64,000 nt of DNA from Verrucomicrobiales bacterium (lineage in GTDB: Bacteria > Verrucomicrobiota > Verrucomicrobiia > Limisphaerales > SXTU01), in contig SXTU01000291.1 in NCBI GenBank assembly GCA_005791875.1, positions 4,138 to 68,137 of the forward strand, written 5' to 3'. How positions within the stretch are numbered: the first letter of the stretch is position 1; every line of letters starts with the position of its first letter. A program made the translations under genes and the position numbers. Below, piece after piece: positions 1 to 64,000 of this stretch. A model generated the notes under the pieces. It was not told where the DNA came from, searched no databases, and saw only the letters and a list, made by a program, of their open reading frames with translations.

Positions 1-27
1 GATGAAGCTCGTGTCGGCGTAGTTCAC
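1..27 (-). CDS. PIN-domain (VapC-like) toxin, first 9 codons only; gene continues beyond the left edge
   Basis: GTG at 27-25 overlaps the TGA stop (26-24) of the upstream RHH gene (GTGA). The visible codons read V-N-Y-A-D-T-S-F-I, the xxDTSxxI opening typical of PIN toxins. Confidence 0.35.
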
Positions 28-257
28 CGCTCGCCGTCCTCCTCGCGCTGCCGGGCCACGATGCCGCAGGACGCGGGCTTCATGCCCATGCTGTCCAGCC
101 ATTCAAAGTGCTGCTTCCACGTGCGCCGCTTTGCCTGCGCGGCAGCGTCCTTCACCAACTCTTGAAGCAGGCTGTAGGGAGTGTGCCCGCGCACCTTCGC
201 CGCGCGAGCAAAGCTGCGCGCCGTCTTTTCATCCACCCGCGTCTGGAGGAGTGTCAT
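24..257 (-). CDS. Ribbon-helix-helix (CopG/Arc-type) antitoxin-like protein
   Basis: ORF track 24..329. I prefer the ATG at 257 (MTLLQTRVDEKTARSFARAAKVRGHTPYSLLQELVKD), which gives a strand-helix-helix pattern. Its stop overlaps the start of the PIN-like gene. Confidence 0.55.
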   Translation of the reverse strand: MTLLQTRVDEKTARSFARAAKVRGHTPYSLLQELVKDAAAQAKRRTWKQHFEWLDSMGMKPASCGIVARQREEDGER

Positions 258-409
258 ACGCGCGACTGTAATCCTGGAAGCAGCGGAGTCAACATTGCGG
301 CGGGACACCACGGACGCACGCCGAGTCATGGCGGATCACTTGGAGCACCTCTGTCGTGGCGCAAGTCCGGTGAACGCCGCCGCCACAACGATGGCTTCTC
401 CACAGAGTG

Positions 410-781
410 TCAGAGCGGGTGCTGTGCGAAGGTGAACTCTGACACGGGCCGTCCGCCGACGAGGTGTTCCTGGATGATGCGTTCCAAGACCACCGGAGTG
501 CACGAGTGATACCAGATGCCCTCGGGATACACGACCGCGATGGGACCGCGCGCGCAGACTTGGAGGCAGTTGGCCTTCGTGCGATAGACCAGCGCCTGCG
601 GGCCGACAAGGCCCAGCTCCTTCAGCCGGCGCTTGAGATAATCCCACGACTCGATGCTCGCCTCGCGCGGGCTGCACTTGGGCTTGGTCTGGTCTGCGCA
701 TAGGAAGATGTGGCGGCGGAACTTCTCCACGCCCAGCTCTGCGACGAGCCGCTGCAACTCAATTTGCAACTCTGTGTTCAT
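410..781 (-). CDS. Thioredoxin-like [2Fe-2S] ferredoxin family protein
   Basis: 123 aa. The Cys pattern is [11 protein letters not shown] ... NCLQVC (C-x7-C / C-x3-C), with overall resemblance to COG3411-type ferredoxins. The start overlaps the sixA stop by 4 nt. Confidence 0.7.
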
Positions 782-1272
782 GACTGGCGGGTGCCACCCA
801 CTCCGAGCGCTTTTGGGGTGATGAGGAAACTCAGCGAGCCTTCCAGTTTGTCGGAGGTCTTCACACAGGCGACTGCGCCCTTGGACAACTCCAGCGAGTC
901 CGCGCGATCCAAATCGAGCATTCGCCTCACCCGAGCGGAGAGCGACGGCTCGTGGCCGACGAGCAGAACATGGCTCGCCTCCGGGAGTCGGACTAGCCAG
1001 TCGGAAAAGGTGTCGGGGTCCGCCTCGTTCAGCAGGACCGAGACTTCCTGCGCCGTGACCGGCTGCAATTCGTTCGTGATGTCGAGCAGGATGGCCGTGG
1101 TCTGCTTCGCGCGCACGAGCGGGCTGGTGAATGCCAGATCGAAGGCGACTCCGGCACGACGCAGCAGCCGCGCGAGCTTGCGCGCCTGCCGTCGGCCGGT
1201 GGGCGAGAGCGGGCGCTTCGCGTCATCCGCGCCGTCCAGCGCGGCGGCGTGGCGGAGGAAGTAGAGTTTCAT
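778..1272 (-). CDS. sixA: Phosphohistidine phosphatase SixA
   Basis: The internal ATG at 1272 gives [11 protein letters not shown] (RHA catalytic motif), and LVGHEPSL (GHEP motif) follows later. The 28 upstream codons of the track ORF are a translated repeat. Confidence 0.75.
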
Positions 1273-1288
1273 CTCGGACACAAGATTT

Positions 1289-1431
1289 AGAATGACCAAA
1301 GACCAATGACGCAATGCCCAATGAATGCTCAATTTCCAATACCCAATGCCCGGCAAGCGTCTTGCGGCTCCCAGCGCTCCATTGGGCCTTGGTCATTTTT
1401 TGGGCATTGCGTCATTGAGAATTGGTCATTC
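1289..1431. repeat. Heptad-word palindrome, CAATGAC-type words (copy A1)
   Basis: The left arm is gaatgaccaaagaccaatgacgcaatgcccaatgaa... The right arm is ...ttgggcattgcgtcattgagaattggtcattcc, its imperfect reverse complement. It lies between the P1 stop (1436) and the sixA start (1272). Confidence 0.85.
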
Positions 1432-1435
1432 CCCG

Positions 1436-2854
1436 CTACGGCTGCGGCTGAAACACAATCCTGCTGAACGCCCTCGGCGCAAACTCCGCCTTTCCGAAGT
1501 TCGCGCTGCTCGCACGCACGGCCTTCTCTGTCCAGCTTTCCAGCGCAATCGTCAGGCTGCCGCGCCCGGCGAAGAACACGCGGATGTCGCCGGCCTGCAC
1601 CGGCGCGGTCTGCGCGCGGTCGGTGGCGAAGTCCACCTGCCCGATGCGGTCCATGGGTATCTCGATGAAGTTGTCCGCGACTGCGAAGCGCAGCTTGCCG
1701 TCCTTCAGCTCCACCAGGCGGCCTGCGATGGTATCGCGGTTCACCAGGCGACCCACGTCGTTCTTCACGTTGGGCACGAGCGCGGCGACGTTTTCATCGA
1801 GCCGCCCGTCCCACTCGCTGATGCGGAGGTTTGCCAGCCGCATTGGTCCCGAACCCTGATGCACGAGCCGGATGCCGGTGCCCTGGCCGCCGAAGCCCTC
1901 GGTGTCGACCCACTGCTTCGCCAGGACGCCGTTGATGAACACGGTGATGGTCTTCTGCTCGCGGCTGGTCTTGATGCCGATTCGCGCGCGGTTGGTCTGC
2001 TGGAGCTGCGGGATGACGGCCATGCCGAGCTGGCGCACCGGCTCCTTGTGCTTCACGAGCAGGAGCTGCGTGGAGTAGCTATTCAACTGAAGGCTGTAAA
2101 ACCCGCCGAACGGAGGCTCGTCCGCTGTCTGCGCGAGGCGCACGGGCTGGAGCGAATCCGTGTAGAGCGCGATGGCCAGCGCGAACTGCCCCTGCCACGC
2201 GAGGTCGAACTCCAGCGAGGAACTCGGCGGCAGCTTCACGTCGCGCGCGATGGACGCGGGCTGCGTTGCTACAAACGCGCCGTTCACGAAATGCCATTCC
2301 CCGGCAGCGATCACCCCGCCGAGCGCCTTGCCCATCGTCCAGCCTTCCAGCCCGTCCGGCCCGGCGAAGACCGCGCGCGGCGTCGGCCCAGCCGGGCGCA
2401 CGCTGGCGACGCGCGGACGCGGCACCGTCAACGTGCCAGCAAACCACGTCTCCAGCACGAGCTGCTGTTCATTGAGCGACTTGAGGTTGCCGGAGATCTC
2501 GTCGCCGTTGGTGAGGCGGACGAAGCAGAAGTTCGGAGAGTTCGCGGGCGGTGGCAACTGTGCACCGAGGTGGATTTCCGCCAGCGCGGCGGGCTGGAAC
2601 TCAATCGAAGCCGCCGCGTCCGTGTGCCGCCAGCGCAGGCCGGTCGCGGGCGAGATGGACTCAAGCTGGCCGGTGAGAAGGTCGCCGTTGCGGAAGAGGA
2701 GGGCCTGAGGGGTTGAGGCAGAGCCGGCGCCGAGGGTGAGGGCGCTGAGCAGGGCCAGGAGCGTGATGCGTGATGCGTGATGCGTGAATGACGCCGGACA
2801 CCCGCGAGCGACGGCACGCAACACGCAACACGCAACACGCAACACAGCTTTCAT
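1436..2854 (-). CDS. Secreted modular protein, paralog P1 (hypothetical)
   Basis: 472 aa. The ATG at 2854 overlaps the P2 stop (ATGA). The hydrophobic core is ITLLALLSALTLGAGSA. It shares four short modules with P2 and P3 (ETWFAG motif; NxDxxxGxL..DGKL....EIP) flanking a central GLEGW...WxFxNG region that resembles a concanavalin/DUF1080-type jelly roll (weak recall). Confidence 0.7.
   Translation of the reverse strand: MKAVLRVACCVLRAVARGCPASFTHHASRITLLALLSALTLGAGSASTPQALLFRNGDLLTGQLESISPATGLRWRHTDAAASIEFQPAALAEIHLGAQLPPPANSPNFCFVRLTNGDEISGNLKSLNEQQLVLETWFAGTLTVPRPRVASVRPAGPTPRAVFAGPDGLEGWTMGKALGGVIAAGEWHFVNGAFVATQPASIARDVKLPPSSSLEFDLAWQGQFALAIALYTDSLQPVRLAQTADEPPFGGFYSLQLNSYSTQLLLVKHKEPVRQLGMAVIPQLQQTNRARIGIKTSREQKTITVFINGVLAKQWVDTEGFGGQGTGIRLVHQGSGPMRLANLRISEWDGRLDENVAALVPNVKNDVGRLVNRDTIAGRLVELKDGKLRFAVADNFIEIPMDRIGQVDFATDRAQTAPVQAGDIRVFFAGRGSLTIALESWTEKAVRASSANFGKAEFAPRAFSRIVFQPQP
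2761..2845. repeat. Heptad-word palindrome, GCGTGAT / ACACGCA words (copy E1)
   Basis: gcgtgat x3-4, then spacer ..gacgccggacacccgcgagcgac.., then acacgca x4. There is one A:A (or U:U) mismatch per heptad. It lies inside the 5' coding end of P1. Confidence 0.9.
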
Positions 2855-4452
2855 CTCTCGAAAAATTGTTGCAGCTCGGCCCCCATGAACGGGAGGTCCA
2901 GCACCAGCGGTTCACGGCCCGGGTTGAAGCGCAGCATCCGCAGCCAGCGCGCGTCGAGCGCGAGCGGGCCGAAGTGCGGGCTGACGCCGGCAAGCTGCTT
3001 GCCGTCCCAGCGCGGCTGCGTGAACGCGACGGTCTCGCCGCTGCTCAGGTGTGCGTGCGCCTCGCCCGCCGGACGATTCGTTGCGGGCGGAGTGACTGGA
3101 GCGAGGACAACCTGCGTGATCCGGGTGAGGGGAATTTCCAGGCTGCCGGCGGTCGAGGTCAGCGTGAGCTTGCCGTCGCGGATGGCGCGCACGTCGCCCA
3201 ACGCGCGGTCCTGGTTCGCGAGGCGGACGAGATGGCCGGTGAAGTTCGTCGCGACGATTTCTGGCTCGCTGGGGCGGCCGTCCCACGCCGAGACCTTGAC
3301 GCCGCTCAACTGAATTCCGCCCTGGAGCATGTAGAACGAAATGCCCGTCCCCGGCAGTGCCGGGCCGCGCGCGGCAGCGGCGGCGCGAACCGCCTCGGCG
3401 ACGGTCGGCGGCAGATTCGGGTCGAGCGCTGGCACGGCGGGCTTCACTAGGTTCGGGTCGTTCCACTGCTGGATCACGTTGCCGTCCACCACCAGCGTGA
3501 CCGCGCCTGCCAGCAGGTCCGTGCGGATCTCGACACGCATCTTGCGACCCGGCAGCGGCACGGGGATCTGCGCCTGGCCGAGGTGCTGCATTCCGAACTG
3601 GCCCTGCCCGCGCATGAGGTTCACGTAGCCCAGACCGAGGTTGAACTGGTAGCCGCTGGCGGCAAAGTTGAAGCGCTCAACCGCGTCGGTGTAGAGGCTG
3701 AAGTAGAGGTTCAACGCCCCGCTGCTGCCCACCTCGAACTCCACGCGCGACTGCGGGGGGAGCTTGAGGTCGCGGCCCATGAAGGCGTTCGCGCTGCCGG
3801 AGAGCACGCCATCGCGGAACTGCCATGCGGCGGGCGTCGGCCCGGTGGCCCAGCCCTCCAGGCCGTTGGGTCCGTCGTAGAGCGTGGCGAATCCTCGTGC
3901 GAGGAACGCGAGCGACTGCACGCCCGCGCGCGGCGCGCGGAGCTTCCCAGCGAACCACGTCTCCAGCTCGATGTGCGAGGCGTCGAGCGACACGAGGTTG
4001 CCGGTCAGCTCGTCGCCGTTCACGAAGCGGAAGCGGCAGGTGTGGTGCGCGCTGGACTGTGCCGGGGGCGGTGCGGTTTGCGCGAAGCGAATAAGGTGCG
4101 CGTTGTTCGGCAGGAACGCGATGGGCGCAGCGGACGCCGGGTGTTTCCAGCGGATGCCAGCCGGGTCAATCGCCTGCAACGAGCCATGCAACCGGGAGCC
4201 ATCAAGGAACTGAAACACATCTCCATCGGGCGCTGCCGGGCCTGCGAGAGGCGCGAAAATCTGCGCATGGCCGGGCGGGGGAGCAAAAACCTTCGGTGCC
4301 GGGCGAGGGGCGGGAGGTTGGATCAAGTTCTGTGCGCAGAGCGGAAGTGCGGTGGCGAGCAGGAGCGCGGCGAGCAGGAAGTAATTAGTGATTACTGATA
4401 AGTAATTGGTGATCCGGGTCGAGAGCGGGCTGGCATCCGGCTGGTCACTCAT
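2851..4452 (-). CDS. Secreted modular protein, paralog P2 (hypothetical)
   Basis: 533 aa from ATG 4452 (MSDQPDASPLSTRITNYLSVITNYFLLAALLLATALPLCAQ); the track start is 4527. It has the same module order as P1 and P3 (FVNGDELTGNLVSLD...ETWFAG; NGLEGW; NQDRALGDVRAIRDGKL...EIPL). Confidence 0.7.
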   Translation of the reverse strand: MSDQPDASPLSTRITNYLSVITNYFLLAALLLATALPLCAQNLIQPPAPRPAPKVFAPPPGHAQIFAPLAGPAAPDGDVFQFLDGSRLHGSLQAIDPAGIRWKHPASAAPIAFLPNNAHLIRFAQTAPPPAQSSAHHTCRFRFVNGDELTGNLVSLDASHIELETWFAGKLRAPRAGVQSLAFLARGFATLYDGPNGLEGWATGPTPAAWQFRDGVLSGSANAFMGRDLKLPPQSRVEFEVGSSGALNLYFSLYTDAVERFNFAASGYQFNLGLGYVNLMRGQGQFGMQHLGQAQIPVPLPGRKMRVEIRTDLLAGAVTLVVDGNVIQQWNDPNLVKPAVPALDPNLPPTVAEAVRAAAAARGPALPGTGISFYMLQGGIQLSGVKVSAWDGRPSEPEIVATNFTGHLVRLANQDRALGDVRAIRDGKLTLTSTAGSLEIPLTRITQVVLAPVTPPATNRPAGEAHAHLSSGETVAFTQPRWDGKQLAGVSPHFGPLALDARWLRMLRFNPGREPLVLDLPFMGAELQQFFER

Positions 4453-4481
4453 CGCTAAACACTGATCACTTATTACTGAGC
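4379..4481. repeat. Heptad-word palindrome, AT-rich AGTAATT/AGTGATT words (copy F1)
   Basis: The left arm is agtaatt agtgatt actgata agtaatt ggtgatc. The right arm is ggtcactcatcgctaaacactgatcacttattactgagc. The palindrome spans the P2 start codon (4452-4450). Confidence 0.8.
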
Positions 4482-4511
4482 ATTTCTTCACGCGCGCGGG
4501 AATAGAAGCCC

Positions 4512-7241
4512 TCACGGCCCGCCCCATTCATCCACCGGACCGCGCGGCGTGGAGGGGTTGAAACGCAGCGCGCGGATGGACTCCGGCTTGAGCGTCAGCC
4601 GGCCAAACACGGGGCTGACGGCGGTGACCTCGCCCGGCCCCCACTTCTCCAGCGACAGCGTGAGCCGCTCGTTGCGGTGCAGTGTGACCTGGACGCCCTC
4701 GACCTTCGGCAGCTCCGGCGCAGCGTTTACCGGGAAGGCGATAAGCGCCGCGCGCGTCAGGGGAATCTCCAGCTTCGCGCCCGCCGGGTTGAACGCGAGC
4801 TTGCCATCACGAATGCCGTGCAGCGTGCCTGTCGCGCGGTCCTGGTTCACGAACTCCACGACGGCGGTGTCGGGCGGCGGCACTTCCACAAGCTTGTCAG
4901 GATCGGCTCCCGGCGCGCCCAGCGGTTCGCGATCGCGGTCCACGCGGCCGTCCCACGGCGTGATGCGGATGTCACTGACGCGGACGCGGGAGTTGGAGTT
5001 GTAGTTATAGAAGACTACGCCGGTGCCGGGACCGGGCGAGCCCATGCCCTTCCACTCGTGGACCTTCTCGCCGTCGGCCAGCATCGTGGTGATCTCGGTC
5101 TCCGTGTTGACGAGGAAGGTGAGGCGCACCGTGCTCTTGTTGAGCATCTGCGGCACGCGCGCCCCGCTGGAACTGGTGGCACCGGCACCGGAGCGGCGCA
5201 TCGAGTAGATGTAGCCGGAGGACGATGTGTAGAACTGCCAGCCGTCGCTGAAGTCGAACTGCTCCGTGTTGCGCGTGAAGAACGAGAAGCGGAAGAAGGG
5301 CTGGCCCTTCCACGCCATGTCGAACTCGATGCGCGCCTTCGTGGGCAGATTGCACTCGCGCCCGAGCGTGCCCACGGCAGTCCCGTAATACGCGCCGTCG
5401 CGGAAGGTCCACGCGGCGTTCGTGTTCGCGGTGGCGGCGCGGCCGGCGAGCGCGGCCTCTGCGCCGGCGGCCCCGACGACGTTCAGGTTGTTCAACTGCA
5501 ACGCACCGAGCGCGCGGACCCGCGCCTCGGCGAGCGCGTTGGCATGCGCCACCACGAGCGCGCCCATGCCGAGATCCGCCTGCGCCTGCGCAAGCTGCTG
5601 ATCAAGTTCACGCGTCTCGGCCACGCCAGCACCCGCCGCGAGCGTCTGCAAAAGCCGCGCGCCCAACTGCGCGGCCTCGGCCTTCATCAGAGACTTGAAG
5701 CGCGTCTCCTTTGCCTTGTCCCGCGCGACAGCGGCGGCGTCCGTGAAGTCCTCGAACCAACGCGAGAGCGCGCGTTCGGAGGCGACATCCGCGTCCACGG
5801 CGGCGCGCACCAGGTCGGATTTGATGAACTCGCCAGCCGCCGCGGCCTTCTGCGCGGTCTCGACGAACTTCATGATGGCGGCGACTGCGTGCGGCTGGAT
5901 GGCAGCGGGTGCCGCCGCTACTGCCCGCACGCCGCCGAGCAGGTCATAGGTCCGCGTGAGCGCGATGGCTGAAGGGTCGTTCTTCAAATGCGCCAACTCG
6001 CGCAGCAAACGGCTCGTGAGCAGCGCGCCTTCGCGGCGGATGACAGTGCGCTGATCGCTCCCGCCCTCGGCCTGCTTCTCCAAGTCAGCCTTAATGGCCG
6101 GCGCTTTGACCAGGCCGGCCTCGATTGCGAGCAGAACCAAATCGGTCTTCAGGTAGTCGGCCACCGTGGCGGCCAAGCGGGCGCGGGATGCCATCGTGGA
6201 AATCTCGGGCACTGTGGGCTTCTTGTTGAAGGCGGGCGCGGGCGCGGGGTCGCCGGGTGCAAGCTTCGGTGGCGGCAATGGCGGGCGCTCGCCGGGTTGG
6301 GGAAGCTCCTTGAGCTTGCGATCCACTTCCGCCTTCACTGCCTGCGCGGCTAGGTCCACGGCGGACGCTAGCGGAGGCTCGGCGCGTTTCGGTAGGACGC
6401 GGATGGGCAGGACGGGCCGCGGTGGCGCTTTCGGATCAACCGCGTTGGCCGGCTGCTTCGCCGCTGCCTCTTCCATTTCCTTCAGCCGCAATTCCAAAGC
6501 CTGCTTCAAGACGGGTGAGCCTTTCTCGCCGAGCTTCGCTATCTCCTCCTTGAGCTGGATCACGGCTTCCTGCGGCGTCGGCTCCACGACCGGCCGGGCT
6601 GGTGCCGCGAAGCGAATGGCGGGCATGAAATTCACATTGTTGCCGGCGGCATCGAACCCGATTCGGTTCACGGTGGCGGAGCCGGTGCTGACCTTCCACT
6701 CGTCCGCCGCGCGCGGGCCGTCGTAGAGCGCGGACTGGCTGCTGCCGTAGAAAGACAGGCTCGCCAGCCCCGAGCGCTGGCCGCGCAACCGCCCGGCGAA
6801 CCAGGTCTCGATCTCGAAGCTCTCGCCATCGAGCGACAGCAACTGCCCCTCGAACTCGTCGCCGCTGGCGAGCTGCACTCGGCAGACAGGCGCGGAATTG
6901 GTCGGCAGCGCCAGCGCGCGCGCGGGCATGCGGATGCTGTTCAGGTTCGTGGTGGTGAACTCGATGGGCTGCCGGGCGTTGGGATGCCGCCACTTGAGCG
7001 TCTCGCTGTTCAGAGACTCGATCTCCCCGCGCAGGAAGGAGCTGTCGAGGAAGGAGACGGTGGCGGGGGGGAGGTTGGTGGCGGGCAGGTTTGTTGAACC
7101 AGCCAGCAGCGCAAAAAGAAGATAACTTCCAATGTTCAACTTCCAACGCTCAACGTGCGAAGGCGCGCACTTGGACGTTGAACGTTGAACGTTGAGCGTT
7201 GAGCGTTTTCCGACTCCAAGTTGAAGCTTCCTACCGTTCAT
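4512..7241 (-). CDS. Secreted modular protein, paralog P3 (hypothetical), with long Ala/Pro/Lys/Glu-rich insert
   Basis: 909 aa. The ATG at 7241 overlaps the 3' end of the upstream gene by 11 nt. The core is SYLLFALLAGS. It has the same terminal modules as P1 and P2 (LASGDEFEGQLLSLD..ETWFAG; NQDRATGTLHGIRDGKL..EIPL) plus a ~400-aa low-complexity insert after module 2. Confidence 0.7.
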   Translation of the reverse strand: MNGRKLQLGVGKRSTLNVQRSTSKCAPSHVERWKLNIGSYLLFALLAGSTNLPATNLPPATVSFLDSSFLRGEIESLNSETLKWRHPNARQPIEFTTTNLNSIRMPARALALPTNSAPVCRVQLASGDEFEGQLLSLDGESFEIETWFAGRLRGQRSGLASLSFYGSSQSALYDGPRAADEWKVSTGSATVNRIGFDAAGNNVNFMPAIRFAAPARPVVEPTPQEAVIQLKEEIAKLGEKGSPVLKQALELRLKEMEEAAAKQPANAVDPKAPPRPVLPIRVLPKRAEPPLASAVDLAAQAVKAEVDRKLKELPQPGERPPLPPPKLAPGDPAPAPAFNKKPTVPEISTMASRARLAATVADYLKTDLVLLAIEAGLVKAPAIKADLEKQAEGGSDQRTVIRREGALLTSRLLRELAHLKNDPSAIALTRTYDLLGGVRAVAAAPAAIQPHAVAAIMKFVETAQKAAAAGEFIKSDLVRAAVDADVASERALSRWFEDFTDAAAVARDKAKETRFKSLMKAEAAQLGARLLQTLAAGAGVAETRELDQQLAQAQADLGMGALVVAHANALAEARVRALGALQLNNLNVVGAAGAEAALAGRAATANTNAAWTFRDGAYYGTAVGTLGRECNLPTKARIEFDMAWKGQPFFRFSFFTRNTEQFDFSDGWQFYTSSSGYIYSMRRSGAGATSSSGARVPQMLNKSTVRLTFLVNTETEITTMLADGEKVHEWKGMGSPGPGTGVVFYNYNSNSRVRVSDIRITPWDGRVDRDREPLGAPGADPDKLVEVPPPDTAVVEFVNQDRATGTLHGIRDGKLAFNPAGAKLEIPLTRAALIAFPVNAAPELPKVEGVQVTLHRNERLTLSLEKWGPGEVTAVSPVFGRLTLKPESIRALRFNPSTPRGPVDEWGGP
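7127..7207. repeat. Heptad-word palindrome, ACGTTGA words (copy D1)
   Basis: ttccaatgttcaacttccaacgctcaacgtgc, then spacer gaaggcgcgcac, then ttggacgttgaacgttgaacgttgagcgttgagcgtt. It lies inside the 5' coding end of P3. Confidence 0.85.
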
Positions 7242-8271
7242 AAATGGGCAGGAACCGGTAGTTCAACGCCAGCGACAGCAGCGACGCCGCCGTGCCGAAG
7301 GAATTTCCAAACGACCCGTCCCAACTCCCGTCCTTGTTCTGCGTGGCGGCGAGGGACTTGATGTTCGCGCCGTTCCACTTGCGCCACGCGTCCGGCGAGC
7401 TGTGGAAGTAAGCCTGCGCCGCGTAGTAGAGGTAGTATTGCTGGTAGTGCGCGTCGCCAGCGGCGGTCTGGAGATACTGCCACGCGCCCTTGAACTCCGC
7501 CGTGTCCTTCCGTTTCGCCAGCGCCTGGACGAGCACGCCGATGGCGCACCGCGTCGCGTTCGGCCCGCTCGCGCCGGTGTAGCCGTAACCGCCCTCGGGA
7601 GTTTTGCAGCTCGTGAAATACTTGAGGCCCTTCTGAATCGCATCCTCCGGCACCGCGAGGCCCGCGTTGCGCGCGGCGAACATCGCGACCATCTGCGCGC
7701 CACTCACGGTCGTGTCCGCGTCCGAGCTTTCCGGCGAGTAGCGCCAGCCGCCGTGTGGGTTGCGCGCCTGCGAGGCGACGATGAGGTTGATGGCGCGCTG
7801 GAGCGCCGGGCCGAGCCGGGCGTCCTCCACCGCACCGTAGGCTTCTGCTAGCGCGAGGGCACCGAAGCCGTGGTTATACATCGAGGTGCCGATGTAGCCG
7901 GTGTCCTTGTTCTGCTGCGCGAGCAGGGCGTTCAGCCCGCGTTTGATGGCCGACGCGTAAGGGCCCACGTTCGGGTCGTCGCCGTGCGCGAGCATCGCCA
8001 CCACGCACAGGCCGATGACGCCCGGCTGCCGCCCATACACATCCGCCCACGCGCCCTCCGCCGACTGCGACTTGATGAGATACTGCAAGCCCTTCACATA
8101 CATCACGTCAATCGCCGCCGGGCTGGCGTCGGACTTCTCGATGAAGAGCTGTTGGGCGGAGGCTTCGCAGAATGACCAAGGCCCAATGACCAAGGCCCAA
8201 AGAATAACCAATGACCGGAGCGCGGCGTTCACGCTGCAGAAGGTTCCGATCAGCAAAAGGCGCAAGGACAT
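7231..8271 (-). CDS. Prenyltransferase/squalene-oxidase-repeat (alpha/alpha-toroid) family protein, secreted
   Basis: I prefer ATG 8271 (MSLRLLLIG...). The track start, GTG 8334, overlaps the upstream stop as GTGA. Repeated motifs AEGAWAD, PHGGWRY, PEGGYGY and KDGSWDGSFG occur at roughly regular spacing, as in terpenoid-cyclase-like repeats. Confidence 0.65.
   Translation of the reverse strand: MSLRLLLIGTFCSVNAALRSLVILWALVIGPWSFCEASAQQLFIEKSDASPAAIDVMYVKGLQYLIKSQSAEGAWADVYGRQPGVIGLCVVAMLAHGDDPNVGPYASAIKRGLNALLAQQNKDTGYIGTSMYNHGFGALALAEAYGAVEDARLGPALQRAINLIVASQARNPHGGWRYSPESSDADTTVSGAQMVAMFAARNAGLAVPEDAIQKGLKYFTSCKTPEGGYGYTGASGPNATRCAIGVLVQALAKRKDTAEFKGAWQYLQTAAGDAHYQQYYLYYAAQAYFHSSPDAWRKWNGANIKSLAATQNKDGSWDGSFGNSFGTAASLLSLALNYRFLPIYER
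8171..8219. repeat. Single (unpaired) arm of CAATGAC-type heptads inside a CDS
   Basis: aatgacc aaggccc aatgacc aaggccc aaagaat aaccaat gaccgga. It translates as LVILWALVIGPWS within the signal-peptide region of the 7231..8271 gene. Confidence 0.8.
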
Positions 8272-8330
8272 ATTCAGACAGCCGGACGTTGCTGCGGCCT
8301 GAAGGCCGCGCTCCACTGACGCCTTCGCGC

Positions 8331-11300
8331 TCACGGCTTCGCCTCCACGGCCTTGAAGAAGTTCTCCAGCGCCTCGCGGAACTCCGCCGGCACCTGCCGC
8401 GTCACGCCGCTGCCTTTGCCGGTGCGGCGCGCCGCCGCCTCGGCTCCACGCGCGTCGCCAACCGTGCCCGCGCTGGCCTTGTCGGTGTTGCCGCCGTTTT
8501 GATTCGGACCGCCGGGCTGCTGGCCGGGCTTCATGCCGATTTGCGCCTCCTGCTGCGCCATCTGCATCATCATCTCGGCCTCCGCCTGCGCCTGCTGCTG
8601 TTGCTGGCCGTCCTTGGGCTTCTGCCGCTTGGCCTGCTCGTTGATGAGATTGATGAGGTCGGTCAAGTTCAGCAGCGCGTCGTTCTCCGGCTTCTGCGCG
8701 GGATCACCGGTGAGCTTGTCGAAGAGAGCTGACTCCGCGTCGCGCATGCCGTCCTGCGTGTTGAGCAAGAACTCCTTCGCCTCCTCGATGTCGTTGCTCA
8801 TCTGCAATTTGGTCAGGTCGCCGCGCAGCGCACGCTGTTGCTCCCCGACCTTCAGCGCCCCTTCGGCGTAGCGGGGGTTCTGCGCCTTCTCCTCTTCGAG
8901 CAGCATCGTCTGCTGCAACACCCGCATCTCGCCCCCGCGCAGCCGGATCGCCGCCATCAACATCTTGAGCAACTTGTCCTCCTTCGGCTGGCCCTCGCCT
9001 TCGCCTCCGCCGCTTTCCTCCTCCGGCGGCTCCAGCTTCTTCGACCAGCCGGCAAAGCGCTTCGTCCAAGTCGCGAGGTTGCCCATTGCGTCCATCGAGA
9101 TGTTCGCGTCAATCAGCCCGCGCACGCGGTCGAGCTCGTTGGGCGTGTTGACCTCCTTCATCTCCTTGGCGACCTCGCCGTAGTTCGCGCGCTGTGTGCG
9201 GTCGAAGAACCGGCTCATCTCCGCCACGACCTTCTCCGCCTCCACCTTCACGCCGCCTTGGTCGCCGGCCAGCGACGTGTTGATTTTCTTGTAACGCTCC
9301 GGCAGCTCGCTCGGCAGCAGGCCGATGGTCTCGCCCACCACCTTGCCGAGCTGCTCGCCCAGGCCCTTCTCCGACTCCGAAAGTTTCTTCAGCCGCTGTG
9401 ACAGCGTGAGCGCCTGCAAGTTGTCGAGGCCGTCGTTCATCTTCTTCTGGAGCGCCTGCAATTTCTCCAGCGCCTTCTCCTCCGCCTCAAGCGCCTTGGT
9501 CGCCTCGTCCGCGCGGTCCTTTGCCTCGCTGCTCTCCTGCGCTTTTTGGAGCGCTTGCTGCGCGTCCTTCATGTCCCCCTTCGCAAGCGACTTCATCTGC
9601 GCAAGGTTCTGCGTCCACTCGCGGAGCGTCTGCTGCGTGAGCGTCGGGTTGCGCATCGCCTCGCGCACGATGTCCTGACCCTGCTCCGCGATGCGGTCGA
9701 GTTGCGCGGCGTTGCGCGCCTGCTCGTCGGCCTGCTCGCCGGCCTTCTTCGCAGCCTCGTCGGACTTGAGCTTGTCCTCTGGCAATCCCATCAACTCGCG
9801 TGTCGCGGCGGTGATGGCTTCCTCCTTGCGCGTGACTTCCTCGACCTGTGCGAAGAGCGCGTCCAGCTGCTGCCGCACCAACTCTGCATGCTTGGAGAGG
9901 CTGACGATGTTGATGCGATGCGTGACTGACTCCGCCGGCTCGCGGCCCGGGAGGAAGTCCGTGGCCAGACCCTTCACCTCGACGACCGAGTCCGCCGGGA
10001 TGCGCATGACCGTGGGGCTGAACATGAACGTGTTCGTGAAGCGGCGCTCCTGCGCGCCCGTCGCCGACTTCCTGAACTGCGCAATCGCCGGCGTGTTCGT
10101 CGGGTCGAGCGACGCGACAATCTCGGAGGTGACTGCGCCTTCGCGCACGCCGAAGTCATCCGATGCGGAGAACCTCAGCGGCAGCACATCGGTCTCGAGA
10201 ATCGAAACCTCCATGCCGAGGTCGCCGAGGTCCACGCGTGGCGCGCCGTCCTTCATCGGGCGCAAGGCCAGCAGCCAAGGCGCGATGGGCTTCAGTCCGA
10301 ACTCATCCCGCCAATCGAACGTGGCCTGCGACGACGCGTCGAGCTTGAGCGAGCCACTATTGAACTTCTCGCCCGAGAGCAGCAGCGACACCGGCTCGGT
10401 CTTGTCCACCGTCACCTCCGCCGACGCAAGCGGGCGCGTGGCGGTGCCGGCCAGCGTGACGCGGCTGCCTTCGAGCACGGGCAACGTGGCGTTCTGCACG
10501 ACTTGGTTCGTCGCCGGGTATTGCAAGTAAGCCGGGAGTGCGACATTCGCCGCGAGCTGCTTGAGTGCGGGGCGGTGCAACGGCTTCACCGCGATGGTGT
10601 GCGTGGCGTCGCCGAGGCGGACGCGGAGCGAACCGTTCTGCGTCTGGCCGGGGATGGTGAGCTTGGCCGAGCCGTTCTTCACCGGCGCGGAAAGTTTGGA
10701 CTGCAACTCAAAGCGCCCGCTCGCGCTCGCGGGCTTCCAGAACGAGCGGTAAGTCACCTTGGCCACCAGCTCGAACGGCTCACCATGCGGCACGACGAGC
10801 TGCGCCGGCACGTTCTCGAGCGTGATGAACGTGTAGCGCGGAATGCCGGCGACCGGCACCGCCCAACGCTGAAGCGCGTTCCAACCCGCAGCTGGCGCGA
10901 CGGCGAACGCAAGCACCACCGGCACCAGCCCCGCCGCGAGCGCGATGCTCGCGAGCCGCGCGGGCCGGGAGTTCACCACCTCGAGGAAATCAAACTTCGC
11001 CGCGTCCGCCGAGACTTGCCGGATGGCCGCGCGGCAGAGCGCGAGCGACATGTTCTGCGGTCGCTGTTTCTCCTCCGCGAGTTCCACGATGCCCAGCAAC
11101 CGGTCGCCGAGCCGGCGATGCCCGTGCTGCACGACGTTCGACAACGCCCGCAAGTCGCGCCGCTGCCAAATCCAGCTCCGACACCACCGCACCGCAAACC
11201 ACGCCGCACCCGCGAGCCCCGCAAGCAACAGCGCCGTGCGCAGCGCCTTCGGCGTGTCCCCGACACGGTCGCACAGGAAGAGCAGCGCGAACGAAGCTGC

Positions 11301-11420
11301 CAGCGCCGCGACCCCGCCGGCCACCGCGTGCGTCGTCTCCGTCCGCCACAGCGCGCGCTCCAGCGCCGCGAACTGAGCGCGCAACGAGTCAGGCAGGGAG
11401 ATGCGGTTATCGGAGGCCAT
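8331..11420 (-). CDS. Large membrane protein with coiled-coil C-terminal half (DUF4175-like, unverified)
   Basis: 1029 aa from ATG 11420 (MASDNRISLPDS). It has three hydrophobic spans near the N-terminus, a beta-rich middle, and a ~450-aa Glu/Lys/Gln/Ala-rich region ending VPAEFREALENFFKAV. The track fuses it to the upstream gene as one 1285-aa ORF. Confidence 0.65.
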   Translation of the reverse strand: MASDNRISLPDSLRAQFAALERALWRTETTHAVAGGVAALAASFALLFLCDRVGDTPKALRTALLLAGLAGAAWFAVRWCRSWIWQRRDLRALSNVVQHGHRRLGDRLLGIVELAEEKQRPQNMSLALCRAAIRQVSADAAKFDFLEVVNSRPARLASIALAAGLVPVVLAFAVAPAAGWNALQRWAVPVAGIPRYTFITLENVPAQLVVPHGEPFELVAKVTYRSFWKPASASGRFELQSKLSAPVKNGSAKLTIPGQTQNGSLRVRLGDATHTIAVKPLHRPALKQLAANVALPAYLQYPATNQVVQNATLPVLEGSRVTLAGTATRPLASAEVTVDKTEPVSLLLSGEKFNSGSLKLDASSQATFDWRDEFGLKPIAPWLLALRPMKDGAPRVDLGDLGMEVSILETDVLPLRFSASDDFGVREGAVTSEIVASLDPTNTPAIAQFRKSATGAQERRFTNTFMFSPTVMRIPADSVVEVKGLATDFLPGREPAESVTHRINIVSLSKHAELVRQQLDALFAQVEEVTRKEEAITAATRELMGLPEDKLKSDEAAKKAGEQADEQARNAAQLDRIAEQGQDIVREAMRNPTLTQQTLREWTQNLAQMKSLAKGDMKDAQQALQKAQESSEAKDRADEATKALEAEEKALEKLQALQKKMNDGLDNLQALTLSQRLKKLSESEKGLGEQLGKVVGETIGLLPSELPERYKKINTSLAGDQGGVKVEAEKVVAEMSRFFDRTQRANYGEVAKEMKEVNTPNELDRVRGLIDANISMDAMGNLATWTKRFAGWSKKLEPPEEESGGGEGEGQPKEDKLLKMLMAAIRLRGGEMRVLQQTMLLEEEKAQNPRYAEGALKVGEQQRALRGDLTKLQMSNDIEEAKEFLLNTQDGMRDAESALFDKLTGDPAQKPENDALLNLTDLINLINEQAKRQKPKDGQQQQQAQAEAEMMMQMAQQEAQIGMKPGQQPGGPNQNGGNTDKASAGTVGDARGAEAAARRTGKGSGVTRQVPAEFREALENFFKAVEAKP

Positions 11421-11486
11421 TGGAATGTCTGACGGACTGTAACACCCGGTTGCTCCGTCACAATCCCCAAGTTCCCTGAGCCAGCG

Positions 11487-11590
11487 CCCGTGCCGGCGTG
11501 CTTCCAGCCGCCGTCTGCGGGCCACAGCAATTCGAGCGACGCTCAAGCACTCAACCCCCAACACGGCGGCTGGAAGCCGCCGGCACGGGC
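11487..11590. repeat. MITE-like unit with ~28-bp terminal inverted repeats carrying a mini-hairpin
   Basis: gcccgtgccggcgtgcttccagccgccgt ... acggcggctggaagccgccggcacgggc. It sits exactly between the DUF1501-like C-terminus and the next gene start. Confidence 0.85.
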
Positions 11591-12846
11591 CGCATCCCCA
11601 CAGCCCGCGCAGCTTCTCCTTCTCCGTCAGCCCCAGCGGGAATTTCTTCGCATGCGCGTGCGTGGCGATACCAGCGAACTCCCGCAATGCCTCGTGGATG
11701 TGCTCGGGGCGAATCTTCAGGCCCTTCTTCTTGTCCAGCGCAAGCGTCGCCGGGTTCAGGTTCACGCCGAACTGCTTCTCGTCCGTTGCGCCGATGACGC
11801 GGTTGCCCTTGATGCCGGGGGCGAGGAACATCACCGAGCCGATGGACCAGTAGTCTTTGCCGTTGCCCTTGTTGTAAGTCGGCGTGCGGCCCATCTCGCT
11901 CTGGATGACGATGACGAGCTTGTCCCGAATCTTCAGCGCCTCGGCCCGGCGGATGACGTAGGCGATGCCGGCGAGGAACTCGGGGATGAGCTTCATCTGG
12001 TCCACGTCGTTGTTCTGATGGCTGTCGAACTGGCCGATGCTCAGGTTCGCCGAGACGCAGACGCCGGCCTTGAACGACGCCAGCGCAATCTCCGCCTGCT
12101 GCGCGAGCCGCTCCTTGGGCACGTCCTTGGGAATGTGTGGCGTGACGCGCGCCATCGTCTTCGAGTTCACCTGCGCCGCGTAGAGCATGGACTCGGCGGC
12201 TCCGCAGCTCGCGCTGTTCCGCCAGCGCCTGCTCGATGCGCGTGAGCGCGAAGTCCTCGTGGTAGGGCGAGCGCAGGTTGCCCTCGATGTGGTCGGCGTT
12301 CGCGATTTTCTGGAGCGACGGCAGATACGGCACGCGCGACATCGCGACGACGTTGCCCGTGGCCGAGTAGTTGCCGAAGGTGAGGAACGAGAGCGGGCAG
12401 GTCGGCCCCTTCGCGGCGGCCACGAGCGCGGCGAAGGTCGGGTAGGCGAGGCTGTCGAGCTTGCCGGTGGCCATGTAGCGCGCGCCGGGCGCGTGGTTGT
12501 TCACCGAGTAGTCGAGGCCGTTGAACGTGAGCAGCTCGGAGCCGAACTCGGCGTAGAACTCCTCGTTGCTCATGCCGCCAGTCTTGTGCTTGTCCGTCGG
12601 CGCGAATTTGTCCGCGCCTTTCGTGAGGATGTCGCCCTCCTTGTAGAGGTGGTTCATCTCGTTGACGCCCTTGGGGTCAATCAAGTAGGTCGTGTCCCAG
12701 CCGCCCGAGGCGTTGAAGACGATGTAGAACAGCCCCTCGTAAGGAGGCTCCTCCTTCACCGCCGCGCGCAGCAGCGAGGTCATGCCACCGGGGCAGGCGA
12801 AGTCAAGGCCGGTGAGGGCGCAGAGTTTTAGGAAATCACGTCGCAT
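11591..12846 (-). pseudogene. DUF1501-like protein, disrupted by a +1 frame change and lacking its own stop
   Basis: It has a Tat-like start MRRDFLKLCALTG (ATG 12846). About 215 aa sit in one frame (FNASGGWDTTY ... SPYHEDFALTRIEQALAEQRELRS). The protein-like signal then moves to the frame of ORF 8331..12188 (YAAQVNSKTMARV ... QFDSHQNN ... SEMGRTPTYN), with the switch between about 12189 and 12215. Confidence 0.55.
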
Positions 12847-12979
12847 AAAAATCTGGCGTGATCGGCGTTGTTCCAAACGCTGGCCGTCAAGAAATACGCC
12901 GCCCGTTTCGGAGAATCAGAGGCTGGTCTGAGCAGGCACGCGGCTTGCCCGCAAGTGGCGGCGGGTGTAAAGAAGGTCC

Positions 12980-13120
12980 ATGCAAACAAGCATTGACCTC
13001 GACGAAGAGCTGCTTGACGAGGTGGCGAAGGCGGAAGGCCTGAACCTCAGGCCCACCCCGTCACGCTGCTGGCGGAGGCGAATCGGAAGCATGACCAATT
13101 ACCCAATGACCAATGAATGA
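12980..13120 (+). pseudogene. VapB-like (DUF2191-type) antitoxin fragment
   Basis: The 46-codon ORF MQTSIDLDEELLDEVAKAEGLN... matches the MxTxIDIDDELLxEA opening of VapB antitoxins. After about 22 aa it degenerates and runs into repeat A2. No toxin gene follows. Confidence 0.3.
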
Positions 13121-13247
13121 CCAATTGCCCAAGCCCAACCGGAGGGCGTCGTTGGGCGTTGACCTTGTGAAAACTCGTGGTTTTCGCATGGCCAGGGAGC
13201 ATTGGGCATTCTTTGGTCATTGAACATTGGGGACTGGTCATTCTCCC
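13091..13247. repeat. Heptad-word palindrome, CAATGAC-type words (copy A2)
   Basis: atgaccaattacccaatgaccaatgaatgaccaattgccc ... attgggcattctttggtcattgaacattggggactggtcattctccc. It ends 1 nt before the eda ATG. Confidence 0.85.
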
Positions 13248-13901
13248 ATGCGCAACCAATCTGAAATCTCCGCCCTCCTCACCCACCCCGGCGTCATCGC
13301 GGTGGTTCGCACGCAGCGGCCGGAGCAGGTGCTGCCGCTCTGCGCCGCGCTCGTGGACGGCGGCCTCACCGCGCTGGAAATCACCTTCACCGTGCCCAAC
13401 GCCTGCGAGGTTGTCGCGGCGGTGGTGAAGGAGTTCGGCGACCGCGCCACCGTCGGCGTCGGCACCGTGCTGACGGCGCTCCAGCTCCAGTCCGCGCTCG
13501 CCGCGGGCGCGGAGTTCTTCGTCACGCCCATCTGCCGGCCGGAGCTGGTGCCGCTGGCGCACGCGGCGGGCCGGCCCATCATGCTCGGCGCCTACACGCC
13601 CACTGAGGCGCAGCTCGCGCACGAGGCCGGCGCGGACTTCGTAAAACTCTTCCCCGCCGACAACCACGGCCCGAAAGGCGTCCGCGCCTTCCGCGCGCCG
13701 CTGCCGCACCTGCGCATCGTCCCCACCGGCGGCGCCACGCTGGCGAATGCGGGTGAGTTCATCAAAGCCGGCTGCGCCGCCGTGGGCGTCGGCAGCACCT
13801 TGCTCACGGCGGAAATCCTGGCGAAGAACGACTGGCCTGCGCTGCGAAAGCTCGCGGCGGATTACGTCGCGGCGGTGAAGGCGGCGCGTCAGCCCGCGTA
13901 G
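13248..13901 (+). CDS. eda: KHG/KDPG aldolase (4-hydroxy-2-oxoglutarate / 2-dehydro-3-deoxyphosphogluconate aldolase)
   Basis: ATG 13248; the track start, TTG 13227, lies in the repeat. The sequence IAVVRT...GGLTALEITFTVPNA...GVGTVL...FFVTP...GAYTPTEA...GADFVKLFPA is characteristic of Eda. Confidence 0.85.
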   Translation: MRNQSEISALLTHPGVIAVVRTQRPEQVLPLCAALVDGGLTALEITFTVPNACEVVAAVVKEFGDRATVGVGTVLTALQLQSALAAGAEFFVTPICRPELVPLAHAAGRPIMLGAYTPTEAQLAHEAGADFVKLFPADNHGPKGVRAFRAPLPHLRIVPTGGATLANAGEFIKAGCAAVGVGSTLLTAEILAKNDWPALRKLAADYVAAVKAARQPA

Positions 13902-13983
13902 GTGACGACGTGAGGAGTCTCTAACTTCTCCTCCGTGCGGGATTGGTCTCGGGCGTGGGAAAAAGGCAGAGACTCGTCACCTA
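13899..13983. terminator. Long inverted repeat embracing two convergent stop codons (possible bidirectional terminator)
   Basis: taggtgacga(cgtgag)gagtctct ... agagactcgtcaccta, with an inner gaggag/ctcctc stem at about 13912-13933. Both TAG stops (eda and the 13981..14640 gene) lie in the outer arms. There is no U-tract. Confidence 0.3.
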
Positions 13984-14640
13984 CTTCGCGACGGTCATCT
14001 CCGGGACTTGGCTTGCGAGCAGGCCGTTCACCGCGCCGGTCATGGGTGCGGCGGCTTCGGTGAAAACTTCATCGCACACGGCCACCGGCAGCCGCAACGT
14101 CGCTCCCGCCGAATCCAGAAATCCACGCACCGTCCGCTGTCCGTAAAGGATCAACCCTTGCCGCAGCGGCAGCGAATACTGCGCAAGGAACACTCCGAAG
14201 ACCAACGTGTGCCAGCCGTGCGCCTCGCCGTTCTCCACCGCTCGCAGGTAGCGCTGCACGAGCCGTTGGTCGCGGAGCGGGCGGAGCTTGCTGAGTTGGC
14301 GACGGCCCACGGCGGCACTGGCGGCGCGGAACTCGCGGAGCCGCGCGTCCGCCCCGAGCGCGCGGTCGAGGGCGACAAGTTCGCGGAGTTCACCCCGGCA
14401 CGCGTGGCCGTGCGCGGCGAGGATGGCGGGGAGTTCCACGGGCAGCAGGACTTGCTCACGATAGCCAGCGAGGAAGCGCCGGAGCGTCGCCTCGTCACGA
14501 ACGGCTTCCAGCGTCAGCGCGGAAGCGGCGAGGGAGAGTGAGGGCAGCGCCTCCGGTGCGCCGAGCTGTTCCAGCAGTTCGCGCGCGTCGCCGGTGAGTT
14601 CCGGGGCGAGCAGTTCGTTGGAGAGGGCGCTTTGGGTCAT
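13981..14640 (-). CDS. Hypothetical protein (faint UreF-like pattern only)
   Basis: 219 aa with protein-like composition. GWHTLVFGVFLAQYSLPLRQGLILYGQRTVRGFL vaguely recalls UreF, but no urease genes are present. Confidence 0.55.
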   Translation of the reverse strand: MTQSALSNELLAPELTGDARELLEQLGAPEALPSLSLAASALTLEAVRDEATLRRFLAGYREQVLLPVELPAILAAHGHACRGELRELVALDRALGADARLREFRAASAAVGRRQLSKLRPLRDQRLVQRYLRAVENGEAHGWHTLVFGVFLAQYSLPLRQGLILYGQRTVRGFLDSAGATLRLPVAVCDEVFTEAAAPMTGAVNGLLASQVPEMTVAK

Positions 14641-14685
14641 GCGACGGGCGGAAGATTCCTGAACGCGCGGGCAGGGCTGCCCGCG

Positions 14686-15573
14686 CTACGCGAGGTGGAG
14701 ATTCTGGAGGATACGCCTGGTGGCGAGGGCCTTGTTCAGCGTGTAGAAGTGGATGCCTTCGGCCCCGTTCTTGAGCAGGTCGGCGCATTGCGCGGTCGCG
14801 TATTCAATGCCGAACTCGGTTGCGGCCGCGTCGTCCGCGCCGCACTTGTCGAGGCCGGCGAGGAAAAGCGCGGGCAGTTGCGCGCCGCAGAGGGCGGTGA
14901 AGCGCTTCACCTGCGAGCCGCTCGACGCGGGCAGGATGCCGGGCACGAGCGGCACGGTGACGCCTTTCTTCGAGAGGTAATCGCGAAAGGCGTAGAAGTC
15001 GGCGTTGTCGAAGAAAAGCTGCGTCACGACGAAGTCCGCGCCGCAATCAATCTTGGCTTTGAGCCGGTCCCAGTCCACGAGCTTGCCTTCCTCGCACGCG
15101 ATGTGGCCTTCGGGGAAACCGGCGGTGCCGATGCCGAAACCGCGGAGTTCGCGCAGGTAGCTGACGAGCTGGTGGGAATACTCAAAGCCGCCGGGAGTCG
15201 CCTTGAACTCGCCACCGGCGGGCGGGTCGCCGCGCAGCGCGAGGATGTTTTTGATGCCGCGCTGCCGGGCCTCGGCGAGGACGGCAGTGAGTTCGTCCTT
15301 CGTCGCGTTGACGCAGGTGAGGTGCATCATCGTGGTGAGGCCGTGCTCGCGCTGGATGCGGTCCACGATGCCGATGGTCTTCTCCCGCGTGCTGCCGCCC
15401 GCGCCGTAGGTCACGGAGCAGAAGTCAGGGCGGAGCTTCATCAGCTCCGGGATGTGTTTCTCGAAGAGGTTCTTCTCGCCCTCGTTGGTCTTCGGCGGGA
15501 AGAACTCGAACGAGATGACGGGCTGGCCTAGAGCTTTTTTGGCCGCGTGGATGTCGCGGATGAACTGAATCAT
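14686..15573 (-). CDS. metF: Methylenetetrahydrofolate reductase
   Basis: ATG 15573 (MIQFIRDIHAAKKALGQPVISFEFFPPKT...SVTYGAGGSTR...). The 35 upstream track codons are a translated repeat. Confidence 0.9.
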   Translation of the reverse strand: MIQFIRDIHAAKKALGQPVISFEFFPPKTNEGEKNLFEKHIPELMKLRPDFCSVTYGAGGSTREKTIGIVDRIQREHGLTTMMHLTCVNATKDELTAVLAEARQRGIKNILALRGDPPAGGEFKATPGGFEYSHQLVSYLRELRGFGIGTAGFPEGHIACEEGKLVDWDRLKAKIDCGADFVVTQLFFDNADFYAFRDYLSKKGVTVPLVPGILPASSGSQVKRFTALCGAQLPALFLAGLDKCGADDAAATEFGIEYATAQCADLLKNGAEGIHFYTLNKALATRRILQNLHLA

Positions 15574-15625
15574 GGGCGGGAGAGTGCGGGGGGACGGCGC
15601 AGGCGGCAAGATTGCAGTGGGCCGT

Positions 15626-15695
15626 TCTGCGTGCTGCGTGTTCCGTGCTCGCGTTCGTGGCGTCCGGCGATGAAACACGCAACACGCAACACGCG
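15626..15695. repeat. Heptad-word palindrome, GCGTGNT / ACACGCA words (copy E2)
   Basis: ctgcgtgctgcgtgttccgtgctcgcg ... gaaacacgcaacacgcaacacgcg. The spacer contains gtccggcg, the reverse complement of cgccggac in E1. It lies between the lemA stop and the metF start. Confidence 0.85.
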
Positions 15696-15704
15696 TTCGC
15701 CGCC

Positions 15705-16268
15705 TCAGAACTTCACCTTCGGCGCATCCTTCTCGGTCGCTGGCGTCTCGAAGAACGGCTCTTCCTTGAAGCCGAGCATCCCGGCGATCAGCACGGCGGG
15801 GAAGGTCTGGATGCCGGTGTTTAGCTTGGTCACCGTGTCGTTGTAGGTCTGGCGTGAGAACGCGATGCGGTCTTCCGTGCCGGTCAGCTCCCCTTGGAGC
15901 GACGTGAAGTTCGTGTTCGCCTTCAGGTCGGGATACGCCTCGGAGACGACGAGCAGGCGCGCGAGCGCAGAGCTGACTTCGCCCTCGGCCTTGATCTTGT
16001 CGGCGGGCGTCGTGGCGCTGGTGGCGCGGGCGCGGGCGGCGATGACGCGCTCCAGGGTCTCCTTCTCGTGAGTGGCGTAGCCCTTGACGGTCTCGACGAG
16101 GTTCGGGATGAGGTCGTGGCGGCGCTTGAGCTGCACGTCAATCTGCGCCCAGGCGTTCTTCACGGCCTGGCGCAGCGCGACGAGGCCGTTGTAAATGCCC
16201 ACGCCCCACAGGCCGACCATGATGACGATGGCAACCACCACTGCGAGGAGGATCAGGAACGGAATCAT
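15705..16268 (-). CDS. lemA: LemA family protein
   Basis: 187 aa with an N-terminal TM span, then YNGLVALRQAVKNAWAQIDVQLKRRHDLIPNLVETVKGYATHE, the canonical LemA core. Confidence 0.9.
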   Translation of the reverse strand: MIPFLILLAVVVAIVIMVGLWGVGIYNGLVALRQAVKNAWAQIDVQLKRRHDLIPNLVETVKGYATHEKETLERVIAARARATSATTPADKIKAEGEVSSALARLLVVSEAYPDLKANTNFTSLQGELTGTEDRIAFSRQTYNDTVTKLNTGIQTFPAVLIAGMLGFKEEPFFETPATEKDAPKVKF

Positions 16269-16463
16269 GGCGCGAGCGTAACAGCGGCAGGCGGCTTGGC
16301 AATGGCGGGGAGGCTACAGGCCCGAGCGGGGTTTGTAGGTTGGGCCAGGGGTCTCGCCGCCGCTGTGGTGGCCATTCGATTCTTAAGCTCAGTGCCAACG
16401 CGGGGCTCCCATGGCCCGACTTTTTTCGTGCCTTTTCATCTGGGCAGCCAATAATCCCCTGCC

Positions 16464-17720
16464 ATGACCATTTCGATTCTAGCGGTGTTTCTGTTCGTGA
16501 CAGTCGGCGCTTTGGGGCGGCAAGTCGGAGCGCTGCGTATGAGCATTTCACTGGTGGGCGTGATTGTGGCGCTCTTCGTGGCGGGACCGCTCGCACCGTA
16601 TTTTCGCAAGGGCCTTGAGCTGGTGTCGAAAAGCCCCATCGTGATCTGGTCGCTCGCCGCGCCGCTGGCCTTCCTGGCGGTCATGCTGGTCTTCAACAGC
16701 ATCGCGGTGGCGGCGTATCTCAAGATCGGCAACTACTACAAATACCGCGCGAAGGACGACATCCGGATCCGCTGGGAACGCATGGACAGCCAGCTCGGCC
16801 TGTGCGTGGGCATTGTGGCCGCCGTGGTGTATCTGATCGCGGGCAGCGCGTATGTCTATCACGTCGGCTACGTCACCAAACAGGTGGAGTCGCCGGGCGA
16901 CAACCCGTTCTGGCTGGGCATGGCCAACAAGATGCGCGACGACCTCAGCAGCACGAAGTTCGACCGCGTGGCGGCGGCTGTGACGACGGCGTCGCCCAAG
17001 TTCACCGAGACTGCGGACCTGCTCGGGCTGCTGTATCACAACAAGGAATTGCAGTCGCGGCTCCCGGAATACCCGCTGTTCATGTCGCTCGCAGAGAACG
17101 GGGAATTGCAGAACTCCTTCACGAACGAGACCTACTCCGTGCTGCTGCCGGCCAAGACGAATGTCGCCGCCATCCTGAAGGATCCCACCACTGAGACGAT
17201 CCTCAACCACCCCGAGATCCGCCGGGTGATGGGCGAGGTGGACCTCGCCGACCTGCTCACCTACCTCAAGACGGGCAAGTCTGAGAAATACGCCAAGGAG
17301 CTGATGGTTGGCAAATGGCAGCTCGACATCAACAGCACGGTCAAGCAATACGCCCGCGCCGATCCCAAGCTCACGGTCCCCAACCAGAACCGGCTGCGCG
17401 GCATGCTGCGCTTCCGCATGGCGGATTACCTGCTCGTCACCACGCCCGACGAGAAGGTCTATGTGAAGGGCACGCAGAAGCCGCTCCCCGGCTTCGCCAG
17501 CCTGATGACCCAGCTCTTCCAAGTCCCCGTGCCGCCGCCGCCGCCCACCAAGCAGCCGCCGACTCTCTTCACCGGCTCATGGAAGAAAGAGGGCGACAAG
17601 TATCAGATCAGCATCCAGACCGAGCAGGGCGAGAAGACGGCCGACGCGAACTTCGTCGAGAACGGCAAGCTGTCGGCAGGCGTCGGCCCGAACACGCTCG
17701 TGTTCTACCGGATTGACTGA
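16464..17720 (+). CDS. Membrane protein with CvpA-like N-terminal region
   Basis: 418 aa with four hydrophobic spans in the first ~140 aa, arranged as in CvpA. The C-terminal soluble part has no recognisable family. Confidence 0.6.
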   Translation: MTISILAVFLFVTVGALGRQVGALRMSISLVGVIVALFVAGPLAPYFRKGLELVSKSPIVIWSLAAPLAFLAVMLVFNSIAVAAYLKIGNYYKYRAKDDIRIRWERMDSQLGLCVGIVAAVVYLIAGSAYVYHVGYVTKQVESPGDNPFWLGMANKMRDDLSSTKFDRVAAAVTTASPKFTETADLLGLLYHNKELQSRLPEYPLFMSLAENGELQNSFTNETYSVLLPAKTNVAAILKDPTTETILNHPEIRRVMGEVDLADLLTYLKTGKSEKYAKELMVGKWQLDINSTVKQYARADPKLTVPNQNRLRGMLRFRMADYLLVTTPDEKVYVKGTQKPLPGFASLMTQLFQVPVPPPPPTKQPPTLFTGSWKKEGDKYQISIQTEQGEKTADANFVENGKLSAGVGPNTLVFYRID

Positions 17721-17840
17721 GGCCCGGCGGGTTTCAACCGGCAGCGGGGCGATTTCGAGGCAGCACCAGCTTGCTTGCTCGCGTGAGATGGATCAGGAAT
17801 CCAAGTTGATTGCGACGCCGGGAATCAGCACGCTTGCGGA

Positions 17841-18077
17841 GTGAGCCAGCCCAACATCTCCCAGCGTTCTCCCCTCGTGCAAAAAGCCGAACCCGGCACC
17901 TGGTGGTGGTGCTCCTGCGGCCTCTCGAAGAGCCAGCCCTTCTGCGACGGCTCGCACAAGGGCACGGAGTTCAGCCCGACGAAGGTGGAGATCACGGAGG
18001 CGAAGCAGGTGGCGTGGTGCCTGTGCAAGCACTCGAAGACGGGCGCGTTCTGCGACGGCAGCCACAAGCAGGTGTGA
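17841..18077 (+). CDS. CDGSH iron-sulfur domain protein (two CDGSH motifs)
   Basis: CSCGLSKSQPFCDGSHKG and CLCKHSKTGAFCDGSHKQ. Confidence 0.85.
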   Translation: MSQPNISQRSPLVQKAEPGTWWWCSCGLSKSQPFCDGSHKGTEFSPTKVEITEAKQVAWCLCKHSKTGAFCDGSHKQV

Positions 18078-18092
18078 CGCGCGGGCGCGCCG

Positions 18093-18584
18093 CTATGACT
18101 CCGGCGGCGGCGTGCGACGGAAGAACTTCGTCACGTTGTCGGCGTCGGAGTCGGCGAAATCCACCGTGGCGCCGGGCGCGCGCTGGCGGGCAAGCTCCAT
18201 CATCGTGTGGAGGTTAATGACTGTTGGCACCGCCTTGTCCGCGACGATTTCAGGGGCGATCTGCGTGTCGAAGACCACAACGAGGAGGCAAGTGTCGTCC
18301 ACGTGGCGGATGAGCGTGTGGAAGCCGGTGCCGCTGATGCGCAACTGCGTGAAGAAGTTTTCCTTGAGCCGCTTCGACATGGCCTGGGCTGCGTTAAAGG
18401 CGTTCGAGGCGAGGCTGGCGAACTCGCGCACGTCACCGGGCAGCTCGCCGCCGGCGCGCTGGATGAGGTAGCCCGCGCTCTCGACGACCATGGCGGACAG
18501 CACGCCGCTGCGCGACACGAGATCCTTGAGCAGCACGTCGAGCTGCTGCACGTCCTCCGTGGTGAGCTGTGGAAAACCTTTCAT
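18093..18584 (-). CDS. mglB: Roadblock/LC7 domain protein, MglB-like GTPase-activating partner
   Basis: ATG 18584 (MKGFPQLTTEDVQQLDVLLKDLVSRSGVLSAMVVESAGYLI...). It has roadblock-fold pattern and lies immediately downstream of mglA. Confidence 0.7.
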   Translation of the reverse strand: MKGFPQLTTEDVQQLDVLLKDLVSRSGVLSAMVVESAGYLIQRAGGELPGDVREFASLASNAFNAAQAMSKRLKENFFTQLRISGTGFHTLIRHVDDTCLLVVVFDTQIAPEIVADKAVPTVINLHTMMELARQRAPGATVDFADSDADNVTKFFRRTPPPES

Positions 18585-18631
18585 GGGAACGCGGGGCGCG
18601 GAACGCGGAATGCCGCCAGCAGACCGCTTCA

Positions 18632-19234
18632 TCACTTGCCGCTGTTCAGATACTTGTTGAGCAGCAGGCCGGTGATGGCGTTGAGCGTCTCGAAGACGCC
18701 CTCGCACTTGGGCGCGATGGCGGGGAAGCTCGGCACCTGCACGTCGCGGTTGTTCAGGAGGAAGTCCATGTATTCGACCGGCGCGGGGTTGGCGGAGTCG
18801 CGCTTGTTGTATTGGAGGACGTAGGGGATGTCGGCCAGGTTGAGCTTCAGCGTCTTGAGGTTGTCCTCCATGTTTTTCAGGCTTTCGACGTTCTCCTCCA
18901 TCTTCTCGTAGGTGGAGTCGGCGACGAAGACCAGGCCGTCCACGCCGCGCAGCACGAGCTGGCGCGTGGTGTTGTAGATAACCTGGCCGGGGACTGTGTA
19001 GAGCTGGAACTTGGTCTTGTAGCCCTTGATGGTGACTGTCTCCAGCGGGAAGAAGTCGAAGAAGAGCGTGCGGTCCGAGCTGGTAGCCAGGGAGACGATC
19101 TTGGTCTTGCTCTCCGGGTTGGCGGTCTGGACGTTGCCGTAGATGGACTCGAGGTTGGTCGTCTTGCCGGACTTGGCGGGGCCGTAATAGACGATCTTGA
19201 CCTGCAGTTCCTTGGTGGCTTGGTGGTGAAACAT
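18632..19234 (-). CDS. mglA: MglA-type Ras-like small GTPase
   Basis: KIVYYGPAKSGKTTN (P-loop), YTVPGQ (Thr in place of the Ras Asp, the MglA hallmark) and YNKRD (NKxD). Confidence 0.85.
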   Translation of the reverse strand: MFHHQATKELQVKIVYYGPAKSGKTTNLESIYGNVQTANPESKTKIVSLATSSDRTLFFDFFPLETVTIKGYKTKFQLYTVPGQVIYNTTRQLVLRGVDGLVFVADSTYEKMEENVESLKNMEDNLKTLKLNLADIPYVLQYNKRDSANPAPVEYMDFLLNNRDVQVPSFPAIAPKCEGVFETLNAITGLLLNKYLNSGK

Positions 19235-19237
19235 AGG

Positions 19238-20644
19238 TTATTTGCGCTGGCGGGCGATTTCGGTGGCGATGGTCTGGAGCTGAGGCAGCGGAAGCAAGTG
19301 TCCTTTGCGGCCCATGACTGTGAAGAAGATTTTCTCGAGCTTGAAGACGGCCCAGTGGTGGCCGTCGGCGACGAGCGAGATCATCGTGGGATCGCCGAGC
19401 TTCATCTGGCGGGACTGCTCGCCTGTGAGGGAGAAGAGCTTGGGCAGCGCGTAGGCGAGCAGCTCCGGCGGCAACGTGGCCTGCATCTCGGCGGCGGCGA
19501 GGTGGCCTTCCTGCAACGAGAGCATCGCGCCGAAGACGCCGGGGAAGCCGATGACGGCGTGGATGATTTCCGCCGGCGTCCAGTGGGTTTTCTCGGGCTT
19601 GCCGAGCGCCTCGCCGAGCTTGGTGTCGGCGGCCACGGGCGCAGCAGGCGCGGGGGGCGGGATGGTCAACGAGGCGACCGGGGCGCGGTTCACGAACGTG
19701 GTCGAGCTACTGTCGCCGCCGGCGGCAGGAGACTTCGCGCCGCTCCTCATGTTCGACATGAAGGCCTCCACGAGCACGCGCAGGGGGAGTTGCAGCGATG
19801 TGCTGTCCACCGCCGAGGGGCCGACACCGGGCTTCATCCATGCGCGCAACTGGCCCCATGTGAAAATCACCTTGCCGCTCTTCATCGCGTTGCCGAGTTC
19901 CTCGCGCGGGAACTCCACCGAGACATCGCCGAGGTCGGTGGCTTCCTTGCGGACGTTCTCCGGCCAGCCCACGGTGAGGACGGAGAGCTTCACGAGCACG
20001 ACGCTTGAGGCGGGAGCCTCTCCGGCGGCAATCGGTCCAGATGGAGCGGGGGCGGACTCGACCGGCGCGAACGCGGGCTGAAAGGTCGTGAAGGTGGTGC
20101 CGCCCTTGGTCGCTTCCGGTGCGGTATGAAAGGAGGGCGCGAAGGGCGGGGCCGCTGGCGGCGCGGGCGCGAAGGCCGGCGGAGCGACGGGCGCGGGCGG
20201 CGTCACTGGTGCCGGAGCCGCAGCGGGTGTGGGGCCGAGGCCGGCGAAGAAGCTTCCAGCCGCCGGCTCGGCCTTCTGCGCGGGCTTGCGCTTGAGCAGC
20301 GGCCCGGCGACGCGCAGCACTTCCGGCAACGGCAAATCCACGAGCGCGTCGCCCTGGCCTCCGGGGCTGATCAACCCGGCAGGCGCGGCGGCGCGGAGTT
20401 CATCGAGCGTGATACGCACCGCGCCTGTGGCGAGCTGCGCAAGCACCTTGGCCGTTGGCACGTTTATTTTTTCGTCCGGGCTGGCGGCGCGGGTGGCGAG
20501 CGGTTTGAGGCCGACAGGCAGGCGGTCGAGGACGGACTTGAGCGAGATCGCGAGGGTCTCGGGCACGGCGTCCGAAGGCAGCGTGGCTGCACTGGCGGGT
20601 GGTCCCCCGCCCGCGGCTGAGAGTCCTTTGATGGAGTCCAACAT
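19238..20644 (-). CDS. Pro/Ala-rich protein with C-terminal roadblock-like domain (hypothetical, first gene of the mgl operon)
   Basis: 468 aa. A short module occurs twice (INVPTAKVLAQLATGAVRITLDEL; VEFPREELGNAMKSGKVIFTWGQL). Proline-rich linkers follow, and the C-terminal ~110 aa (HAVIGFPGVFGAMLSLQEGHL...) is roadblock-like. Confidence 0.65.
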   Translation of the reverse strand: MLDSIKGLSAAGGGPPASAATLPSDAVPETLAISLKSVLDRLPVGLKPLATRAASPDEKINVPTAKVLAQLATGAVRITLDELRAAAPAGLISPGGQGDALVDLPLPEVLRVAGPLLKRKPAQKAEPAAGSFFAGLGPTPAAAPAPVTPPAPVAPPAFAPAPPAAPPFAPSFHTAPEATKGGTTFTTFQPAFAPVESAPAPSGPIAAGEAPASSVVLVKLSVLTVGWPENVRKEATDLGDVSVEFPREELGNAMKSGKVIFTWGQLRAWMKPGVGPSAVDSTSLQLPLRVLVEAFMSNMRSGAKSPAAGGDSSSTTFVNRAPVASLTIPPPAPAAPVAADTKLGEALGKPEKTHWTPAEIIHAVIGFPGVFGAMLSLQEGHLAAAEMQATLPPELLAYALPKLFSLTGEQSRQMKLGDPTMISLVADGHHWAVFKLEKIFFTVMGRKGHLLPLPQLQTIATEIARQRK

Positions 20645-20745
20645 GCGGTTTTGGCCGTGATTTCACGCTGATTTTCGCGCGGAAATACGCCCAATATTCT
20701 CCCAAATCGCTTGAAGAGGCAAACAAAAAGGGCACACTCAAGCCC

Positions 20746-21813
20746 ATGCACATACAAAACAAAATTCTCATCCTCGACGACGAGCAGCAATTCATGGAGT
20801 TGTGCAAGGAGTTGCTGTCCACGTTGCCGGCGAAGCCCGACGTGCGCACCGCATCCTCCGGCGCGCACGCCATCGCACTGCTGGAGGCCGAGCCGTATTC
20901 GCTTCTCCTCACCGACCTGCGAATGCCGAACATAGACGGTTTCCAAGTGCTGGCCATCGTCCGGCGGCGCTTTCCTAGTCTGCGCACGATGGTGATGACG
21001 GGCGTGACCGAGGACGAGTATCGGACCCGCGCCTACGCGATGGGCATCGACATGTATCTGGAGAAGCCCAAAACCTCGCAGGACATCAAGATGTTTGTGG
21101 ACTGCGTCGAGTCGCTTCTGGCGCGCGAGGAGGCGGGCGGCTTCCGTGGCGTGCAGAGCAAGACGCTCACGGACATCGTGCAGATGGAAAGCCTTTCCCA
21201 AAGCTCCGTGACGCTCAAGTTCACCAACGGACCCTTTGTCGGAAAAATCTGGCTGCTCAACGGCGACCTCATGGATGCCGAGATGGGCGAGCTTCAAGGC
21301 GAGGACGCGTTCAAGAAAATCATGTCGTGGCGCGCGGGCACCTTTGAGCACCTGCCCGCCGACACCAAGCGCGAGCGCCGCATCATGAACTCCGTCCAGG
21401 GCCTCCTGCTCGACTCCGCGCAGATGCTCGACGAGATGGCCGCCGGCGAAGTCCCCGGCTCCGGCGGCGAGAAGGCCAAGGCCACATCGCCGCTCGCGGA
21501 GCTGGGCCGCAGCCCGGGCGTCGAGTTCGTGCTCACCACCGAGATGGGCAAGGGCAAGAAATTCGAGCACTTCGCCTGCGAGGCGCCCGACAAGACCGCC
21601 GCCTGGGCCGCGCGCGCCGCCGAGCGCTTCAACCACCTCGGCGAAAAGATCAAGGCCGGCACGCTCCAGCAGATCGTCACCACCGGCACGCAGCGCGGCA
21701 CGGGACTCGCTCCCAAGGGCGAGAAGGTTCTCTGCGCCGGCTTCCAGAGCGGACGCACAGCGGGCCAGATTTTGGAAACCCTCAAAAAAATGGCAGCACA
21801 ATGGGCCTCCTAG
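20746..21813 (+). CDS. Response regulator: receiver + PATAN (DUF4388) + roadblock-like C-terminus
   Basis: REC: ILILDDEQ...LLLTDLRMPNIDG...MDMYLEKP. PATAN-like: LTDIVQMESLSQSSVTLKFTNGPFVGKIWLLNGDLMDAEMGELQGEDAF. Confidence 0.8.
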   Translation: MHIQNKILILDDEQQFMELCKELLSTLPAKPDVRTASSGAHAIALLEAEPYSLLLTDLRMPNIDGFQVLAIVRRRFPSLRTMVMTGVTEDEYRTRAYAMGIDMYLEKPKTSQDIKMFVDCVESLLAREEAGGFRGVQSKTLTDIVQMESLSQSSVTLKFTNGPFVGKIWLLNGDLMDAEMGELQGEDAFKKIMSWRAGTFEHLPADTKRERRIMNSVQGLLLDSAQMLDEMAAGEVPGSGGEKAKATSPLAELGRSPGVEFVLTTEMGKGKKFEHFACEAPDKTAAWAARAAERFNHLGEKIKAGTLQQIVTTGTQRGTGLAPKGEKVLCAGFQSGRTAGQILETLKKMAAQWAS

Positions 21814-22091
21814 ATTTCTTTTCCTCGAAGAAGAACGCGCCGGCGATTGACCGCCTGCCCAGCGGCAGCTTCACCGTGGACCGCCACGGAAACGTCCTGA
21901 CCTCCACGCTCCCGCGCTCCTTCGACGAGGCAAACGTCCGCGAGATCGGCAAGACGGTGATGGAGGCGATGGTCTGCGCCCGCGAGGCAAACCTGCCCGT
22001 GACCGAGATGTCCATCCACTTCAGCGGCCTCAAGATCACCGCCAAGGAGCAGGGCGGCGGCGTCATGATTTTCCTTGCCCCCGTCCGTTGA
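21801..22091 (+). CDS. Small hypothetical protein
   Basis: 96 aa. The start overlaps the upstream stop by 13 nt, and third-position GC resembles neighbouring genes. Confidence 0.5.
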   Translation: MGLLDFFSSKKNAPAIDRLPSGSFTVDRHGNVLTSTLPRSFDEANVREIGKTVMEAMVCAREANLPVTEMSIHFSGLKITAKEQGGGVMIFLAPVR

Positions 22092-22123
22092 CGCGCACTA
22101 AATCGCCCCCCCGGAAGCTGCTT

Positions 22124-22528
22124 ATGCGCAAAAAGAAACTCGACCAGCTCATTCTCGAACTCGAAACCCACGTCGGGTGCTGGAAGCAGTTCAACCACTA
22201 CCTGTCCCTCGCCCGCTCGAAGAACTTCACCCCCGAGGACGAAAACCAGTTCCTCGAGATCAAGAGCAACATCGCCCAGGGCCTCCAGATGCTCATGAGC
22301 CAGATCGAGGGCGGCGGCGCTCCCCCGCGCGAGGAAGTCCAGGCCCTGCTCACCAACGCCCCCTCCATCCGCTACATGGGCGAGCTGGCCGACAACTCCC
22401 TGCGCGGCCTCGAAAACCAGTGGCACAAGATCTTCCTCGACTGGCAGAACGTCCTCGGCCAGCTCAAGGTCAAGCAGAAGGAGCTCGAGGGTCAGTCCTT
22501 CTTCGGCAGCCTCTTTGGGAAGAAGTAG
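22124..22528 (+). CDS. Hypothetical helical protein
   Basis: ATG 22124 (MRKKKLDQLILELE...). An alternative TTG at 22088 overlaps the upstream stop. It is 134-146 aa. Confidence 0.55.
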   Translation: MRKKKLDQLILELETHVGCWKQFNHYLSLARSKNFTPEDENQFLEIKSNIAQGLQMLMSQIEGGGAPPREEVQALLTNAPSIRYMGELADNSLRGLENQWHKIFLDWQNVLGQLKVKQKELEGQSFFGSLFGKK

Positions 22529-22538
22529 GCGAGACAGC

Positions 22539-22609
22539 GGAGTTGATAGAGGGAGAGTTGATAGTTGATGGCTTCCGACAGCCACTCGCCTCTATCAACT
22601 ATCAACTCC
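22539..22609. repeat. Heptad-word palindrome, AGTTGAT words (copy G1)
   Basis: ggagttgatagagggagagttgatagttgatgg ... cctctatcaactatcaactcc. It lies between convergent stops and overlaps the last codons of lipA. Confidence 0.85.
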
Positions 22610-23483
22610 CCGGGCTGAATTCCTCCGCGTGGTAGCTGCTGCGCACCATTGGTCCGCTGGCGACGTGGACAAAGCCCATCCCCTCCGCCCGCGCCCCCAG
22701 CTCTGCGAACTTCTCCGGATGCACAAACTCCACGACCGGCAGATGCTTCAGTGTCGGCTGGAGGTATTGGCCCAGCGTGAGGATGTCGCACTCTGAGCGG
22801 CGCAAGTCCTCCATCGCCGTGAGCACCTCCGCTTCCGTCTCGCCGAGGCCGAGCATGATGCCGGACTTTGTGAAAATGTCCGCCCGCCGCGCCTTCACCT
22901 TAGCCAGCACGGAGAGCGAACGGTCATAAGTCGCACGATGCCGCACGCTCGGCGTGAGGCGACGGACGGTTTCGAGGTTGTGGTTGTAAATCTCCGGGTT
23001 CGCCGTGAGCACGCACTCGATGGCATCGTCCTTGTCGAGGAAGTCCGGCACCAGCACCTCAATGACGATGCCGGGGTTCGCCGCGCGGGTGGCCTCGATG
23101 GTCTGCCGGAAATGCTCCGCGCCGCCGTCCGAGAGGTCATCGCGCGCCACCGCCGTGATGACGACGTGCTTGAGACCCATGCGCTTGGTCGCCTCGGCCA
23201 CGCGCTGCGGCTCGTCGGCTTCGAGCGCGAGCGGCCTGGCGGTGGAGACGGCACAAAACCCGCACGCGCGCGTGCAGCGGTCGCCGGCGATCATGAACGT
23301 CGCCGTGCCCTTGCTCCAGCACTCCCAATGATTCGGGCACTTGGCGCTCTCGCAGACGGTGTGGAGGCGCAGGTCGTTAAGCAGCTCGCGCGTCTTCGTG
23401 AACGCGCTGCTCGTCGGCAGCGAGAGGCGCAGCCACTCGGGCAGGCGCGTGCGCGCGGGAGGCAGGGCAGTGAGGGTTTCCAT
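22602..23483 (-). CDS. lipA: Lipoyl synthase
   Basis: CESAKCPNHWECW and the radical-SAM motif CTRACGFCAV; 293 aa. Confidence 0.9.
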   Translation of the reverse strand: METLTALPPARTRLPEWLRLSLPTSSAFTKTRELLNDLRLHTVCESAKCPNHWECWSKGTATFMIAGDRCTRACGFCAVSTARPLALEADEPQRVAEATKRMGLKHVVITAVARDDLSDGGAEHFRQTIEATRAANPGIVIEVLVPDFLDKDDAIECVLTANPEIYNHNLETVRRLTPSVRHRATYDRSLSVLAKVKARRADIFTKSGIMLGLGETEAEVLTAMEDLRRSECDILTLGQYLQPTLKHLPVVEFVHPEKFAELGARAEGMGFVHVASGPMVRSSYHAEEFSPGS

Positions 23484-23494
23484 CGGAGAAATCA

Positions 23495-23726
23495 GGAAAT
23501 GACCAATGACCCATGTTCAATGTCCAATGAATGACCAAGCCCGAATGACCAATGCTGGTAGGGCACGGTGTCCTCACCGCGCCGGTTGGGCGTTCGTCCG
23601 GTTCGGCGGCGGGCTGGGGATAGACGCGCCCTACCACGCCGCGTCCGAGCGCAAATGGGAGCCCCAAGCCGTCCACTGATCATTGGGCATTCTTTGGTCA
23701 TTGGGAATTGGACATTGGTCATTCCC
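23495..23726. repeat. Heptad-word palindrome, CAATGAC-type words (copy A3) with a foreign element in its spacer
   Basis: The arms are ggaaatgaccaatgacccatgttcaatgtccaatgaatgaccaagcccgaatgaccaatgc and tgatcattgggcattctttggtcattgggaattggacattggtcattccc. The spacer holds the 79-bp element at 23557-23635. Confidence 0.85.
23557..23635. mobile_element. 79-bp TIR element GGTAGGGC...GCGCCCTACC (copy B1), MITE-like
   Basis: It aligns without gaps to 57339-57417 (61 of 79 positions identical by hand count). The termini are ggtagggc(a/g)c and gacgcgccctacc. Confidence 0.8.
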
Positions 23727-23970
23727 ACCCATTCTTCTTCCACCACTTCTCAATCTCCGGCGGGCCGAAGTCCCCGAGCACCTTGCCATCCACCTCGATG
23801 GTGGGCGCGCAGGTCTGGCCGGAGAGGCGCTCCATCTCGTCGTAAGCCTTGTCGTCGGCCATGACGTTGAGCACCTCATACTCCACGCCCCGCGCGTCGA
23901 GCCAAGCCTCGGCCTTCGAGCACCACGGGCAATAGGGTTTGATGAAGAGGCGGACGCGGTTGGGTTTCAT
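23719..23970 (-). CDS. Glutaredoxin-like (NrdH/Grx family) protein
   Basis: ATG 23970; 83 aa with a CPWC active site (IKPYCPWCSKA) and TIEVDGKVLGDF. The upstream 135 codons of the track ORF are not protein-like. Confidence 0.75.
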   Translation of the reverse strand: MKPNRVRLFIKPYCPWCSKAEAWLDARGVEYEVLNVMADDKAYDEMERLSGQTCAPTIEVDGKVLGDFGPPEIEKWWKKNGWE

Positions 23971-24181
23971 GCGAAGGTTATTTGAGACTGCGGAGAGCCG
24001 CTTCCGAAATTCGGGACTGCCCGGGAATTTTGCTCGAAAGCCAGCCGCCGATTTTGGCGCTGGGATGGCCGGGGGTAGTCGTTGCGCGTCTGGCCTTGCG
24101 ATTTCACGGCGGAAAACTAACGCAGCAATTGCCGGGACGGAAGCGGAATGCCGCGCCTGGCGGCCAGCCCCGGGCTTGGGC

Positions 24182-25186
24182 CTATGCGGGTTGAGCCTCC
24201 AACGTCGTCCCACCCAGCGCTGCGGGCGTCTCGTTGAAGTGGCCGAAGTGCCGGAACTTCCCGTAGCGCTGCCGCAACCGCTCGCTGACCGAGAGCGCGT
24301 CCAGTTGCGCGAGGTTTTTGAGCAAGCGCTTCTGGACGGTCGCGGCGGTCGCCGCGGGATCGTTGTGAGCGCCACCCATAGGCTCGGGAACGATTTCGTC
24401 CACGAGGCCGAGTTCGAGCAAGTCCGTGGCCGTGATCTTCAGCGCCTCGGCGGCCTTCGGTGCGGCGGCGCGATCCTTCCACAGAATCGCCGCGCAACCT
24501 TCCGGGCTGATGACCGAGTAATACGCGTTCTCCAAAATCAAAACCCGGTCCGCCACGCCGATGCCCAGCGCCCCGCCGGAGCCGCCTTCGCCGATAACCA
24601 CGGCGATGATGGGGACTTCCAGCAACGTCATCTCGCGCAGGTTCACCGCGATGGCCTCGGCGATGTGCCGCTCCTCCGCGCCGATGCCGGGATACGCGCC
24701 CGCCGTGTCAATCAACGTGATGATGGGCATGCCGAACTTGTCCGCCAGCCGCATAAGCCTGAGCGCCTTGCGGTAGCCCTCGGGGTGCGCGGAGCCGAAG
24801 TTGCGCAGGATGTTTTCCTTCGTGTCGCGCCCCTTCTGCGTGCCAATGACCATGACGGGGCGTCCCGCCAGCTTGGCGAAACCGCAGACCATCGCGCGGT
24901 CGTCCGAGTAAAGCCGGTCGCCGTGCAGCTCGGAGAAGTCCGTGAAGACCGTGCGGAAATAGTCCAGCGTGTAAGGCCGCTTGGGATGGCGCGCGAGCAT
25001 CACCCGCTGCCACGGCGTGAGGTTCAGGTAAATCTGCCGCCGCGTCTCCTCCATCTTCCGCTCCATCTGCTGAACCTCCTCGTCGAGGTTGATGCCGATG
25101 GAATGCTTCTCCGGATGCTTCTTTAGCTCGTCGAGCTTGCGCTGCAACTCGAAGATGGGCTTCTCGAACTCGAGCTGATGTTTCAT
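24182..25186 (-). CDS. accA: Acetyl-CoA carboxylase carboxyltransferase subunit alpha
   Basis: MKHQLEFEKPIFELQRKLDEL...LTPWQRVMLARHPKRPYTLDY...GGSGGALGIGVADRV. Confidence 0.9.
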   Translation of the reverse strand: MKHQLEFEKPIFELQRKLDELKKHPEKHSIGINLDEEVQQMERKMEETRRQIYLNLTPWQRVMLARHPKRPYTLDYFRTVFTDFSELHGDRLYSDDRAMVCGFAKLAGRPVMVIGTQKGRDTKENILRNFGSAHPEGYRKALRLMRLADKFGMPIITLIDTAGAYPGIGAEERHIAEAIAVNLREMTLLEVPIIAVVIGEGGSGGALGIGVADRVLILENAYYSVISPEGCAAILWKDRAAAPKAAEALKITATDLLELGLVDEIVPEPMGGAHNDPAATAATVQKRLLKNLAQLDALSVSERLRQRYGKFRHFGHFNETPAALGGTTLEAQPA

Positions 25187-25295
25187 GCGGTGCTTATTTT
25201 AGGGAGCGTGCGCGGTAGTGGCAACGCGAATTCCCGCTCTCGGAAGCGTGCGTTGACAGTCGCCAGCCCCGACTCCTAGCCTGACCGCACCAGCC

Positions 25296-26237
25296 ATGAA
25301 AAATCTGCCGAGCATCCAGTCCCGCCGTGAGTTTCTCGCCTCCTCCACCGCCCTAACCTCCGGTGCGTTGGCGGGTTGTGCGACGCCCGACGGTTCCTTG
25401 AACCGGGGCTTCATTGACGCCCATGTCCACGTCTGGACACCCGACACCGCCGCCTTCCCGCTCGCGCCGGGCTACCAGCCATCCTCGATGCAGCCCCCAA
25501 GCTTCACGGCAGAGGAATTCCTCGCCCTCTCGCGCCCGCACGGCGTCACGCGCACCTTGCTCATCCAGATGAGTTTCTACCGCTTCGACAACCGCTACAT
25601 GACCGACACCATGCGCCGCTTCCCCGGCGTCTTCGCGGGCGTGGGCATCGTGGATGACAAGGCCGCGCGCCCGCAGGACGCGATGCGCGACTTGGCGAAG
25701 CAAGGCGTGCGCGGCTTCCGCATCAACCCTGGCGCGCAAACCGTGGACGCATGGCTCGGCTCGCCCGGCATGGCGGAAATGTGGAAGTGCGCCGGCGACG
25801 ACGGCCTCGCCCTCTGCCCGCTCATCGGCCCCAACGCGCTCCCCGGCATCGCCGCGATGTGCGCGAAGTTCCCGCGCACCCGCGTGGTGCTCGACCACTT
25901 CGCCCGCATCGGCGTGAGCGGCGAATTCCTCGAAGCCGACATCGCCGCCCTCTGCGCGCTGGCGAAGTTCCCGCATGTCCATGTAAAAGCATCCGCGTTC
26001 TACGCGTTCGGCCAGAAGCGCGCCCCCTACCTTGATTTCGGCCCGATGATTCGCCGCCTCCGCGACACCTTCGGCCCCCAACGCCTCATGTGGGCCACCG
26101 ACTGTCCCTACCAACTCCGCCCCGGCCACACCTACGCCGACTCCGTCGCCCTCATCCGCGACCGCCTCGACTTCCTCTCCGCCACCGACCGCGACTGGAT
26201 GCTCCGCCGCACGGCGGAGAAGGTGTTCTTCAGCTGA
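25296..26237 (+). CDS. Amidohydrolase-2 (TIM-barrel metal hydrolase) family protein with Tat-type signal
   Basis: SRREFLASSTALTSGALAGCA, then FIDAHVHVW, and DHFARIG later. Confidence 0.75.
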   Translation: MKNLPSIQSRREFLASSTALTSGALAGCATPDGSLNRGFIDAHVHVWTPDTAAFPLAPGYQPSSMQPPSFTAEEFLALSRPHGVTRTLLIQMSFYRFDNRYMTDTMRRFPGVFAGVGIVDDKAARPQDAMRDLAKQGVRGFRINPGAQTVDAWLGSPGMAEMWKCAGDDGLALCPLIGPNALPGIAAMCAKFPRTRVVLDHFARIGVSGEFLEADIAALCALAKFPHVHVKASAFYAFGQKRAPYLDFGPMIRRLRDTFGPQRLMWATDCPYQLRPGHTYADSVALIRDRLDFLSATDRDWMLRRTAEKVFFS

Positions 26238-26827
26238 TCGGCACAGGCCAAAACCACTCCCCAGAACACGCCCAGCCAGTGGCTCAAGTGGCTTGGCACA
26301 ACGTCGAAATCAAACGCCACGCTCGGCGCGCTCAAGCCCACCGAGTCGAACGCGAACTTCCCAATCGCACCCGCCAGCAGCAGCGCTCCGAACATTTGCT
26401 GCCGTCCACCCGCTCGCAGCCAACGCACCGCGAGCCAGCCCAGCAACAGCGCGTTGAAACCAGAAAGTCCGCCGTAGCGCGCCAGCGAACTATCGCAGAG
26501 CAACAGACTCACGCTCAAAACCGCCCCGCCGATAAGCAGCCCACGCCCAATCAAACGCCCACCCGCACGACGCAACGCAGCAGCCAGCAGCGCAAAAATC
26601 AGAGCATCCACGAGCAAGTGTTCCAACGAAAAGTGCGCGAGATGACTCGTCCACAACCGCCACCCCTCTCCCGCCGCCAGCGCGTCCCGATCCAGCAAGC
26701 ACCACGCATGGAATTCCGGATGAACAGTCGCCAGTAATGCGAGCAACACCAGACCACCAACGCCGTGCCGGCAGATTCCCGCCGCCGCGTTGCGCGCGAG
26801 CGGAGCGCGGCGTTCACGCCGCTTCAA
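26132..26827 (-). CDS. rrtA: Rhombosortase (rhomboid-family intramembrane serine protease)
   Basis: GEGWRLWTSHLAHFSLEHLLVDAL (WR..T..H....H motif), YGGLSGFNALL (GxSG serine) and a late SHLSHW histidine. The start is uncertain: TTG 26827 is proposed, and the track ORF extends to 26929 through a repeat. The 3' end overlaps the convergent amidohydrolase by 106 nt. Confidence 0.6.
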   Translation of the reverse strand: MKRRERRAPLARNAAAGICRHGVGGLVLLALLATVHPEFHAWCLLDRDALAAGEGWRLWTSHLAHFSLEHLLVDALIFALLAAALRRAGGRLIGRGLLIGGAVLSVSLLLCDSSLARYGGLSGFNALLLGWLAVRWLRAGGRQQMFGALLLAGAIGKFAFDSVGLSAPSVAFDFDVVPSHLSHWLGVFWGVVLACADQLKNTFSAVRRSIQSRSVAERKSRRSRMRATESA

Positions 26828-26873
26828 CGTGCGAACTACAAGTCGGCTGCGTATTCGCTGCACCACCGTATCT

Positions 26874-26908
26874 CGGACGCGGAAGCGGGCTGAAGCCCGC
26901 GCTCCGTC
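26874..26908. repeat. Mini-hairpin repeat (gcgggc-tgaa-gcccgc core)
   Basis: cggacgcggaagcgggctgaagcccgcgctccgtc, a nested stem. It lies between the rhombotarget stop and the rhombosortase start. Confidence 0.8.
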
Positions 26909-26971
26909 ATTGCATGGCGTAAGCCTCATTAGTGCATGTCAGTGCAAGTTAGTGGTTCACAGTCGCCGCCA

Positions 26972-27889
26972 TTACTTGCGCGGCCGTTGCAGCAGCATTC
27001 CGAGCAAAACCACGCTGCCCAACATCCCCGCGTGCTCCCAGCCGAACGCACCGCCACCCGTGTAGCCCTTCGATCGCACGATGCGGACGGTCTCGGGCTT
27101 CTCCTTGATGCGCTGCTGAAACGTGACCAGCTCCAACTGCAAGTTCGCCACCATGTTCGTCGCCGCCTGCGAGAAGCCCTGGTCGCTCTTCACGCGCAGG
27201 CGGTCACCCGTGCGGATGGGCGTCGCGAGGCCCTCGGACTTGCTCGTGCCCGGCGCGCGGAAGAGCATCTGCCGGCTGGCGACGTCGAACACCGCGGCGT
27301 CCACCATCGTGTGCGTGCGGTTCGCCTCGGCGGGAATCACGTAGGCCCCCACGATGGTCCAGTAGAGCACCGACAGCTCCGTGCTGTCCGAAGTCTGCAA
27401 CTGGTCGAAGGACAGCAGCACAACCACGTCCACGCCCAGCAACGCCTTGAGTTGCTCCAGGTTTTCAAACCCGCCGCCCGGCGTCAGATAGGCGGTGGGG
27501 ATAGTCTGGATGGAGCTGATGAACGGGTATTTCTTGAAGTGCGGGATGACCGCCTCGGCCAGCTCCTTACGCCGCGCCTCGGTCAGCACCGGATCCTGCC
27601 GGCGATGCTGGTCCCGGCTGCCGGTGGACTCCGGCACCCACGCGATGCCGACCTTCAACGGCAGCGTGAGCGTGGGCACCGAGGGCTTGGTGGGCTGGGT
27701 GTGATTGCCGCGCGGGTAGAGATAATCCACGAGGCTGGAGTTGTGCCGCTTCCGTGTGTTGCTGTGGTCCAGCGCGTGGCAGCCGACGGCAAGAAGCGCG
27801 GCGACTGCCAGCAACGCCATGAGCGGCAGGTGGAAGCGGGAGGACGATGGAGTTTGAGCCGAACGACTTGTTTTCATGCGCGCGAGCAT
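26972..27889 (-). CDS. Rhombotarget lipoprotein (lipobox N-terminus + GlyGly-CTERM sorting tail)
   Basis: The N-terminus is MALLAVAALLAVGC (lipobox AVGC). The C-terminus is GYTGGGAFGWEHAGMLGSVVLLGMLLQRPRK (GGG, hydrophobic helix, basic tail). It is adjacent to and co-directional with the rhombosortase. Confidence 0.75.
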   Translation of the reverse strand: MLARMKTSRSAQTPSSSRFHLPLMALLAVAALLAVGCHALDHSNTRKRHNSSLVDYLYPRGNHTQPTKPSVPTLTLPLKVGIAWVPESTGSRDQHRRQDPVLTEARRKELAEAVIPHFKKYPFISSIQTIPTAYLTPGGGFENLEQLKALLGVDVVVLLSFDQLQTSDSTELSVLYWTIVGAYVIPAEANRTHTMVDAAVFDVASRQMLFRAPGTSKSEGLATPIRTGDRLRVKSDQGFSQAATNMVANLQLELVTFQQRIKEKPETVRIVRSKGYTGGGAFGWEHAGMLGSVVLLGMLLQRPRK

Positions 27890-28004
27890 GAACGTCCGCG
27901 CGTGAGGTGCGTGAATCGAAGTTTCTGCGGCGACAGTCGAGCGAAACGATTGGCAGCTGATAGCCGCCGAAGTGAGAAGGCGGATTCCTTGAGTGACTCG
28001 GCGG

Positions 28005-29432
28005 CTACGCGAGCACTTCCTTCACCACGTGCCCATGCACGTCGGTGAGGCGGTAGTCGCGGCCGTCGAAGCGGTAGGTGAGCTTCTCGTGGTCGAGGCC
28101 GAGCTGGTGGAGAATCGTCGCGTGCAGGTCGTGCATGTGGACTTTGTTCTCGACCGCGAGGTGGCCCCACTCGTCGGTCGCGCCGAAGCTGGTGCCGGGC
28201 TTGAAGCCGCCACCCGCGAGCCAGACGGTGAAGCCGCCGGCGTTGTGGTCGCGGCCCGTGCCGTTCTTCTCCGCGTAAGGCGTGCGGCCAAACTCGCCGC
28301 CCCACCAGACGATGGTGTCTTCCAGCAAGCCGCGCGCCTTCAGGTCTTCTAACAGACCGGCGATGGGCTTGTCCACGGCGAGCGCGTGGTCCTTGTGCTT
28401 GGGCATGTTCGAGTGCTGGTCCCAAGCGGGGTTCGCGGTGTTGTCGCCGTAGGTGACCTGGATGTAACGCACGCCGGACTCGACGAGGCGGCGGGCCATG
28501 AGGCATTGGCGGCCGAAGTTGTCGGTCTTGGCGTCGCCGATGCCGTAGAGCGCCTTGGTGGCGGCGGTTTCCTTGCTGAGGTCGAGGGTGTCGGGCGCGT
28601 TGTTCTGCATGCGCCAGGCGAGTTCGTAGCTGGCGATGACGGCTTCCAGCTCAGCGTCGCCGGGGGATTTCTTGATCTGCTCGGCGTTCAGCTCTTGGAG
28701 GAAGTCGAAGTTTCGGCGCTGCTCGGCGGGGGAGAGTTTCGGGTTGGTCAGGTTGCGGATGGTAGCGTCGATGATGGGCGTGCCGGCCTTGCCGATGCCG
28801 GTGCCTTGGAAGACGGGCGGGAGGAAGGCGTTGCCGAAGTTGCGCGGGCCGCCGTTGCCGGCGCTGGGGCTGAGGGTGACGAAGGCGGGCAAATTATCGT
28901 TGGCTGCGCCGAGGCCGTAGCTGACCCACGAGCCCATGCTGGGGCGAATGAATTGCGTCGCGCCGCAGTGCAGGAAGAGGGTGGCGGGGCCGTGCGCGAT
29001 GCCTTCGGTGTGCATCGAGTGGATGAACGTGAGATCGTCCATGTGGCGGCACATCTCGGGGAAGAGCTGGCTGCCCCAGCGGCCGGTCTGGCCGTGCTGC
29101 GCGAAGTTCCAGAGGGGCTTCATCACGCGTTGGGTGGATTCCTCGCGCTTGCCGGAGTTGGCGATTTTGCGCGCGTCGTTGAACGGCATGAGCTGGGTGT
29201 CGCGCTCGGTGAGGATGGGCTTGTAGTCGAAGGAGTCCACGTGGCTCACGCCGCCCTGCATGAAGAGGAAGATGACGCTCTTGGCGCGCGGCTCGTGGTG
29301 CGGCGTGCGCGGTGCGAGGGGGTTCGCGGCGGCCTGCGCGCGCTGGGCGGTCATGCCGGCAAAGGCGAGCGAGCCGAAGCCACAGGCGAGGGATTGCAGC
29401 GCGTGGCGGCGGGTGAAGAGCGGGGCGTTCAT
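28005..29432 (-). CDS. DUF1501 (sulfatase-like) family protein
   Basis: ATG 29432 with a Tat-like start MNAPLFTRRHALQSLACGFGSLAFAG. Motifs are FMQGGVSHVDSFDYKP, WDQHSN and WWGGEFGRTP. Confidence 0.85.
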   Translation of the reverse strand: MNAPLFTRRHALQSLACGFGSLAFAGMTAQRAQAAANPLAPRTPHHEPRAKSVIFLFMQGGVSHVDSFDYKPILTERDTQLMPFNDARKIANSGKREESTQRVMKPLWNFAQHGQTGRWGSQLFPEMCRHMDDLTFIHSMHTEGIAHGPATLFLHCGATQFIRPSMGSWVSYGLGAANDNLPAFVTLSPSAGNGGPRNFGNAFLPPVFQGTGIGKAGTPIIDATIRNLTNPKLSPAEQRRNFDFLQELNAEQIKKSPGDAELEAVIASYELAWRMQNNAPDTLDLSKETAATKALYGIGDAKTDNFGRQCLMARRLVESGVRYIQVTYGDNTANPAWDQHSNMPKHKDHALAVDKPIAGLLEDLKARGLLEDTIVWWGGEFGRTPYAEKNGTGRDHNAGGFTVWLAGGGFKPGTSFGATDEWGHLAVENKVHMHDLHATILHQLGLDHEKLTYRFDGRDYRLTDVHGHVVKEVLA

Positions 29433-29470
29433 GTCAATGTGGCTTCGACGAAGCTTACCAGCGGGACGGT

Positions 29471-32377
29471 TCAGTTCAAGTAACGGAAATCCACCGAGGC
29501 AAAGAGCGCCTGGTAGAAGCGGCCCCATGCCTCGGCGCGTTTTGCAGACTCGCTCGCGGCAGATTCGACCGGGAGAAATTTAAGAGCGAGTGTGACTTCA
29601 CCGTCCGTTGGCGGGCGGCCCAAGACGAGGCGGTAGGCGTGGGCGACGCGCTCGCGGTCATCAGCCAGCTTTCCGGCCAGCAGCTTCTGCGCGGCGGACT
29701 GCGACTGCTCCATGACCCACGGGTGGTTCATCATGAACAGCGCCTGCGGGGCGACCGTGCTGTCGCTGCGCTTGCCCACGACGAGGCTGGGGTCCGCGAA
29801 GTCGAACGCCTCGAACAGCTCGGGCAGCGAGTTGCGCAGCACGGGCGAGTAAACGCTGCGGCGCGTGTCGGTGTGCTTGTAGTTGTAGTCGGCGCTGGTG
29901 CCGGCCTTGAGGAGCGGGCCACCCTGCGCGAGGTCGAGCTGGCCGCTGATTTGCAGGACGGTGTCGCGGATGGACTCGGCGTCGAGCTTCCGGCGGTTCG
30001 CGTGCCAGAGAAGTTTGTTCTCGGGGTCAGCCGCCAGACCAGCGGCGAGCTGGGGGCCGGCCAAGCCGACGGAAGCCTGCTGATAGGCCCGGCTCAAAAC
30101 CATTTCACGCACGAGTTTCTTCACGGACCATCCCTCGTCCATGAAGCGCACGGCAAGGTGGTCGAGCAACTCGGGATGCGTCGGCGCGTCGCCCGTGGTG
30201 CCGAAGTTGTCCGGGCTGCGCACGAGGCCGGTGCCGAAGAGCCACGTCCACGCGCGGTTCACGAAGACGCGGGCGGTGAGCGGGTTGTCGCGGCTGGCGA
30301 GCCAGTCGCCGAGTTCACGGCGGCCGCTTTCCTTCTCGGGAATCTTCGGCGCGGGGCCGTGGTTGGCGACTTGCAGGAAGCCGCGCGGGACTTTCGCGCC
30401 GAGGTTTTGCACGCTGCCGCGCACGTGGATTTGCGTGTCGGCCGGGTTCTCCTCCTTCACGGACATGAACATCGGGCGCTTGGAGCCGGCGGCTTCGAGT
30501 TTCTTCAACTCAGCTTCCAGCTTCCGCACCAACTCGGAGGCGTCGGGCTTGGCGGCGGCTTTCTTGCCGGCGTCGGTCGTGGCGGTGGTCGCGGTCGCAG
30601 CCTCGGCGAGCATTTCCACGGGCAGGAATTGCACGGCGTCCGCCGTCACGTGGCCCTTCGTGCCTTCGGTGCCGACGATGACAAAGCCCGCGCCGTTCTG
30701 CTCGAAGCGGAATTGCCCGAGCGAAACGAAGCGGCCTTCGATGGGCGGCTCGACGCTCTGGTCCACGCGAATCGTTTTCTCGCCGTCCGCGTTGAAGACC
30801 GTGACGGGCGTGTTTTGAGAGCGACCGCGACCGGGGCTGTAGGCGAGACGGACATCGTATTTGCCAGCCTTCAAACTCTCGGGTTGGAAGGTGATGGTCT
30901 TGGAGCCTTTGCCCTCGTTCAGGTCGTGCAAGTAGCCCTCGCCGATGAAGGTCTTCGTCGAGCGCGAGCCGGTCCACATGCCGACCTTCTTCGCCTGCTC
31001 ATCGTCAACCAACACACCGGCGAGCACCTTCGCATCAAGCGCGCCGCTGGGGAGCGTGGCCTGCTTCGCGACGGCGACGTTGGCCGATTCCTTGGCCGCT
31101 TTGATTTTGGCCTGCAATTGCGCGATGGCCTTGTCGTTCGCGGTGAACTCCTTGTCCTCGCCGGGCGGCATGGGCAGCGGGAACTCCAGCCACTTGCTCA
31201 CGTTCGAGTGTTCGAGAGTCTTGCTGCTCTTGAGGATGCCCGCGAGCGCGTAGTAATCGCGCGTGGGGATGGGGTCAAACTTGTGGTCGTGGCAACGGGC
31301 GCAGCCGATGGTCTGGCCGAGGAAGGCCTTGCCGATGGTGTCGAGCTGCTCGTCCACCACATCCATGTCGAGCTGCTTCTTCTCCTGCTCCTCGAAGTTC
31401 GTGTTCCCGAGCGTGAGGAAGGTCGTGGCCACGAGCTGCTGTTGGCGCTGCGGGACGTTCTGGTGTGGATGCAAATCGCCGGCGACCTGCTCGCGGAGGA
31501 AACGGTCGTAGGGCTTGTCCGCGTTGAAGCTGGCGATGACGTAATCGCGGTAGCGCCAGGCCTCCTTCATCACGAAGCCGCGCAGCGTGACGGATTCCGC
31601 GTAACGCACCACGTCCAGCCAGTGGCGGCCCCAGCGTTCGCCGAAGTGCGGGGAGACGAGGAGGGAGTCCACGAGCTTGGTGATTGCCGACTGCCGATTG
31701 CCGATTGCCGATTGGTGGTCGCGAACGAACGCGTCTATCTGCTCCGGCGTCGGCGGCAGACCGATGAGGTCGAAGTAGAGGCGGCGCACGAGCGTGACCG
31801 GGTCGGCGTCGGGCGCGGGGCGGAGGTTCTTCTCCTCCAACTTCGCGAGGAGGAACCGGTCGGCATCCGAGCGCGGCCAAGCGGCGTCCTTCGCGGGGGG
31901 CAGCGCGGGCTTCTTCGGGAGCTGGTAAGCCCAGTGTTTGCGGCCCTCAGCGATGCTTATTTCCTTCTTCGCCGCCACCGCGCCGCCCGTGCGCGGGTCC
32001 GGCGCGCCCATCTTCACCCACGCCTCGAAGTCGGCGATTTGGGAGTCCGAGAGCTTCCGCTTCGGCGGCATCTGGAACTGCTTGTCCTTGTAACGCACCG
32101 CCTTGATGAGCAGCGAAGCCTCGACATCGCCGGGCACGAGCGTCATGCCGGAATCGCCGCCCTTCTGCCAACCCTCGCGCGAGTCGAGCGCCAGCCCGCC
32201 CTTGGTCTTTTTTTCCACGCTATGACACTCGTAGCAATGCTCGGCCAGCAGCGGACGAATCTTCTTCTCGAAGAACGCGACGCCGTCGGGCTGACTCTGC
32301 GCCGTCGCGGACAGCGACAAACCGCCGGCGGCGCACGCCAGCACCAGCTTCGACACGATGGATTTCACGGTGGTCAT
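29471..32377 (-). CDS. PSCyt1 / DUF1549 / DUF1553 multidomain protein (planctomycete-type cytochrome c domain)
   Basis: ATG 32377 (signal MTTVKSIVSKLVLACAAGG). FFEKKIRPLLAEHCYECHS carries CxxCH. SPHFGERWGRHWLDVVRYAES is the DUF1549 signature. It has a long DUF1553-like C-terminus and is paired with the downstream DUF1501 gene. Confidence 0.85.
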   Translation of the reverse strand: MTTVKSIVSKLVLACAAGGLSLSATAQSQPDGVAFFEKKIRPLLAEHCYECHSVEKKTKGGLALDSREGWQKGGDSGMTLVPGDVEASLLIKAVRYKDKQFQMPPKRKLSDSQIADFEAWVKMGAPDPRTGGAVAAKKEISIAEGRKHWAYQLPKKPALPPAKDAAWPRSDADRFLLAKLEEKNLRPAPDADPVTLVRRLYFDLIGLPPTPEQIDAFVRDHQSAIGNRQSAITKLVDSLLVSPHFGERWGRHWLDVVRYAESVTLRGFVMKEAWRYRDYVIASFNADKPYDRFLREQVAGDLHPHQNVPQRQQQLVATTFLTLGNTNFEEQEKKQLDMDVVDEQLDTIGKAFLGQTIGCARCHDHKFDPIPTRDYYALAGILKSSKTLEHSNVSKWLEFPLPMPPGEDKEFTANDKAIAQLQAKIKAAKESANVAVAKQATLPSGALDAKVLAGVLVDDEQAKKVGMWTGSRSTKTFIGEGYLHDLNEGKGSKTITFQPESLKAGKYDVRLAYSPGRGRSQNTPVTVFNADGEKTIRVDQSVEPPIEGRFVSLGQFRFEQNGAGFVIVGTEGTKGHVTADAVQFLPVEMLAEAATATTATTDAGKKAAAKPDASELVRKLEAELKKLEAAGSKRPMFMSVKEENPADTQIHVRGSVQNLGAKVPRGFLQVANHGPAPKIPEKESGRRELGDWLASRDNPLTARVFVNRAWTWLFGTGLVRSPDNFGTTGDAPTHPELLDHLAVRFMDEGWSVKKLVREMVLSRAYQQASVGLAGPQLAAGLAADPENKLLWHANRRKLDAESIRDTVLQISGQLDLAQGGPLLKAGTSADYNYKHTDTRRSVYSPVLRNSLPELFEAFDFADPSLVVGKRSDSTVAPQALFMMNHPWVMEQSQSAAQKLLAGKLADDRERVAHAYRLVLGRPPTDGEVTLALKFLPVESAASESAKRAEAWGRFYQALFASVDFRYLN
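31682..31716. repeat. Tandem heptads GATTGCC x5 inside the PSCyt/DUF1553 CDS
   Basis: gattgcc gactgcc gattgcc gattgcc gattggt. It translates as HQSAIGNRQSAIT in the linker just before KLVDSLLVSPHFGERW. Confidence 0.9.
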
Positions 32378-32486
32378 TTTTTGGCCATGTCTTCGACGCG
32401 CCCGGTTGAAACGATGTTTCAAGTATTTCCCCGAACCAGGTGCCACGCAAGCGCGCTGCCGACCTCACGCCCCCTCAGCGCGTGGC

Positions 32487-33455
32487 TCACCAGGGCGTGA
32501 AGCGCAGGCCGAAGAGGGCTAGCACGCTCAGGGCGAGCAGGGCGAGGGCGGGGGCGAAGAAGGGGTCGAAGTGGTCGGCGACGCGGGGTTGCTTCTCCAG
32601 CACGACGCCTTTCTTCATCGCATCAATGCTCCGGAAAACGGTGTGCAGCGCCTCGGGCGTCGCGGCGTTGAAGACATCGCCGCCGGTCGCGCGCGCAATG
32701 CCGACCAGCGCGGGTTCAATCTGCTCTTCCGAGAGCATGATGGCGAAGACGGTGATGTTCTGCGCGCGCAACGCGGAGATGACGGCTAGGTCTTTCGGGG
32801 ACTTGATGTCGCTGCTTTCGCCGTCGGTGAGCAGGATGACCATGCGGTCGCCGCTGGGCCGCGCGGCGAGCAGGTCGGCGACGCCGTAGAGCGCCTTGCC
32901 GATGTAGGTGATGCCCCAGAGTGCGACGGGCAGGCCCTTGCGGACCATCGTGGGTGGGTCGAGGCGCGGGTTGTCCGGCTGGATGAAGGGCCGTGCGAGC
33001 ATGATGGATTGCGTGTCGAGCGTGAGCGGCACCCAGTGGATGAAGTGGCGCGAGAAGATGGTCAGGCCGTAGGCGTCGCCTTTGCGGGCGTTGATGAACT
33101 TCTCGATGGCGTCCATCGCCGAGTCGAAGCGGCGGTGGCGACCGTTGGCTTGCGAGCCGTGGTTCTCGGCCATGCTGCCGGAGGTATCGAGGAGGATTTG
33201 GATGTTGGTGAGCTTCCGCTCCACTTCCGGCGGCGTGAAGGTGATGGGGTGCGCGAGGAAGAGAATCGCCAGCGCGAGCAAGCCGGCGGGCAGGCAGTTG
33301 GCGCACAGCACGAGGAAGTGCAACACCCGCCCGCGTCGCTGCTGGCCGTGGTCGAAGGGCAGCGCGATAGGTTGGCCGCGCCGGACCCATTCCCAGAAGG
33401 CGAGGCACACCGGGAGCGCGAGGAGCGCGAGCCATTGGGGGTGGAGGAAGGTCAT
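32487..33455 (-). CDS. VWA domain membrane protein (BatA-like)
   Basis: Two N-terminal TM spans, then the MIDAS motif ILLDTSGSM and LLTDGES. Confidence 0.8.
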   Translation of the reverse strand: MTFLHPQWLALLALPVCLAFWEWVRRGQPIALPFDHGQQRRGRVLHFLVLCANCLPAGLLALAILFLAHPITFTPPEVERKLTNIQILLDTSGSMAENHGSQANGRHRRFDSAMDAIEKFINARKGDAYGLTIFSRHFIHWVPLTLDTQSIMLARPFIQPDNPRLDPPTMVRKGLPVALWGITYIGKALYGVADLLAARPSGDRMVILLTDGESSDIKSPKDLAVISALRAQNITVFAIMLSEEQIEPALVGIARATGGDVFNAATPEALHTVFRSIDAMKKGVVLEKQPRVADHFDPFFAPALALLALSVLALFGLRFTPW

Positions 33456-33467
33456 TGGGGAAGTAAT

Positions 33468-33547
33468 CAGTGTTCAGTGTTCAGCGTTCGGGGGGCGGTG
33501 GTCAGCAGGTCGCGCTCGGGCAACTGAATGCTGAATACTGAATACTC
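33468..33547. repeat. Heptad-word palindrome, AGTGTTC / GAATACT words (copy C1)
   Basis: cagtgttcagtgttcagcgttc, then spacer gggggg...gggcaact, then gaatgctgaatactgaatactc. The arm mismatches are G:T on the + strand. It lies between an upstream stop (33550) and the VWA start (33455). Confidence 0.9.
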
Positions 33548-33549
33548 TT

Positions 33550-34380
33550 TCACAGCCGCACCTCCGCGCTGTCCGTGTAGGGCCTGATAACAGCCGCAAT
33601 CTCCTCCCGCCGCACCGCCGAGGCGGGGTGATGCAGCCAGTGTTGCAACTGGCGCAATGGTTGGCTGGTCTTCGCGTCGCGGGCGATGGTGTCGAGCGCG
33701 CGGTGCATGGGGGCGTCGGCCACGGCGAGGTCTTCGCGCCAGCGGCGGAGGAGGAGCATTTCGAGCTGGGCCTTCGCGGCGGCGTCGAGCGTGCCGGCGT
33801 CGAGGCGGGCGAGGAGCGCGCGCAACTGTTCCGCCAGCGTCGGCTCAGGTGGCGTGACGGCGGGCGGGGCGGGCTTGGCGCGACCGTAGAAGATGAGCAG
33901 CAGCAGCCACACAACCCACAGCACGCCCAGCGCGGCGAGCGTGAGGTAGTAGTAGCCGCCCACGCTCACGCCAGCGGCTTCGGTCTCCTGGATGCGCGCG
34001 TCGAGGTGCTTCGAGAGCTTCGGGTCGCCGTGGAACTTGAACGACGGCAGGCCATCGAGGCGTCCGCCGTCCTCCGCCGTGAGGTAGTCCTTCAGGTCGA
34101 ACGTGCCGGCGCGGTTCACGAGGTAGCGCACGTCGTAGATGCGCGTGCCGGGCTGCTCGGTGACGCGCGCGATGCGCACGTTCACCGCCACGCCCCACTT
34201 GTAAGGCATCACCGCGATGGGCGGCCCGCTGTAGGTCACAATGGCCGCCTGTTCCACGCCCAGCGGGACGTTGAGCGAGTCCCGCCCGTCGCGCGGCCAG
34301 AAACAAACGGCGAGCAACACGACCGTGCAGAGCGCGAGGAGCGCGGGGCGGGTGAGGCGTTGAGAGAATGCTGGGTTCAT
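33550..34380 (-). CDS. Hypothetical membrane protein of the MoxR/VWA block
   Basis: 276 aa with an N-terminal TM span, a second TM span (YYYLTLAALGVLWVVWLLLLIFY) and a C-terminal helical tail. Confidence 0.6.
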   Translation of the reverse strand: MNPAFSQRLTRPALLALCTVVLLAVCFWPRDGRDSLNVPLGVEQAAIVTYSGPPIAVMPYKWGVAVNVRIARVTEQPGTRIYDVRYLVNRAGTFDLKDYLTAEDGGRLDGLPSFKFHGDPKLSKHLDARIQETEAAGVSVGGYYYLTLAALGVLWVVWLLLLIFYGRAKPAPPAVTPPEPTLAEQLRALLARLDAGTLDAAAKAQLEMLLLRRWREDLAVADAPMHRALDTIARDAKTSQPLRQLQHWLHHPASAVRREEIAAVIRPYTDSAEVRL

Positions 34381-34384
34381 CGCG

Positions 34385-35245
34385 TCACCTCACCTTGCTC
34401 CCGAAGCCGCGTCGCCCGAGGAAATGCCGGAGCTTGTCGAGAATCGGCTCGTCCGTCGGCAGGTGCAGATAATCAATGCCGAAGCGGGTCAACTCGCTCT
34501 TCCAGCCTTCCGCGTCCACCCACGCGCGCCGCCCGTGGCCGATGAACGCGCGGCCCGATTCAGCCTCGACGCCGCGAAACAAACCCGCGCCGCGCACGCC
34601 CAACTCCGCCGGGTCTTGCAGGTGCAGCACGATAACGTCGTGCTCCTGCGCGAGCACTTGCAACGCGGGAAACGCCTCGGGGTCGTGCAGGTCGCTCAAC
34701 ACGATGACCATCGTGCGGCGCTTCAAGGACGGCGCGACCTCGCGGGCGCGGGCGGCGAGCGAGGTGTCTTCGAGGAAATCATGATGGCGGAGCTGGTGCG
34801 ACCATTCCATCACGACGTTGCGCGAGAGCGTCGGGCGCACGTGCAGTTCTCGCGCGCCGCAGCCGAGCAGGCCGACGGGCGTGACGTTCCCCTGCGCCGC
34901 GAGCGCGATGCCCGTGGCGATTTGCACGGCCCACGCGTATTTACTCATGGGCTGCGACGTGACGCACATGGACGCCGAGGTGTCGAGTAGCAGGTAGAGC
35001 GGCATCTGCTTCGGCTCCTGATACTCCTTGATGAAGAGCTTGCCGACGCGCGCCGAGACCTTCCAGTCAATGGCCTTCACCGGGTCGCCCGCCACGTAGA
35101 GCCGCGACTGCGCGAACTCCAGCCCGCTGCCGTGGAAAACGGATTCCTCCTGGCCGAAGTTGAGGCTATTCGCGAGGTGCTTCACCGCGACCTCGAACTG
35201 CCGGGCGTCCACCGGCTCGGAACTGAGTTGAACCTTGCGCTGCAT
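34385..35245 (-). CDS. DUF58 domain protein
   Basis: FHGSGLEFAQSRLYVAGDPVKAIDWKVSARVGKLFIKEYQEP...LLLDTSASM. It lies directly downstream of MoxR, as usual. Confidence 0.8.
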   Translation of the reverse strand: MQRKVQLSSEPVDARQFEVAVKHLANSLNFGQEESVFHGSGLEFAQSRLYVAGDPVKAIDWKVSARVGKLFIKEYQEPKQMPLYLLLDTSASMCVTSQPMSKYAWAVQIATGIALAAQGNVTPVGLLGCGARELHVRPTLSRNVVMEWSHQLRHHDFLEDTSLAARAREVAPSLKRRTMVIVLSDLHDPEAFPALQVLAQEHDVIVLHLQDPAELGVRGAGLFRGVEAESGRAFIGHGRRAWVDAEGWKSELTRFGIDYLHLPTDEPILDKLRHFLGRRGFGSKVR

Positions 35246-35254
35246 GAACGGAAA

Positions 35255-36259
35255 TCAGCCGAGGGTGCCGAGAATTCCTTCGAGCACCTGCTTGCCCGTG
35301 TGGCCGGCGGCGGATGCCTCGTAGCTCACGCGGATGCGGTGGAGCACTACGTCCTCGGCGAGGTCGAACAAATCCTCCGGCGTCACGAAGTCGCGGCCGT
35401 GGATGACGGCGCGGGCACGCGAGGCGTTGACCAGCGCGAGGCCGGCGCGCGGGCTGCAACCGAAGTCGAGCAGCTTGGATTCGCGCGTGCGGCGGACCAG
35501 CTCGACGCAGTGCTTCACGATGACTTCGCTGACGTGGACGGCCTGCACGGCTTCCATCGCGGTGACGAGGTCTTCCACGGACGCGCCAGGGTTGTCCTCA
35601 ATCATGTCGAAGGCCGAGCGCGGGACTGCGCCGCCGTCCTCGCGCCGCAAGCCCATGCCGAGCTGGCGCTGGAGAATCATCTGCTCGTCGTCGCGGCCCG
35701 GATAGCCGAGCCGGTGCAGCAGCATGAAGCGGTCGAGCTGCGCCTCGGGCAGCTCGAACGTGCCGGACTGCTCGACCGGGTTCTGCGTCGCGATGACCAG
35801 GAACGGCGTGGGCAGCTTCAGGTTCTGCCCGCCGATGGTGACCTTGCGCTCCTGCATCGCCTCGAGCATCGCGCCCTGCACCTTGGGCGCGGCGCGGTTG
35901 ATTTCGTCGGCAAGCAGCAGGTTGGTGAAGACCGGGCCGCGGTGGATGCGGAAGTCGCCGCTCTTCTGGTCGATGATTTCCGAGCCGATGATGTCGGACG
36001 GGAGCATGTCCACGGTGAACTGCACGCGTTTGAAGTCGAGGTGAATGGCCTTCGCGACGGCGTTGACGAGGAGCGTCTTCGCGAGGCCGGGCAGCCCTTG
36101 CAGCAGCAGGTGACCGCCCGTGAGCAGCGCAATCATCACGCGCTCAACAACGACATCCTGGCCGACGACGATTTTGCCGACGCGCTCGCGGACGCCGCCG
36201 GCAAATTGCTCGGCGGTCTTGGCAGCAGCGGGGTTGGGGGAGGGTTGGGTGGTTTGCAT
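35255..36259 (-). CDS. MoxR-family AAA+ ATPase
   Basis: ATG 36259 (MQTTQPS...). Motifs are Walker A GLPGLAKT, LLADEINRAAPKVQGAMLEAMQE and ATQNPVEQSGTFELPEAQLDRF. The 203 upstream track codons are Arg/Ala-rich junk. Confidence 0.9.
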   Translation of the reverse strand: MQTTQPSPNPAAAKTAEQFAGGVRERVGKIVVGQDVVVERVMIALLTGGHLLLQGLPGLAKTLLVNAVAKAIHLDFKRVQFTVDMLPSDIIGSEIIDQKSGDFRIHRGPVFTNLLLADEINRAAPKVQGAMLEAMQERKVTIGGQNLKLPTPFLVIATQNPVEQSGTFELPEAQLDRFMLLHRLGYPGRDDEQMILQRQLGMGLRREDGGAVPRSAFDMIEDNPGASVEDLVTAMEAVQAVHVSEVIVKHCVELVRRTRESKLLDFGCSPRAGLALVNASRARAVIHGRDFVTPEDLFDLAEDVVLHRIRVSYEASAAGHTGKQVLEGILGTLG

Positions 36260-36291
36260 CAAATGTGAGTTCGGTTCTGAAGGGGTTGAGA

Positions 36292-39200
36292 TTAACAAGC
36301 TGCGCGCAGCCACTTCTCCGCCACGCCGCGCAGGTCCGCCTCGGTCATCTTGCTGCCGTTGCTGCCGAAGCACGTCTGTTGCACGCGCTGGAGGTCTTGC
36401 TGGAGTTCCTGCCGTTGCGGCTCGCGCAGCGTGGCCAGCGGGCTCGCATGCAAGCGCCGCAGCAGCGCGACCACCGCGAAGCCATCCACGTCGGCGGGCA
36501 TCTTGAAGACATCGCGCGCGCGCAGCGGCTTTTCGCTGTCGTCCGCACTGCGCCGAACCAGCAGGTAAATTAGCCCGACGACGAGCAGCGCAGCCCCAGC
36601 TCCGACACCCGGCCACAGGTAAGGATTCCGCGCCGGCTTCAGCACCACGCCGCCAGCCGCAGCAGCGACCGTGCGACCGAGCCGCACGGTTGGCTGCGGG
36701 AGCGTGGCGAGGTCCATGTCCTTGTAGGTCTGGTAAACGGCGACGACGTCCGTCGTCTTCGGCAGCGGGAAATGGAAGTCCACCGGCCCCTCCGCCGCGC
36801 GAATCACGTCGCCGTTGAGCGAGAGCGTCCACAGCCGTTCGGTGCGCGGCGCGACGCGGTCGCCCCACGTGTTGATTTCCTTCACCTGCAAACCCTCGTG
36901 CGCGTTCGTCTGGCGGATGCCCACGGCCTTCGCGAGCGCGGCGAGGTCGAGCAACTCGTTCAGCTCCGGCACCAGCCCGGTCGCGGTGGCTTTGACCTCG
37001 AGCACCAGCGCGCCGTTGATGCCGAACTGCCGCGTGTCCAACGTCTGCGTGACCTCCACCTTCTGCGCCGGGCGCGGCGGTGCGTTGGCCGCGACCTTAA
37101 TCACCGTCTCCGCCGACTGCGCGGGAATGGTCACCGGGCCGGTCAGGTCCACGAACTTCAACTCCAGTTCCACCGGCGGCACCTTGTCCACGCTCGCGTC
37201 CTTCGGGCGCACGAGCAGATAGGCCAAGACCGTTTCCTCCCAGCCGGGCTGCGCGGTCGCGCGCGGCTTCACGTCGGTCGAGGCGAAGGTGATGGACTTC
37301 ACATCGAAGAACGGCGTGAGGCTCTCCATAAGACTCAGCTCGAACTCATCGCGCGGCCCCTGCGCCTCGCGCATCTTGCGCGCGAACGGCGACTTCCGCC
37401 GCGCCTTGCCCGGGCCCGCGCCGGGGTCGTTGCTGAGATACTGGCCGAACTGCCCGACGCGGCCCATCGCCTCCGTGTGGACGAGGCTCACGATGAGGCC
37501 GAACTCTTGGTCGCGGCCCACGGTGTTCGGCCCGTCCACGCGCGTCTGGAGCCGCAGCTCGCTCAACAGCTCGTCGAAATACCCGACCTTCTTTTCCGCG
37601 CCCAACGTGAACGGGTTGTCCTTCGTGATGACCAGCGCGCTGGCGAGGTAGCGGTATTTCAAATCCTCGTGCAACGGGTCGCGCTCATCCGCGAGCCGCG
37701 CGTTCACCGTCTTCGCGAACAACGTCAGGTGCACCTGCGCCGCCTTGCCGGGCAAAGCCAGCAGGCTCTCGCGAATCTTCGTCAACGCCGCGCGGTTCAT
37801 CGCCTTCGAGAGGTTGAGTTGGCCGCCGGAGCCAATGCCGATGAGGCCGTGGAACCAACCCAGGTGCGCATCAATCGAGTGTTCAGCCGGCGCGAGCTTC
37901 GCGACTTCCTTCGCGTAAGCCGCCGTGCCGCGCTGGAAATAATCCTGCGCCTGCAAGTTCTTCTCCTTGTAGCCGACCATCCGCTTCTTCGCATCGCCGG
38001 AGACCAACTCCTGGAAATACTCGAAGTCGCCCCAGTCCATGAGCAACGTGCCGCCGAGCGTGAGCGCGCGTGAGCCCTCAGCGTGGCCGGTGAGCCAGTC
38101 ATCAATCATCTGGAGCGCCCCTGCGTAGCCCGCGCGCACCATCTCGAGCGTCTGCGTTTCGTTGCGGCGGGTGAGACCGGCTTTCTGCACGTCCATCTTG
38201 CGCCAGCGCTCGGTGAGGTTCGCGTGCATACGCGAGAGGATGAGGAAGAAGAGTTGCTCGTCCATCTTCGCCAGCGGGCCGAACACCTTCTCGATGTGCG
38301 TCGTGCGATAAGCCTCGGCGTTGCTGTAGGCGAGGTCGAAGGCGGCGACGACTTTCTGATAGTCCTTCGGCGCAATGCCCGCTTGGCGAAACAGCGCCAT
38401 CATCCGCGCCAGGCTCTGGATGTTCTTCTCCATCATGATGGGCGTGACGGGAATCCGCGCGTCGTCGGGCAACGAGTATTTCCTCCGCATCGCCTCGGAG
38501 AGCGTTGGGTTGTGCGTCTGCGCCCAGACGGTGAGGAAGTCCTCGGCGAGCGCCACGCCTGCGCCCGGCGAACGCTTGCCAATCTCCACGATGCGCTCGG
38601 CGGCAGAGTCGAAGTTCGCGCTGGCGAGAATGATTTTGGAAAGCCCCACATCAAGCCGCTCGCGCAGGCTCGCGGGCAACGCAGCGGACCACTTGCCCGA
38701 CGGCGCGTTCGCCAACAAGTCCTCGGGCGCGACCAGCTTCGGCTTCGAGCTGGAGGGCGATGTCTTCTGCGTGAACGTGTTTTCCGCCTCGACCAACCAG
38801 TGCTCGGCCATCATCTGCGCCAGCTGATTCCAAGGCTGCGCGCGCAGGTCCGCGTTCTCGCCGAGCATCGTGGCAACGGAAGTCTGCGCCTTCAGGTTCT
38901 CCGTTCGCACGGCTGGCTCGCCGCGAATCTCGCTCTGGAGCTTGCGCCCGAAACCGCTGACGAGCCGCACCGCGCTCTCGGGCTGGCTCTTCACCATGTC
39001 CGCGAAGACCGGCCCGAGCGTGCCCGGCGGGATTTGCATCATGACGCGCGCGAGCGCCGCGCCGGCCTTGGTTTTCTCCCAGTCGTTGACCTTGGTGAGC
39101 GTGAGGATGCGGAGGTTCTCGTCCCAAATCTTCTGCACCTGCGCGCGCTGCGTGGCCTCGGTCTCCTGCTGCGACGCGAGGAAAGCCGTCAGCTCGTTGC

Positions 39201-39879
39201 GCAAACCCTCGTCGGCCAACTGCTCCACCTGCGCGAGCGACGGCAGGTAAGTGCGCGCTAATTCCTTGAAGCCGCCAGCGAGCAACACACGCCCGGCGAG
39301 CAAGCGCTTGGCCGGGTCGCTGCCGCCGAGTTTGGCCGTTCCCTTCGCGAGGCGGTCGGCAATCCAGTAGCTCTCGTTCGCAGGCACGGCGAGGCTCAAG
39401 AGCTGGCCGAGCTTGCGGAGGTTATCGCCGGTCAGTTCGCCCGGCACGGCGTCGGCGAGACCGAGCACGTCATCGAGGCGGACGTTGGGCTTTTGCTTCT
39501 CGGTGAGGTCGCCGAGCATCTTGTCGTAAACCTTGCGCGCCAACTCCGGCGGCATCACGCCCAGCTCGGCGCGGACCTTCGCCCAATCGCCGGTGCGGAA
39601 GAGGTAGAAGAACCGGTCGCTCGCGGTCTGCGACGCGGGGTCGGTGCGCTCGGCCTTTTCGAGCGCGCTGAAGATGTCCGTCAGCTCGCGCGAGAACTTG
39701 TGAGTGAGAATGGACTCGTATTGCTTGAGCACCTTGGCGTCGAGCGCCGCGGGTTGCTGGGCGTGGGCGGGCGCAACGGCTGCGAGGACGCACACCGTGA
39801 GCAGGAGCGCGGCGTTCACGCCGCAGAAGTGTGCGAACGAAGACGCGCGCGAAGCAATGCGTCGCCCGCCATGAACCAC
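36292..39879 (-). CDS. Very large secreted, C-terminally membrane-anchored protein (hypothetical)
   Basis: About 1195 aa if GTG 39879 is the start (alternative GTG 39819). The signal core is VNAALLLTVCVLAAVAPAHA. There is a single C-terminal TM span (GVGAGAALLVVGLIYLLV) plus a cytoplasmic tail. The track start at 40371 requires translating a palindromic repeat. Confidence 0.6.
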   Translation of the reverse strand: MVHGGRRIASRASSFAHFCGVNAALLLTVCVLAAVAPAHAQQPAALDAKVLKQYESILTHKFSRELTDIFSALEKAERTDPASQTASDRFFYLFRTGDWAKVRAELGVMPPELARKVYDKMLGDLTEKQKPNVRLDDVLGLADAVPGELTGDNLRKLGQLLSLAVPANESYWIADRLAKGTAKLGGSDPAKRLLAGRVLLAGGFKELARTYLPSLAQVEQLADEGLRNELTAFLASQQETEATQRAQVQKIWDENLRILTLTKVNDWEKTKAGAALARVMMQIPPGTLGPVFADMVKSQPESAVRLVSGFGRKLQSEIRGEPAVRTENLKAQTSVATMLGENADLRAQPWNQLAQMMAEHWLVEAENTFTQKTSPSSSKPKLVAPEDLLANAPSGKWSAALPASLRERLDVGLSKIILASANFDSAAERIVEIGKRSPGAGVALAEDFLTVWAQTHNPTLSEAMRRKYSLPDDARIPVTPIMMEKNIQSLARMMALFRQAGIAPKDYQKVVAAFDLAYSNAEAYRTTHIEKVFGPLAKMDEQLFFLILSRMHANLTERWRKMDVQKAGLTRRNETQTLEMVRAGYAGALQMIDDWLTGHAEGSRALTLGGTLLMDWGDFEYFQELVSGDAKKRMVGYKEKNLQAQDYFQRGTAAYAKEVAKLAPAEHSIDAHLGWFHGLIGIGSGGQLNLSKAMNRAALTKIRESLLALPGKAAQVHLTLFAKTVNARLADERDPLHEDLKYRYLASALVITKDNPFTLGAEKKVGYFDELLSELRLQTRVDGPNTVGRDQEFGLIVSLVHTEAMGRVGQFGQYLSNDPGAGPGKARRKSPFARKMREAQGPRDEFELSLMESLTPFFDVKSITFASTDVKPRATAQPGWEETVLAYLLVRPKDASVDKVPPVELELKFVDLTGPVTIPAQSAETVIKVAANAPPRPAQKVEVTQTLDTRQFGINGALVLEVKATATGLVPELNELLDLAALAKAVGIRQTNAHEGLQVKEINTWGDRVAPRTERLWTLSLNGDVIRAAEGPVDFHFPLPKTTDVVAVYQTYKDMDLATLPQPTVRLGRTVAAAAGGVVLKPARNPYLWPGVGAGAALLVVGLIYLLVRRSADDSEKPLRARDVFKMPADVDGFAVVALLRRLHASPLATLREPQRQELQQDLQRVQQTCFGSNGSKMTEADLRGVAEKWLRAAC

Positions 39880-39891
39880 AACGCGCTCCTC

Positions 39892-40017
39892 CTCCCTCTC
39901 CCTTCCTCGGAGGAGGGGAGAGGGTTGGGGTGAGGGGTTCTGTGCGTCGGCGCAAGTGGCCCCACCCCTCATCCGGCCTGCGGCCACCTTCTCCCCTCCT
40001 CCGAGGAAGGGAGAAGG
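39892..40017. repeat. Nested palindromic repeat (CTCCCTTCCTCGGAGGAGGGGAG core + GGGGTGAGGGG/CCCCACCCCTC)
   Basis: Two inverted copies of a core that is itself self-complementary. When translated it gives PSPxLRGxGE-type low-complexity peptide. It lies upstream of the signal core of the 36292..39879 gene. Confidence 0.8.
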
Positions 40018-40117
40018 CGCGTGGCGTGGCGTCTGGTTGGTAGCGAGGCTGGCAGTGGAGCGAAGTGATTTCATGGACTGGAAAATCTGGCAGGCGATGA
40101 AGTGAATGGGAACCCCG

Positions 40118-40762
40118 TCAGGAACCTTTGTTCGGCAGCTTCTCGAACTCCTGGAAAACATCCCGGCCGTCTTTCTTCGTCCCGGCCTTGGGACCGACGC
40201 CGGGGCCGAGCAACTCGGCGGCGGCCTTGGCTTTGCCGGGGCCTTCGGGCGTGGGGCTGTGCTTGATTTGCAACGCGGTCTCGAGGTTCTGCAACTTCGC
40301 CGCGTTGATGCCCGCGACGCCGTTGACCGCGCGGATGCTGCCGCCCGCACCGACGGTCCCACCACCGACATTGACCGCCGTGCCCTTCACGCCCACGACG
40401 GGCGGGGCCTTCGGCGGCGGGGGCGGAGGCGGAGGTTGCACGGGTGGTGGCGGCAGGACCGGCGCGCGGCCATCGGCCTTCACGCCGTTGATGGTGTCGA
40501 TGCCATCAATCTTGTTCACGCCCTGCGCCGCGTTCTTCGGCGGCGGCGTGACCGTCGGCTCGATGGGTTTCACCTTCGCGGCGGCTTCTTCCCTCACGCC
40601 TTTGACGGCGGAGACGGCGGCGGCGGGTGGTGGGGCTTTCTCTTGCGCGACGGCGAGGCCGGCCAGGCACAGGAGCACGGACGCCCACGTCCGCAGCACG
40701 CAGCGCGGACGTGGGCGTCCGTGCTCCTCGACTTGGGGTGAGTGAAACAAACTTGGATTCAT
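40118..40762 (-). CDS. Secreted proline-rich protein (hypothetical)
   Basis: The ATG at 40762 overlaps the upstream stop (ATGA). An alternative GTG at 40699 gives MLRTWASVLLCLAGLAVAQE. A PPPPVQPPPPPPPP tract follows. Confidence 0.5.
   Translation of the reverse strand: MNPSLFHSPQVEEHGRPRPRCVLRTWASVLLCLAGLAVAQEKAPPPAAAVSAVKGVREEAAAKVKPIEPTVTPPPKNAAQGVNKIDGIDTINGVKADGRAPVLPPPPVQPPPPPPPPKAPPVVGVKGTAVNVGGGTVGAGGSIRAVNGVAGINAAKLQNLETALQIKHSPTPEGPGKAKAAAELLGPGVGPKAGTKKDGRDVFQEFEKLPNKGS
40671..40728. promoter_or_regulatory. Perfect 24-bp stem / 10-nt loop hairpin across the start region of the Pro-rich gene
   Basis: aggagcacggacgcccacgtccgc, loop agcacgcagc, then gcggacgtgggcgtccgtgctcct. The in-frame GTG (40699-40697) is in the loop, and on the mRNA strand the 5' arm begins AGGAG. 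Confidence 0.6.
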
Positions 40763-41322
40763 TGCGTTTTGCGTTGGAGAGTCTTCTCAAACTCCGCCTC
40801 GACGCGCCGCTCGTATTGAGCCAGCGCCGCCGGGTCCTGGTGCTCGGCGAGGTAGCGGAAGATTTGCCGGGTGCGTTCGGCGAAGGGCCGCCATTCCTCC
40901 TCCGTCGCGCCGTTGGTCTTCAGCAGATACGTGGCGTAATAGTTCGCCTTGCCCAGTTGCTCGCGGATGGCGCGCGTGACCTTCGCGTCGTCGCCGTGAA
41001 CCTGCGCGGCTTCCTGGAGCAGCTCGTTCAAGTCGGTGATGGAGCCGACGACATCCAGCATCCCGAGCCGGGCCTTGGCCTTCGCGAGGCGAATCTGGTG
41101 GCGGACCAGCGGCGTCTCCTGCGCGGGTAACTCGGCGGTGAGCTTGTCGTATTCTTCGAGCACGCGTTCCCAATCCGGCTCCTTGGCCCGCTCCAGCTCG
41201 CGGATGGTCACGACGCGGGCGTGGGCCTTCTCGCGCGCGACTTGGACCTGCCCTTGATTGAAGTGGTAGTAGAGCACCGCCACTGGGAAGAGCAGCCAGA
41301 GCAGGGTGAAGAACTTTCTCAT
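40759..41322 (-). CDS. Membrane-anchored helical protein (hypothetical)
   Basis: ATG 41322 (MRKFFTLLWLLFPVAVLYYHF); 187 aa. There are 4-nt overlaps with both neighbouring genes. Confidence 0.6.
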   Translation of the reverse strand: MRKFFTLLWLLFPVAVLYYHFNQGQVQVAREKAHARVVTIRELERAKEPDWERVLEEYDKLTAELPAQETPLVRHQIRLAKAKARLGMLDVVGSITDLNELLQEAAQVHGDDAKVTRAIREQLGKANYYATYLLKTNGATEEEWRPFAERTRQIFRYLAEHQDPAALAQYERRVEAEFEKTLQRKTQ

Positions 41323-42332
41323 CGCGCGCCTGCCCTCGCTTCCTGCGGCTGCGGCTGGCTCGCGTCCTCGCGCTCGGGATGGCTCACGCGCCAATCGCTG
41401 CCGAAATATTCGAGCGCCACGGGAATCAACGCCAACACCGTCGCACCCAAGGCCATTGCCATGACTGCCAGCTCGGCGAGCGTGAAGCCCTTGCGCGGCG
41501 GGGCCATCGTGACGACGAGGTCGCCGAGCGCGGTGGTGGGCAGATGCTTCTCGTTCACATCGGTGTAAGTGCCCTGGAGCGCCGAGGCCACGGCGCGCAA
41601 GGTGTCGCCTTCCTGGCGCGATTGATGGCCGTCAATGAACGTGCCCTTCTGCGGGTTGCCCACGCCCAGCACGAAGACTTCCTTCACCGACTTGGGCCGG
41701 GGCGCGATGGGCGCGAGGCTCACGCAATCGCCGTCGGTGACGACGATGAGCCGCGTGCTGCCATCGGGGAAATCAGCGACCAGCTTGACCGCCTCGTTGA
41801 GGGCCTTGCCGAGGTCGGTCGGGCCGTCACGCATCGCGTAACTCAGCGGCAGACCGTTGAAGACATTGCGGACCAGCTCTGGGTCGCGCGCCTCCATGAC
41901 CACCGGCTGCGAATCCGTCCAGAAGCCGATGACGCCGAAGCGCAGGTTCCCACTCACGCGGTGGAGGATGCCCTCGACCACCTCGCGCACGCGCACGGCG
42001 CGCGTCTGCTTGCCCTCCGGTCCCGCATCGGTGAGGTGCATGCTGGGCGAGAGGTCCGCGACGAACACGAGCCGCGTGGCGTCCTTGTCCGCACCGGACT
42101 TGCGGTTGCCGCCCTCCTTCTCCGCGAGCTTGAGCAGGAACAACGTCACCAACCCCCAAGTGAAGGCCGCGAGCGCAAGCGACCGCAGCAACGGCACCCC
42201 GCGCGTCCAGCCATGCGGCTGGCCCGCCGGCCCGAACGCCAGTCGCCCCACCGCGCGGATGCGCCGCACGTGCAGCCACTCGGCGAGTGACGCAAGCAGC
42301 AGGACGGCCAGCGCGGCAAGCAGCGGCGTCAT
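41319..42332 (-). CDS. VWA domain membrane protein (BatB-like)
   Basis: ATG 42332 (MTPLLAALAVLLLASLAEW). MIDAS-like VFVADLSPSM, VVTDGD, and a C-terminal TM span. Confidence 0.75.
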   Translation of the reverse strand: MTPLLAALAVLLLASLAEWLHVRRIRAVGRLAFGPAGQPHGWTRGVPLLRSLALAAFTWGLVTLFLLKLAEKEGGNRKSGADKDATRLVFVADLSPSMHLTDAGPEGKQTRAVRVREVVEGILHRVSGNLRFGVIGFWTDSQPVVMEARDPELVRNVFNGLPLSYAMRDGPTDLGKALNEAVKLVADFPDGSTRLIVVTDGDCVSLAPIAPRPKSVKEVFVLGVGNPQKGTFIDGHQSRQEGDTLRAVASALQGTYTDVNEKHLPTTALGDLVVTMAPPRKGFTLAELAVMAMALGATVLALIPVALEYFGSDWRVSHPEREDASQPQPQEARAGAR

Positions 42333-42706
42333 GCGGGGAAAACGGTCGGGGCCATGCCGTTCACCGCGCACCACGGCGCGAGGCAAGACCGGGGCCGCCG
42401 TTGCGGGCAAGCCCTCGCGGTGTCAGGCAGCACAGGATAGTCATTCAATGGAGTCCGGGTTTTGGAATCGGCCGCGTGTTCTTGCTTCACCACCCCTCGA
42501 AAAAAAACGCTTTCACACTGGACGCGCCCCGCGTCTGGATTATTGAAAGTTTCCCGGTCAATTCCGCCCCGCGTCAAACTCGCCCGGCGCTCGGAACGGC
42601 TCGCCACATCTGGGCAGCTGCCTCCCGGGCGGGCCAAACCACAGGAAAACTTTGACACGCCCACGCCGTTTGACCAGCCTCGCCGCGAAATTCAACTGAC
42701 TACATT

Positions 42707-43558
42707 ATGAGATTCGGCATCAATTCCTTCCTCTACACCTCCCCGTTCACCACCGACAGCGTGAAGCTGTTCCCCAAGTTCAAGAAGTGGGGCTTCGACA
42801 CCGTCGAGATTCCGGTCGAGGCGCCGGAGCACATTGACCCGGCGAAGGTGAAGGCCGCCGCCGACAAGGCCGGCCTCGCCATTGGTTCCATCTGCGCCTG
42901 CATGGGCCCGGGCCGCGACTTCCGCGGCACGCCCGAAGAGCAGGCCACCGGCATGGCCTACTGCAAGGCGCTCGTGGATCAGGCCGCCATCATGGGCTGC
43001 CCACGCCTCATCGGCCCAATTTACTCCGTCGTAGGCAAGGCCGACGCTGTGGAGCCGGCGCAACAAAAGATCGAGTTCGCGCTCGTCGTGAAGAACTTGA
43101 AGGAACTCGCCGCCTACGCCGGCGCGAAGGGTGTGACGCTGTGCATCGAGCCGCTGAATCGCTTCGAGACCGACTTCCTCAACACCACCGACAAGGGCCT
43201 CGCGCTCATCAAGGCCGTCGGTGCCAAGAACGTCGTCCTGCACCTCGACACGTTCCACATGAACATCGAGGAGAAGAACCAAGCCGCCGCCATCCTCAAG
43301 GCGGGCAAGACGCTGGGCCACTTCCACGCCTGCGGCAGCGACCGCGGCACGCCCGGCGGCGACCACATTGACTGGAAGCCCATTGTTGCCGCACTCAAGA
43401 AGATCAACTACCAGGGCGACGTGGTCATCGAGAGCTTCACCACCGACGTGAAGGTCATCGCCCGCGCCGCCGCCATCTGGCGCAAGATCGAACCCAAGCG
43501 CGACGACATCGCCGTGAAGGGCCTCGCGAACCTTAAGCGCCTCTTCGGTAAGAAGTAG
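42707..43558 (+). CDS. Sugar phosphate isomerase/epimerase (xylose-isomerase-like TIM barrel)
   Basis: MRFGINSFLY...GFDTVEIP...CIEPLNRFETDFLNT...LHLDTFHMNIEE...VVIESF. Confidence 0.8.
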   Translation: MRFGINSFLYTSPFTTDSVKLFPKFKKWGFDTVEIPVEAPEHIDPAKVKAAADKAGLAIGSICACMGPGRDFRGTPEEQATGMAYCKALVDQAAIMGCPRLIGPIYSVVGKADAVEPAQQKIEFALVVKNLKELAAYAGAKGVTLCIEPLNRFETDFLNTTDKGLALIKAVGAKNVVLHLDTFHMNIEEKNQAAAILKAGKTLGHFHACGSDRGTPGGDHIDWKPIVAALKKINYQGDVVIESFTTDVKVIARAAAIWRKIEPKRDDIAVKGLANLKRLFGKK

Positions 43559-43649
43559 GCCGCGACGAAAGTCTTTTGCGCGAAAGCCGCTGGAATAGTC
43601 CGGCGGCTTTCCGCTTTCTATTCCCCACAGTCCAAAAGCGAGCGGCCGC

Positions 43650-44717
43650 TCACATCAGCTCCATCTGCACGCCACCCGGCCGACGAAATGCGGCCGTTGT
43701 AAGTGCCAGCGCCACGCGGTTCAGTCCGGCCTTGCGACATCCAACCTCGAAGAGCTTCTCAATCTGGTCCGCCCGCTGGCCGCTGCCGCGCATCCGCGTG
43801 CCGAACTCGGTGCTGTTCAAGTCGCCCTCCCGCACGGCGCGGATGCCGGCGAGCACCTTGTCCTTCCGCAGCGGGAAATGCTCCGTAAGCCATTGCTCGA
43901 ACAGCGCCTTGTTCTGCCACGGCAGCCGAAGCGTGACGTAGCCAGCGAACTGCGCGCCCGCGTCCGCCGCCGCGCCGAGCAGATTCGGCAGCTCGTGGTC
44001 ATTCAGGCCGGGAATCATCGGCGCGGTCAGCACGCCGACAGGGATGCCGGCGCGTGCGAGGGCGGCGATGGTCGCGAGCCGCGCGGCGGGCGGCGATGTG
44101 CGCGGCTCCATCACGCGGCGGAGTTCGGTGTCGAGCGTGGTGAGCGAGATGAAGACTACGACGGCGTTGTGCTGCGCGAGTTCCTGCAAGAGGTCAAGGT
44201 CCCGCGTGACGAGCCGGTTCTTGGTCACGATGGCGACCGGGTTGCGGAACTCCGCGAGCACCGCGAGACAGCGGCGCGTGAGTTCCAGCTTCCGCTCGAC
44301 GGGCTGATAGGAGTCCGTCACGCCGCTCATCGCGATGACTTGTGGCTCCCACTTCGACGACTCCAGCTCCGCGCGCAGCAGCTCCGGCGCACGTTCCTTC
44401 ACCATGATGCGCGTCTCGAAGTCGAGGCCGCTGGAGAAGCCGAGATACTCATGCGTGGGCCGCGCGTAGCAGTAGATGCAGCCGTGCTCGCAGCCGCGAT
44501 AGGGATTGAGGCTCGCGCGGAAGCCGATGTCCGGGCTGTCGTTCCAGGCGATGGCCGTCAGCGAATGGTCCGGGAGAAATTGCGTGCGCGGCAGCGGCTC
44601 CTCGGAGTCGTCGAACTCCTCGTCCTGCTCCCGCGCGGTGGCGACGAAGCGGTTCGTCGGCTGCGTGAGCGCGCCGCGAGCGGGGCTTGTGGAAGGGGTA
44701 TTCTGCCCCGTGTTCAT
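43650..44717 (-). CDS. Radical SAM protein (PA0069-type)
   Basis: NPYRGCEHGCIYCYARP (CxxxCxxC); 355 aa. The overall pattern matches the PA0069 / SPL-related family. Confidence 0.75.
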   Translation of the reverse strand: MNTGQNTPSTSPARGALTQPTNRFVATAREQDEEFDDSEEPLPRTQFLPDHSLTAIAWNDSPDIGFRASLNPYRGCEHGCIYCYARPTHEYLGFSSGLDFETRIMVKERAPELLRAELESSKWEPQVIAMSGVTDSYQPVERKLELTRRCLAVLAEFRNPVAIVTKNRLVTRDLDLLQELAQHNAVVVFISLTTLDTELRRVMEPRTSPPAARLATIAALARAGIPVGVLTAPMIPGLNDHELPNLLGAAADAGAQFAGYVTLRLPWQNKALFEQWLTEHFPLRKDKVLAGIRAVREGDLNSTEFGTRMRGSGQRADQIEKLFEVGCRKAGLNRVALALTTAAFRRPGGVQMELM

Positions 44718-44793
44718 GGAGGCCAGCGTTGCGGCGAGAGGAACTCGTGGCGAGTCGAATCAAGTGGAGGAGGCTGCAAACCCATGAGCCCGT

Positions 44794-44882
44794 GCGGCGG
44801 TTTGCAACCGCCGCCCGTGGGAGGCAGAAGTTCGAACCGGCCCCGAGCAGTCCACCTGAAACGCGGCGATTGCAAATCGCCG
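44794..44882. repeat. Two mini-hairpins of the GCGGCG-NTT-loop-AAN-CGCCGC type
   Basis: gcggcggtt-tgc-aaccgccgc (44794-44814) and gcggcgatt-gca-aatcgccg (44863-44882). The G>A change in one arm is matched by C>T in the other. Confidence 0.8.
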
Positions 44883-44925
44883 GCACAGGTTCGGCGCGCA
44901 ACCGCGGGACTCTGCCGCTACTAGG

Positions 44926-46437
44926 CTACTTCCCCGCCATCGCGGCCACGTAGTCGCTCAACGCTTCGAGATTCCGGTTGAACACTTCCCTGGCGAGAAA
45001 CTTGAAGCCGGTCGCGAACTTGGGCTGGCCGACGAGCTTCATCCCCTCGGTGGCGGTGCTCACCCAGCGGCCTTCACTGTCGAGGTCGCGGAGGATTTGG
45101 CGGACGTGAGCTTCGGTGGGGGCTTTGGGCTGCGGAGCTTTCGCCTTCCCCGACTCCGCGGCGGCGAGGGACTTCTCCAACTGCTCGATGTGCGCCTCGT
45201 GCTTCCAGCCGTAGTGCGCGGGGACGTTGCCGTCGTCGTGCGTGAGCTGGCAGTCGGCGGTCATGAAAAGCGGCTTGTTCGTCCGCAGCTCGTAGTAGCG
45301 GGCAAGGCGGCCGTCGGGGAGATGCGAGCGCTTGAGCCAGTCGAGCGCGCGCGGGATCGGCTCCAGATATTTCGCGTCGCCGGTGTCCCGGTGGACTTGC
45401 AGCAACGTCTCGATCGCGCCCTCGGATTCACGGCCAGCCAGCGCGGGCGACTCGAACTTGCGCGCCCAGATCGGCCGCATCTTGAAATCATATTGCTGCG
45501 CCCAGCCCGGCTGCGGCTCGGGCAACTGCGCGAGGAGGAGAAAATCCCCGAGCCGCGCGAGCGCCGTGCAGCAGCGCACGTCTTTGTAAATCGTCCAGCT
45601 GTCCTCCAGCGTGCGCGCGATGTCGGGGCAGAGAGCGTCGTTGAGCGTCGGCATGTCGTATTAGTTCTTGAGGCGGTTCTCCATGCGCCACTCATAGTCG
45701 GGGAAGCTGGCTTTCACCGTCGGATACTGCGGCGCGGGGCCGGTCCAGACCTGCGGGAACGCGCCGGTGGGATGCTGCGCGGCCACCACGGCCTTCCGCG
45801 CGAACTCGCTGGCCTCGTGAATCGCCGCGTGCTTGAACCCAAGCGCCTTGTCCGTGTGCATCAGGAAACTCAGCGCGCTCTGCGTGATGCCGGCGTCGAG
45901 CGTCGAGTAGTTGCGCCCGTGCGATTTCCCATCGCGATAGAGGCCGGCCTTCGCGCCGTGCGGGTCGAAGTCAATTACCTGCGCCCAGCCACCGGGCTGA
46001 AGTTGCCCGTAAACGAGCGCCTCGGCAGCGGCTTGCGCGGCGTCGAGGTAGAACTTGTCACCGGTTGCGGCGTGCGCTTTGAGGAAGGCCAGGCCGACGG
46101 CAGGTGTGCCGGAAGGCTGGATGAAGATTTGGTCTGCCGTTGCCTTGCCCTCGCCCCAGCGCTGGGTGAGATCGAGCGAGTGGTAATAGACGTAGCCGCC
46201 GTGCGACGCGGCCTTCGCGCGGAAGAACTCGGCGGCGCGCTTCATCCCTGTGGTCGCCTGATCGCGGAGCGACGGCTCGGCGGCGGGCGAGACGGATGGG
46301 AGGAGGAGAATCCACGCCGTAACGGGGACACTCCTGTCCCTGACGCGCGGCGCGAACCCGGCGAAGTCGCCAAAACAAAGGGGACAAGAGTGTCCCCTCC
46401 ACGACGGGTTCATGAACAGGGCAGCGCGCGACTTCAT
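44926..46437 (-). pseudogene. PL10-like (PelA/Pec_lyase-type alpha/alpha-toroid) polysaccharide lyase interrupted by one in-frame TAA
   Basis: The two track ORFs (45661..46671 and 44926..45654) are in the same frame, separated only by TAA (45663-45661) plus two codons: ...MENRLKN*YDMPTLND. GGWAQVIDFD and PGWAQQYDF repeats occur on either side. The family call is from memory. Confidence 0.5.
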
Positions 46438-46522
46438 GGCACCGAGTTCTCCGTCGGCCGCGCGAGCTGTCGAGCGTGCCTTTCCGGTTGACTCACCTGC
46501 GGCCTTCGCTTGTATTTCCGCC

Positions 46523-48130
46523 ATGCACAAACGCACGTTCCGCGCCCTCGTCACCTCACCACTTCGTTCCATCGCCACCGGTCTCGCGCTGCTGGCCGCC
46601 GCTCTCAGCCTTCGCGCGGAGGTCAAGCTGCCGACGATCTTCTCCGACCACATGGTGCTCCAGCAGGGCATCAGCGTGCCCGTCTGGGGCTGGGCGGATG
46701 ACGGCGAACTGGTCGTCGTTCACTACCGCGACCAAGTCGTGCAGACGCGCGCGAAGAACGGCAAGTGGCAGGTGAAGCTCGCGGCGATGAAGGCAGACTC
46801 GAAGCCCGCGAATCTCCTCGTGCTCGGCAGCAACCGCATCGAGTTGAAGAACGTCGTGGTCGGCGAGGTGTGGCTGGCGAGCGGGCAGTCGAACATGCAG
46901 TGGGCGCTGCGCCAGTCCGCGAACTGGCAGGCCGCCGCCGCCGCGTCAGCGAACCCAAACCTCCGCCTCTTCTACGTCCCGCGCGTGAAGTCGCCGCAGC
47001 CTGTCGCCGACATCCAGGGCCAATACAACAACGCCAAGCCCGTGTGGCTGGTCGCCAGCCCGGAGACGACGCCGGACTTCTCGGCGGTCGCTTATTACTT
47101 TGGGTGCGACTTGCAGAAGGCGCGCGGCGTGCCGGTGGGCATCATCCACACGAGCTGGGGCGGCTCGCCCGCCGAGGTCTGGATGAGCGAGCGCGTGCTG
47201 GCCGGAAACCCCGGTTACAAGAAGGATATTCTAGACAGCTATCAGGTCGGGATGAAGAACTTCGAGACAGCCAAGGCCCGCTTTCCCGAACAGCTCGCCA
47301 AGGCGAAGCAGTCCGGCGCGAAGGTGTTGCCCCAGGCCCCGCGCGAGCCGTGGAGGCCCACCGAGCTCTACAACTCAATGATCCATCCGCTCATCCCGTT
47401 CGCGATCAAGGGCGCGATCTGGTATCAGGGCGAGTCCAACGCGGGCCGCGCGTGGCAGTATCGCACGCTCTTCGCGGACATGATCCAGAACTGGCGGCAG
47501 GATTGGGGTCAGGGGAGTTTCACCTTCCTCACGGTGCAGCTCGCGCCGTTCACGAAAATTCTGCCTGAGCCGGCGGACAGCAACTGGGCCGAGCTGCGCG
47601 AGGCGCAAATCGTCGCGAGCAAGAACGTCGGCAACGCGGGGACCGTGGTCATCACGGACGTGGGCGAGGAGGCCGACATCCATCCGCAGAAGAAGGAGCC
47701 GGTCGGCGCACGGCTGGCGTTGCAGGCACGCAAGCTGGCGTATGGCGAGAGCATCGTCGCCAGCGGCCCGACGTTTAAGAACGTGAGCTTCAGCGCCGGC
47801 AAGGCGACCGTGACGTTCGCCGATGTGGGCAAGGGACTCGAAGCGCGCGACGGCGACCTGAAGGGATTTTCGATCTGCGGCGCGGACGGCAAGTTCGTCT
47901 GGGCCAGCGCGAAAATCGTCGGCGCGGACAAGGTCGAGTTGTCCAACTCCATGCCCAACTCCCTCGTGAAGCAACCGACGGCGGTGCGTTTCGGCTGGGC
48001 GAACTTCCCGGTGGTCAACCTCTGGAACAAGGACGGCCTGCCTGCGAACCCGTTCCGCACGGACAGCTTCCCGGTGACCACGATGCCGAAGCGCGCCGTC
48101 GCGGCGAAGGCGGACGCGCAGAAGAAGTAG
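46523..48130 (+). CDS. Sialate O-acetylesterase-like SGNH hydrolase (paralog 1)
   Basis: ATG 46523. The signal is followed by VKLPTIFSDHMVLQQG, then WLASGQSNMQWAL (GQSNM), WGGSPAEVW and IKGAIWYQGESN. Confidence 0.8.
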   Translation: MHKRTFRALVTSPLRSIATGLALLAAALSLRAEVKLPTIFSDHMVLQQGISVPVWGWADDGELVVVHYRDQVVQTRAKNGKWQVKLAAMKADSKPANLLVLGSNRIELKNVVVGEVWLASGQSNMQWALRQSANWQAAAAASANPNLRLFYVPRVKSPQPVADIQGQYNNAKPVWLVASPETTPDFSAVAYYFGCDLQKARGVPVGIIHTSWGGSPAEVWMSERVLAGNPGYKKDILDSYQVGMKNFETAKARFPEQLAKAKQSGAKVLPQAPREPWRPTELYNSMIHPLIPFAIKGAIWYQGESNAGRAWQYRTLFADMIQNWRQDWGQGSFTFLTVQLAPFTKILPEPADSNWAELREAQIVASKNVGNAGTVVITDVGEEADIHPQKKEPVGARLALQARKLAYGESIVASGPTFKNVSFSAGKATVTFADVGKGLEARDGDLKGFSICGADGKFVWASAKIVGADKVELSNSMPNSLVKQPTAVRFGWANFPVVNLWNKDGLPANPFRTDSFPVTTMPKRAVAAKADAQKK

Positions 48131-48185
48131 GCGCATCCGAGTTTTCCCTGAGCACGCCAGACACCGCGCGACGCGTCCGAACTCC

Positions 48186-49685
48186 ATGGTCACGACCATT
48201 CAGCCCGAACTCCGAAGTCGAGCTGCCCAGTGCCGTAGCGCAGACTTGCAGTCGGCAGGGCATCCGGCAATCAGCCACGTTCAGAAAGGTGCGTGGCGTC
48301 TGCGGGTTGAAAACCGGCGAAACAGCAGGCTGCAAGCCTGCGCTACCGGTGGCGTCAGGCTTTGGAGCGCGGGCTTGGCGCTGCTGTCGTTGGCCCTGCC
48401 TCTGGCCTTGTCCGCCGGCGAAATCCACGAGGCTGTCCTCGCGCACGACCTTGACCGCGTGAAGCAGTTGCTCCTGGAGCAGCCGGACTTGGTCAACGCC
48501 CGCACCGAGAAGGGCGACACGCCGCTCTACATCGCATCGTTCCGCGGCTACAAGCAGATGGTTCCGCTGCTTCTACAGTTTGGCGCGGACCCGAATCCCG
48601 CGCCCAATCTCCGCAACGAGACCCCGCTCTCCATCGCGCGCGAGCTGAACAAGAAGCTGACCGCCACGACGCTGCTGAAGGCCGGTGCCGTGGAGGACGA
48701 CCGCTCGCGCGGCGCGGAGATCCGTTACCTGACGCAGAAGCGGGAAACAGCGGCCTTGGGCGAGCGACTCCAGCAGTTTCCGAAGCTGATCAACGCCCGC
48801 AACGCATTCGGCCAGACGCCGCTGGCGCTCGCATTGTCCTCGGACTCGACGGACATAAACATCGTGCTCGCGCTGCTGAACCGGAACGCGGACCCGAACG
48901 CGACGAATCTGTTTGGCGGCACGCCTTACTCCATCGCGGTCGAGCGTGAGCAGGCACTCTTCGTTCCGCTCTTGGGCAAGCACGGCGGAAAGGAAAACGC
49001 CATGTCCCGCTCCGCGCCGTTGCGGATCGCCGCGCGCAAGAACCTGCTGCCGGAGGCCACGGAGCTTTTGAAGAAGAACCCCGCGATGGTGAACGAACCT
49101 GACGACTTGCGCCGCGCGCCGCTGCACTTCGCCTGCTTGCAGGGCGGCTTGCCGCTGGTCGAGGTGCTGCTCCAGCACGGGGCCGATGCGAACGCCCGTG
49201 ACTTCGCCGACAGCACGCCGCTCCACAACGCCGCCACCGCTGGCAAGGCGGACATCGTGGCGGCGCTGCTGGCGAAGAAGGCTGATCCGAACGCAGCCAA
49301 CCGCCAGCGTGCCACGCCGTTGATCCTCGCGGCGACGGCGGGATCGTTCCCCGCCGTCGAGGCTCTGCTGGGCGCAGGCGCGGACGTGAAGCTGTCTGAC
49401 AACGTGGGCGAGACCGCCCTGCACCGCGCCGCGACCGGCGGCCACCTCGCGGTGATGAAGCTGCTGCTGGACCGTGGCGTGGACTTGAATCTCCGCGACC
49501 GCCAGCGGCAGACGCCGTTGCACCAGGCCGCGCAGAATGGCCGCGTGGACGCGGTGAAGCTCCTGCTCTCGCGCAACGCGAACCTGGCCTACACGGATGT
49601 TTCCGGTTCCACCGCGCTCGCGCTGGCCGAGAAGCGCAAGCACGAGGAAATAGTGAAGCTCCTCCGCGCCGGGCCGGGCAAATAG
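48186..49685 (+). CDS. Ankyrin-repeat protein with signal-like N-terminal core
   Basis: At least 10 ANK repeats (GDTPLYIASFRGY..., RAPLHFACLQGGLPLVEVLLQHGADANA, etc.). The core is LWSAGLALLSLALPLALSA. The start is uncertain because ATG 48186 forces translation of the repeat at 48233-48349. In-frame TTGs lie at 48375 and 48390. Confidence 0.75.
   Translation: MVTTIQPELRSRAAQCRSADLQSAGHPAISHVQKGAWRLRVENRRNSRLQACATGGVRLWSAGLALLSLALPLALSAGEIHEAVLAHDLDRVKQLLLEQPDLVNARTEKGDTPLYIASFRGYKQMVPLLLQFGADPNPAPNLRNETPLSIARELNKKLTATTLLKAGAVEDDRSRGAEIRYLTQKRETAALGERLQQFPKLINARNAFGQTPLALALSSDSTDINIVLALLNRNADPNATNLFGGTPYSIAVEREQALFVPLLGKHGGKENAMSRSAPLRIAARKNLLPEATELLKKNPAMVNEPDDLRRAPLHFACLQGGLPLVEVLLQHGADANARDFADSTPLHNAATAGKADIVAALLAKKADPNAANRQRATPLILAATAGSFPAVEALLGAGADVKLSDNVGETALHRAATGGHLAVMKLLLDRGVDLNLRDRQRQTPLHQAAQNGRVDAVKLLLSRNANLAYTDVSGSTALALAEKRKHEEIVKLLRAGPGK
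48233..48349. repeat. MITE-like unit with CCGTAGCGCAG...CTGCGCTACCGG termini and mini-hairpins
   Basis: ccgtagcgcagacttgcagtcggc ... agcaggctgcaagcctgcgctaccgg. The inner mini-hairpin gcaggc-tgcaa-gcctgc is at 48325-48341. Confidence 0.8.
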
Positions 49686-49829
49686 GTTGACGAGACTCCG
49701 CCCGCCGGGCTGCATCGTCGCCGGACGGATTCGCGGGGCGATGCGAGGAACGGAGGAATGCTTTCACCCCAGCGGAGGAAAAGCACGCTCGACACGCGCG
49801 CATTTCCCGTGCGACATAACGCACAGCAA

Positions 49830-50678
49830 ATGGCCACCCTGTCTCCCGGCGAAGAATCCCAGTTGCGGCAGACGATTGAGATGTTCCGTTTGATCACTCA
49901 GTCGCAGCCGATCGACTATCAGTCGCTGGAAATCCTCAAGGAAGCCTACATGAAGCTGGGGCTTCAAGAGGACGTGGTGGAGACCTCTAAGCGCATCGCC
50001 AAGGCCTACGTCCAGCTCGGACAGCTTTCCTCGGCGATCATGGAGTATGAGACAATCCTCCAGCGCTTCCCTGACGATCCCGACGTGCGCAAGGCGCTCA
50101 ACGAGATCGAGAACAAGACCAACAGCTTCGCCGGGCGCTCCCCGATGCCTGATTCGGCAGGGGGCAATGCCCTTGCCACCGAGCCGGGCAAGCCCCGTGC
50201 CGACAGCCACGCCGCCAAGGCCGGGGCCGAGGCGGACGACGGCAAGGCCGCCATGCAGCGCATCTTCGTGGACGGCAAGCACGTCAACGCCGCGGACTTC
50301 GGCCGGCTCTGGTTCACCCCCGGCGCGGAGCCGGGCATGCAGGCCAACGAGCCTTTCCTCCAAGTGATGGCGGACAAGGGCGTCATGGGCCTAGACAAGT
50401 CCCTCAAGCTCGTCATCGAGCGCGCCCGCATCGGCTACCTGCCGCTGGACCGCTACGAGCTGGACAACGAGCTGGGCAAGTCCTTCCCCCGCGCCATCTG
50501 CCTCAAGTGGTGCATCCTGCCCTTCGACCGCATGAGCAAGTCCGTGCTCGTCGCCACCGCCAACCCCTTCAACAAGCAGGCCGCCGCCGAGCTTCAGGCC
50601 GCCACGCCCAACCGCCTCATCTGGTATATGACCTCCCCGCCAGACCTCGTGAAGGCCCTGAAGAAAGTCTTCCGCTAA
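49830..50678 (+). CDS. TPR-like N-terminus + T2SSE_N/MshEN-type C-terminal domain protein
   Basis: ATG 49830. The C-terminal 80 aa (IGYLPLDRYELDNELGKSFPRAICLKWCILPFDRMSKSVLVATANPFNKQAAAELQ...) follows the GspE/PilB N-terminal domain pattern. Its stop is 5 nt before pilB. Confidence 0.7.
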   Translation: MATLSPGEESQLRQTIEMFRLITQSQPIDYQSLEILKEAYMKLGLQEDVVETSKRIAKAYVQLGQLSSAIMEYETILQRFPDDPDVRKALNEIENKTNSFAGRSPMPDSAGGNALATEPGKPRADSHAAKAGAEADDGKAAMQRIFVDGKHVNAADFGRLWFTPGAEPGMQANEPFLQVMADKGVMGLDKSLKLVIERARIGYLPLDRYELDNELGKSFPRAICLKWCILPFDRMSKSVLVATANPFNKQAAAELQAATPNRLIWYMTSPPDLVKALKKVFR

Positions 50679-50682
50679 ACCC

Positions 50683-52422
50683 GTGAGCAACCTCGCCCCC
50701 GTCAAATCCTTCGGCGAACGCATCGCCGACGCGCTCGTCGAGGACAACCTTCTGACCACCCAGCAGGTCGAGGAACTCGCCGCGCTTCAGAAGAAGGAAG
50801 GCACACGCCTCCTCAAGCTTCTGATCGAAAAGGCCTACGTCAACGATGTGGACATGGTCGTCGCCATGGGCCGCGTGCTCAACACCCCGCCCGTCAACGT
50901 CGCCCGCGCCGGCATCCCCCCCGAGATCGCCGGCCTCGTCCCGCGCGAGGTCGCCCTCAACTACAAGGTCCTCCCCGTCGCACGCCTTGAGAACAAGCTT
51001 TTCCTGGCGATGGCCGACCCGCTCAACGTCCTGGCCCTCGACGACGTCAAGCGCATCACCAAGCTCGACGTAACCCCCATGATCGCCTCCGAGAAGGCGA
51101 TCCTCGACAAGCTCAACAACCTCGAGACCTCCAAGGGCGGCGGCATGGAGGAGATCATCAAGAAGTCGGCCGAGATGGACGCCGACGCCGAGGGGGCCGA
51201 ACTCGTCGCCGAAGCGGCCGACGAATCCAGCGTGGACGCCCTCGCCGCCGCCGGCGAGGAAGCCCCCGTCATCAAGCTCGCCAACCTCATCCTCGTCCAG
51301 GCCATCCGCGACCGCGCCTCCGACATCCACATCGAGCCGTTCGAGAAGTCCGTCCGCCTCCGCTACCGCGTGGACGGCGCGCTGATGGACATGCCCCCGC
51401 CGCCCAAGTCCCTCCAGATGGCGCTCACCTCGCGCATCAAGATCATGTCGAACCTCGACATCGCCGAGCGCCGACTCCCGCAGGACGGCCGCATGAGGAT
51501 GCGCGTCTCCGGCAAGGACATTGACCTCCGCGTCTCCTTCCTCCCCGTTGTCCACGGCGAGAAGTGCGTGCTCCGCGTCCTCGACAAGTCGAACCTCACC
51601 GCCAGCATTGACAAGCTCGGCCTCGACGCCGAGTCCTTCAAACGCTTCAAGACCGCCGTGGACGCCCCGCACGGCCTCATCCTCGTCACCGGCCCCACCG
51701 GCTCAGGCAAGACCACCACGCTCTACTCCGCCCTCAACGAGCTTAACAACCCTGACTACAACATCGTCACCGTCGAGGACCCCGTCGAGTTCCAGATCCC
51801 CGGCATCAACCAAGTCCCCGTGCGCAAGGAGATCGGCCTCTCCTTCGCCGCCGCCCTGCGCTCCATCCTGCGCCAGGACCCCGACATCATCATGCTGGGC
51901 GAAATCCGCGACGAGGAGACCGCCGAGATCGCCGTCGAGGCCGCGCTCACCGGCCACCAGGTGCTCTCGACGATGCACTGCAACGACGCCCCCGGCGCCA
52001 TCTCGCGCCTCGACGACATGGGCATCGCGCCCTTTCTCATCTCCAGCTCCGTGATCCTCGCCTGCGCCCAGCGCCTCATGCGCCGCATCTGCCCCGCGTG
52101 CAAGGAGCCGGTGAACTACCCGCCCAAGATTTACGAGCAGCTCGACCTCGACCCGAAGTTCTTTGCCGGCGCGCAGATCTTCAAGGGCAACGGCTGCGAG
52201 CGCTGCAAGAACTCCGGCTACGCGGGCCGCTGCGCCATCATCGAGATCATGACCGTCAGCGACGACATCCGCAAACTGGTCATCGCCCGCTCCAGCGCCG
52301 CCGAGATCGCCAAGGTCGCCGTCTCCCAAGGCATGAAGAACCTCCGAGCCGTCGCCCTCGACAAGGTCCGCGAAGGCATCTCCACCCTCGAGCAGGTCCT
52401 CGTGCTCACATCGAGCCACTGA
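50683..52422 (+). CDS. pilB: Type IV pilus / T2SS assembly ATPase (PilB/GspE family)
   Basis: GTG start; 579 aa with Walker A GPTGSGKTTTLYS, VEDPVEF, IMLGEIRD and the tetracysteine CPACKE...CERCKNSGY. Confidence 0.9.
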   Translation: MSNLAPVKSFGERIADALVEDNLLTTQQVEELAALQKKEGTRLLKLLIEKAYVNDVDMVVAMGRVLNTPPVNVARAGIPPEIAGLVPREVALNYKVLPVARLENKLFLAMADPLNVLALDDVKRITKLDVTPMIASEKAILDKLNNLETSKGGGMEEIIKKSAEMDADAEGAELVAEAADESSVDALAAAGEEAPVIKLANLILVQAIRDRASDIHIEPFEKSVRLRYRVDGALMDMPPPPKSLQMALTSRIKIMSNLDIAERRLPQDGRMRMRVSGKDIDLRVSFLPVVHGEKCVLRVLDKSNLTASIDKLGLDAESFKRFKTAVDAPHGLILVTGPTGSGKTTTLYSALNELNNPDYNIVTVEDPVEFQIPGINQVPVRKEIGLSFAAALRSILRQDPDIIMLGEIRDEETAEIAVEAALTGHQVLSTMHCNDAPGAISRLDDMGIAPFLISSSVILACAQRLMRRICPACKEPVNYPPKIYEQLDLDPKFFAGAQIFKGNGCERCKNSGYAGRCAIIEIMTVSDDIRKLVIARSSAAEIAKVAVSQGMKNLRAVALDKVREGISTLEQVLVLTSSH

Positions 52423-52529
52423 GGCCGGGTTCCCGGTCGCAGTTTCCCCTGTCTTTCCCGCCTGTCCGGCCACAGTGGCCGCTTGGTCTGTTCACCCGGA
52501 CAATCCACGGCCAGATGAGCTGCAAGTTT

Positions 52530-52713
52530 TCCCGGTCTGGGCTGCTCCTTCAACAGTCTGGGAGGCAACTCGGCTGTCCGGGAAGGCTTCTTGGGCAGTC
52601 CGGGCCATCCGATCGAGGCAAACTCCCATCCAGTCTTGCCAAGGTGTGACCCAGTCGAGGGAAGGTGTGACCCAGTCGGCCAAAGTTGTCATCCGGTCGG
52701 GCCAAGGAATGCT
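52530..52713. repeat. Degenerate ~21-nt tandem array (core CCAGTC...), best five units 52609-52713
   Basis: The units are ccgatcgaggcaaactcccat / ccagtcttgccaaggtgtgac / ccagtcgagggaaggtgtgac / ccagtcggccaaagttgtcat / ccggtcgggccaaggaatgct. Weaker units extend back to about 52530. The array lies in the 450-bp gene-free gap after pilB. Confidence 0.75.
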
Positions 52714-52873
52714 CCTAGAAACGGCACTTTAGCGCAGAGGCGCGAAGGCGCGGGGGAAGAGAGGGGGTGGAGCCGAGGCTATTCGCTATCCTCCATCCTC
52801 TATCCTCCTGCTTTCTCGTGGTTCTGCGTCTGTGCGCCTTTGCGCCACCACATCTCAACCGCAGGAACCAGAG

Positions 52874-54088
52874 TTACTTGCCCAGCCCCGCCGCCACCGT
52901 CTCCTGAAACGCCTTGCGGATGTCGGAGGCGTCGCCGTTCGCCATCTTCGCGCGTTGGATCATCAGGATGTAGATCGTCCCGCTCTTCGGGTCACCCCAG
53001 CTTTGCGTCCCGTAAGCGCCGCCGTGGCCGTAGGTGCCGGGCGCGAGCATCGCCGTCACGCCGATGGGTTGCTTTACGACTTGGAAGCCGAAGCCCCAGC
53101 TCATGCCCTCGGTGAAGCCGGTCTTAATCTCGCCGGTCTGCGTGCTCGTGAGCTGCTGGTGCGCGGCGGCGGAGAGGTAGCGCCTGCCGCTGGCCGTGCC
53201 GCCGTTGAGCAGCATCTGGTAGAACTTCGCCATGTCCGCCGCCGTCGAGTAGAGGCCGCCCGCCGGGCTGGCCGTGCGCCAGCGCGCGGTGAGCGGCAGG
53301 CCCTTGAGGAAATAGTTGTCCACCTCGGCCAGGCCCTTGTTCTCCGGGCCGGGCTGGTAGGCCTTCGCCACGCGACGCGCCTGCGCTTCCGTGGGCCAGA
53401 AGGTTGTGTCCTTCATGCCGAGCGGCTTGATGAGCCGCGCGTCGAGGAAGTCCGCGAAGCTCTGCCCGGACACAACCTCGACGATGCGGCCCAGCGTGTT
53501 GATGCCGGGGTTGCTGTATTGCCACTTGCTGCCGGGCTCGAAGGACAGGGGCTGGAGCGCGTAGGCCAGCGTGCGCTCACCGAGCATGAGGTCGCGGCCC
53601 GTCTCGGGAATGTCGCTGTTCAGACCGGCCGTGTGCGTGAGCAGGTCGCCCAACGTGATGCGGCGCGAAGGTTTCTTCAGGACCGTGGCCTCGGCGTTCT
53701 TCGTCGCGAGCAGCATCTGGCCCTTGAACTCCGGCAGGAACTTCTCCACCGCGTCGTCCACGGAGAGCTTGCCCTCGTCCTGCAACATCAGGATGGCGAC
53801 GCCAGTGAGCGGCTTGGTCATCGAGGCGATCCAGAACAAGTCGTCCGTCCGCATCGGCTTCTTCGCCGCGAGATCGGAGTAACCGACGGCGTCAAGCGCG
53901 AGCACCTTGCCGCCGTTCGCCACGAGCGTGACCGCGCCGGCGACGACCTGCTTGTCCACGAACTCCTGCATCCGCGTAGGGATGGCCTTGAGCGGAGCAG
54001 ACGCCGCGTCTGGCTTGGCAGCGGCGAAGGCGGTGGAGAGGACGCAAGGCGCAACGAGCGCGGCGAGGAGGAAATGGCGGCGAATCAT
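52874..54088 (-). CDS. Serine hydrolase (beta-lactamase / PBP4*-type family)
   Basis: Signal MIRRHFLLAALVAPCVLSTAFAAA. S-x-x-K motif FWIASMTKPLTG, and YSN later. Confidence 0.85.
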   Translation of the reverse strand: MIRRHFLLAALVAPCVLSTAFAAAKPDAASAPLKAIPTRMQEFVDKQVVAGAVTLVANGGKVLALDAVGYSDLAAKKPMRTDDLFWIASMTKPLTGVAILMLQDEGKLSVDDAVEKFLPEFKGQMLLATKNAEATVLKKPSRRITLGDLLTHTAGLNSDIPETGRDLMLGERTLAYALQPLSFEPGSKWQYSNPGINTLGRIVEVVSGQSFADFLDARLIKPLGMKDTTFWPTEAQARRVAKAYQPGPENKGLAEVDNYFLKGLPLTARWRTASPAGGLYSTAADMAKFYQMLLNGGTASGRRYLSAAAHQQLTSTQTGEIKTGFTEGMSWGFGFQVVKQPIGVTAMLAPGTYGHGGAYGTQSWGDPKSGTIYILMIQRAKMANGDASDIRKAFQETVAAGLGK

Positions 54089-54146
54089 GGCGGGAGGTTA
54101 GGAAGCGACGGTGAAGCAGGCCAGTCTGTTTTCAGAGGAGGGGGAA

Positions 54147-54214
54147 AGTGTTCAGTGTTCAGTGTTCAGCGGGGCGTGCGGAGGCAGGGCAACTTTCTGA
54201 ACACTGAACACTGC
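54147..54214. repeat. Heptad-word palindrome, AGTGTTC / GAACACT words (copy C2)
   Basis: agtgttc x3, then spacer ggggcgtgcggaggcagggcaactttc, then ctgaacactgaacactgc. The spacer ends resemble those of C1. It fills the gap between the ceramidase-like stop and the hydrolase start. Confidence 0.9.
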
Positions 54215-55633
54215 TTACTTCCCCTTCAGCTCCCCCAGCATCTCCAGCAGCGCCGTGACGATCTTCGTCGAGGCCTGCTCCTCCAACCGGTTCGTTCCCA
54301 TCCACGTCTCGTAACCGCCCAGGCGATGGTGCGCGGGCGTGGGCAGGTAGCCGTAGTAGCCGTTGGCAATCGAGTGCGTGAAGCTCGGCTTGAAGGGATT
54401 GCGCGCCTTCAGTTCCAGTCCCGTCTCCACAAACGTCTCGCACGGAATCCCCGTGAGGCCCACGTCGCCGACGCGCAGCGCCTGAATCGGAATCGCCAGC
54501 CGCGCCGGATACTCCGCCATGCCCAGCGTGCGCTCGGCGTAAATCTCCTCCAGCGTCGCCGGGCGCGGCAGGCTCTTCGGGCGGCCGAGCACTTCCTTCG
54601 CGCGGGCGATTTGCTCGGGCGTCGGGCGGCGTGTGCCGACTTCGAGTTCGCGCAACTGCCCGCCCAGCGGAACCCAGTCGCGATACTGGATGCCTTGCAG
54701 CGCCTTGAACGCGACTGCCGCCACGTCATTGGCCACGAGTTGCATCCGCGCGTAAGGCTCGTCGCGCGTGCCAGGCTTGGAGAAATCAATGTTGTTGATG
54801 TTGCCGCTCGTGCCATTGGCCAGCATCGCGACGAACGCCGGGCGCTGCCGGTCCGCGCCGAGGAGTTGCTGGAGCCGGTCGCAGAACAGCGCGAAGTAAT
54901 CCGCCGAGATGTGCCCGTTGCCGACGCCGCCGACGTAGTGCAGCGAGTAGTTCGCCAGCACCGCGATGGGCCGGCCCTGGGGCGACTGCACGGACACGAG
55001 GCAGATTTCCGGGTCGGTCGGGCCGGAGGGTCGGTCGAGGCTTGGGCTGGCGCGCCCCGGGTTCATCTTCACGAGGTCGTTCGTGCTGCCGAAGGGATTC
55101 ACCGGCATCGTGCCGGGCTTGAGGAACCACCGGCGGTTGAAGACATGGTTCGGTTCCTGCCCCGTCGCCCAGCCGATGCGCGCGGGCGCGAGGTTGTTCA
55201 TCGCGCGGCGCACGCCGTCTGCGATGCGCCGCGCGACGAACTGCTGATACTCATCGAGCGGCGTGTGGATGCGGAAGCGGTTCGTGCCCAGCGCGCTTGT
55301 CGCCGAGTGCGTGTGCGTCGAGGACATGAAGAGATTCGCGCCGGGCAGTCCGGTCTCCTCCGTCACCAGCCGCCGCGCCGCGTCATAGACTTCCCGCGAG
55401 GCCCCGAGCAAGTCGCACACGACGATGGCCAGCCGCGTCTCGCCGTTGTCCAGCGCGAGGCAGCGCGCGTGCAGCTCGTCGTGGATGTGCGTGGAGGGAA
55501 TAGGGTGGAAGCCGCCGATGATGCCGCCGCCGAGCGGGGGCGTGAGGTTGCTCAAGGCCGCGCCGGCACGGAGGATTTGGGGCTTGTCCGCCGCAGTGAC
55601 GGGCAGGGCGATGAGGGAGAGAAACAAAATCAT
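54215..55633 (-). CDS. Neutral/alkaline ceramidase-like hydrolase
   Basis: ATG 55633 (MILFLSLIALPVTAA). LGGGIIGGFHPIPSTHIHDELHARCLALDNGETRLAIVVCDLLG and SSTHTHSA resemble the ceramidase_alk N-domain (from memory). Confidence 0.6.
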   Translation of the reverse strand: MILFLSLIALPVTAADKPQILRAGAALSNLTPPLGGGIIGGFHPIPSTHIHDELHARCLALDNGETRLAIVVCDLLGASREVYDAARRLVTEETGLPGANLFMSSTHTHSATSALGTNRFRIHTPLDEYQQFVARRIADGVRRAMNNLAPARIGWATGQEPNHVFNRRWFLKPGTMPVNPFGSTNDLVKMNPGRASPSLDRPSGPTDPEICLVSVQSPQGRPIAVLANYSLHYVGGVGNGHISADYFALFCDRLQQLLGADRQRPAFVAMLANGTSGNINNIDFSKPGTRDEPYARMQLVANDVAAVAFKALQGIQYRDWVPLGGQLRELEVGTRRPTPEQIARAKEVLGRPKSLPRPATLEEIYAERTLGMAEYPARLAIPIQALRVGDVGLTGIPCETFVETGLELKARNPFKPSFTHSIANGYYGYLPTPAHHRLGGYETWMGTNRLEEQASTKIVTALLEMLGELKGK

Positions 55634-55638
55634 GATGG

Positions 55639-55738
55639 CACCGCAGAGGCGGGACGGACGCAGAGGAGCGGCGGAAGAACTTAGAGATCCGCTCTTCTGG
55701 TTCCAGTCTTCCTCTGCGGCTGTCCCGCCTCTGCGGTG
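55639..55738. repeat. ~100-bp palindrome in the divergent ceramidase-like / esterase intergenic region
   Basis: caccgcagaggcgggacggacgcagagg (55639-55666) pairs with cctctgcggctgtcccgcctctgcggtg (55711-55738). Confidence 0.8.
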
Positions 55739-55813
55739 CAAATCCCCGGCGGTGTAACCAAAGCGGTGGAGGTGAAGTCCAGTCATACGCAAATTCTCTG
55801 TGTTGCTCTCGCC

Positions 55814-57331
55814 ATGAAACGCCTCGCCCTTCTCCTTGTCACGTCTGCATTCCTCACCTTCACCGACGCCGTCGTGCGTGCTGACGTGAAGCTCCCGGCC
55901 ATCTTCGGCGACCACATGGTTCTACAGCGTGACACCGTCGTGCCCGTCTGGGGCACCGCTTCTCCCGGCGAGGAGGTCACCGTGTCCCTTGCTGGACAGA
56001 CTGCGAGCGCGAAGGCCGGCGCGGACGGCAAGTGGTCCGTAAAGCTCACCAAGCTGTCCGCCGCGGGTCCGCACACACTCACGGTGAAGGGCAAAAACAC
56101 CGTGACGCTTTCCGACGTGCTCGTCGGCGAGGTCTGGCTCGGCTCCGGCCAATCCAACATGGCGATGACCGTGAACCGTGCGAAGGACTTCGCCCAGGAG
56201 CAGGGAACTGCGAAATTCCCGCAGGTCCGCATGTTCACCGAGGCGTCCGGCGGGGCTGGCAGCGCGCAGTCCGAGGGCAAAGGCAAGTGGGTCGTCTGCG
56301 CGCCAGAGTCAGTCGGGTCCTTCTCGGCCACGGCATATTTCTTTGGCCGCGAGATTCACAAGGCGCTCGGCGTGCCCGTTGGCCTCATTAACTCCTCCGT
56401 CGGCGGCACGCCCATCGAGTCGTGGATTGCGCCCGGTGCGCAGACGGCGGCACCCGAGTTGAAGGGATTCTTCGAGTCCGCTCGCAACGCGAAGAAGGCC
56501 GTCGACCCCACGCAGGCAAAGGCGAAGTTCGATGCCGACCTCGCCAAGTGGCAGGAGGCAGCGAAGAAAGCGAAGGCCGACGGCAAGCCCGCGCCGAAGC
56601 GTCCACAAGACCCCGTCGCGCTCGCCGAACGCAAGGGCAACGTGGGCGGCCTCTTCAACGGGAAGATTTCCGCGCTCATCCCCTACGCCATTCGCGGCGC
56701 ACTGTGGTATCAGGGCGAGGCAAACTCCGCGCCGGAGAAGGCGCAGTTCTACGAGGCGCAGCTCAAGCTCCTCGTGAGCGACTGGCGGAAGCTCTGGGGC
56801 TACGAGTTTCCGTTCGCGTGGGTGCAGCTCCCCAACTTCGGCGGCGCGGGCCGCGACTGGCCGCTCGTGCGCGAGGCGATGCTCAAGACACTTGCGCTGC
56901 CGAAGACCGGCATGGCCATCACGATAGACATCGGCGAGGAGAAGGACATCCACCCGAAGAACAAACAGGACGTGGGCCGCCGTCTCGCCGTGTGGGCGCT
57001 TGGCTCGGTGTATGGGCAGAAAGTCGCAACGAGCGGCCCGCTTCCCGCGGGCCATCAAGTGCGTGGGAGCGAAATCGTCTTGAGCTTCAAGCACACTGAC
57101 GGGGGCCTCACCGCGAAGGGCGGCGAGCTGAAAGGCTTCGTCATCGCCGGCGCAGATCAGCAGTGGAAGCCCGCGACCGCGCGCATCGAAGGCGACAAAG
57201 TCATCGTCACCAGCGCGGACGTGAAGCAACCCACCGCCGCGCGCTACGCGTGGGAGAACTGGCCGACGTGCAACCTCTTCAACGGTGCCGGTCTGCCCGC
57301 TTCGCCCTTCCGCACGGATGATTGGAAGTAG
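55814..57331 (+). CDS. Sialate O-acetylesterase-like SGNH hydrolase (paralog 2)
   Basis: ATG 55814 (MKRLALLLVTSAF...). It carries VKLPAIFGDHMVLQRD, WLGSGQSNMAMTV and IRGALWYQGEAN, and is collinear with the 46523..48130 protein. Confidence 0.8.
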   Translation: MKRLALLLVTSAFLTFTDAVVRADVKLPAIFGDHMVLQRDTVVPVWGTASPGEEVTVSLAGQTASAKAGADGKWSVKLTKLSAAGPHTLTVKGKNTVTLSDVLVGEVWLGSGQSNMAMTVNRAKDFAQEQGTAKFPQVRMFTEASGGAGSAQSEGKGKWVVCAPESVGSFSATAYFFGREIHKALGVPVGLINSSVGGTPIESWIAPGAQTAAPELKGFFESARNAKKAVDPTQAKAKFDADLAKWQEAAKKAKADGKPAPKRPQDPVALAERKGNVGGLFNGKISALIPYAIRGALWYQGEANSAPEKAQFYEAQLKLLVSDWRKLWGYEFPFAWVQLPNFGGAGRDWPLVREAMLKTLALPKTGMAITIDIGEEKDIHPKNKQDVGRRLAVWALGSVYGQKVATSGPLPAGHQVRGSEIVLSFKHTDGGLTAKGGELKGFVIAGADQQWKPATARIEGDKVIVTSADVKQPTAARYAWENWPTCNLFNGAGLPASPFRTDDWK

Positions 57332-57338
57332 TGGCGCA

Positions 57339-57417
57339 GGTAGGGCGCGTCTGTCCCGGCGCGCCGGTTGGGCTTTCGGATGGTCTGGCGGCGCGCTGGG
57401 GACGGACGCGCCCTACC
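57339..57417. mobile_element. 79-bp TIR element GGTAGGGCGCGTC...GACGCGCCCTACC (copy B2), MITE-like
   Basis: It folds as a ~27-bp imperfect stem and lies between convergent stops (57331 and 57425). It is homologous to 23557-23635. Confidence 0.85.
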
Positions 57418-57424
57418 TCATGAC

Positions 57425-58546
57425 TCAGGGAATCTGCGCTTCCAACAGCATGCCGTCCGCTCCCGCCGTCACCACGCAGAAATCCGCCGGCTGGCCGACC
57501 TCGATTTCGTTGCGCAGGCCCATGAGTTCCGCCGGGCGTTGGGAAAAGTGCGGCCAGACGTCGCGCCAGGATTTGCCGAGCATCTGCGCGGCGCGGGTGA
57601 TGCCATCAACCGGCTTGAGCGCCGAGCCGGCGAAGTTGGGCTTGCCCGGCTGGCGCACGATCTGGTCCGCGCCGACTTCGAGCTCGATGCTGCCAATCGT
57701 GTAGCGGCCCGGCGGCGCGCCGGCGGCGGACATCGCATCCGTCGTGTAGTAGATGCGCTCTGGTGGCAGGGCGCGATGCATGTGCCGGAAGAGCAGCGGC
57801 GAGACGTGGTGCGTGTCCGGAATGAGACTGGGCATGAGACCGGGCGTGTCGAAGACGCGCCAAAGGATGTTGTCGTGCCGGTCAAGCTGCTGCGGAATAC
57901 CGTTGCCCAGATGCGTGAAGCCGCGTGCGCCAGCGGCCACCGCCGCACGCATCGTGTCCGCCGAGACATTCGTGTGCCCCAAGCTCACCACGATGCCAAG
58001 CGAGGTCGAGAGCCGGATGGCTTCGAGCGAACCGCCGCGCTCCGGCGCGAGTGTGAGCAGGACGGGGTCGCAGCCGGTGACGGCGCGCAGTTCGCGGATG
58101 TCGGCCTCGGTCGCATCGCGCATGACGGCGGGATTGTGCGCACCCTTGAAGCCGACTTCCGGGGAGAGAAACGGGCCTTCAATGTGCCAGCCCACCAGTG
58201 CCGTGCGGAGTTCGGGACTTGCATCACGGATCGCCTTCGCCCGGCGCACCCGTGACATGAGCTTGGGCCACTCGTCCGTGATGAGGGTGAAGAAGAAACG
58301 CCCGCAGCCATCACGGCGCATCTGGCGCGCAGCGGAGAGAAGATGCGCCTCGGTGAGATGGTCGTCGCGCTGGAAGTCCACGCCACCGTAGCCGTTGATT
58401 TGGAGGTCAAGCAGCGTGGGCGCGAGCCAAGTGCCGGACATGTCCGCTGGACCGGCGCTGACTTCCGAGATGACGCCGTCGCTCCATTTCAAGCGCAGCG
58501 GCTGGCCGCTAGCGAAGTGGCGTCCGCACATTTGACCGTGGTGCAT
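57425..58546 (-). CDS. nagA: N-acetylglucosamine-6-phosphate deacetylase
   Basis: LDLQINGYGGVDF, GWHIEGPFLS, SLGHTN, and YYTTDAMSAAG. Confidence 0.85.
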   Translation of the reverse strand: MHHGQMCGRHFASGQPLRLKWSDGVISEVSAGPADMSGTWLAPTLLDLQINGYGGVDFQRDDHLTEAHLLSAARQMRRDGCGRFFFTLITDEWPKLMSRVRRAKAIRDASPELRTALVGWHIEGPFLSPEVGFKGAHNPAVMRDATEADIRELRAVTGCDPVLLTLAPERGGSLEAIRLSTSLGIVVSLGHTNVSADTMRAAVAAGARGFTHLGNGIPQQLDRHDNILWRVFDTPGLMPSLIPDTHHVSPLLFRHMHRALPPERIYYTTDAMSAAGAPPGRYTIGSIELEVGADQIVRQPGKPNFAGSALKPVDGITRAAQMLGKSWRDVWPHFSQRPAELMGLRNEIEVGQPADFCVVTAGADGMLLEAQIP

Positions 58547-58594
58547 GGCTGATTCCTAGCGTGAGGAGTGGCGGGGAACGAGCAAAATTCCCAA

Positions 58595-59458
58595 TCAGCC
58601 TGCGCTGCGTTGCAACTGTCGGCGGTAGTCGCGTGGGGTCAGGCGCGTGATCTCGCGGAAGCGGCGGTTGAAGTTCGCGAGGTTGCGGAAGCCGCAGTCC
58701 AGTGCGATGTCGGTGACCTTGCGCTCCTCGTTGGCGAGCAGACGGCACGCGCGGCCAACGCGCAGCTCGTTCACGTATGCGGGCAGCGTCTTGCCGGTGC
58801 GCAGCTTGAAGAAGCGGCTGAACGCGCCCTCGCTCAGGTGCGCCGCGCGCGCAACGGTGGCGCGGTCAATGGTGTCCGTGAGGTGCGTGTGGATGTGCGC
58901 CGTGACGCGAGCCATGCGGCCTTGGTCTTCGCTGGAAAGGCTCGGCACGAAGCCGGCGCTGGCGATGGGCTGGAGTTCGCGCGATTGGGCGAGCGTTTCT
59001 AGAATGCCGAGCAGCTCGGCGATGCGGTTCAAGCCCTTCGCCTCGACCAACCGGTGCAGCCGCTCCGCCGCTGCGTCGCGCGTGCGGCCCGTGACGCGCA
59101 GGCCACGCGCGGCGCGGCGGAGGAGCCGCTTCACGGCCGCTGCCTCGGGGATCTCCAGGAAGTCGCGGCCCAGCAGCGTATCGAGGAAGCGCACGACAAC
59201 GGCGTGGACCGCAGCGCGGCCACCCCCGGCATCCTGCTGCCAGACGTGCGGGAGATTGGAGCCGACCAGCACGAGGTCGCCGGGCCCGAGCGGTGTGATG
59301 TTGTCGCCGACAAGCCGGTAGCCGCTGCTCTTGAGGACGAGGGTGATCTGAAACTCAGGGTGAAAGTGCCACGTCGCGCCGTAGCCCGGCCCGCGCACGA
59401 CCTCGCAGTGGAAGCATTCCCACTGGCGCTGCGGCGTCTGCTCGAAGACGGGTTTCAC
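58595..59458 (-). CDS. AraC-family transcriptional regulator (cupin + HTH)
   Basis: The N-terminal cupin-like half contains WHFHPEFQ. The C-terminal half (LSEGAFSRFFKLRTGKTLPAYVNELRVGRACRLL...DIALDCGFRNLANFNRRF) is AraC-type. Confidence 0.85.
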   Translation of the reverse strand: MKPVFEQTPQRQWECFHCEVVRGPGYGATWHFHPEFQITLVLKSSGYRLVGDNITPLGPGDLVLVGSNLPHVWQQDAGGGRAAVHAVVVRFLDTLLGRDFLEIPEAAAVKRLLRRAARGLRVTGRTRDAAAERLHRLVEAKGLNRIAELLGILETLAQSRELQPIASAGFVPSLSSEDQGRMARVTAHIHTHLTDTIDRATVARAAHLSEGAFSRFFKLRTGKTLPAYVNELRVGRACRLLANEERKVTDIALDCGFRNLANFNRRFREITRLTPRDYRRQLQRSAG

Positions 59459-59553
59459 GTCGTCAGCTTAATGGCGGATCAAGCCAGCCGGAAGCTTCTC
59501 CTGATGGGAGATGGCGGGCTTGCAGTCGGCGGTGGAATGCAGACACTGCGGCC

Positions 59554-59913
59554 ATGCGTCCATTCCAAATCATCTTCACGCCGACCGGGGCCGCCGAGCT
59601 GTCCAAGATGCCCAAGGAGCTGCAGCTCCAGATCCTCGGTGAGTTTCGCGGCCTGCCACAGGAGGTCATCAGCACGGAGCTGGAGCGCTTCGGCAAGCTG
59701 GAGCGCGACGGCCATGTGCTGCACCGCTTCCGCGTGGGCGACTACCGGATCTACTTCGAACGCCACGAGCTGGGCGTGCTGGTGCAGCGCATCCTGAGCA
59801 AGAACTCGCTGAAGGATTTTCTCTTCCGCTCCAGCCTGCCGCTGGGCGAGGACGAGGCGTTGCAGGACAACCCGAAGTTCTGGGAGCTGATGCAGTCGGC
59901 GAAGGCGAAGTAA
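59554..59913 (+). CDS. RelE/ParE-fold toxin-like protein with ~35-aa C-terminal extension
   Basis: IIFTPTGAAELSKMPKELQLQILGEF ... HRFRVGDYRIYFERHELGVLVQRI follows the ParE/RelE pattern (RVGDYRIIY). No adjacent antitoxin ORF is present. Confidence 0.55.
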   Translation: MRPFQIIFTPTGAAELSKMPKELQLQILGEFRGLPQEVISTELERFGKLERDGHVLHRFRVGDYRIYFERHELGVLVQRILSKNSLKDFLFRSSLPLGEDEALQDNPKFWELMQSAKAK

Positions 59914-59915
59914 AG

Positions 59916-59984
59916 GGAAAGTAACTAGTAATTAGTGCTCAGTCCCACTGGGGGCGTGCCTTCACTAAATACTAATCACTTTCC
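59916..59984. repeat. Heptad-word palindrome, AT-rich GTAATTAGTG-type words (copy F2)
   Basis: ggaaagtaactagtaattagtg pairs with cactaaatactaatcactttcc (19 of 22 by hand). It lies between convergent stops 59913 and 59994. Confidence 0.8.
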
Positions 59985-59993
59985 GCCTCCCAC

Positions 59994-60605
59994 TCAGTCC
60001 CCCAGCTCGACGTTCCAGTAGGCGAGGTCGAGGAAGTGTTTCCAACTGTCGTGGTATTCCACGCCGAAGTTGAGCTGCACGAAGGGCCGCCACTTGGGCT
60101 TCTTGGGCTTGCGGATGAGGTGCATGCCACACTCGGACGGCGAATGGTTGCTCTTGCGTGTGTTGCAGGGCACGCAGGAGCACACGATGTTTTCCCAAGT
60201 CGTCGGCCCGCCGCGATCGCGCGGGACGACGTGGTCGAGGTTCAGGTCCTTCCGGTCGAGGGTCTGGCCGCAGTATTGGCAGGTGTTCTTGTCGCGCTCG
60301 AAGATGTTGTGCCGGGTGAACTTCACTTCCTTGCGCGGCAGGCGGTCGAACACCGCGAGCATGATGACGCGCGGCACACGGATCCGGAACGAGATGCCGC
60401 GCACGGACTCCGGGTGCGGCTCGCGGCGTGAGAAGTCTGCCCACTCTGGGAAGTCGTAGGTCTGAAACGCGCCGTCCTGGTCGCCGAGCACCACTTGGGC
60501 GTGGCCTTGAAACAAAAGGGAGAGCGCCCGCCGCGCGGTGCAGATGTTCACTGCCTGCCACAAACGGTTCAGCACGAGCACTGGTTGGTTGAGTAGCGTA
60601 GTCAT
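59994..60605 (-). CDS. HNH endonuclease
   Basis: ATG 60605. CQYCGQTLDRKDLNLDHVVPRDRGGPTTWENIVCSCVPCNTRK. Confidence 0.8.
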   Translation of the reverse strand: MTTLLNQPVLVLNRLWQAVNICTARRALSLLFQGHAQVVLGDQDGAFQTYDFPEWADFSRREPHPESVRGISFRIRVPRVIMLAVFDRLPRKEVKFTRHNIFERDKNTCQYCGQTLDRKDLNLDHVVPRDRGGPTTWENIVCSCVPCNTRKSNHSPSECGMHLIRKPKKPKWRPFVQLNFGVEYHDSWKHFLDLAYWNVELGD

Positions 60606-60754
60606 AACCGCCGCAATGCCCGCGGAAACTAGCAACGCCGCTTCCATCGTGTCAATGGTGGCGAAGCGGCGTTAAGGAGGAAAAACCCGCTTGGAATGGG
60701 GTCGGAACGTGCGTGCCCACCTGGCTGCAGCAGCTCAACTTGGATGGCTCCAGC

Positions 60755-60946
60755 TCACGCGTTGTCCTGCCCCTTCACGCCCTTGCCGTGCTGGCGCTGG
60801 CGGTTGGGGCGGAACGCGCGGTCGGGGCCTTCGGTGCCATTGGCCTCGCCCATGTAGAGGCTCAGGAGATAGGCGCGCTTGGTCTGCTGCGCCTGCTGCT
60901 GGCGGCGACCTCGGATCAGTTCGGCAATTCTGGCAAGCAAGCGCAT
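60755..60946 (-). CDS. Small basic hypothetical protein (63 aa), weak call
   Basis: MRLLARIAELIRGRRQQQAQQTKRAYLL... Third-position GC is gene-like, but the family is not recognisable and a + strand ORF competes. Confidence 0.3.
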   Translation of the reverse strand: MRLLARIAELIRGRRQQQAQQTKRAYLLSLYMGEANGTEGPDRAFRPNRQRQHGKGVKGQDNA

Positions 60947-61033
60947 CGGCTGTCGTGACGACAGCGGCGAGCTTGCGGGAAACCGGGCCTGGCTGAAAGT
61001 GGAAATCCTCAGCCAGCACGATGCAGTTGGAGC

Positions 61034-61172
61034 GCCGGCTTCCAAGCCGGCTTAACGCATCCGAACACGAGGAAGTGCATGTGATCGGTCGCGGAGTCGG
61101 TTTTGGAGGAGGCATCAAACTGCTGACACGCCTCATTCAACCCATCACGCGTAAGCCGGCTTGGAAGCCGGG
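61034..61172. repeat. MITE-like unit with ~24-bp terminal inverted repeats each containing gccggctt-NN-aagccgg(c)
   Basis: gccggcttccaagccggcttaacgc (61034-61058) and gcgtaagccggcttggaagccggg (61149-61172). Confidence 0.8.
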
Positions 61173-61181
61173 GCTCCACCC

Positions 61182-62738
61182 TCAGGCCACCGCGTCGGGC
61201 GTCGGGGGCTTGAGGCTCGCGTCCTGCGGGTGCTCGCCCACGTCGCCGTGATAGGCGGTCTGGCGGCGGAAGCGCAGTTCCGCCGCGCGCGTGTCGTCGC
61301 CGGCGGCGGAGGTGGCGATGGCGGGCAGATCAAACTTCCCGTCCGGCAGCGCGAAGCGATAGCTGAACGTGCCATCGGGGCGCAGGCGGATCTTCCGTCC
61401 GCCGATGGTCACGGTCGCGTCCGGCGCGGTCGCACCGTAGAGGATCAGCTCGGCATTGAGGTTGAACCAGAAGCCGCGCGCCGTCTCCCCGCCTCCAAAG
61501 CCAGCGCCCAAACTGCCGAGCGCGCCAAACGGGCTGCTGCGCGAGCCGAGGCCGAGCGCACCCTGTCCGGCGGCGAGCTGTGCGGCAGTCTGATCGGAGA
61601 GCCGCTTCACGAACTGGCGGCGGACAAGCTCCGTGATTTCCATCGAGCCGATCCAGACGCGGCGCACCTCGTCCATCGTGATGGCTTCGGCCAGCGCCTG
61701 GGCCTGCGCGGGCGTCCAGACGGGCGCGGGCGCGGGGCCGGCGGCTGCGGCGGGAGCGGAGGACTTCTTGGGCCGCACATCCAGCTCCGCGCGTGGCGGG
61801 GCGAAGGTGTCGGCGGCGGGCAGGTTCGGATGGCCCTTCTCGCGCAACTGCGCCAGCGCCTCCATCAGCGGCACGTGCTGGCTGATGACGGTCTTGACCA
61901 TCTCGACGAGCTGGTCGAAGGGCACCTCCACCGGCAGCGTGGCGAAGTCCGCGCTCGTGTCATCGGACAGGCTGTCCGGCGGGGTGACCGTGGCGGCGGA
62001 GACGGCGATGGTCTGCCAGCGCTCCTTGCGGTCGAAGTAGCCGAGCTGCGCAACGAACTTCGTCACGCCCCGCCCGACGTGGACGAACCAGTTGCGCGAT
62101 TCGGGATGAACGTGCTGCGTGACGAGCGGCTCGCCGAGGACTTCCTTTTCGAACACGCGGACGATGAGGTGGCCATCGTCGGAATCCGCGTTGAAGTCAC
62201 GTTGTTGAGCAGTGGACAAATCCCAGTGTGCGTAGAGCCACTGCGGGTCGCGCGCGGTGAGCCAGAGCCTCGCAGTGCCGTAGGACTCAGGGAGCTCGCC
62301 GCGTTCCTCCGCAGGGCCGGCGTGCGTGGGTGGCGGCGTTGGCCCGAGCGCGTAACGCTGGCCGGGACCGCTGACTCCCGCCGTCGAGGCGGTGTCACCG
62401 ACGAGTAGAATGGGCGGGATCTCGAGCTTGGGGTGGCGGACCCTGCGCGGCGCGGCGGGGCGCTTGGACTTCATCGCGGTGGCGGCGATGCGTGCAGGGC
62501 GTTTAACCTTGGTGGCCAGCTCGGGCTTGGCGGCGGCCTGGGGCTGCGCCTGCGTGGCAGTCTTGGCCGTGCGTCTGGGCGCGGCCTGGGGCTGAACGGC
62601 GGCCACGGTCTTGGCAGTGCGCCTGGCCTTGGCGGGCGCTTCCGCAGCGGATGCGACGGCAACGGGACGTGTGACGGCGGCGGGCGTAATCGTCCGTGTC
62701 TTGAGGGCGCGACGGGTCGGTTTCTTTTCCAGCTTCAT
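61182..62738 (-). CDS. DUF4912 domain protein with basic Ala/Pro/Lys-rich N-terminus
   Basis: LPESYGTARLWLTARDPQWLYAHWDL is the DUF4912 opening signature (from memory); 518 aa. Confidence 0.65.
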   Translation of the reverse strand: MKLEKKPTRRALKTRTITPAAVTRPVAVASAAEAPAKARRTAKTVAAVQPQAAPRRTAKTATQAQPQAAAKPELATKVKRPARIAATAMKSKRPAAPRRVRHPKLEIPPILLVGDTASTAGVSGPGQRYALGPTPPPTHAGPAEERGELPESYGTARLWLTARDPQWLYAHWDLSTAQQRDFNADSDDGHLIVRVFEKEVLGEPLVTQHVHPESRNWFVHVGRGVTKFVAQLGYFDRKERWQTIAVSAATVTPPDSLSDDTSADFATLPVEVPFDQLVEMVKTVISQHVPLMEALAQLREKGHPNLPAADTFAPPRAELDVRPKKSSAPAAAAGPAPAPVWTPAQAQALAEAITMDEVRRVWIGSMEITELVRRQFVKRLSDQTAAQLAAGQGALGLGSRSSPFGALGSLGAGFGGGETARGFWFNLNAELILYGATAPDATVTIGGRKIRLRPDGTFSYRFALPDGKFDLPAIATSAAGDDTRAAELRFRRQTAYHGDVGEHPQDASLKPPTPDAVA

Positions 62739-62912
62739 AAGGATTTCCGTGGCGAGCGGGTCGGAAGGGCAGCGCCTTTTCTAAGGTCAGGCACTTTGCG
62801 CCCAAGCCTCTGGCCCGTGCAATGGAAATTTCGGCGGCGCAAACATAGACCGAATTTCCGCCGAGCGCCCGGCGTCATTTTTATACAGCCGCAGTTCGTC
62901 ACCACCACCGTC

Positions 62913-64000
62913 ATGCTCAAGATTCTGGCTCCAGCCGACCGCCGCCGTCAGTTCTGCGACGGCGTGTCGCGGCGCAACTTCCTCAAGATCGGCGGCCTCG
63001 GCGCGGCGGGCCTTTCGCTCCCGCACCTGCTCGCGCTCGAGGCGCAGGCGGGCATCCGCAACTCCCACAAGTCCGTCATCCTCATCTACCTCGTCGGCGG
63101 CCCGCCGCACCAGGACATGTTCGATCTTAAGCCCAACGCGCCCAGCGACGTCGCCGGGCCGCACCGGCCAATTGGCACGAACGTGGACGGCATCGAGATC
63201 TGCGAGCTGTTCCCACGCATGGCGAAGATGATGGACAAGTTCGCCCTCATCCGGTCGCTCGTCGGCGCGCAGAACGATCACGACGCCTTCCAATGCTACA
63301 CCGGCCACAGCCGCACGGAGATGGCTCCGGCGGGCGGTTGGGCGCCGTTCGGCAGCATCGTGAGCAAGGTCCAAGGCCCGGTGAATGCCGCGACCCCGCC
63401 GTTCATGAGCATGTGCTACGAATGCACGCACGGCCCCTACAACGAGCCCGGCTCCGGCATGGTCAACGTGGCGCACTCCGGCTTCCGGCCCGTCGGTCCG
63501 ACCCGCGCGGACATGAAGCTGCAAGGCATCACCTACGACCGGCTTGCGGATCGGACGCGTTTGCAGGCGAGCATGGACCAGTTCCGCCGCGATGTGGACG
63601 CGAGCGGCCAGATGCAAGGGCTGGACTCTTTCACGCAGCAGGCGATGGGGATGCTCACGTCGTCGAAGCTGGTCGAGGCGCTGGACCTCTCGAAGGAAGA
63701 CCCGCGCATCGTGGCTCGCTACGGTCGGGGCGATGAGGTGAAGCGCATTGACGAGAACGGCGCACCCCGCGTGCCGCAAAGTTTTCTCGCCGCCCGCCGC
63801 CTCGTGGAAGCAGGCGCGCGCGTGGTGACCGTGAACTACAGCAAGTGGGATTGGCACGGCGGCCCCGGCAACGACATTTTCACCCGCGAGCGCGAGGACT
63901 TCCCGATCTTCGATCAGGCCATCACCGCGCTCGTCGAGGACCTGCATCAGCGCGGCATGGACAAGGACACCACGGTCTTGGTCTGGGGCGAGTTCGGGCG
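62913..64000 (+). CDS. DUF1501 family protein, 3' end beyond the window
   Basis: ATG 62913. MLKILAPADRRRQFCDGVSRRNFLKIGGLGAAGLSLP (Tat-like), SVILIYLVGGPPHQDMFDLKP, and it ends in the window at ...VLVWGEFGR. There is no stop before 64000, so it is absent from the ORF track. Confidence 0.85.
   Translation, partial: MLKILAPADRRRQFCDGVSRRNFLKIGGLGAAGLSLPHLLALEAQAGIRNSHKSVILIYLVGGPPHQDMFDLKPNAPSDVAGPHRPIGTNVDGIEICELFPRMAKMMDKFALIRSLVGAQNDHDAFQCYTGHSRTEMAPAGGWAPFGSIVSKVQGPVNAATPPFMSMCYECTHGPYNEPGSGMVNVAHSGFRPVGPTRADMKLQGITYDRLADRTRLQASMDQFRRDVDASGQMQGLDSFTQQAMGMLTSSKLVEALDLSKEDPRIVARYGRGDEVKRIDENGAPRVPQSFLAARRLVEAGARVVTVNYSKWDWHGGPGNDIFTREREDFPIFDQAITALVEDLHQRGMDKDTTVLVWGEFG

Follow-up and report, generated by a model that had tools for sequence, protein, structure and literature searches.

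REP-dimer and MITE-like elements persist in frame, and are probably translated, in the signal-peptide n-regions of exported-protein genes in a Verrucomicrobiota genome

The stretch of DNA analyzed here (the window, 64 kb) belongs to a Verrucomicrobiota (Limisphaerales-like) MAG with a GC content of 66%. An original prediction had singled out five of its exported-protein genes, here called g1 to g5, as sharing an arrangement in which a start codon is followed by a structured repeat and then by the core of a signal peptide, and all five arrangements are present where they had been placed (Table 1). Five independent assemblies share the window sequence at all five repeat sites, except for g4 in strain L084 and for SNPs in the g2 palindrome, and this agreement excludes an assembly artefact. 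The inverted-repeat scan returned 18 strong inverted repeats in the window against 0–1 in each of five shuffles, and as RNA the elements fold far better than shuffled sequence (z-scores of -2.0 to -11.3). They fit no listed RNA family, with 0 matches in an Rfam scan of the whole window. A role as terminators or promoters was considered and rejected, since a scan of 39700-48500 found no terminator-like or sigma-70 promoter-like sites coinciding with the g2–g5 elements. Some strong inverted repeats only seemed to be intragenic. The one at 11500-11577 coincides with the stop codon of a DUF1501 gene, which the gene caller had joined to the following one. The other two, at 55196-55241 and 59054-59134, resemble normal coding sequence and were dismissed.

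Table 1. Genes and repeat elements of the window, with positions counted from its first nucleotide
Feature	Position	Strand	Remarks
909-aa gene, heptad palindrome	7124..7207	-	after ancestral ATG 7241
g1, squalene-cyclase/prenyltransferase-repeat exported protein	7231..8334	-	GTG 8334
g1, heptad-type (TTGGTCA-like) stretch	8171..8219	-	encodes h-region LVILWALVIGPWSF
g1, 34-codon (102-nt) segment	8229..8335	-	between CGTGA direct repeats 8335-8331 and 8233-8229
g2, exported protein	36292..40074	-	1195 aa with start GTG 39879 of the public assemblies
g2, REP-type dimer GGAGCGCG...GCGGCGTGAACGCCGCGCTCC	39804..39890	-	directly after g2 palindrome
g2, palindrome, dimer of two hairpin units	39892..40017	-	arms 39894-39925 / 39986-40017
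g3, Pro-rich exported protein	40118..40762	-	ATG 40762
g3, perfect 24-bp hairpin	40671..40728	-	10-nt loop holding GTG 40699
g4, N-terminal half of PL10-like pectate-lyase gene	45661..46437	-	orthologous start ATG 46413
g4, inverted-repeat element, 81 nt	46397-46317	-	within 46311..46403, flanked by direct repeats
g5, exported ankyrin-repeat protein	48186..49685	+	ATG 48186 (MVTTIQ)
g5, GTAG...CTAC-tagged REP dimer ("MITE-like unit")	48235..48346	+	112 nt
Ceramidase gene, palindrome, 102 nt (34 codons)	55638..55739	-	between ATG 55786 and h-region

Synteny was checked in 80 reference genomes by way of the AP-endonuclease gene. Its neighbours are not conserved, and orthologues were therefore sought gene by gene. 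The closest relative, L004, reaches up to 90% DNA identity (two aligned segments) and is without 10 kb between 32316 and 42643. For g2, ATG 40074 (MKSLRS...) matches the orthologous start MKSILHRS, and the palindrome, whose arms are 94% complementary, lies in frame before the h-region, between this ATG and ...VNAALLLTVCVLAAV. The last arm of the REP-type dimer that follows it encodes CGVNAAL. Set against repeat-free relatives, the extra DNA amounts to 77 stop-free codons, giving a signal peptide of 105 aa in the window vs 28 aa in P0121. The orthologues in L172 (381 nt), L176 (345 nt), and L178 are likewise in frame and open; they share part of their history and are not fully independent. In L002, the palindrome carries two SNPs, both synonymous in frame 0 and both breaking stem pairs. 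Reading these SNPs as an inversion or a compensatory change was rejected, as they add two stem mismatches.

The start of g3 overlaps the stop of an upstream 187-aa gene (ATGA), and this caATGAa overlap is conserved in the orthologues of L171, L172, and L176. Its hairpin explains 17 codons (51 nt) absent from the orthologues, and the 3' arm already codes for part of the h-region (RTWASVLL). The g5 start, ATG 48186, has orthologous counterparts in L092, L093, L094, and L091, with MVTTIQ corresponding to MLTTSQ, MLMSCQ, or M-TSRLQ in relatives and a conserved context, TCCCATG. The MITE-like unit of this gene is present, with its limits refined from the 48233-48349 first given to those in Table 1. 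It sits in the ancestral n-region after about codon 15 and adds about 42 codons without a stop. An exact look-up of the 499-aa ankyrin ORF returned no record because the public call begins further downstream, at TTG 48375.

For g4, the start had been put at ATG 46437; the orthologous start is in the same frame but at ATG 46413, and the region MNPSW..ILLL that follows it corresponds to MNSLGFLLL in orthologues. Likewise, the two GGGGACA..TGTCCCC units (46324-46340 and 46380-46397) described as separate hairpins do exist, but as halves of one 92-nt inverted repeat, 46315-46406. The element is flanked by a 6-bp direct repeat, CGTGGA (46403-46398 and 46316-46311), and adds 29 stop-free codons in frame. 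In the window strain, g4 is split by a nonsense codon (TGA 45663-45661, which is TGC in strain L084), so the gene may simply be decaying. L084, a co-occurring strain, also has an 11-bp deletion (46348-46358) in the loop of the element, which breaks the frame from ATG 46413.

In g1, GTG 8334 and the upstream stop overlap (GTGA), and GGAGG is found 7 nt before this codon. The mini-hairpin GCGGCCTTCAGGCCGC (8294-8309) reported there belongs, as the left REP unit, to an inverted repeat (8217-8248 / 8283-8314). Beyond it, the heptads encode RSLVILWALVIGPWSF, and the h-region is kept in orthologues of 82-91% identity. The 34-codon segment, which contains this left unit, is present in L173 and absent in L170, which, judged from sequence, may reflect either an insertion or a deletion. 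Between the window and L173, the insert has diverged evenly over the three codon positions (10/9/10), compared with 8/9/55 for the mature part. By this codon-position test the shared insert shows no selection at the amino-acid level, and it looks constrained in its frame and openness but not in its sequence. GTG 8334 had also been considered the ancestral start of g1. This was downgraded, as L182 has the same GTGAGCGCGAA and its coupled GTG then opens a 39-codon ORF that closes before the h-region.

Two further genes of the window have the same layout. In the 909-aa gene, the heptad palindrome adds 25 codons relative to L173; L170 carries a different element in the same place. For the ceramidase gene, the ancestral start ATG 55786 (MTGLH...) was predicted first and then confirmed with relatives. 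The arrangement also recurs in the independent lineages L093, L170, L172, L176, L178, and L181. As judged by these comparisons, the repeats lie within predicted signal-peptide coding sequence, a few codons past the original start and before the hydrophobic core. The comparison with repeat-free relatives that the original prediction had suggested thus identifies the upstream start as ancestral for g2, g3, g4, and g5.

A genome as GC-rich as this one might by itself give rise to apparent N-terminal extensions. Stops make up about 2.4% of codons at 66% GC (calculated from composition), and stop-poor ORFs could run upstream through extragenic REPs in 5' leaders until a chance ATG is met. The same repeat families do occur in plain intergenic DNA beside cytoplasmic genes (SixA-like, aldolase, MTHFR, and LipA), and in the judgment of Di Nocera et al. 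2013 (PMC3733652), most of the REPs located at the N-termini of ORFs are extragenic. Even so, we consider such an artefact highly improbable. The upstream starts are conserved start codons whose first residues match those of repeat-free orthologues, and g3 (as well as g1, if GTG 8334 is its start) leaves no room for any leader, its start overlapping the stop of the preceding gene. On the alignments, this account is already contradicted for g2–g5, the 909-aa gene, and the ceramidase gene.

The original prediction had left two readings side by side: unusually long, repeat-encoded n-regions, or real starts lying just past the repeats. Our data favor the former for g2–g5, where the upstream ATG is conserved in repeat-free orthologues. 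The latter is possible for g1, g2, g3, and g5, which contain candidate codons, but is less favored by the comparative data. Under such a start shift, the elements would have landed past the old start, initiation would now occur inside or just after the element, and the old ATG would be a relic or the opener of a short uORF. Candidate downstream starts are GTG 8232 in g1 (the homologue of the start used in L170), GTG 39879 (with a GGAGGAGGAG stretch upstream) and GTG 39819 (the caller's choice in P0129) in g2, GTG 40699 in g3, and the caller's start TTG 48375 (GGAG 7 nt upstream) in g5. The deletion in L084 brings a TTG of the loop into the g4 frame, the ancestral ATG has become AGG in L181, a new ATG directly follows the different element that L093 carries in its g5 n-region, and the lack of amino-acid constraint on the g1 insert points the same way. 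However, a start shift gives no reason to expect the old start to remain in frame and free of stops over 51-381 nt in nearly all cases, unselected ones included. The g4 window allele contains no ATG, GTG, or TTG between the element and the h-region, and with several of these downstream codons as starts, the signal peptide would lack a charged n-region (MALLSLALPLALSA, MILFLSLIALPVTA). We therefore regard a shift of initiation as the less likely reading.

The frame itself bears on this choice. Frame 0 is stop-free in 9/9 segments, and in every one of them another frame holds a stop. Among the cases not chosen for an open frame, seven support an in-frame insertion and two do not fit; against an expectation of 1/3 this gives p ~0.008 by hand calculation, or ~0.045 when non-independence is allowed for. 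The seven are the g2 orthologues of L172, L176, and L178, the g5 element of L093, the 909-aa-gene element of L170, the ceramidase gene, and L181, where the ancestral n-region codons stay in frame. The two misfits are the frame-breaking deletion of g4 in L084 and the closed g1 frame in L182. The extended n-regions are all net positive. Taken from sequence, this suggests that the REP-dimer and MITE-like elements are kept in frame within the n-region and probably undergo translation, and about half of the exported-protein genes of the window appear to encode unusually long, repeat-derived leaders.

The repeats themselves are short mobile palindromes, comprising MITE-like units or REP dimers from several families unrelated to one another, together with palindromic heptad arrays. 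If they are translated, copies would be retained in the n-region only where they add whole codons without a stop. The old start would still be used, in g3 (and in g1 if GTG 8334 is the start) with translational coupling to the upstream gene, and the ribosome would pass through the hairpin. The stems have energies of -45 to -96 kcal/mol and lie 7-57 nt past the start, where they might hinder initiation or elongation. The product would have a long, arginine-rich n-region with the h-region and cleavage site intact, and the extended leader would be lost with the signal peptide upon export, leaving the mature protein unchanged. The n-region would then be the single coding segment in which such insertions are cheap, which would explain both their pile-up at the starts of exported-protein genes and the presence of different elements at the same spot across lineages.

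An association between repeats and exported genes had been proposed, and it holds inside the window. Elements lie near the start in 11 of 18 exported genes vs 6 of 27 cytoplasmic ones (Fisher p = 0.013); they also occur in ordinary intergenic DNA adjoining cytoplasmic genes. At least seven ortholog-supported inserts (six verified, plus g1 of uncertain polarity) fall in about 0.5-1 kb of n-region. Set against the non-coding DNA of the window, at 0.25 elements per 100 nt, their density is about 5-7 times as high, an excess with a Poisson p of 5e-4 to 0.02. The association did not reach significance in a cross-genome control. In that control, which counted strong inverted repeats <=260 nt upstream of the gene, 7/70 exported SASA genes had one vs 3/75 cytoplasmic AP-endonuclease genes, and 4/7 of the SASA repeats were in true leaders behind stop codons.

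Selection could also have placed or kept hairpins in the early coding region because they are useful there. The density in the n-regions would be consistent with this, as would the independent arrival of different elements in the same n-region (g5 vs L093, the 909-aa gene vs L170, and the nested elements of g2) and the conservation of REP arms in g1 while the loop diverged. Nevertheless, close relatives fare well without the inserts, the SNPs of L002 weaken the g2 stem, the insert-bearing g4 is broken, no significant excess was seen across genomes, and survivorship at a tolerant site gives the same pattern more simply. A selected function is accordingly improbable in our judgment. Were there one, slower early elongation aiding Sec targeting, tuning of operon expression, or protection of the upstream-cistron mRNA would be conceivable, though each is a speculative role. 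It is similarly improbable that the elements form a mobile, modular "leader cassette", an RNA-level device for exported-protein genes that recolonizes the same site across lineages and acts, for instance, as a pause in early elongation or as an mRNA feature aiding delivery to the secretion machinery.

Inserts of this kind have a counterpart in the Rickettsia palindromic elements (RPEs), which are intragenic and in frame (PMC10969869, citing Ogata et al. 2000). Like RPEs, the present elements are short, palindromic, mobile repeats that lie within ORFs as whole codons without stops, and several families coexist in a genome. The inserts in g2 (+77 codons), g3 (+17), g4 (+29), g5 (about +42), the 909-aa gene (+25), and the ceramidase gene (+34) are each inside an ORF, absent in orthologues, and made of whole codons with no stop. 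While RPEs decorate the bodies of housekeeping proteins, however, these inserts concentrate in the n-regions of cleavable signal peptides and should consequently be removed from the mature protein. Nor did we see a conserved element-encoded peptide in a fixed frame, as in RPEs; the GGAGCGCGGC-type arm encodes GVNAAL in g1 and g2, whereas the copy at 26801-26906 and the one in L093 give RRERRAP. A limited literature search found no published description of a signal-peptide niche for such repeats. If the elements are translated, selfish palindromic DNA would have a refuge within genes in the n-regions of signal peptides, and the RPE concept would then cover a free-living phylum as well as a defined protein segment that can be discarded.

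Other precedents concern the leader and its length. Autotransporters with an extended signal peptide region (ESPR) have Sec signal peptides that still work with 25-60 extra N-terminal residues. The ESPR is a conserved motif with a role in targeting kinetics, whereas the present extensions are repeat-derived and mutually unrelated, no N-terminal motif being conserved across the proteins. They would offer a natural experiment in how long and how structured the leader of a Sec signal peptide can be. Mycobacterial MIRUs are intercistronic repeats with small ORFs overlapping the flanking stop and start codons. The g1 and g3 elements resemble them in lying at operon junctions with stop/start overlap (GTGA, ATGA) and in keeping the frame for coupled translation, but MIRUs are separate, tandem mini-ORFs between genes, whereas the present elements are joined to the signal peptide of the gene that follows. 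There is also a practical consequence. Gene callers treated these loci inconsistently: they took the ancestral start in g3, a start further downstream in g2, g5, and the ceramidase gene (ATG 55633), and an in-frame ATG further upstream in g4. As a result, Verrucomicrobiota MAGs will have systematically wrong N-termini, signal-peptide predictions, and secretome estimates.

In their architecture, the elements are closest to REPs/REPINs, being built from imperfect hairpin units of 20-40 nt that pair up as inverted dimers and together form one long hairpin. Classical REPs are extragenic and mostly 3' of genes, unlike the present elements in signal-peptide coding sequence, but Opitutus terrae, which has the most intragenic GTAG REPs, provides a verrucomicrobial precedent (PMC3733652). 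No RAYT (Y1 transposase) gene was found among the genes called in the window. Small size, terminal inverted repeats, and a target-site duplication, as expected of MITEs, were found for g4 (6-bp CGTGGA) and g1 (5-bp CGTGA); the flanks of g2, g3, and g5 are too diverged to call a duplication. The g5 unit is tagged GTAG...CTAC, the units of g1, g2, and g3 begin with GGAGC, and g4 has no clear tag. The GGAGCGCGGC family has three copies in the window (8217-8314, 26801-26906, and 39804-39890) and occurs at at least six other loci, including ones in L093, L129, L172, L176, and L178. Within the 64 kb, the g2 palindrome, the g3 hairpin, and the g4 element occur once each; for the g5 element, L046 gave only a partial match. 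Both singlet and dimer forms of the REP are seen in g1, in L170 vs the window.

Each of the five repeats predicted between the first start codon and the hydrophobic core of the exported-protein genes g1 to g5 was found in place, which confirms this arrangement, and the repeats fold strongly (element z-scores of -2.0 to -11.3; -61 kcal/mol for the g3 hairpin and -96 kcal/mol for the g2 palindrome). Strong inverted repeats numbered 18 when the window was scanned uniformly and 0-1 when shuffled sequence was, and TRF added many heptad arrays, usually as inverted pairs. The units are REP-like, with small hairpins arranged as inverted dimers. Those of g1, g2, and g3 begin with GGAGC, the g5 element carries a GTAG...CTAC tag, and the GGAGCGCGGC...GCCGC family also occurs in several related genomes. 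No element matched Rfam, and the g2-g5 elements showed no likeness to a terminator or sigma-70 promoter in the range scanned. Assembly error is not an issue, since five independent assemblies of one population agree over the window at 99.6-100% identity (ENA ERZ27257034, ERZ27257035, and ERZ27257036; NCBI GCA_005773295.1 and GCA_005801925.1). GC content is 64-69% throughout, and among named relatives the window is closest to Limisphaerales and other Verrucomicrobiota MAGs. The gene labels used here are consistent with public gene calls and Pfam/NCBIfam matches. Genes g2 and g3 belong to a MoxR/DUF58/VWA operon; in the closest reference genome, Limisphaerales ASF_5 (L004, 84-90% DNA identity), 32316 is joined directly to 42643 and the entire operon is missing, g2 and g3 included.

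Positions of genes, start codons, and repeats in the window
Feature	Coordinates	Gene-caller start	Other start	Family or content
g1		GTG 8334	GTG 8232	squalene-cyclase-like repeats
g2		GTG 39879	ATG 40074	no known family
g3		ATG 40762		no known family
g4		ATG 46437		PL10-like pectate lyase
g5		TTG 48375	ATG 48186	ankyrin
g4 variable codon	45661-45663			TGA (TGC in L084)
g4 deletion in L084	46348-46358			11 bp
Ceramidase gene		ATG 55633	ATG 55786	
GGAGCGCGGC...GCCGC copies	8217-8314, 26801-26906, 39804-39890			
Rhombosortase gene, REP dimer region	26801-26929		ATG 26929	
TTGGTCA/AATGACC arrays	1290-1431, 8171-8219, 13091-13243, 23498-23723			
GATTGCC array	31682-31714			4.7 copies, 33 nt
Exported paralog	1436-2854			array 2761-2845
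Exported paralog	2851-4527			array 4375-4404
Public DUF1501 call	8331-12876			1285 aa
Likely DUF1501 gene	11551-12876			441-aa ORF
REP-like hairpin	11500-11577			
Strain length polymorphisms	15674; 52629; 52755-52763			

The start choices of the public assemblies' gene caller were inconsistent between genes, so each gene was compared with its relatives. In alignments with repeat-free orthologs, the upstream starts of g2-g5 (ATG 46413 in g4, in frame with the called ATG 46437) matched the orthologous starts. For g5, seven syntenic SASA-ankyrin loci were compared. Orthologs without the element start MLTTSQRLPS... (L092), M-TSRLQCLRAS... (L094), or MLTPRPAS... (L091) and lead straight into ...LALPLALSA/GEIH; the upstream ATG of g5 (MVTTIQPELRS) shares its TCCCATG context with them, and the element follows about 15 codons later. 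The g4 orthologs start MKAPLSWLLSL... (L094) and MNSLGFLLLAS... (L091), and removing the 81-nt element and one 6-bp flanking CGTGGA copy from g4 yields MNPSWILLLPSVSPA/AEP, an insert of 87 nt, or 29 codons. The caATGAa overlap of g3 with an upstream 187-aa gene is kept in three orthologs with signal peptides of 22 residues; that of g3 has 39, and the DNA of the 17 additional codons is the hairpin. The closest g2 ortholog (P0121, 93% identity) reads MKSILHRSLSCLSLTAIACLLALQPTHA/QQP, and g2 itself runs from MKSLRSTASLA through 77 extra codons (palindrome plus REP dimer) to LLLTVCVLAAVAPAHA/QQP. The comparison is less uniform for g1. In relative L170, where the start is a GTG overlapping the upstream stop, the gene is shorter by exactly 102 nt, a segment flanked by CGTGA direct repeats; L173 has the segment at equal length with a heavily diverged loop. 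The more distant L182 has in common with the window the GTGAGCGCGAA after the stop, but its frame there closes after 39 codons. The 102-nt difference may be an insertion in the window or a deletion in L170, and both GTG codons are candidate starts. The proposal of an upstream start with a long repeat-encoded n-region is favored for g2-g5, where the ancestral start lies upstream, and is left with two candidate starts in g1. Insertion within the ancestral signal-peptide coding region is well supported by these alignments for g2-g5 and two further genes.

Whether the inserts are translated depends on which start is used. The main rival explanation is a shifted start codon, with translation from a new start instead of the ancestral one. 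Alternative starts do occur within or just downstream of most elements. However, the frame from the orthologous start had no stop in any of nine segments, each of which had a stop in at least one other frame. The original five genes had been picked partly for their open frame, and cases chosen otherwise were therefore sought. The g2 orthologs L172 and L176, which the gene caller begins at downstream starts, and L178, at a second ATG, have different or nested elements, and in each of them the frame from an MK[SF].. or MRPF.. start is kept without a stop (over 381 nt in L172, 345 nt in L176, and likewise in L178). Outside the original selection, the g5 gene of L093 has a different, REP-type element at the equivalent position, where the frame is again kept and free of stops for 231 nt. 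In the neighboring 909-aa gene, the element of L170 is unlike that of the window and supports the in-frame pattern; L173 has no element there. The ceramidase gene is called from an ATG immediately after a 102-nt palindrome, and an upstream ancestral start was predicted beforehand. The N-termini of its orthologs (82-91% identity), MTGLH or MNGLH...RGY..., correspond to the upstream ATG (MTGLHLHRFGYT), and the 34 extra codons are the palindrome. L181 has a palindrome of this family too, and the n-region codons of the gene stay in frame across it, although the ATG is now AGG. Two cases go against the in-frame pattern, L182 (g1) and the deletion of strain L084 (g4), which breaks the frame and, as a start shift would have it, brings a loop TTG into frame. 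By hand calculation, seven in frame out of nine against an expected one-third gives p ~0.008, or ~0.045 with the g2 orthologs partly collapsed. L002 has two SNPs in the g2 palindrome, both synonymous in the frame from the upstream start and both weakening the stem, which lends weak support to a translated frame. Taken from comparative sequence, the best explanation is that the inserts are translated as long n-regions, which we regard as somewhat probable.

Any constraint would be limited. Between the g1 insert and L173, differences fall alike on the three codon positions (10/9/10), unlike those of the mature protein (8/9/55), so any constraint would be on frame and openness and not on sequence. 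Gene g4 is one 439-aa ORF in L084 and is split by TGA into 258 + 242 aa in the window; as each of these two co-occurring alleles has a separate lesion, g4 may be decaying. In the g2 orthologs, an element of about 200 nt (in the stretches L172 2120-2500, L176 2168-2512, and L178 1453-1800) reads ESQRDSV..PRVAR..NPNGV..TPLGL..LGWRxQSRWD, with whole-codon indels between L176 and L178 (70 vs 73 residues).

Repeats had also been proposed to abut the starts of exported proteins more often than by chance. By inspection of N-termini, 18 of the 51 window genes encode a cleavable signal peptide and 7 an N-terminal membrane anchor; the products of the remaining 26 were classed as cytoplasmic. Elements lay near the start in 11/18 exported vs 6/27 cytoplasmic genes (Fisher p = 0.013), so the proposal holds within the window, but the association was not significant in a control across ~70 other genomes. 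About 13 elements fall in the 5.2 kb of non-coding DNA (0.25 per 100 nt), and at least seven ortholog-supported inserts in 0.5-1 kb of ancestral n-region (Poisson p = 5e-4 to 0.02), counting g1, whether insertion in the window or deletion in L170. At cytoplasmic genes (SixA-like, aldolase, MTHFR, LipA), elements remain upstream of the start, mostly behind a stop.

Palindromes that lie within genes and keep the reading frame are an established feature of Rickettsia RPEs and of some ERIC or MITE copies (PMC10969869). The verrucomicrobium Opitutus terrae has the most intragenic GTAG REPs, and many REPs lie at ORF N-termini, the majority judged extragenic because shorter homologs exist (Di Nocera et al. 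2013, PMC3733652). The same type of comparison has the opposite outcome here, with the homologs' starts upstream of the repeat. The literature searched gave no description of signal peptides as a niche for such repeats.

Any heptad array encodes one 7-residue peptide repeat, identical in three frames. TTGGTCA in one orientation gives LVIGHWS, which is hydrophobic and without stops; the opposite orientation contains TGA. As the g1 h-region LVILWALVIGPWSF has heptad-repeat form and is common to orthologs, its derivation from a repeat is plausible. TTGGTCA/AATGACC is the commonest heptad of the window, and we take its unit to be identical to the cyanobacterial STRR2 heptanucleotide repeat. Two paralogous exported genes (VLRVACCVLRAV... 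and ITNYLSVITNYF) have heptad arrays between the first ATG and the hydrophobic core, the arrangement seen in g1-g5. The GATTGCC array (11 codons) lies within the body of a gene for a 991-aa exported protein.

A REP dimer of the GGAGCGCGGC...GCCGC family separates the ATG of the rhombosortase gene from its first membrane helix; the NCBIfam match begins at residue 75, and the dimer is there in a different frame (RRERRAP). The public DUF1501 call appears to be a fusion artefact. The likely DUF1501 gene ends within a REP-like hairpin, which has six clustered SNPs in one arm in assembly L088, and a separate gene (MASDNRISL...) apparently starts downstream, near 11470. Length polymorphisms among co-occurring strains all fall in intergenic repeats and comprise one AACACGC heptad more or less and indels of 9, 10, and 21 bp.

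Follow-up and report, generated by a model that had tools for sequence, protein, structure and literature searches.

The GC-rich hairpins of the 64-kb window (the whole 64,000-nucleotide stretch analysed here) are, with a probability of roughly 85%, REP arms, a kind of repeat that usually occurs between genes as inverted REPIN pairs, and have presumably spread through a RAYT, a REP-associated tyrosine transposase. Repeats of the REP/REPIN kind are already known, and the present case is an added member, found in an uncultured Pedosphaera-like bacterium. As no presence/absence polymorphism of any unit was found among near-identical strain contigs, we infer the mobility of the units rather than observe it.

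Each arm consists of an unpaired 5-nt head (GGAGC, GTAGC or GTGCC) and, behind it, a GC-rich palindrome whose stem measures 7-8 bp; two such arms, inverted and heads-out across a 40-100-nt spacer, make up a REPIN-like unit of 86-151 bp. A RAYT (HUH/Y1, IS200/IS605 superfamily) would bind the hairpin folded from single-stranded DNA, head included, cut beside it and copy or move the doublet during replication, without generating a target-site duplication. Mobility would persist only in hairpins still able to fold, and new subfamilies would therefore be expected to show paired, that is, compensated stem changes.

Arrangement of the hairpins in the window

All eight hairpins listed in the initial annotation are present at their coordinates, and every one of them forms one arm of an inverted-repeat unit of 86-151 bp (Table 1). 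The three units with terminal inverted repeats described there (11487-11590, 48233-48349 and 61034-61172) are real, and only the qualification that the family is 'partly' organised in this way has to be dropped, since all the cited copies are unit arms. In total the window contains seven inverted doublets and one solitary copy, doublets thus occupying seven of the eight loci. The arms are short GC-rich palindromes of 21-23 nt, with stems of 7-8 bp and loops of 2-3 nt. Folded as single-stranded DNA, each unit forms one long hairpin (z = -1.7 to -9.6, and below -2.5 in five of the seven units), which agrees with the REP/BIME-like character proposed earlier.

The left arms at 8217-8237 and 26802-26822, the third family A unit and the solitary copy had previously been missed, and 44789-44889 is one unit and not two separate hairpins.

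Table 1. REP-like units, their arms and the solitary copy in the 64-kb window
Feature	Position	Strand	Type or sequence	Score or folding	Remarks
Unit A1	8217..8314		family A REPIN-like doublet, 98 bp	folding z = -2.9	16 nt downstream of the stop (8331-8333) of a large minus-strand gene
Unit A1 left arm	8217-8237	+	GGAGC-GCGGCGT-TC-ACGCTGC	29.2 bits	
Unit A1 right arm	8294-8314	-	GGAGC-GCGGCCT-TC-AGGCCGC	33.3 bits	
Unit D	11487..11590		family D/E doublet, 104 bp	folding z = -9.6	
Unit D left arm	11490-11512	+	GTGCC-GGCGtGCT-TCC-AGCCGCC		1-nt insertion
Unit D right arm	11565-11586	-	GTGCC-GGCGGCT-TCC-AGCCGCC		
Solitary REP	14665..14689	-	GTAGC-GCGGGCAG-CC-CTGCCCGC	18.5 bits, E = 0.074	outside training set
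Unit A2	26802..26905		family A doublet, 104 bp	folding z = -3.8	66 nt downstream of the stop of gene 26972-27889 (-); overlaps called 5' end of ORF 26132-26929 (-)
Unit A2 left arm	26802-26822	+	GGAGC-GCGGCGT-TC-ACGCCGC	31.7 bits	
Unit A2 right arm	26885-26905	-	GGAGC-GCGGGCT-TC-AGCCCGC	34.4 bits	
Unit A3	39804..39889		decayed family A unit, 86 bp	left arm 31.7 bits	right side: palindrome gone, only tail GCGCTCC (39883-39889) left
Unit A3 left arm	39804-39824	+	intact		
Unit E	44789..44889		family D/E doublet, 101 bp		single unit; between gene 44926-45654 (-) and radical-SAM gene 43650-44717 (-)
Unit E left arm	44792-44812	+	GTGC-GGCGGTT-TGC-AACCGCC	23.6 bits	
Unit E right arm	44865-44886	-	GTGCC-GGCGATT-TGC-AATCGCC	26.1 bits	
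Unit C	48233..48349		family C doublet, 117 bp		102 nt downstream of SASA esterase gene stop; within called 5' end of ankyrin-repeat ORF 48186-49685 (+)
Unit C left arm	48235-48256	+	GTAGC-GCAGACT-TGC-AGTCgGC	29.0 bits	
Unit C right arm	48325-48346	-	GTAGC-GCAGGCT-TGC-AGCCTGC	31.4 bits	
Unit B	61028..61178		family B doublet, 151 bp; inverted repeat 27 nt, 96%	25.4 bits; folding z = -7.4	outside training set; 4 nt downstream of the TGA stop (61182-61184) of a DUF4912 gene
Unit B left arm	61029-61051	+	GGAGC-GCCGGCTT-CC-AAGCCGGC		
Unit B right arm	61155-61177	-	GGAGC-CCCGGCTT-CC-AAGCCGG		

Repeat families and compensatory stem changes

The single hairpin family 'GC-N-GGCT' of the initial annotation resolves into at least four related families that coexist in the source genome: A (GGAGC-GCGGNNT-TC-ANNCCGC), B (GGAGC-GCCGGCTT-CC-AAGCCGGC), C (GTAGC-GCAGRCT-TGC-…) and D/E (GTGCC-GGCGNNT-TSC-ANNCGCC). 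GC-N-GGCT is not the conserved core; conservation lies in the 5-nt head, the outer stem and the T-A pair that closes the loop. A true GTAG tag is seen only in family C and the solitary copy, while the heads of families A and B (GGAG) and of D/E (GTGC) are conserved at the same position and fall outside the GTAG variants GYAG, GYRG, GTRG, GTMG and GTGG given in the published account (PMC3733652).

The compensatory stem pairs reported earlier are confirmed by matches from public genomes and metagenomes, where the free stem positions (NN/NN) form Watson-Crick pairs in 132 of 148 family A matches (89%) and in 152 of 182 D/E matches (84%), against a chance level of about 6%. Nine pair types are found at these positions in family A and ten in D/E, paired cells account for 99% and 97.6% of the respective alignments, and the observed covariation score was equalled by none of 500 shuffles. 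The structure-preserving covariation is strong, with copies from hundreds of independent loci, and stem pairing is kept through compensatory changes between subfamilies, as it is in REPs. The two arms are unlike in 36 of 54 units; both arms are perfectly self-complementary in 29 of these 36 heterodimers, and the compensation therefore takes place within an arm and not between arms.

Gene context and a possible RNA role

At all eight loci of the window the repeats lie in short spacers between co-directional genes, 0-102 nt beyond a stop codon and mostly right after it. The solitary copy is situated within the 45-nt spacer separating the MTHFR and UreF genes, and the MTHFR stop codon TAG (14686-14688) is part of its GTAG head. 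Unit D, as had been noticed before, replaces the stop codon of a DUF1501-like gene: homologues that are 93% identical end in ...GLWG-TGA, whereas the gene in the window reads ...GLWG-TGC and passes directly into the unit, which begins at the position of the homologues' TGA; the reading frame stays open across the unit and into the gene that follows. This DUF1501-like gene has a frameshift as well and, with its stop codon also lost, is probably a pseudogene. The called 5' ends of ORFs contain units A2, A3 and C. Such insertion, into called ORFs and stop codons, is characteristic of mobile DNA.

The position between co-directional genes just past stop codons, together with the stem covariation and the maintenance of the family A core across orders, might also be explained if the units were functional RNA stem-loops, intercistronic or in 3'-UTRs, that stabilise the upstream mRNA or tune operon expression and have not been spread by a transposase. 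Many REPs, moreover, probably are transcribed and act as RNA, according to PMC3733652. We nevertheless consider an RNA element of this kind improbable, as the same repeats occur beside RAYT genes and the units are inserted into stop codons and called ORFs. The Rfam search that had been proposed gave no match at gathering scores; relaxed to E <= 1, it yielded nothing but eukaryotic miRNA models below threshold, and these fell on other palindromes. In the stems, G·U wobbles are no commoner than other mismatches, the strand asymmetry of the stems is small and runs in opposite directions in A and D/E, and the units carry no strand information because they are near-palindromic overall. An RNA role is compatible with the REP/REPIN reading as a secondary function: inserted elements would be transcribed within operon mRNAs and may secondarily serve as RNA stem-loops, for instance in 3'-end protection, though the pattern can be explained without it.

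Copies elsewhere and association with RAYT genes

The repeats are not confined to the window. Two further D/E units are found in the adjoining 8.5 kb of the same contig, so that about 81 kb of it contain nine units and one solitary copy, all of them in intergenic spacers or at ORF ends. A scan of GTDB with pattern A gave at least 118 matching loci, and nearly all of the matches listed belong to Verrucomicrobiota, including Pedosphaera/Limisphaerales, Akkermansiaceae and Luteolibacter; a scan of JGI metagenomes with pattern D/E gave at least 119, and the spacer of unit E is the same as in the metagenome copies. Variants of families B and C are present in related loci. In other genomes the median unit length is 97 bp and single arms are numerous.

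The search for a RAYT gene, also suggested in the initial annotation, was negative in the window and about 17 kb of flanking contig (about 81 kb of source contig in all) but positive beside family A in four other Verrucomicrobiota genomes (L037, L125, L126 and L127). In each of these, family A repeats directly adjoin a Y1_Tnp gene, with a REP doublet overlapping its 3' end. Upstream of the gene there is one family A REP at a distance of 40-125 nt in L125, L126 and L127, and two in L037, where the doublet ends about 10 nt before the start. Three of the four flanked genes were scored against the NCBIfam model NF047646 (REP-associated tyrosine transposase), and all exceed its curated cut-off of 80 bits (L037, 86 bits; L125, 84.5 bits; L127, 91 bits). 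The family-A-flanked RAYT has 5491 homologues, many of which bear the name RayT in their source records. A further REP family of the window, GGGGACA (46315-46404), also flanks a RAYT-like gene in L187, which scores 68.8 bits on NF047646 and hence below the cut-off.

In the 119 related metagenome loci (912 kb) no D/E repeat has a RAYT within 500 nt, and no B or C repeat was found to adjoin one. This is weak evidence, because a RAYT, if single-copy, would rarely adjoin the repeats; family D/E, abundant yet without a RAYT neighbour there, might move in trans or by a different enzyme.

Unit lengths of 86-151 bp with terminal inverted repeats would likewise suit classical MITEs, deletion derivatives of a DDE-transposase IS mobilised through these ends, as the initial annotation had considered. 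However, the flanks of all units show no direct target-site duplication, and each arm is a palindrome in its own right and carries a conserved head, which is the signature of a REP and not of an IS end. Given also the solitary arm in the window, the many single arms in other genomes and the fact that RAYT is the sole gene class found flanked, we regard a MITE origin as very unlikely and retain the REP/REPIN interpretation.

The near-invariant 21-nt core of family A (GGAGCGCGG-NN-TTCA-NN-CCGC) is kept across at least two orders of Verrucomicrobiota, and in Verrucomicrobiales (Luteolibacter, Akkermansiaceae) the RAYT of this family occupies a conserved chromosomal position between ureG and ureD. 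The conservation of the core exceeds that of typical species-specific REPINs and could signal a host function. A tentative and rather doubtful explanation is that family A represents one REPIN-RAYT pair inherited vertically since before the orders split, or else that its core was co-opted by the host, in which case a protein-binding or mRNA-processing site could be considered. If true, the family A REPIN-RAYT partnership would be far older than any documented pair.

Chance expectation

Taken as a whole, perfect hairpins are no more frequent in the window than chance would predict (stem >= 6 and loop 2-5: 93 observed vs 114±9.5 in dinucleotide shuffles; stem >= 7: 35 vs 31). Those with a head G[GT][AG][GC]C and a stem >= 7, on the other hand, number 10 vs 1.73±1.36 (maximum 6 in 100 shuffles), and heads-out pairs 40-200 nt apart number 3 vs 0.03 expected. 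We therefore reject chance palindromes on the tagged enrichment, the hundreds of copies elsewhere, the identical 21-mers at distant loci and the complementarity at free positions, and give equally little credence to ordinary intrinsic terminators, as no T tract follows the stems and terminator-like sites called in 44000-62000 (18 kb) include none at units E, C and B.

Comparison with known palindromic elements

GTAG-tagged REPs of families GTAG-17 to GTAG-20 were described in 2013 from the verrucomicrobium Opitutus terrae, where they form dimers, fall into subfamilies whose stems carry alternative complementary residues and are often inserted within genes (Di Nocera et al. 2013, PMC3733652). 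These repeats and those of Rhodopirellula baltica resemble the present ones in phylum or superphylum, in stems of 6-9 bp and in the unpaired end tag. They also share the coexistence of several families in one genome, the alternative stem residues, head-to-head and tail-to-tail dimers including heterodimers, the location between co-directional genes and often in or at the ends of ORFs, and RAYT genes flanked by repeats. They differ in that our host is Pedosphaera/Limisphaerales-like and in the heads GGAGC and GTGCC; the likeness is one of described features.

The REPINs and RAYTs of Pseudomonas fluorescens SBW25 (Bertels & Rainey 2011, PMC3116915) are similar in their hairpin unit of about 100 bp made of two inverted REPs and a spacer, in the excess of doublets over singlets and in a single-copy RAYT flanked by the same REPs, although the Pseudomonas families are species- or clade-specific whereas the family A core is common to orders. 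The REP/BIME elements of E. coli and their TnpA-REP (RayT/YafM; PMC3479197) likewise combine a palindrome and adjoining GTAG-type tag with an HUH/Y1 partner enzyme. Searched by tblastn, the E. coli protein gave weak matches to verrucomicrobial RAYTs, with only 24-30% identity. A trait of E. coli BIMEs is their defined spacer motifs, to which IHF and gyrase bind. The family A palindrome and the E. coli REP presumably have the 14-mer GGCGTTCACGCCGC in common.

Some units also recall the Rickettsia palindromic elements (RPE) and other intragenic REP insertions in being read through in frame: unit D links the DUF1501-like ORF with the gene that follows, and A2, A3 and C lie in called ORF 5' ends. 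RPEs are CGTC-type or unrelated elements, and no dedicated transposase is known for them. Unlike in RPEs, the read-through seen here follows the loss of a stop codon in a frameshifted gene that is probably a pseudogene.

Head-tagged hairpins in inverted units

The eight mini-hairpins cited in the initial annotation were all confirmed in place by direct reading of the sequence. A bare hairpin carries little meaning in this DNA of 64-69% G+C: perfect hairpins with a stem of at least 6 and a loop of 2-5 number 93 in the window against 114±9.5 in dinucleotide shuffles, and those with a stem of at least 7 number 35 against 31. The cited copies are distinguished by their surroundings, a 5-nt head (GGAGC, GTAGC or GTGCC) being found on one side of every palindrome. 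Hairpins with such a head and a stem of at least 7 occur 10 times in the window (1.73±1.36 in the shuffles; maximum 6 among 100), and heads-out pairs spaced 40-200 nt occur three times (0.03 in the shuffles). Dinucleotide shuffles replaced a reversed-sequence control for the tagged hairpins, which was dropped because palindromes survive reversal. Only part of the copies had been described as lying in units with terminal inverted repeats; the units are real, and unbiased repeat finding places every cited hairpin in an arm of such a unit.

Repeat units in the window and RAYT genes flanked by family-A repeats in other genomes
Feature	Source	Positions	Remarks
Unit A1	window	8217-8314	family A
Unit D	window	11487-11590	family D/E
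Solitary REP	window	14665-14689	covariance-model match; GTAG head
Unit A2	window	26802-26905	family A
Unit A3	window	39804-39889	family A; right palindrome lost, tail GCGCTCC alone left
Unit E	window	44789-44889	family D/E
Unit C	window	48233-48349	family C
Unit B	window	61028-61178	family B
RAYT	Luteolibacter MAG, L037	1759-2397	family-A doublets at both ends
RAYT	Luteolibacter sp. SL250, L125	5001-5651 (CP113054 157539-158189)	family-A REPs flanking
RAYT	Akkermansiaceae MAG, L126	5001-5633	family-A REPs flanking
RAYT	third contig, L127		family-A REPs flanking

The hairpins had been regarded as one family, but the arms split into at least four groups, which the consensus proposed earlier blends: family A (GGAGC-GCGGNNT-TC-ANNCCGC), family B (GGAGC-GCCGGCTT-CC-AAGCCGGC), family C (GTAGC-GCAGRCT-TGC-AGYCNGC) and family D/E (GTGCC-GGCGNNT-TSC-ANNCGCC), the last with a spacer common to units D and E. 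All groups follow the same plan, in which palindromes with a head are paired in inverted orientation. A covariance model spanning every family was rejected, as family B did not fit; the model was therefore trained on arms without family B, which was omitted because of its 8-bp stem. Run unfiltered over the whole window, it recovered its own unit arms, both family-B arms (25.4 and 15.3 bits) and the solitary copy, and gave no further match above 15 bits. On the same contig, two more D/E units lie in the 8.5 kb past the left end of the window, and none in the 8.7 kb past its right end.

Stem covariation in other genomes

The window belongs to metagenome contig k141_1530160 of ENA ERZ27257034. 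It contains DUF1501 and PSCyt/PSD1 genes, which fits Verrucomicrobiota, and two of its proteins cluster at 90% identity with proteins from Pedosphaera/Limisphaerales MAGs, which places the host among uncultured members of that phylum. When one genome per GTDB species was scanned with a family-A pattern (GGAGCGCGGNNTTCANNCCGC) that leaves two inner stem positions per side free, at least 118 loci matched. Among the matches listed, nearly all are MAGs of several orders of Verrucomicrobiota (Pedosphaera/Limisphaerales, Akkermansiaceae, Luteolibacter, Prosthecobacter and others); a few from Streptomyces and Mycobacteriales have non-complementary free positions and look like background. Both free pairs are Watson-Crick complementary in 132 of the 148 matches listed (chance, about 6%), through nine different dinucleotide pairs. 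A corresponding D/E pattern (GTGCCGGCGNNTTSCANNCGCC) was found at no fewer than 119 loci of JGI metagenomes, with complementary free positions in 152 of the 182 matches listed and ten pair types among them, six of which occur in more than one match. The D/E matches listed are mostly inverted doublets whose spacer matches that of units D and E, and their loci also carry incidental A, B and C copies, for instance the compensated variant GCCGGTTT/AAACCGG.

The partner arms of the family-A matches are free of the search constraint. Among the units listed, their outer GCGG/CCGC and closing T-A are nearly invariant, whereas C-G, A-T and G-C all occur at pairs 5 and 6, where just 4 of 108 cells are unpaired. 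The two arms differ in two thirds of the units listed (36/54); 29 of these 36 have two perfectly self-complementary arms, indicating that the constraint lies within the arm, on its small hairpin, and not on arm-to-arm pairing. Pair counting gave 99% and 97.6% of cells paired in two alignments, and none of 500 shuffles reached the observed covariation score, although the second alignment had been fitted to the model. The compensatory stem changes that had been proposed from the window alone, as preserving structure, are thus borne out in both families.

Association with RAYT genes

Using sequences from the supplement of PMC3733652 as tblastn queries, we found a gene for a REP-associated tyrosine transposase (RAYT) between ureG and ureD in a Luteolibacter MAG. 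Upstream, a family-A doublet stops about 10 nt short of the gene start, and a second doublet overlaps the 3' end; the gene matches Pfam Y1_Tnp and has 5491 homologues, many of them named RayT by their source. The same arrangement is seen in three more genomes, each with its own stem variant (Table). Three of the four proteins (L037, L125 and L127) score 84.5-91 bits against NCBIfam NF047646, the REP-associated tyrosine transposase model (cut-off 80), and fall below the IS200 cut-off. The RAYT genes of Luteolibacter and Akkermansiaceae (L037, L125 and L126) occupy the same place in the urease operon, with ureG and ureD on either side, which suggests that a single-copy RAYT has long been inherited vertically.

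The RAYT search recommended in the initial annotation gave no such gene in the window and both contig extensions, about 81 kb of the source genome. Likewise, none adjoins a D/E repeat in the 119 metagenome loci listed, even at E <= 5, and none was found there beside B or C repeats. Each of the other RAYT-like genes that we met is flanked by its own REP type. For instance, a relative, the Oter_2468-like RAYT (L123), is flanked by a different REP, GTAGGGCGCGAGCTTGCTCGCC, and the gene at 2522-3121 of L187 by GTGGC-GGGGACACTCTTGTCCCC, the same repeat as a unit at 46315-46404 of the window. In L209 (about 9100-10300), a further RAYT-like gene is flanked by an abundant repeat, GGAGT-GCGGTGAC-TYG-TCACCGC; this repeat is found also in L136, L162 and L233, and translates to a recurrent pseudo-peptide, ME/ECGDLSPL.

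Nature of the elements

The elements are REP/REPIN repeats, as the earlier REP-like interpretation had it: arms of head and palindrome form inverted doublets, and family A flanks RAYT genes elsewhere. Such elements are known from Verrucomicrobia, and the window adds new members from a Pedosphaera-like lineage rather than a new kind. A catalogue of GTAG-tagged REPs exists for PVC bacteria, in which several families coexist, with dimers and heterodimers as well as subfamilies that have "alternative complementary stem residues"; intragenic insertions are most numerous in O. terrae, and the repeats flank the RAYT genes of that species (PMC3733652). The GGAGC and GTGCC heads of the window families are not among the GTAG variants that have been published.

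A purely RNA-level function, which would also place selection on the hairpin, is conceivable but has no positive support. Rfam gave nothing relevant for the window, either at gathering scores or with the threshold relaxed to E <= 1. In a strand test by wobble pairs, G·T and A·C mismatches number 0 and 6 in family A and 7 and 2 in D/E, few counts with opposite directions, and orientation relative to flanking genes could be read from only 5 usable D/E units in the metagenome loci. A putative secondary RNA role is possible. The resemblance to MITEs noted earlier lies in the inverted ends; DDE-type MITEs are nevertheless unlikely, because target-site duplications are absent and each arm is a head-bearing palindrome. 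Intrinsic terminators are excluded because the stems are without T tracts. Chance palindromes are excluded by the excess of tagged hairpins and heads-out pairs over shuffles and by the complementary stems of the GTDB and metagenome loci.

For REP/REPIN repeats, the general behaviour of HUH/Y1 enzymes and RAYTs is known and offers a mechanism. A RAYT would recognise the folded single-stranded hairpin together with its head, cut beside it, and copy or move the doublet. Only variants able to fold would then propagate, which would account for the paired stem changes. Knowledge of how such elements work is left unchanged by the present result. The most interesting loose end is the family-A core conserved across orders, together with the syntenic RAYT; such a core could help to date REPIN-RAYT associations in Verrucomicrobiota, where many REP families and RAYT clades coexist.

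Genomic context and gene calls

All eight loci in the window lie between same-strand genes, 0-102 nt past the upstream stop codon. In the solitary REP, the GTAG head contains the TAG stop of MTHFR (14686-14688, minus strand), and unit B starts 4 nt after the DUF4912 stop. At unit D, the earlier observation that a DUF1501-like gene (11595-12876, minus strand) has lost its stop holds: intact homologues (427 aa, 91-93% identical) end in EKLRGLWG followed by TGA, whereas the window reads GLWG TGC GGC CCG TGC CGG and the frame continues into the next gene. Unit D therefore starts within the former stop codon. Compared with 93%-identical 427-aa homologues, the gene also carries a net 29-nt deletion near 12190-12230, a frameshift that splits it, so that from its sequence it is probably a pseudogene.

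Such repeats cause gene callers to lengthen or fuse reading frames, and seed recurring pseudo-peptides in protein databases. For instance, a 1285-aa fusion of the DUF1501-like gene and its downstream neighbour is reported in five assemblies, and the ankyrin, rhomboid-like and 1359-aa ORFs of the window are likewise affected at their 5' ends.

Across four near-identical contigs from other samples we found no presence/absence polymorphism of the units; the contigs differ only in point changes, in a 7-nt indel and in a 4.4-kb segment. Seven extra bases (AACACGC) occur at 15674 in L001-L003, the three contigs covering this position. Contig L004 joins 17976 to 22378 without the intervening 4.4 kb (17977-22377), at a junction that shows no repeat; the segment may have been lost in that strain, or the contig may be chimeric.

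Other repeats and paralogues in the window

The unit at 46315-46404 is REPIN-like and belongs to a different family, its arms being GTAAC-GGGGACA-CTCC-TGTCCC and, reverse-complemented, GTGGA-GGGGACA-CTCT-TGTCCCC. Two copies of an 82-nt unit (23554-23635 and 57336-57417; 77% identical) have inverted ends GGTAGGGCGCG...CGCGCCCTACC, with a head resembling the REPs on either side of the Oter_2468-like RAYT and of a RAYT in L160. Near-perfect intergenic inverted repeats, whose 24-32-nt arms show 93-100% complementarity, lie at 40671-40728, 55638-55739 and 39894-40017; just 10 nt separate the arms of the first, a GGAGCA-CGGACG-CCCA-CGTCCG doublet. Weak permissive-mode Rfam matches of these three to eukaryotic miRNA hairpins were dismissed as noise.

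AT-richer arrays of CAATGACC-like heptamers or octamers occur at 1290-1431, 8170-8210, 13104-13222 and 23495-23726, often as intergenic inverted blocks, one of which directly adjoins unit A1. A GGGRAAGT...GTTCAGTGTTCAGTGTTCAG motif is found near gene ends at 33457-33486 and 54142-54171, the best two copies (90% identical), and in weaker form at 4375-4404 and 59915-59944. The segments 46412-48130 and 55736-57331 contain paralogous genes for SASA-type carbohydrate esterases, with DNA identity of about 72% in several blocks (direct repeats D3, D5, D9 and D18).
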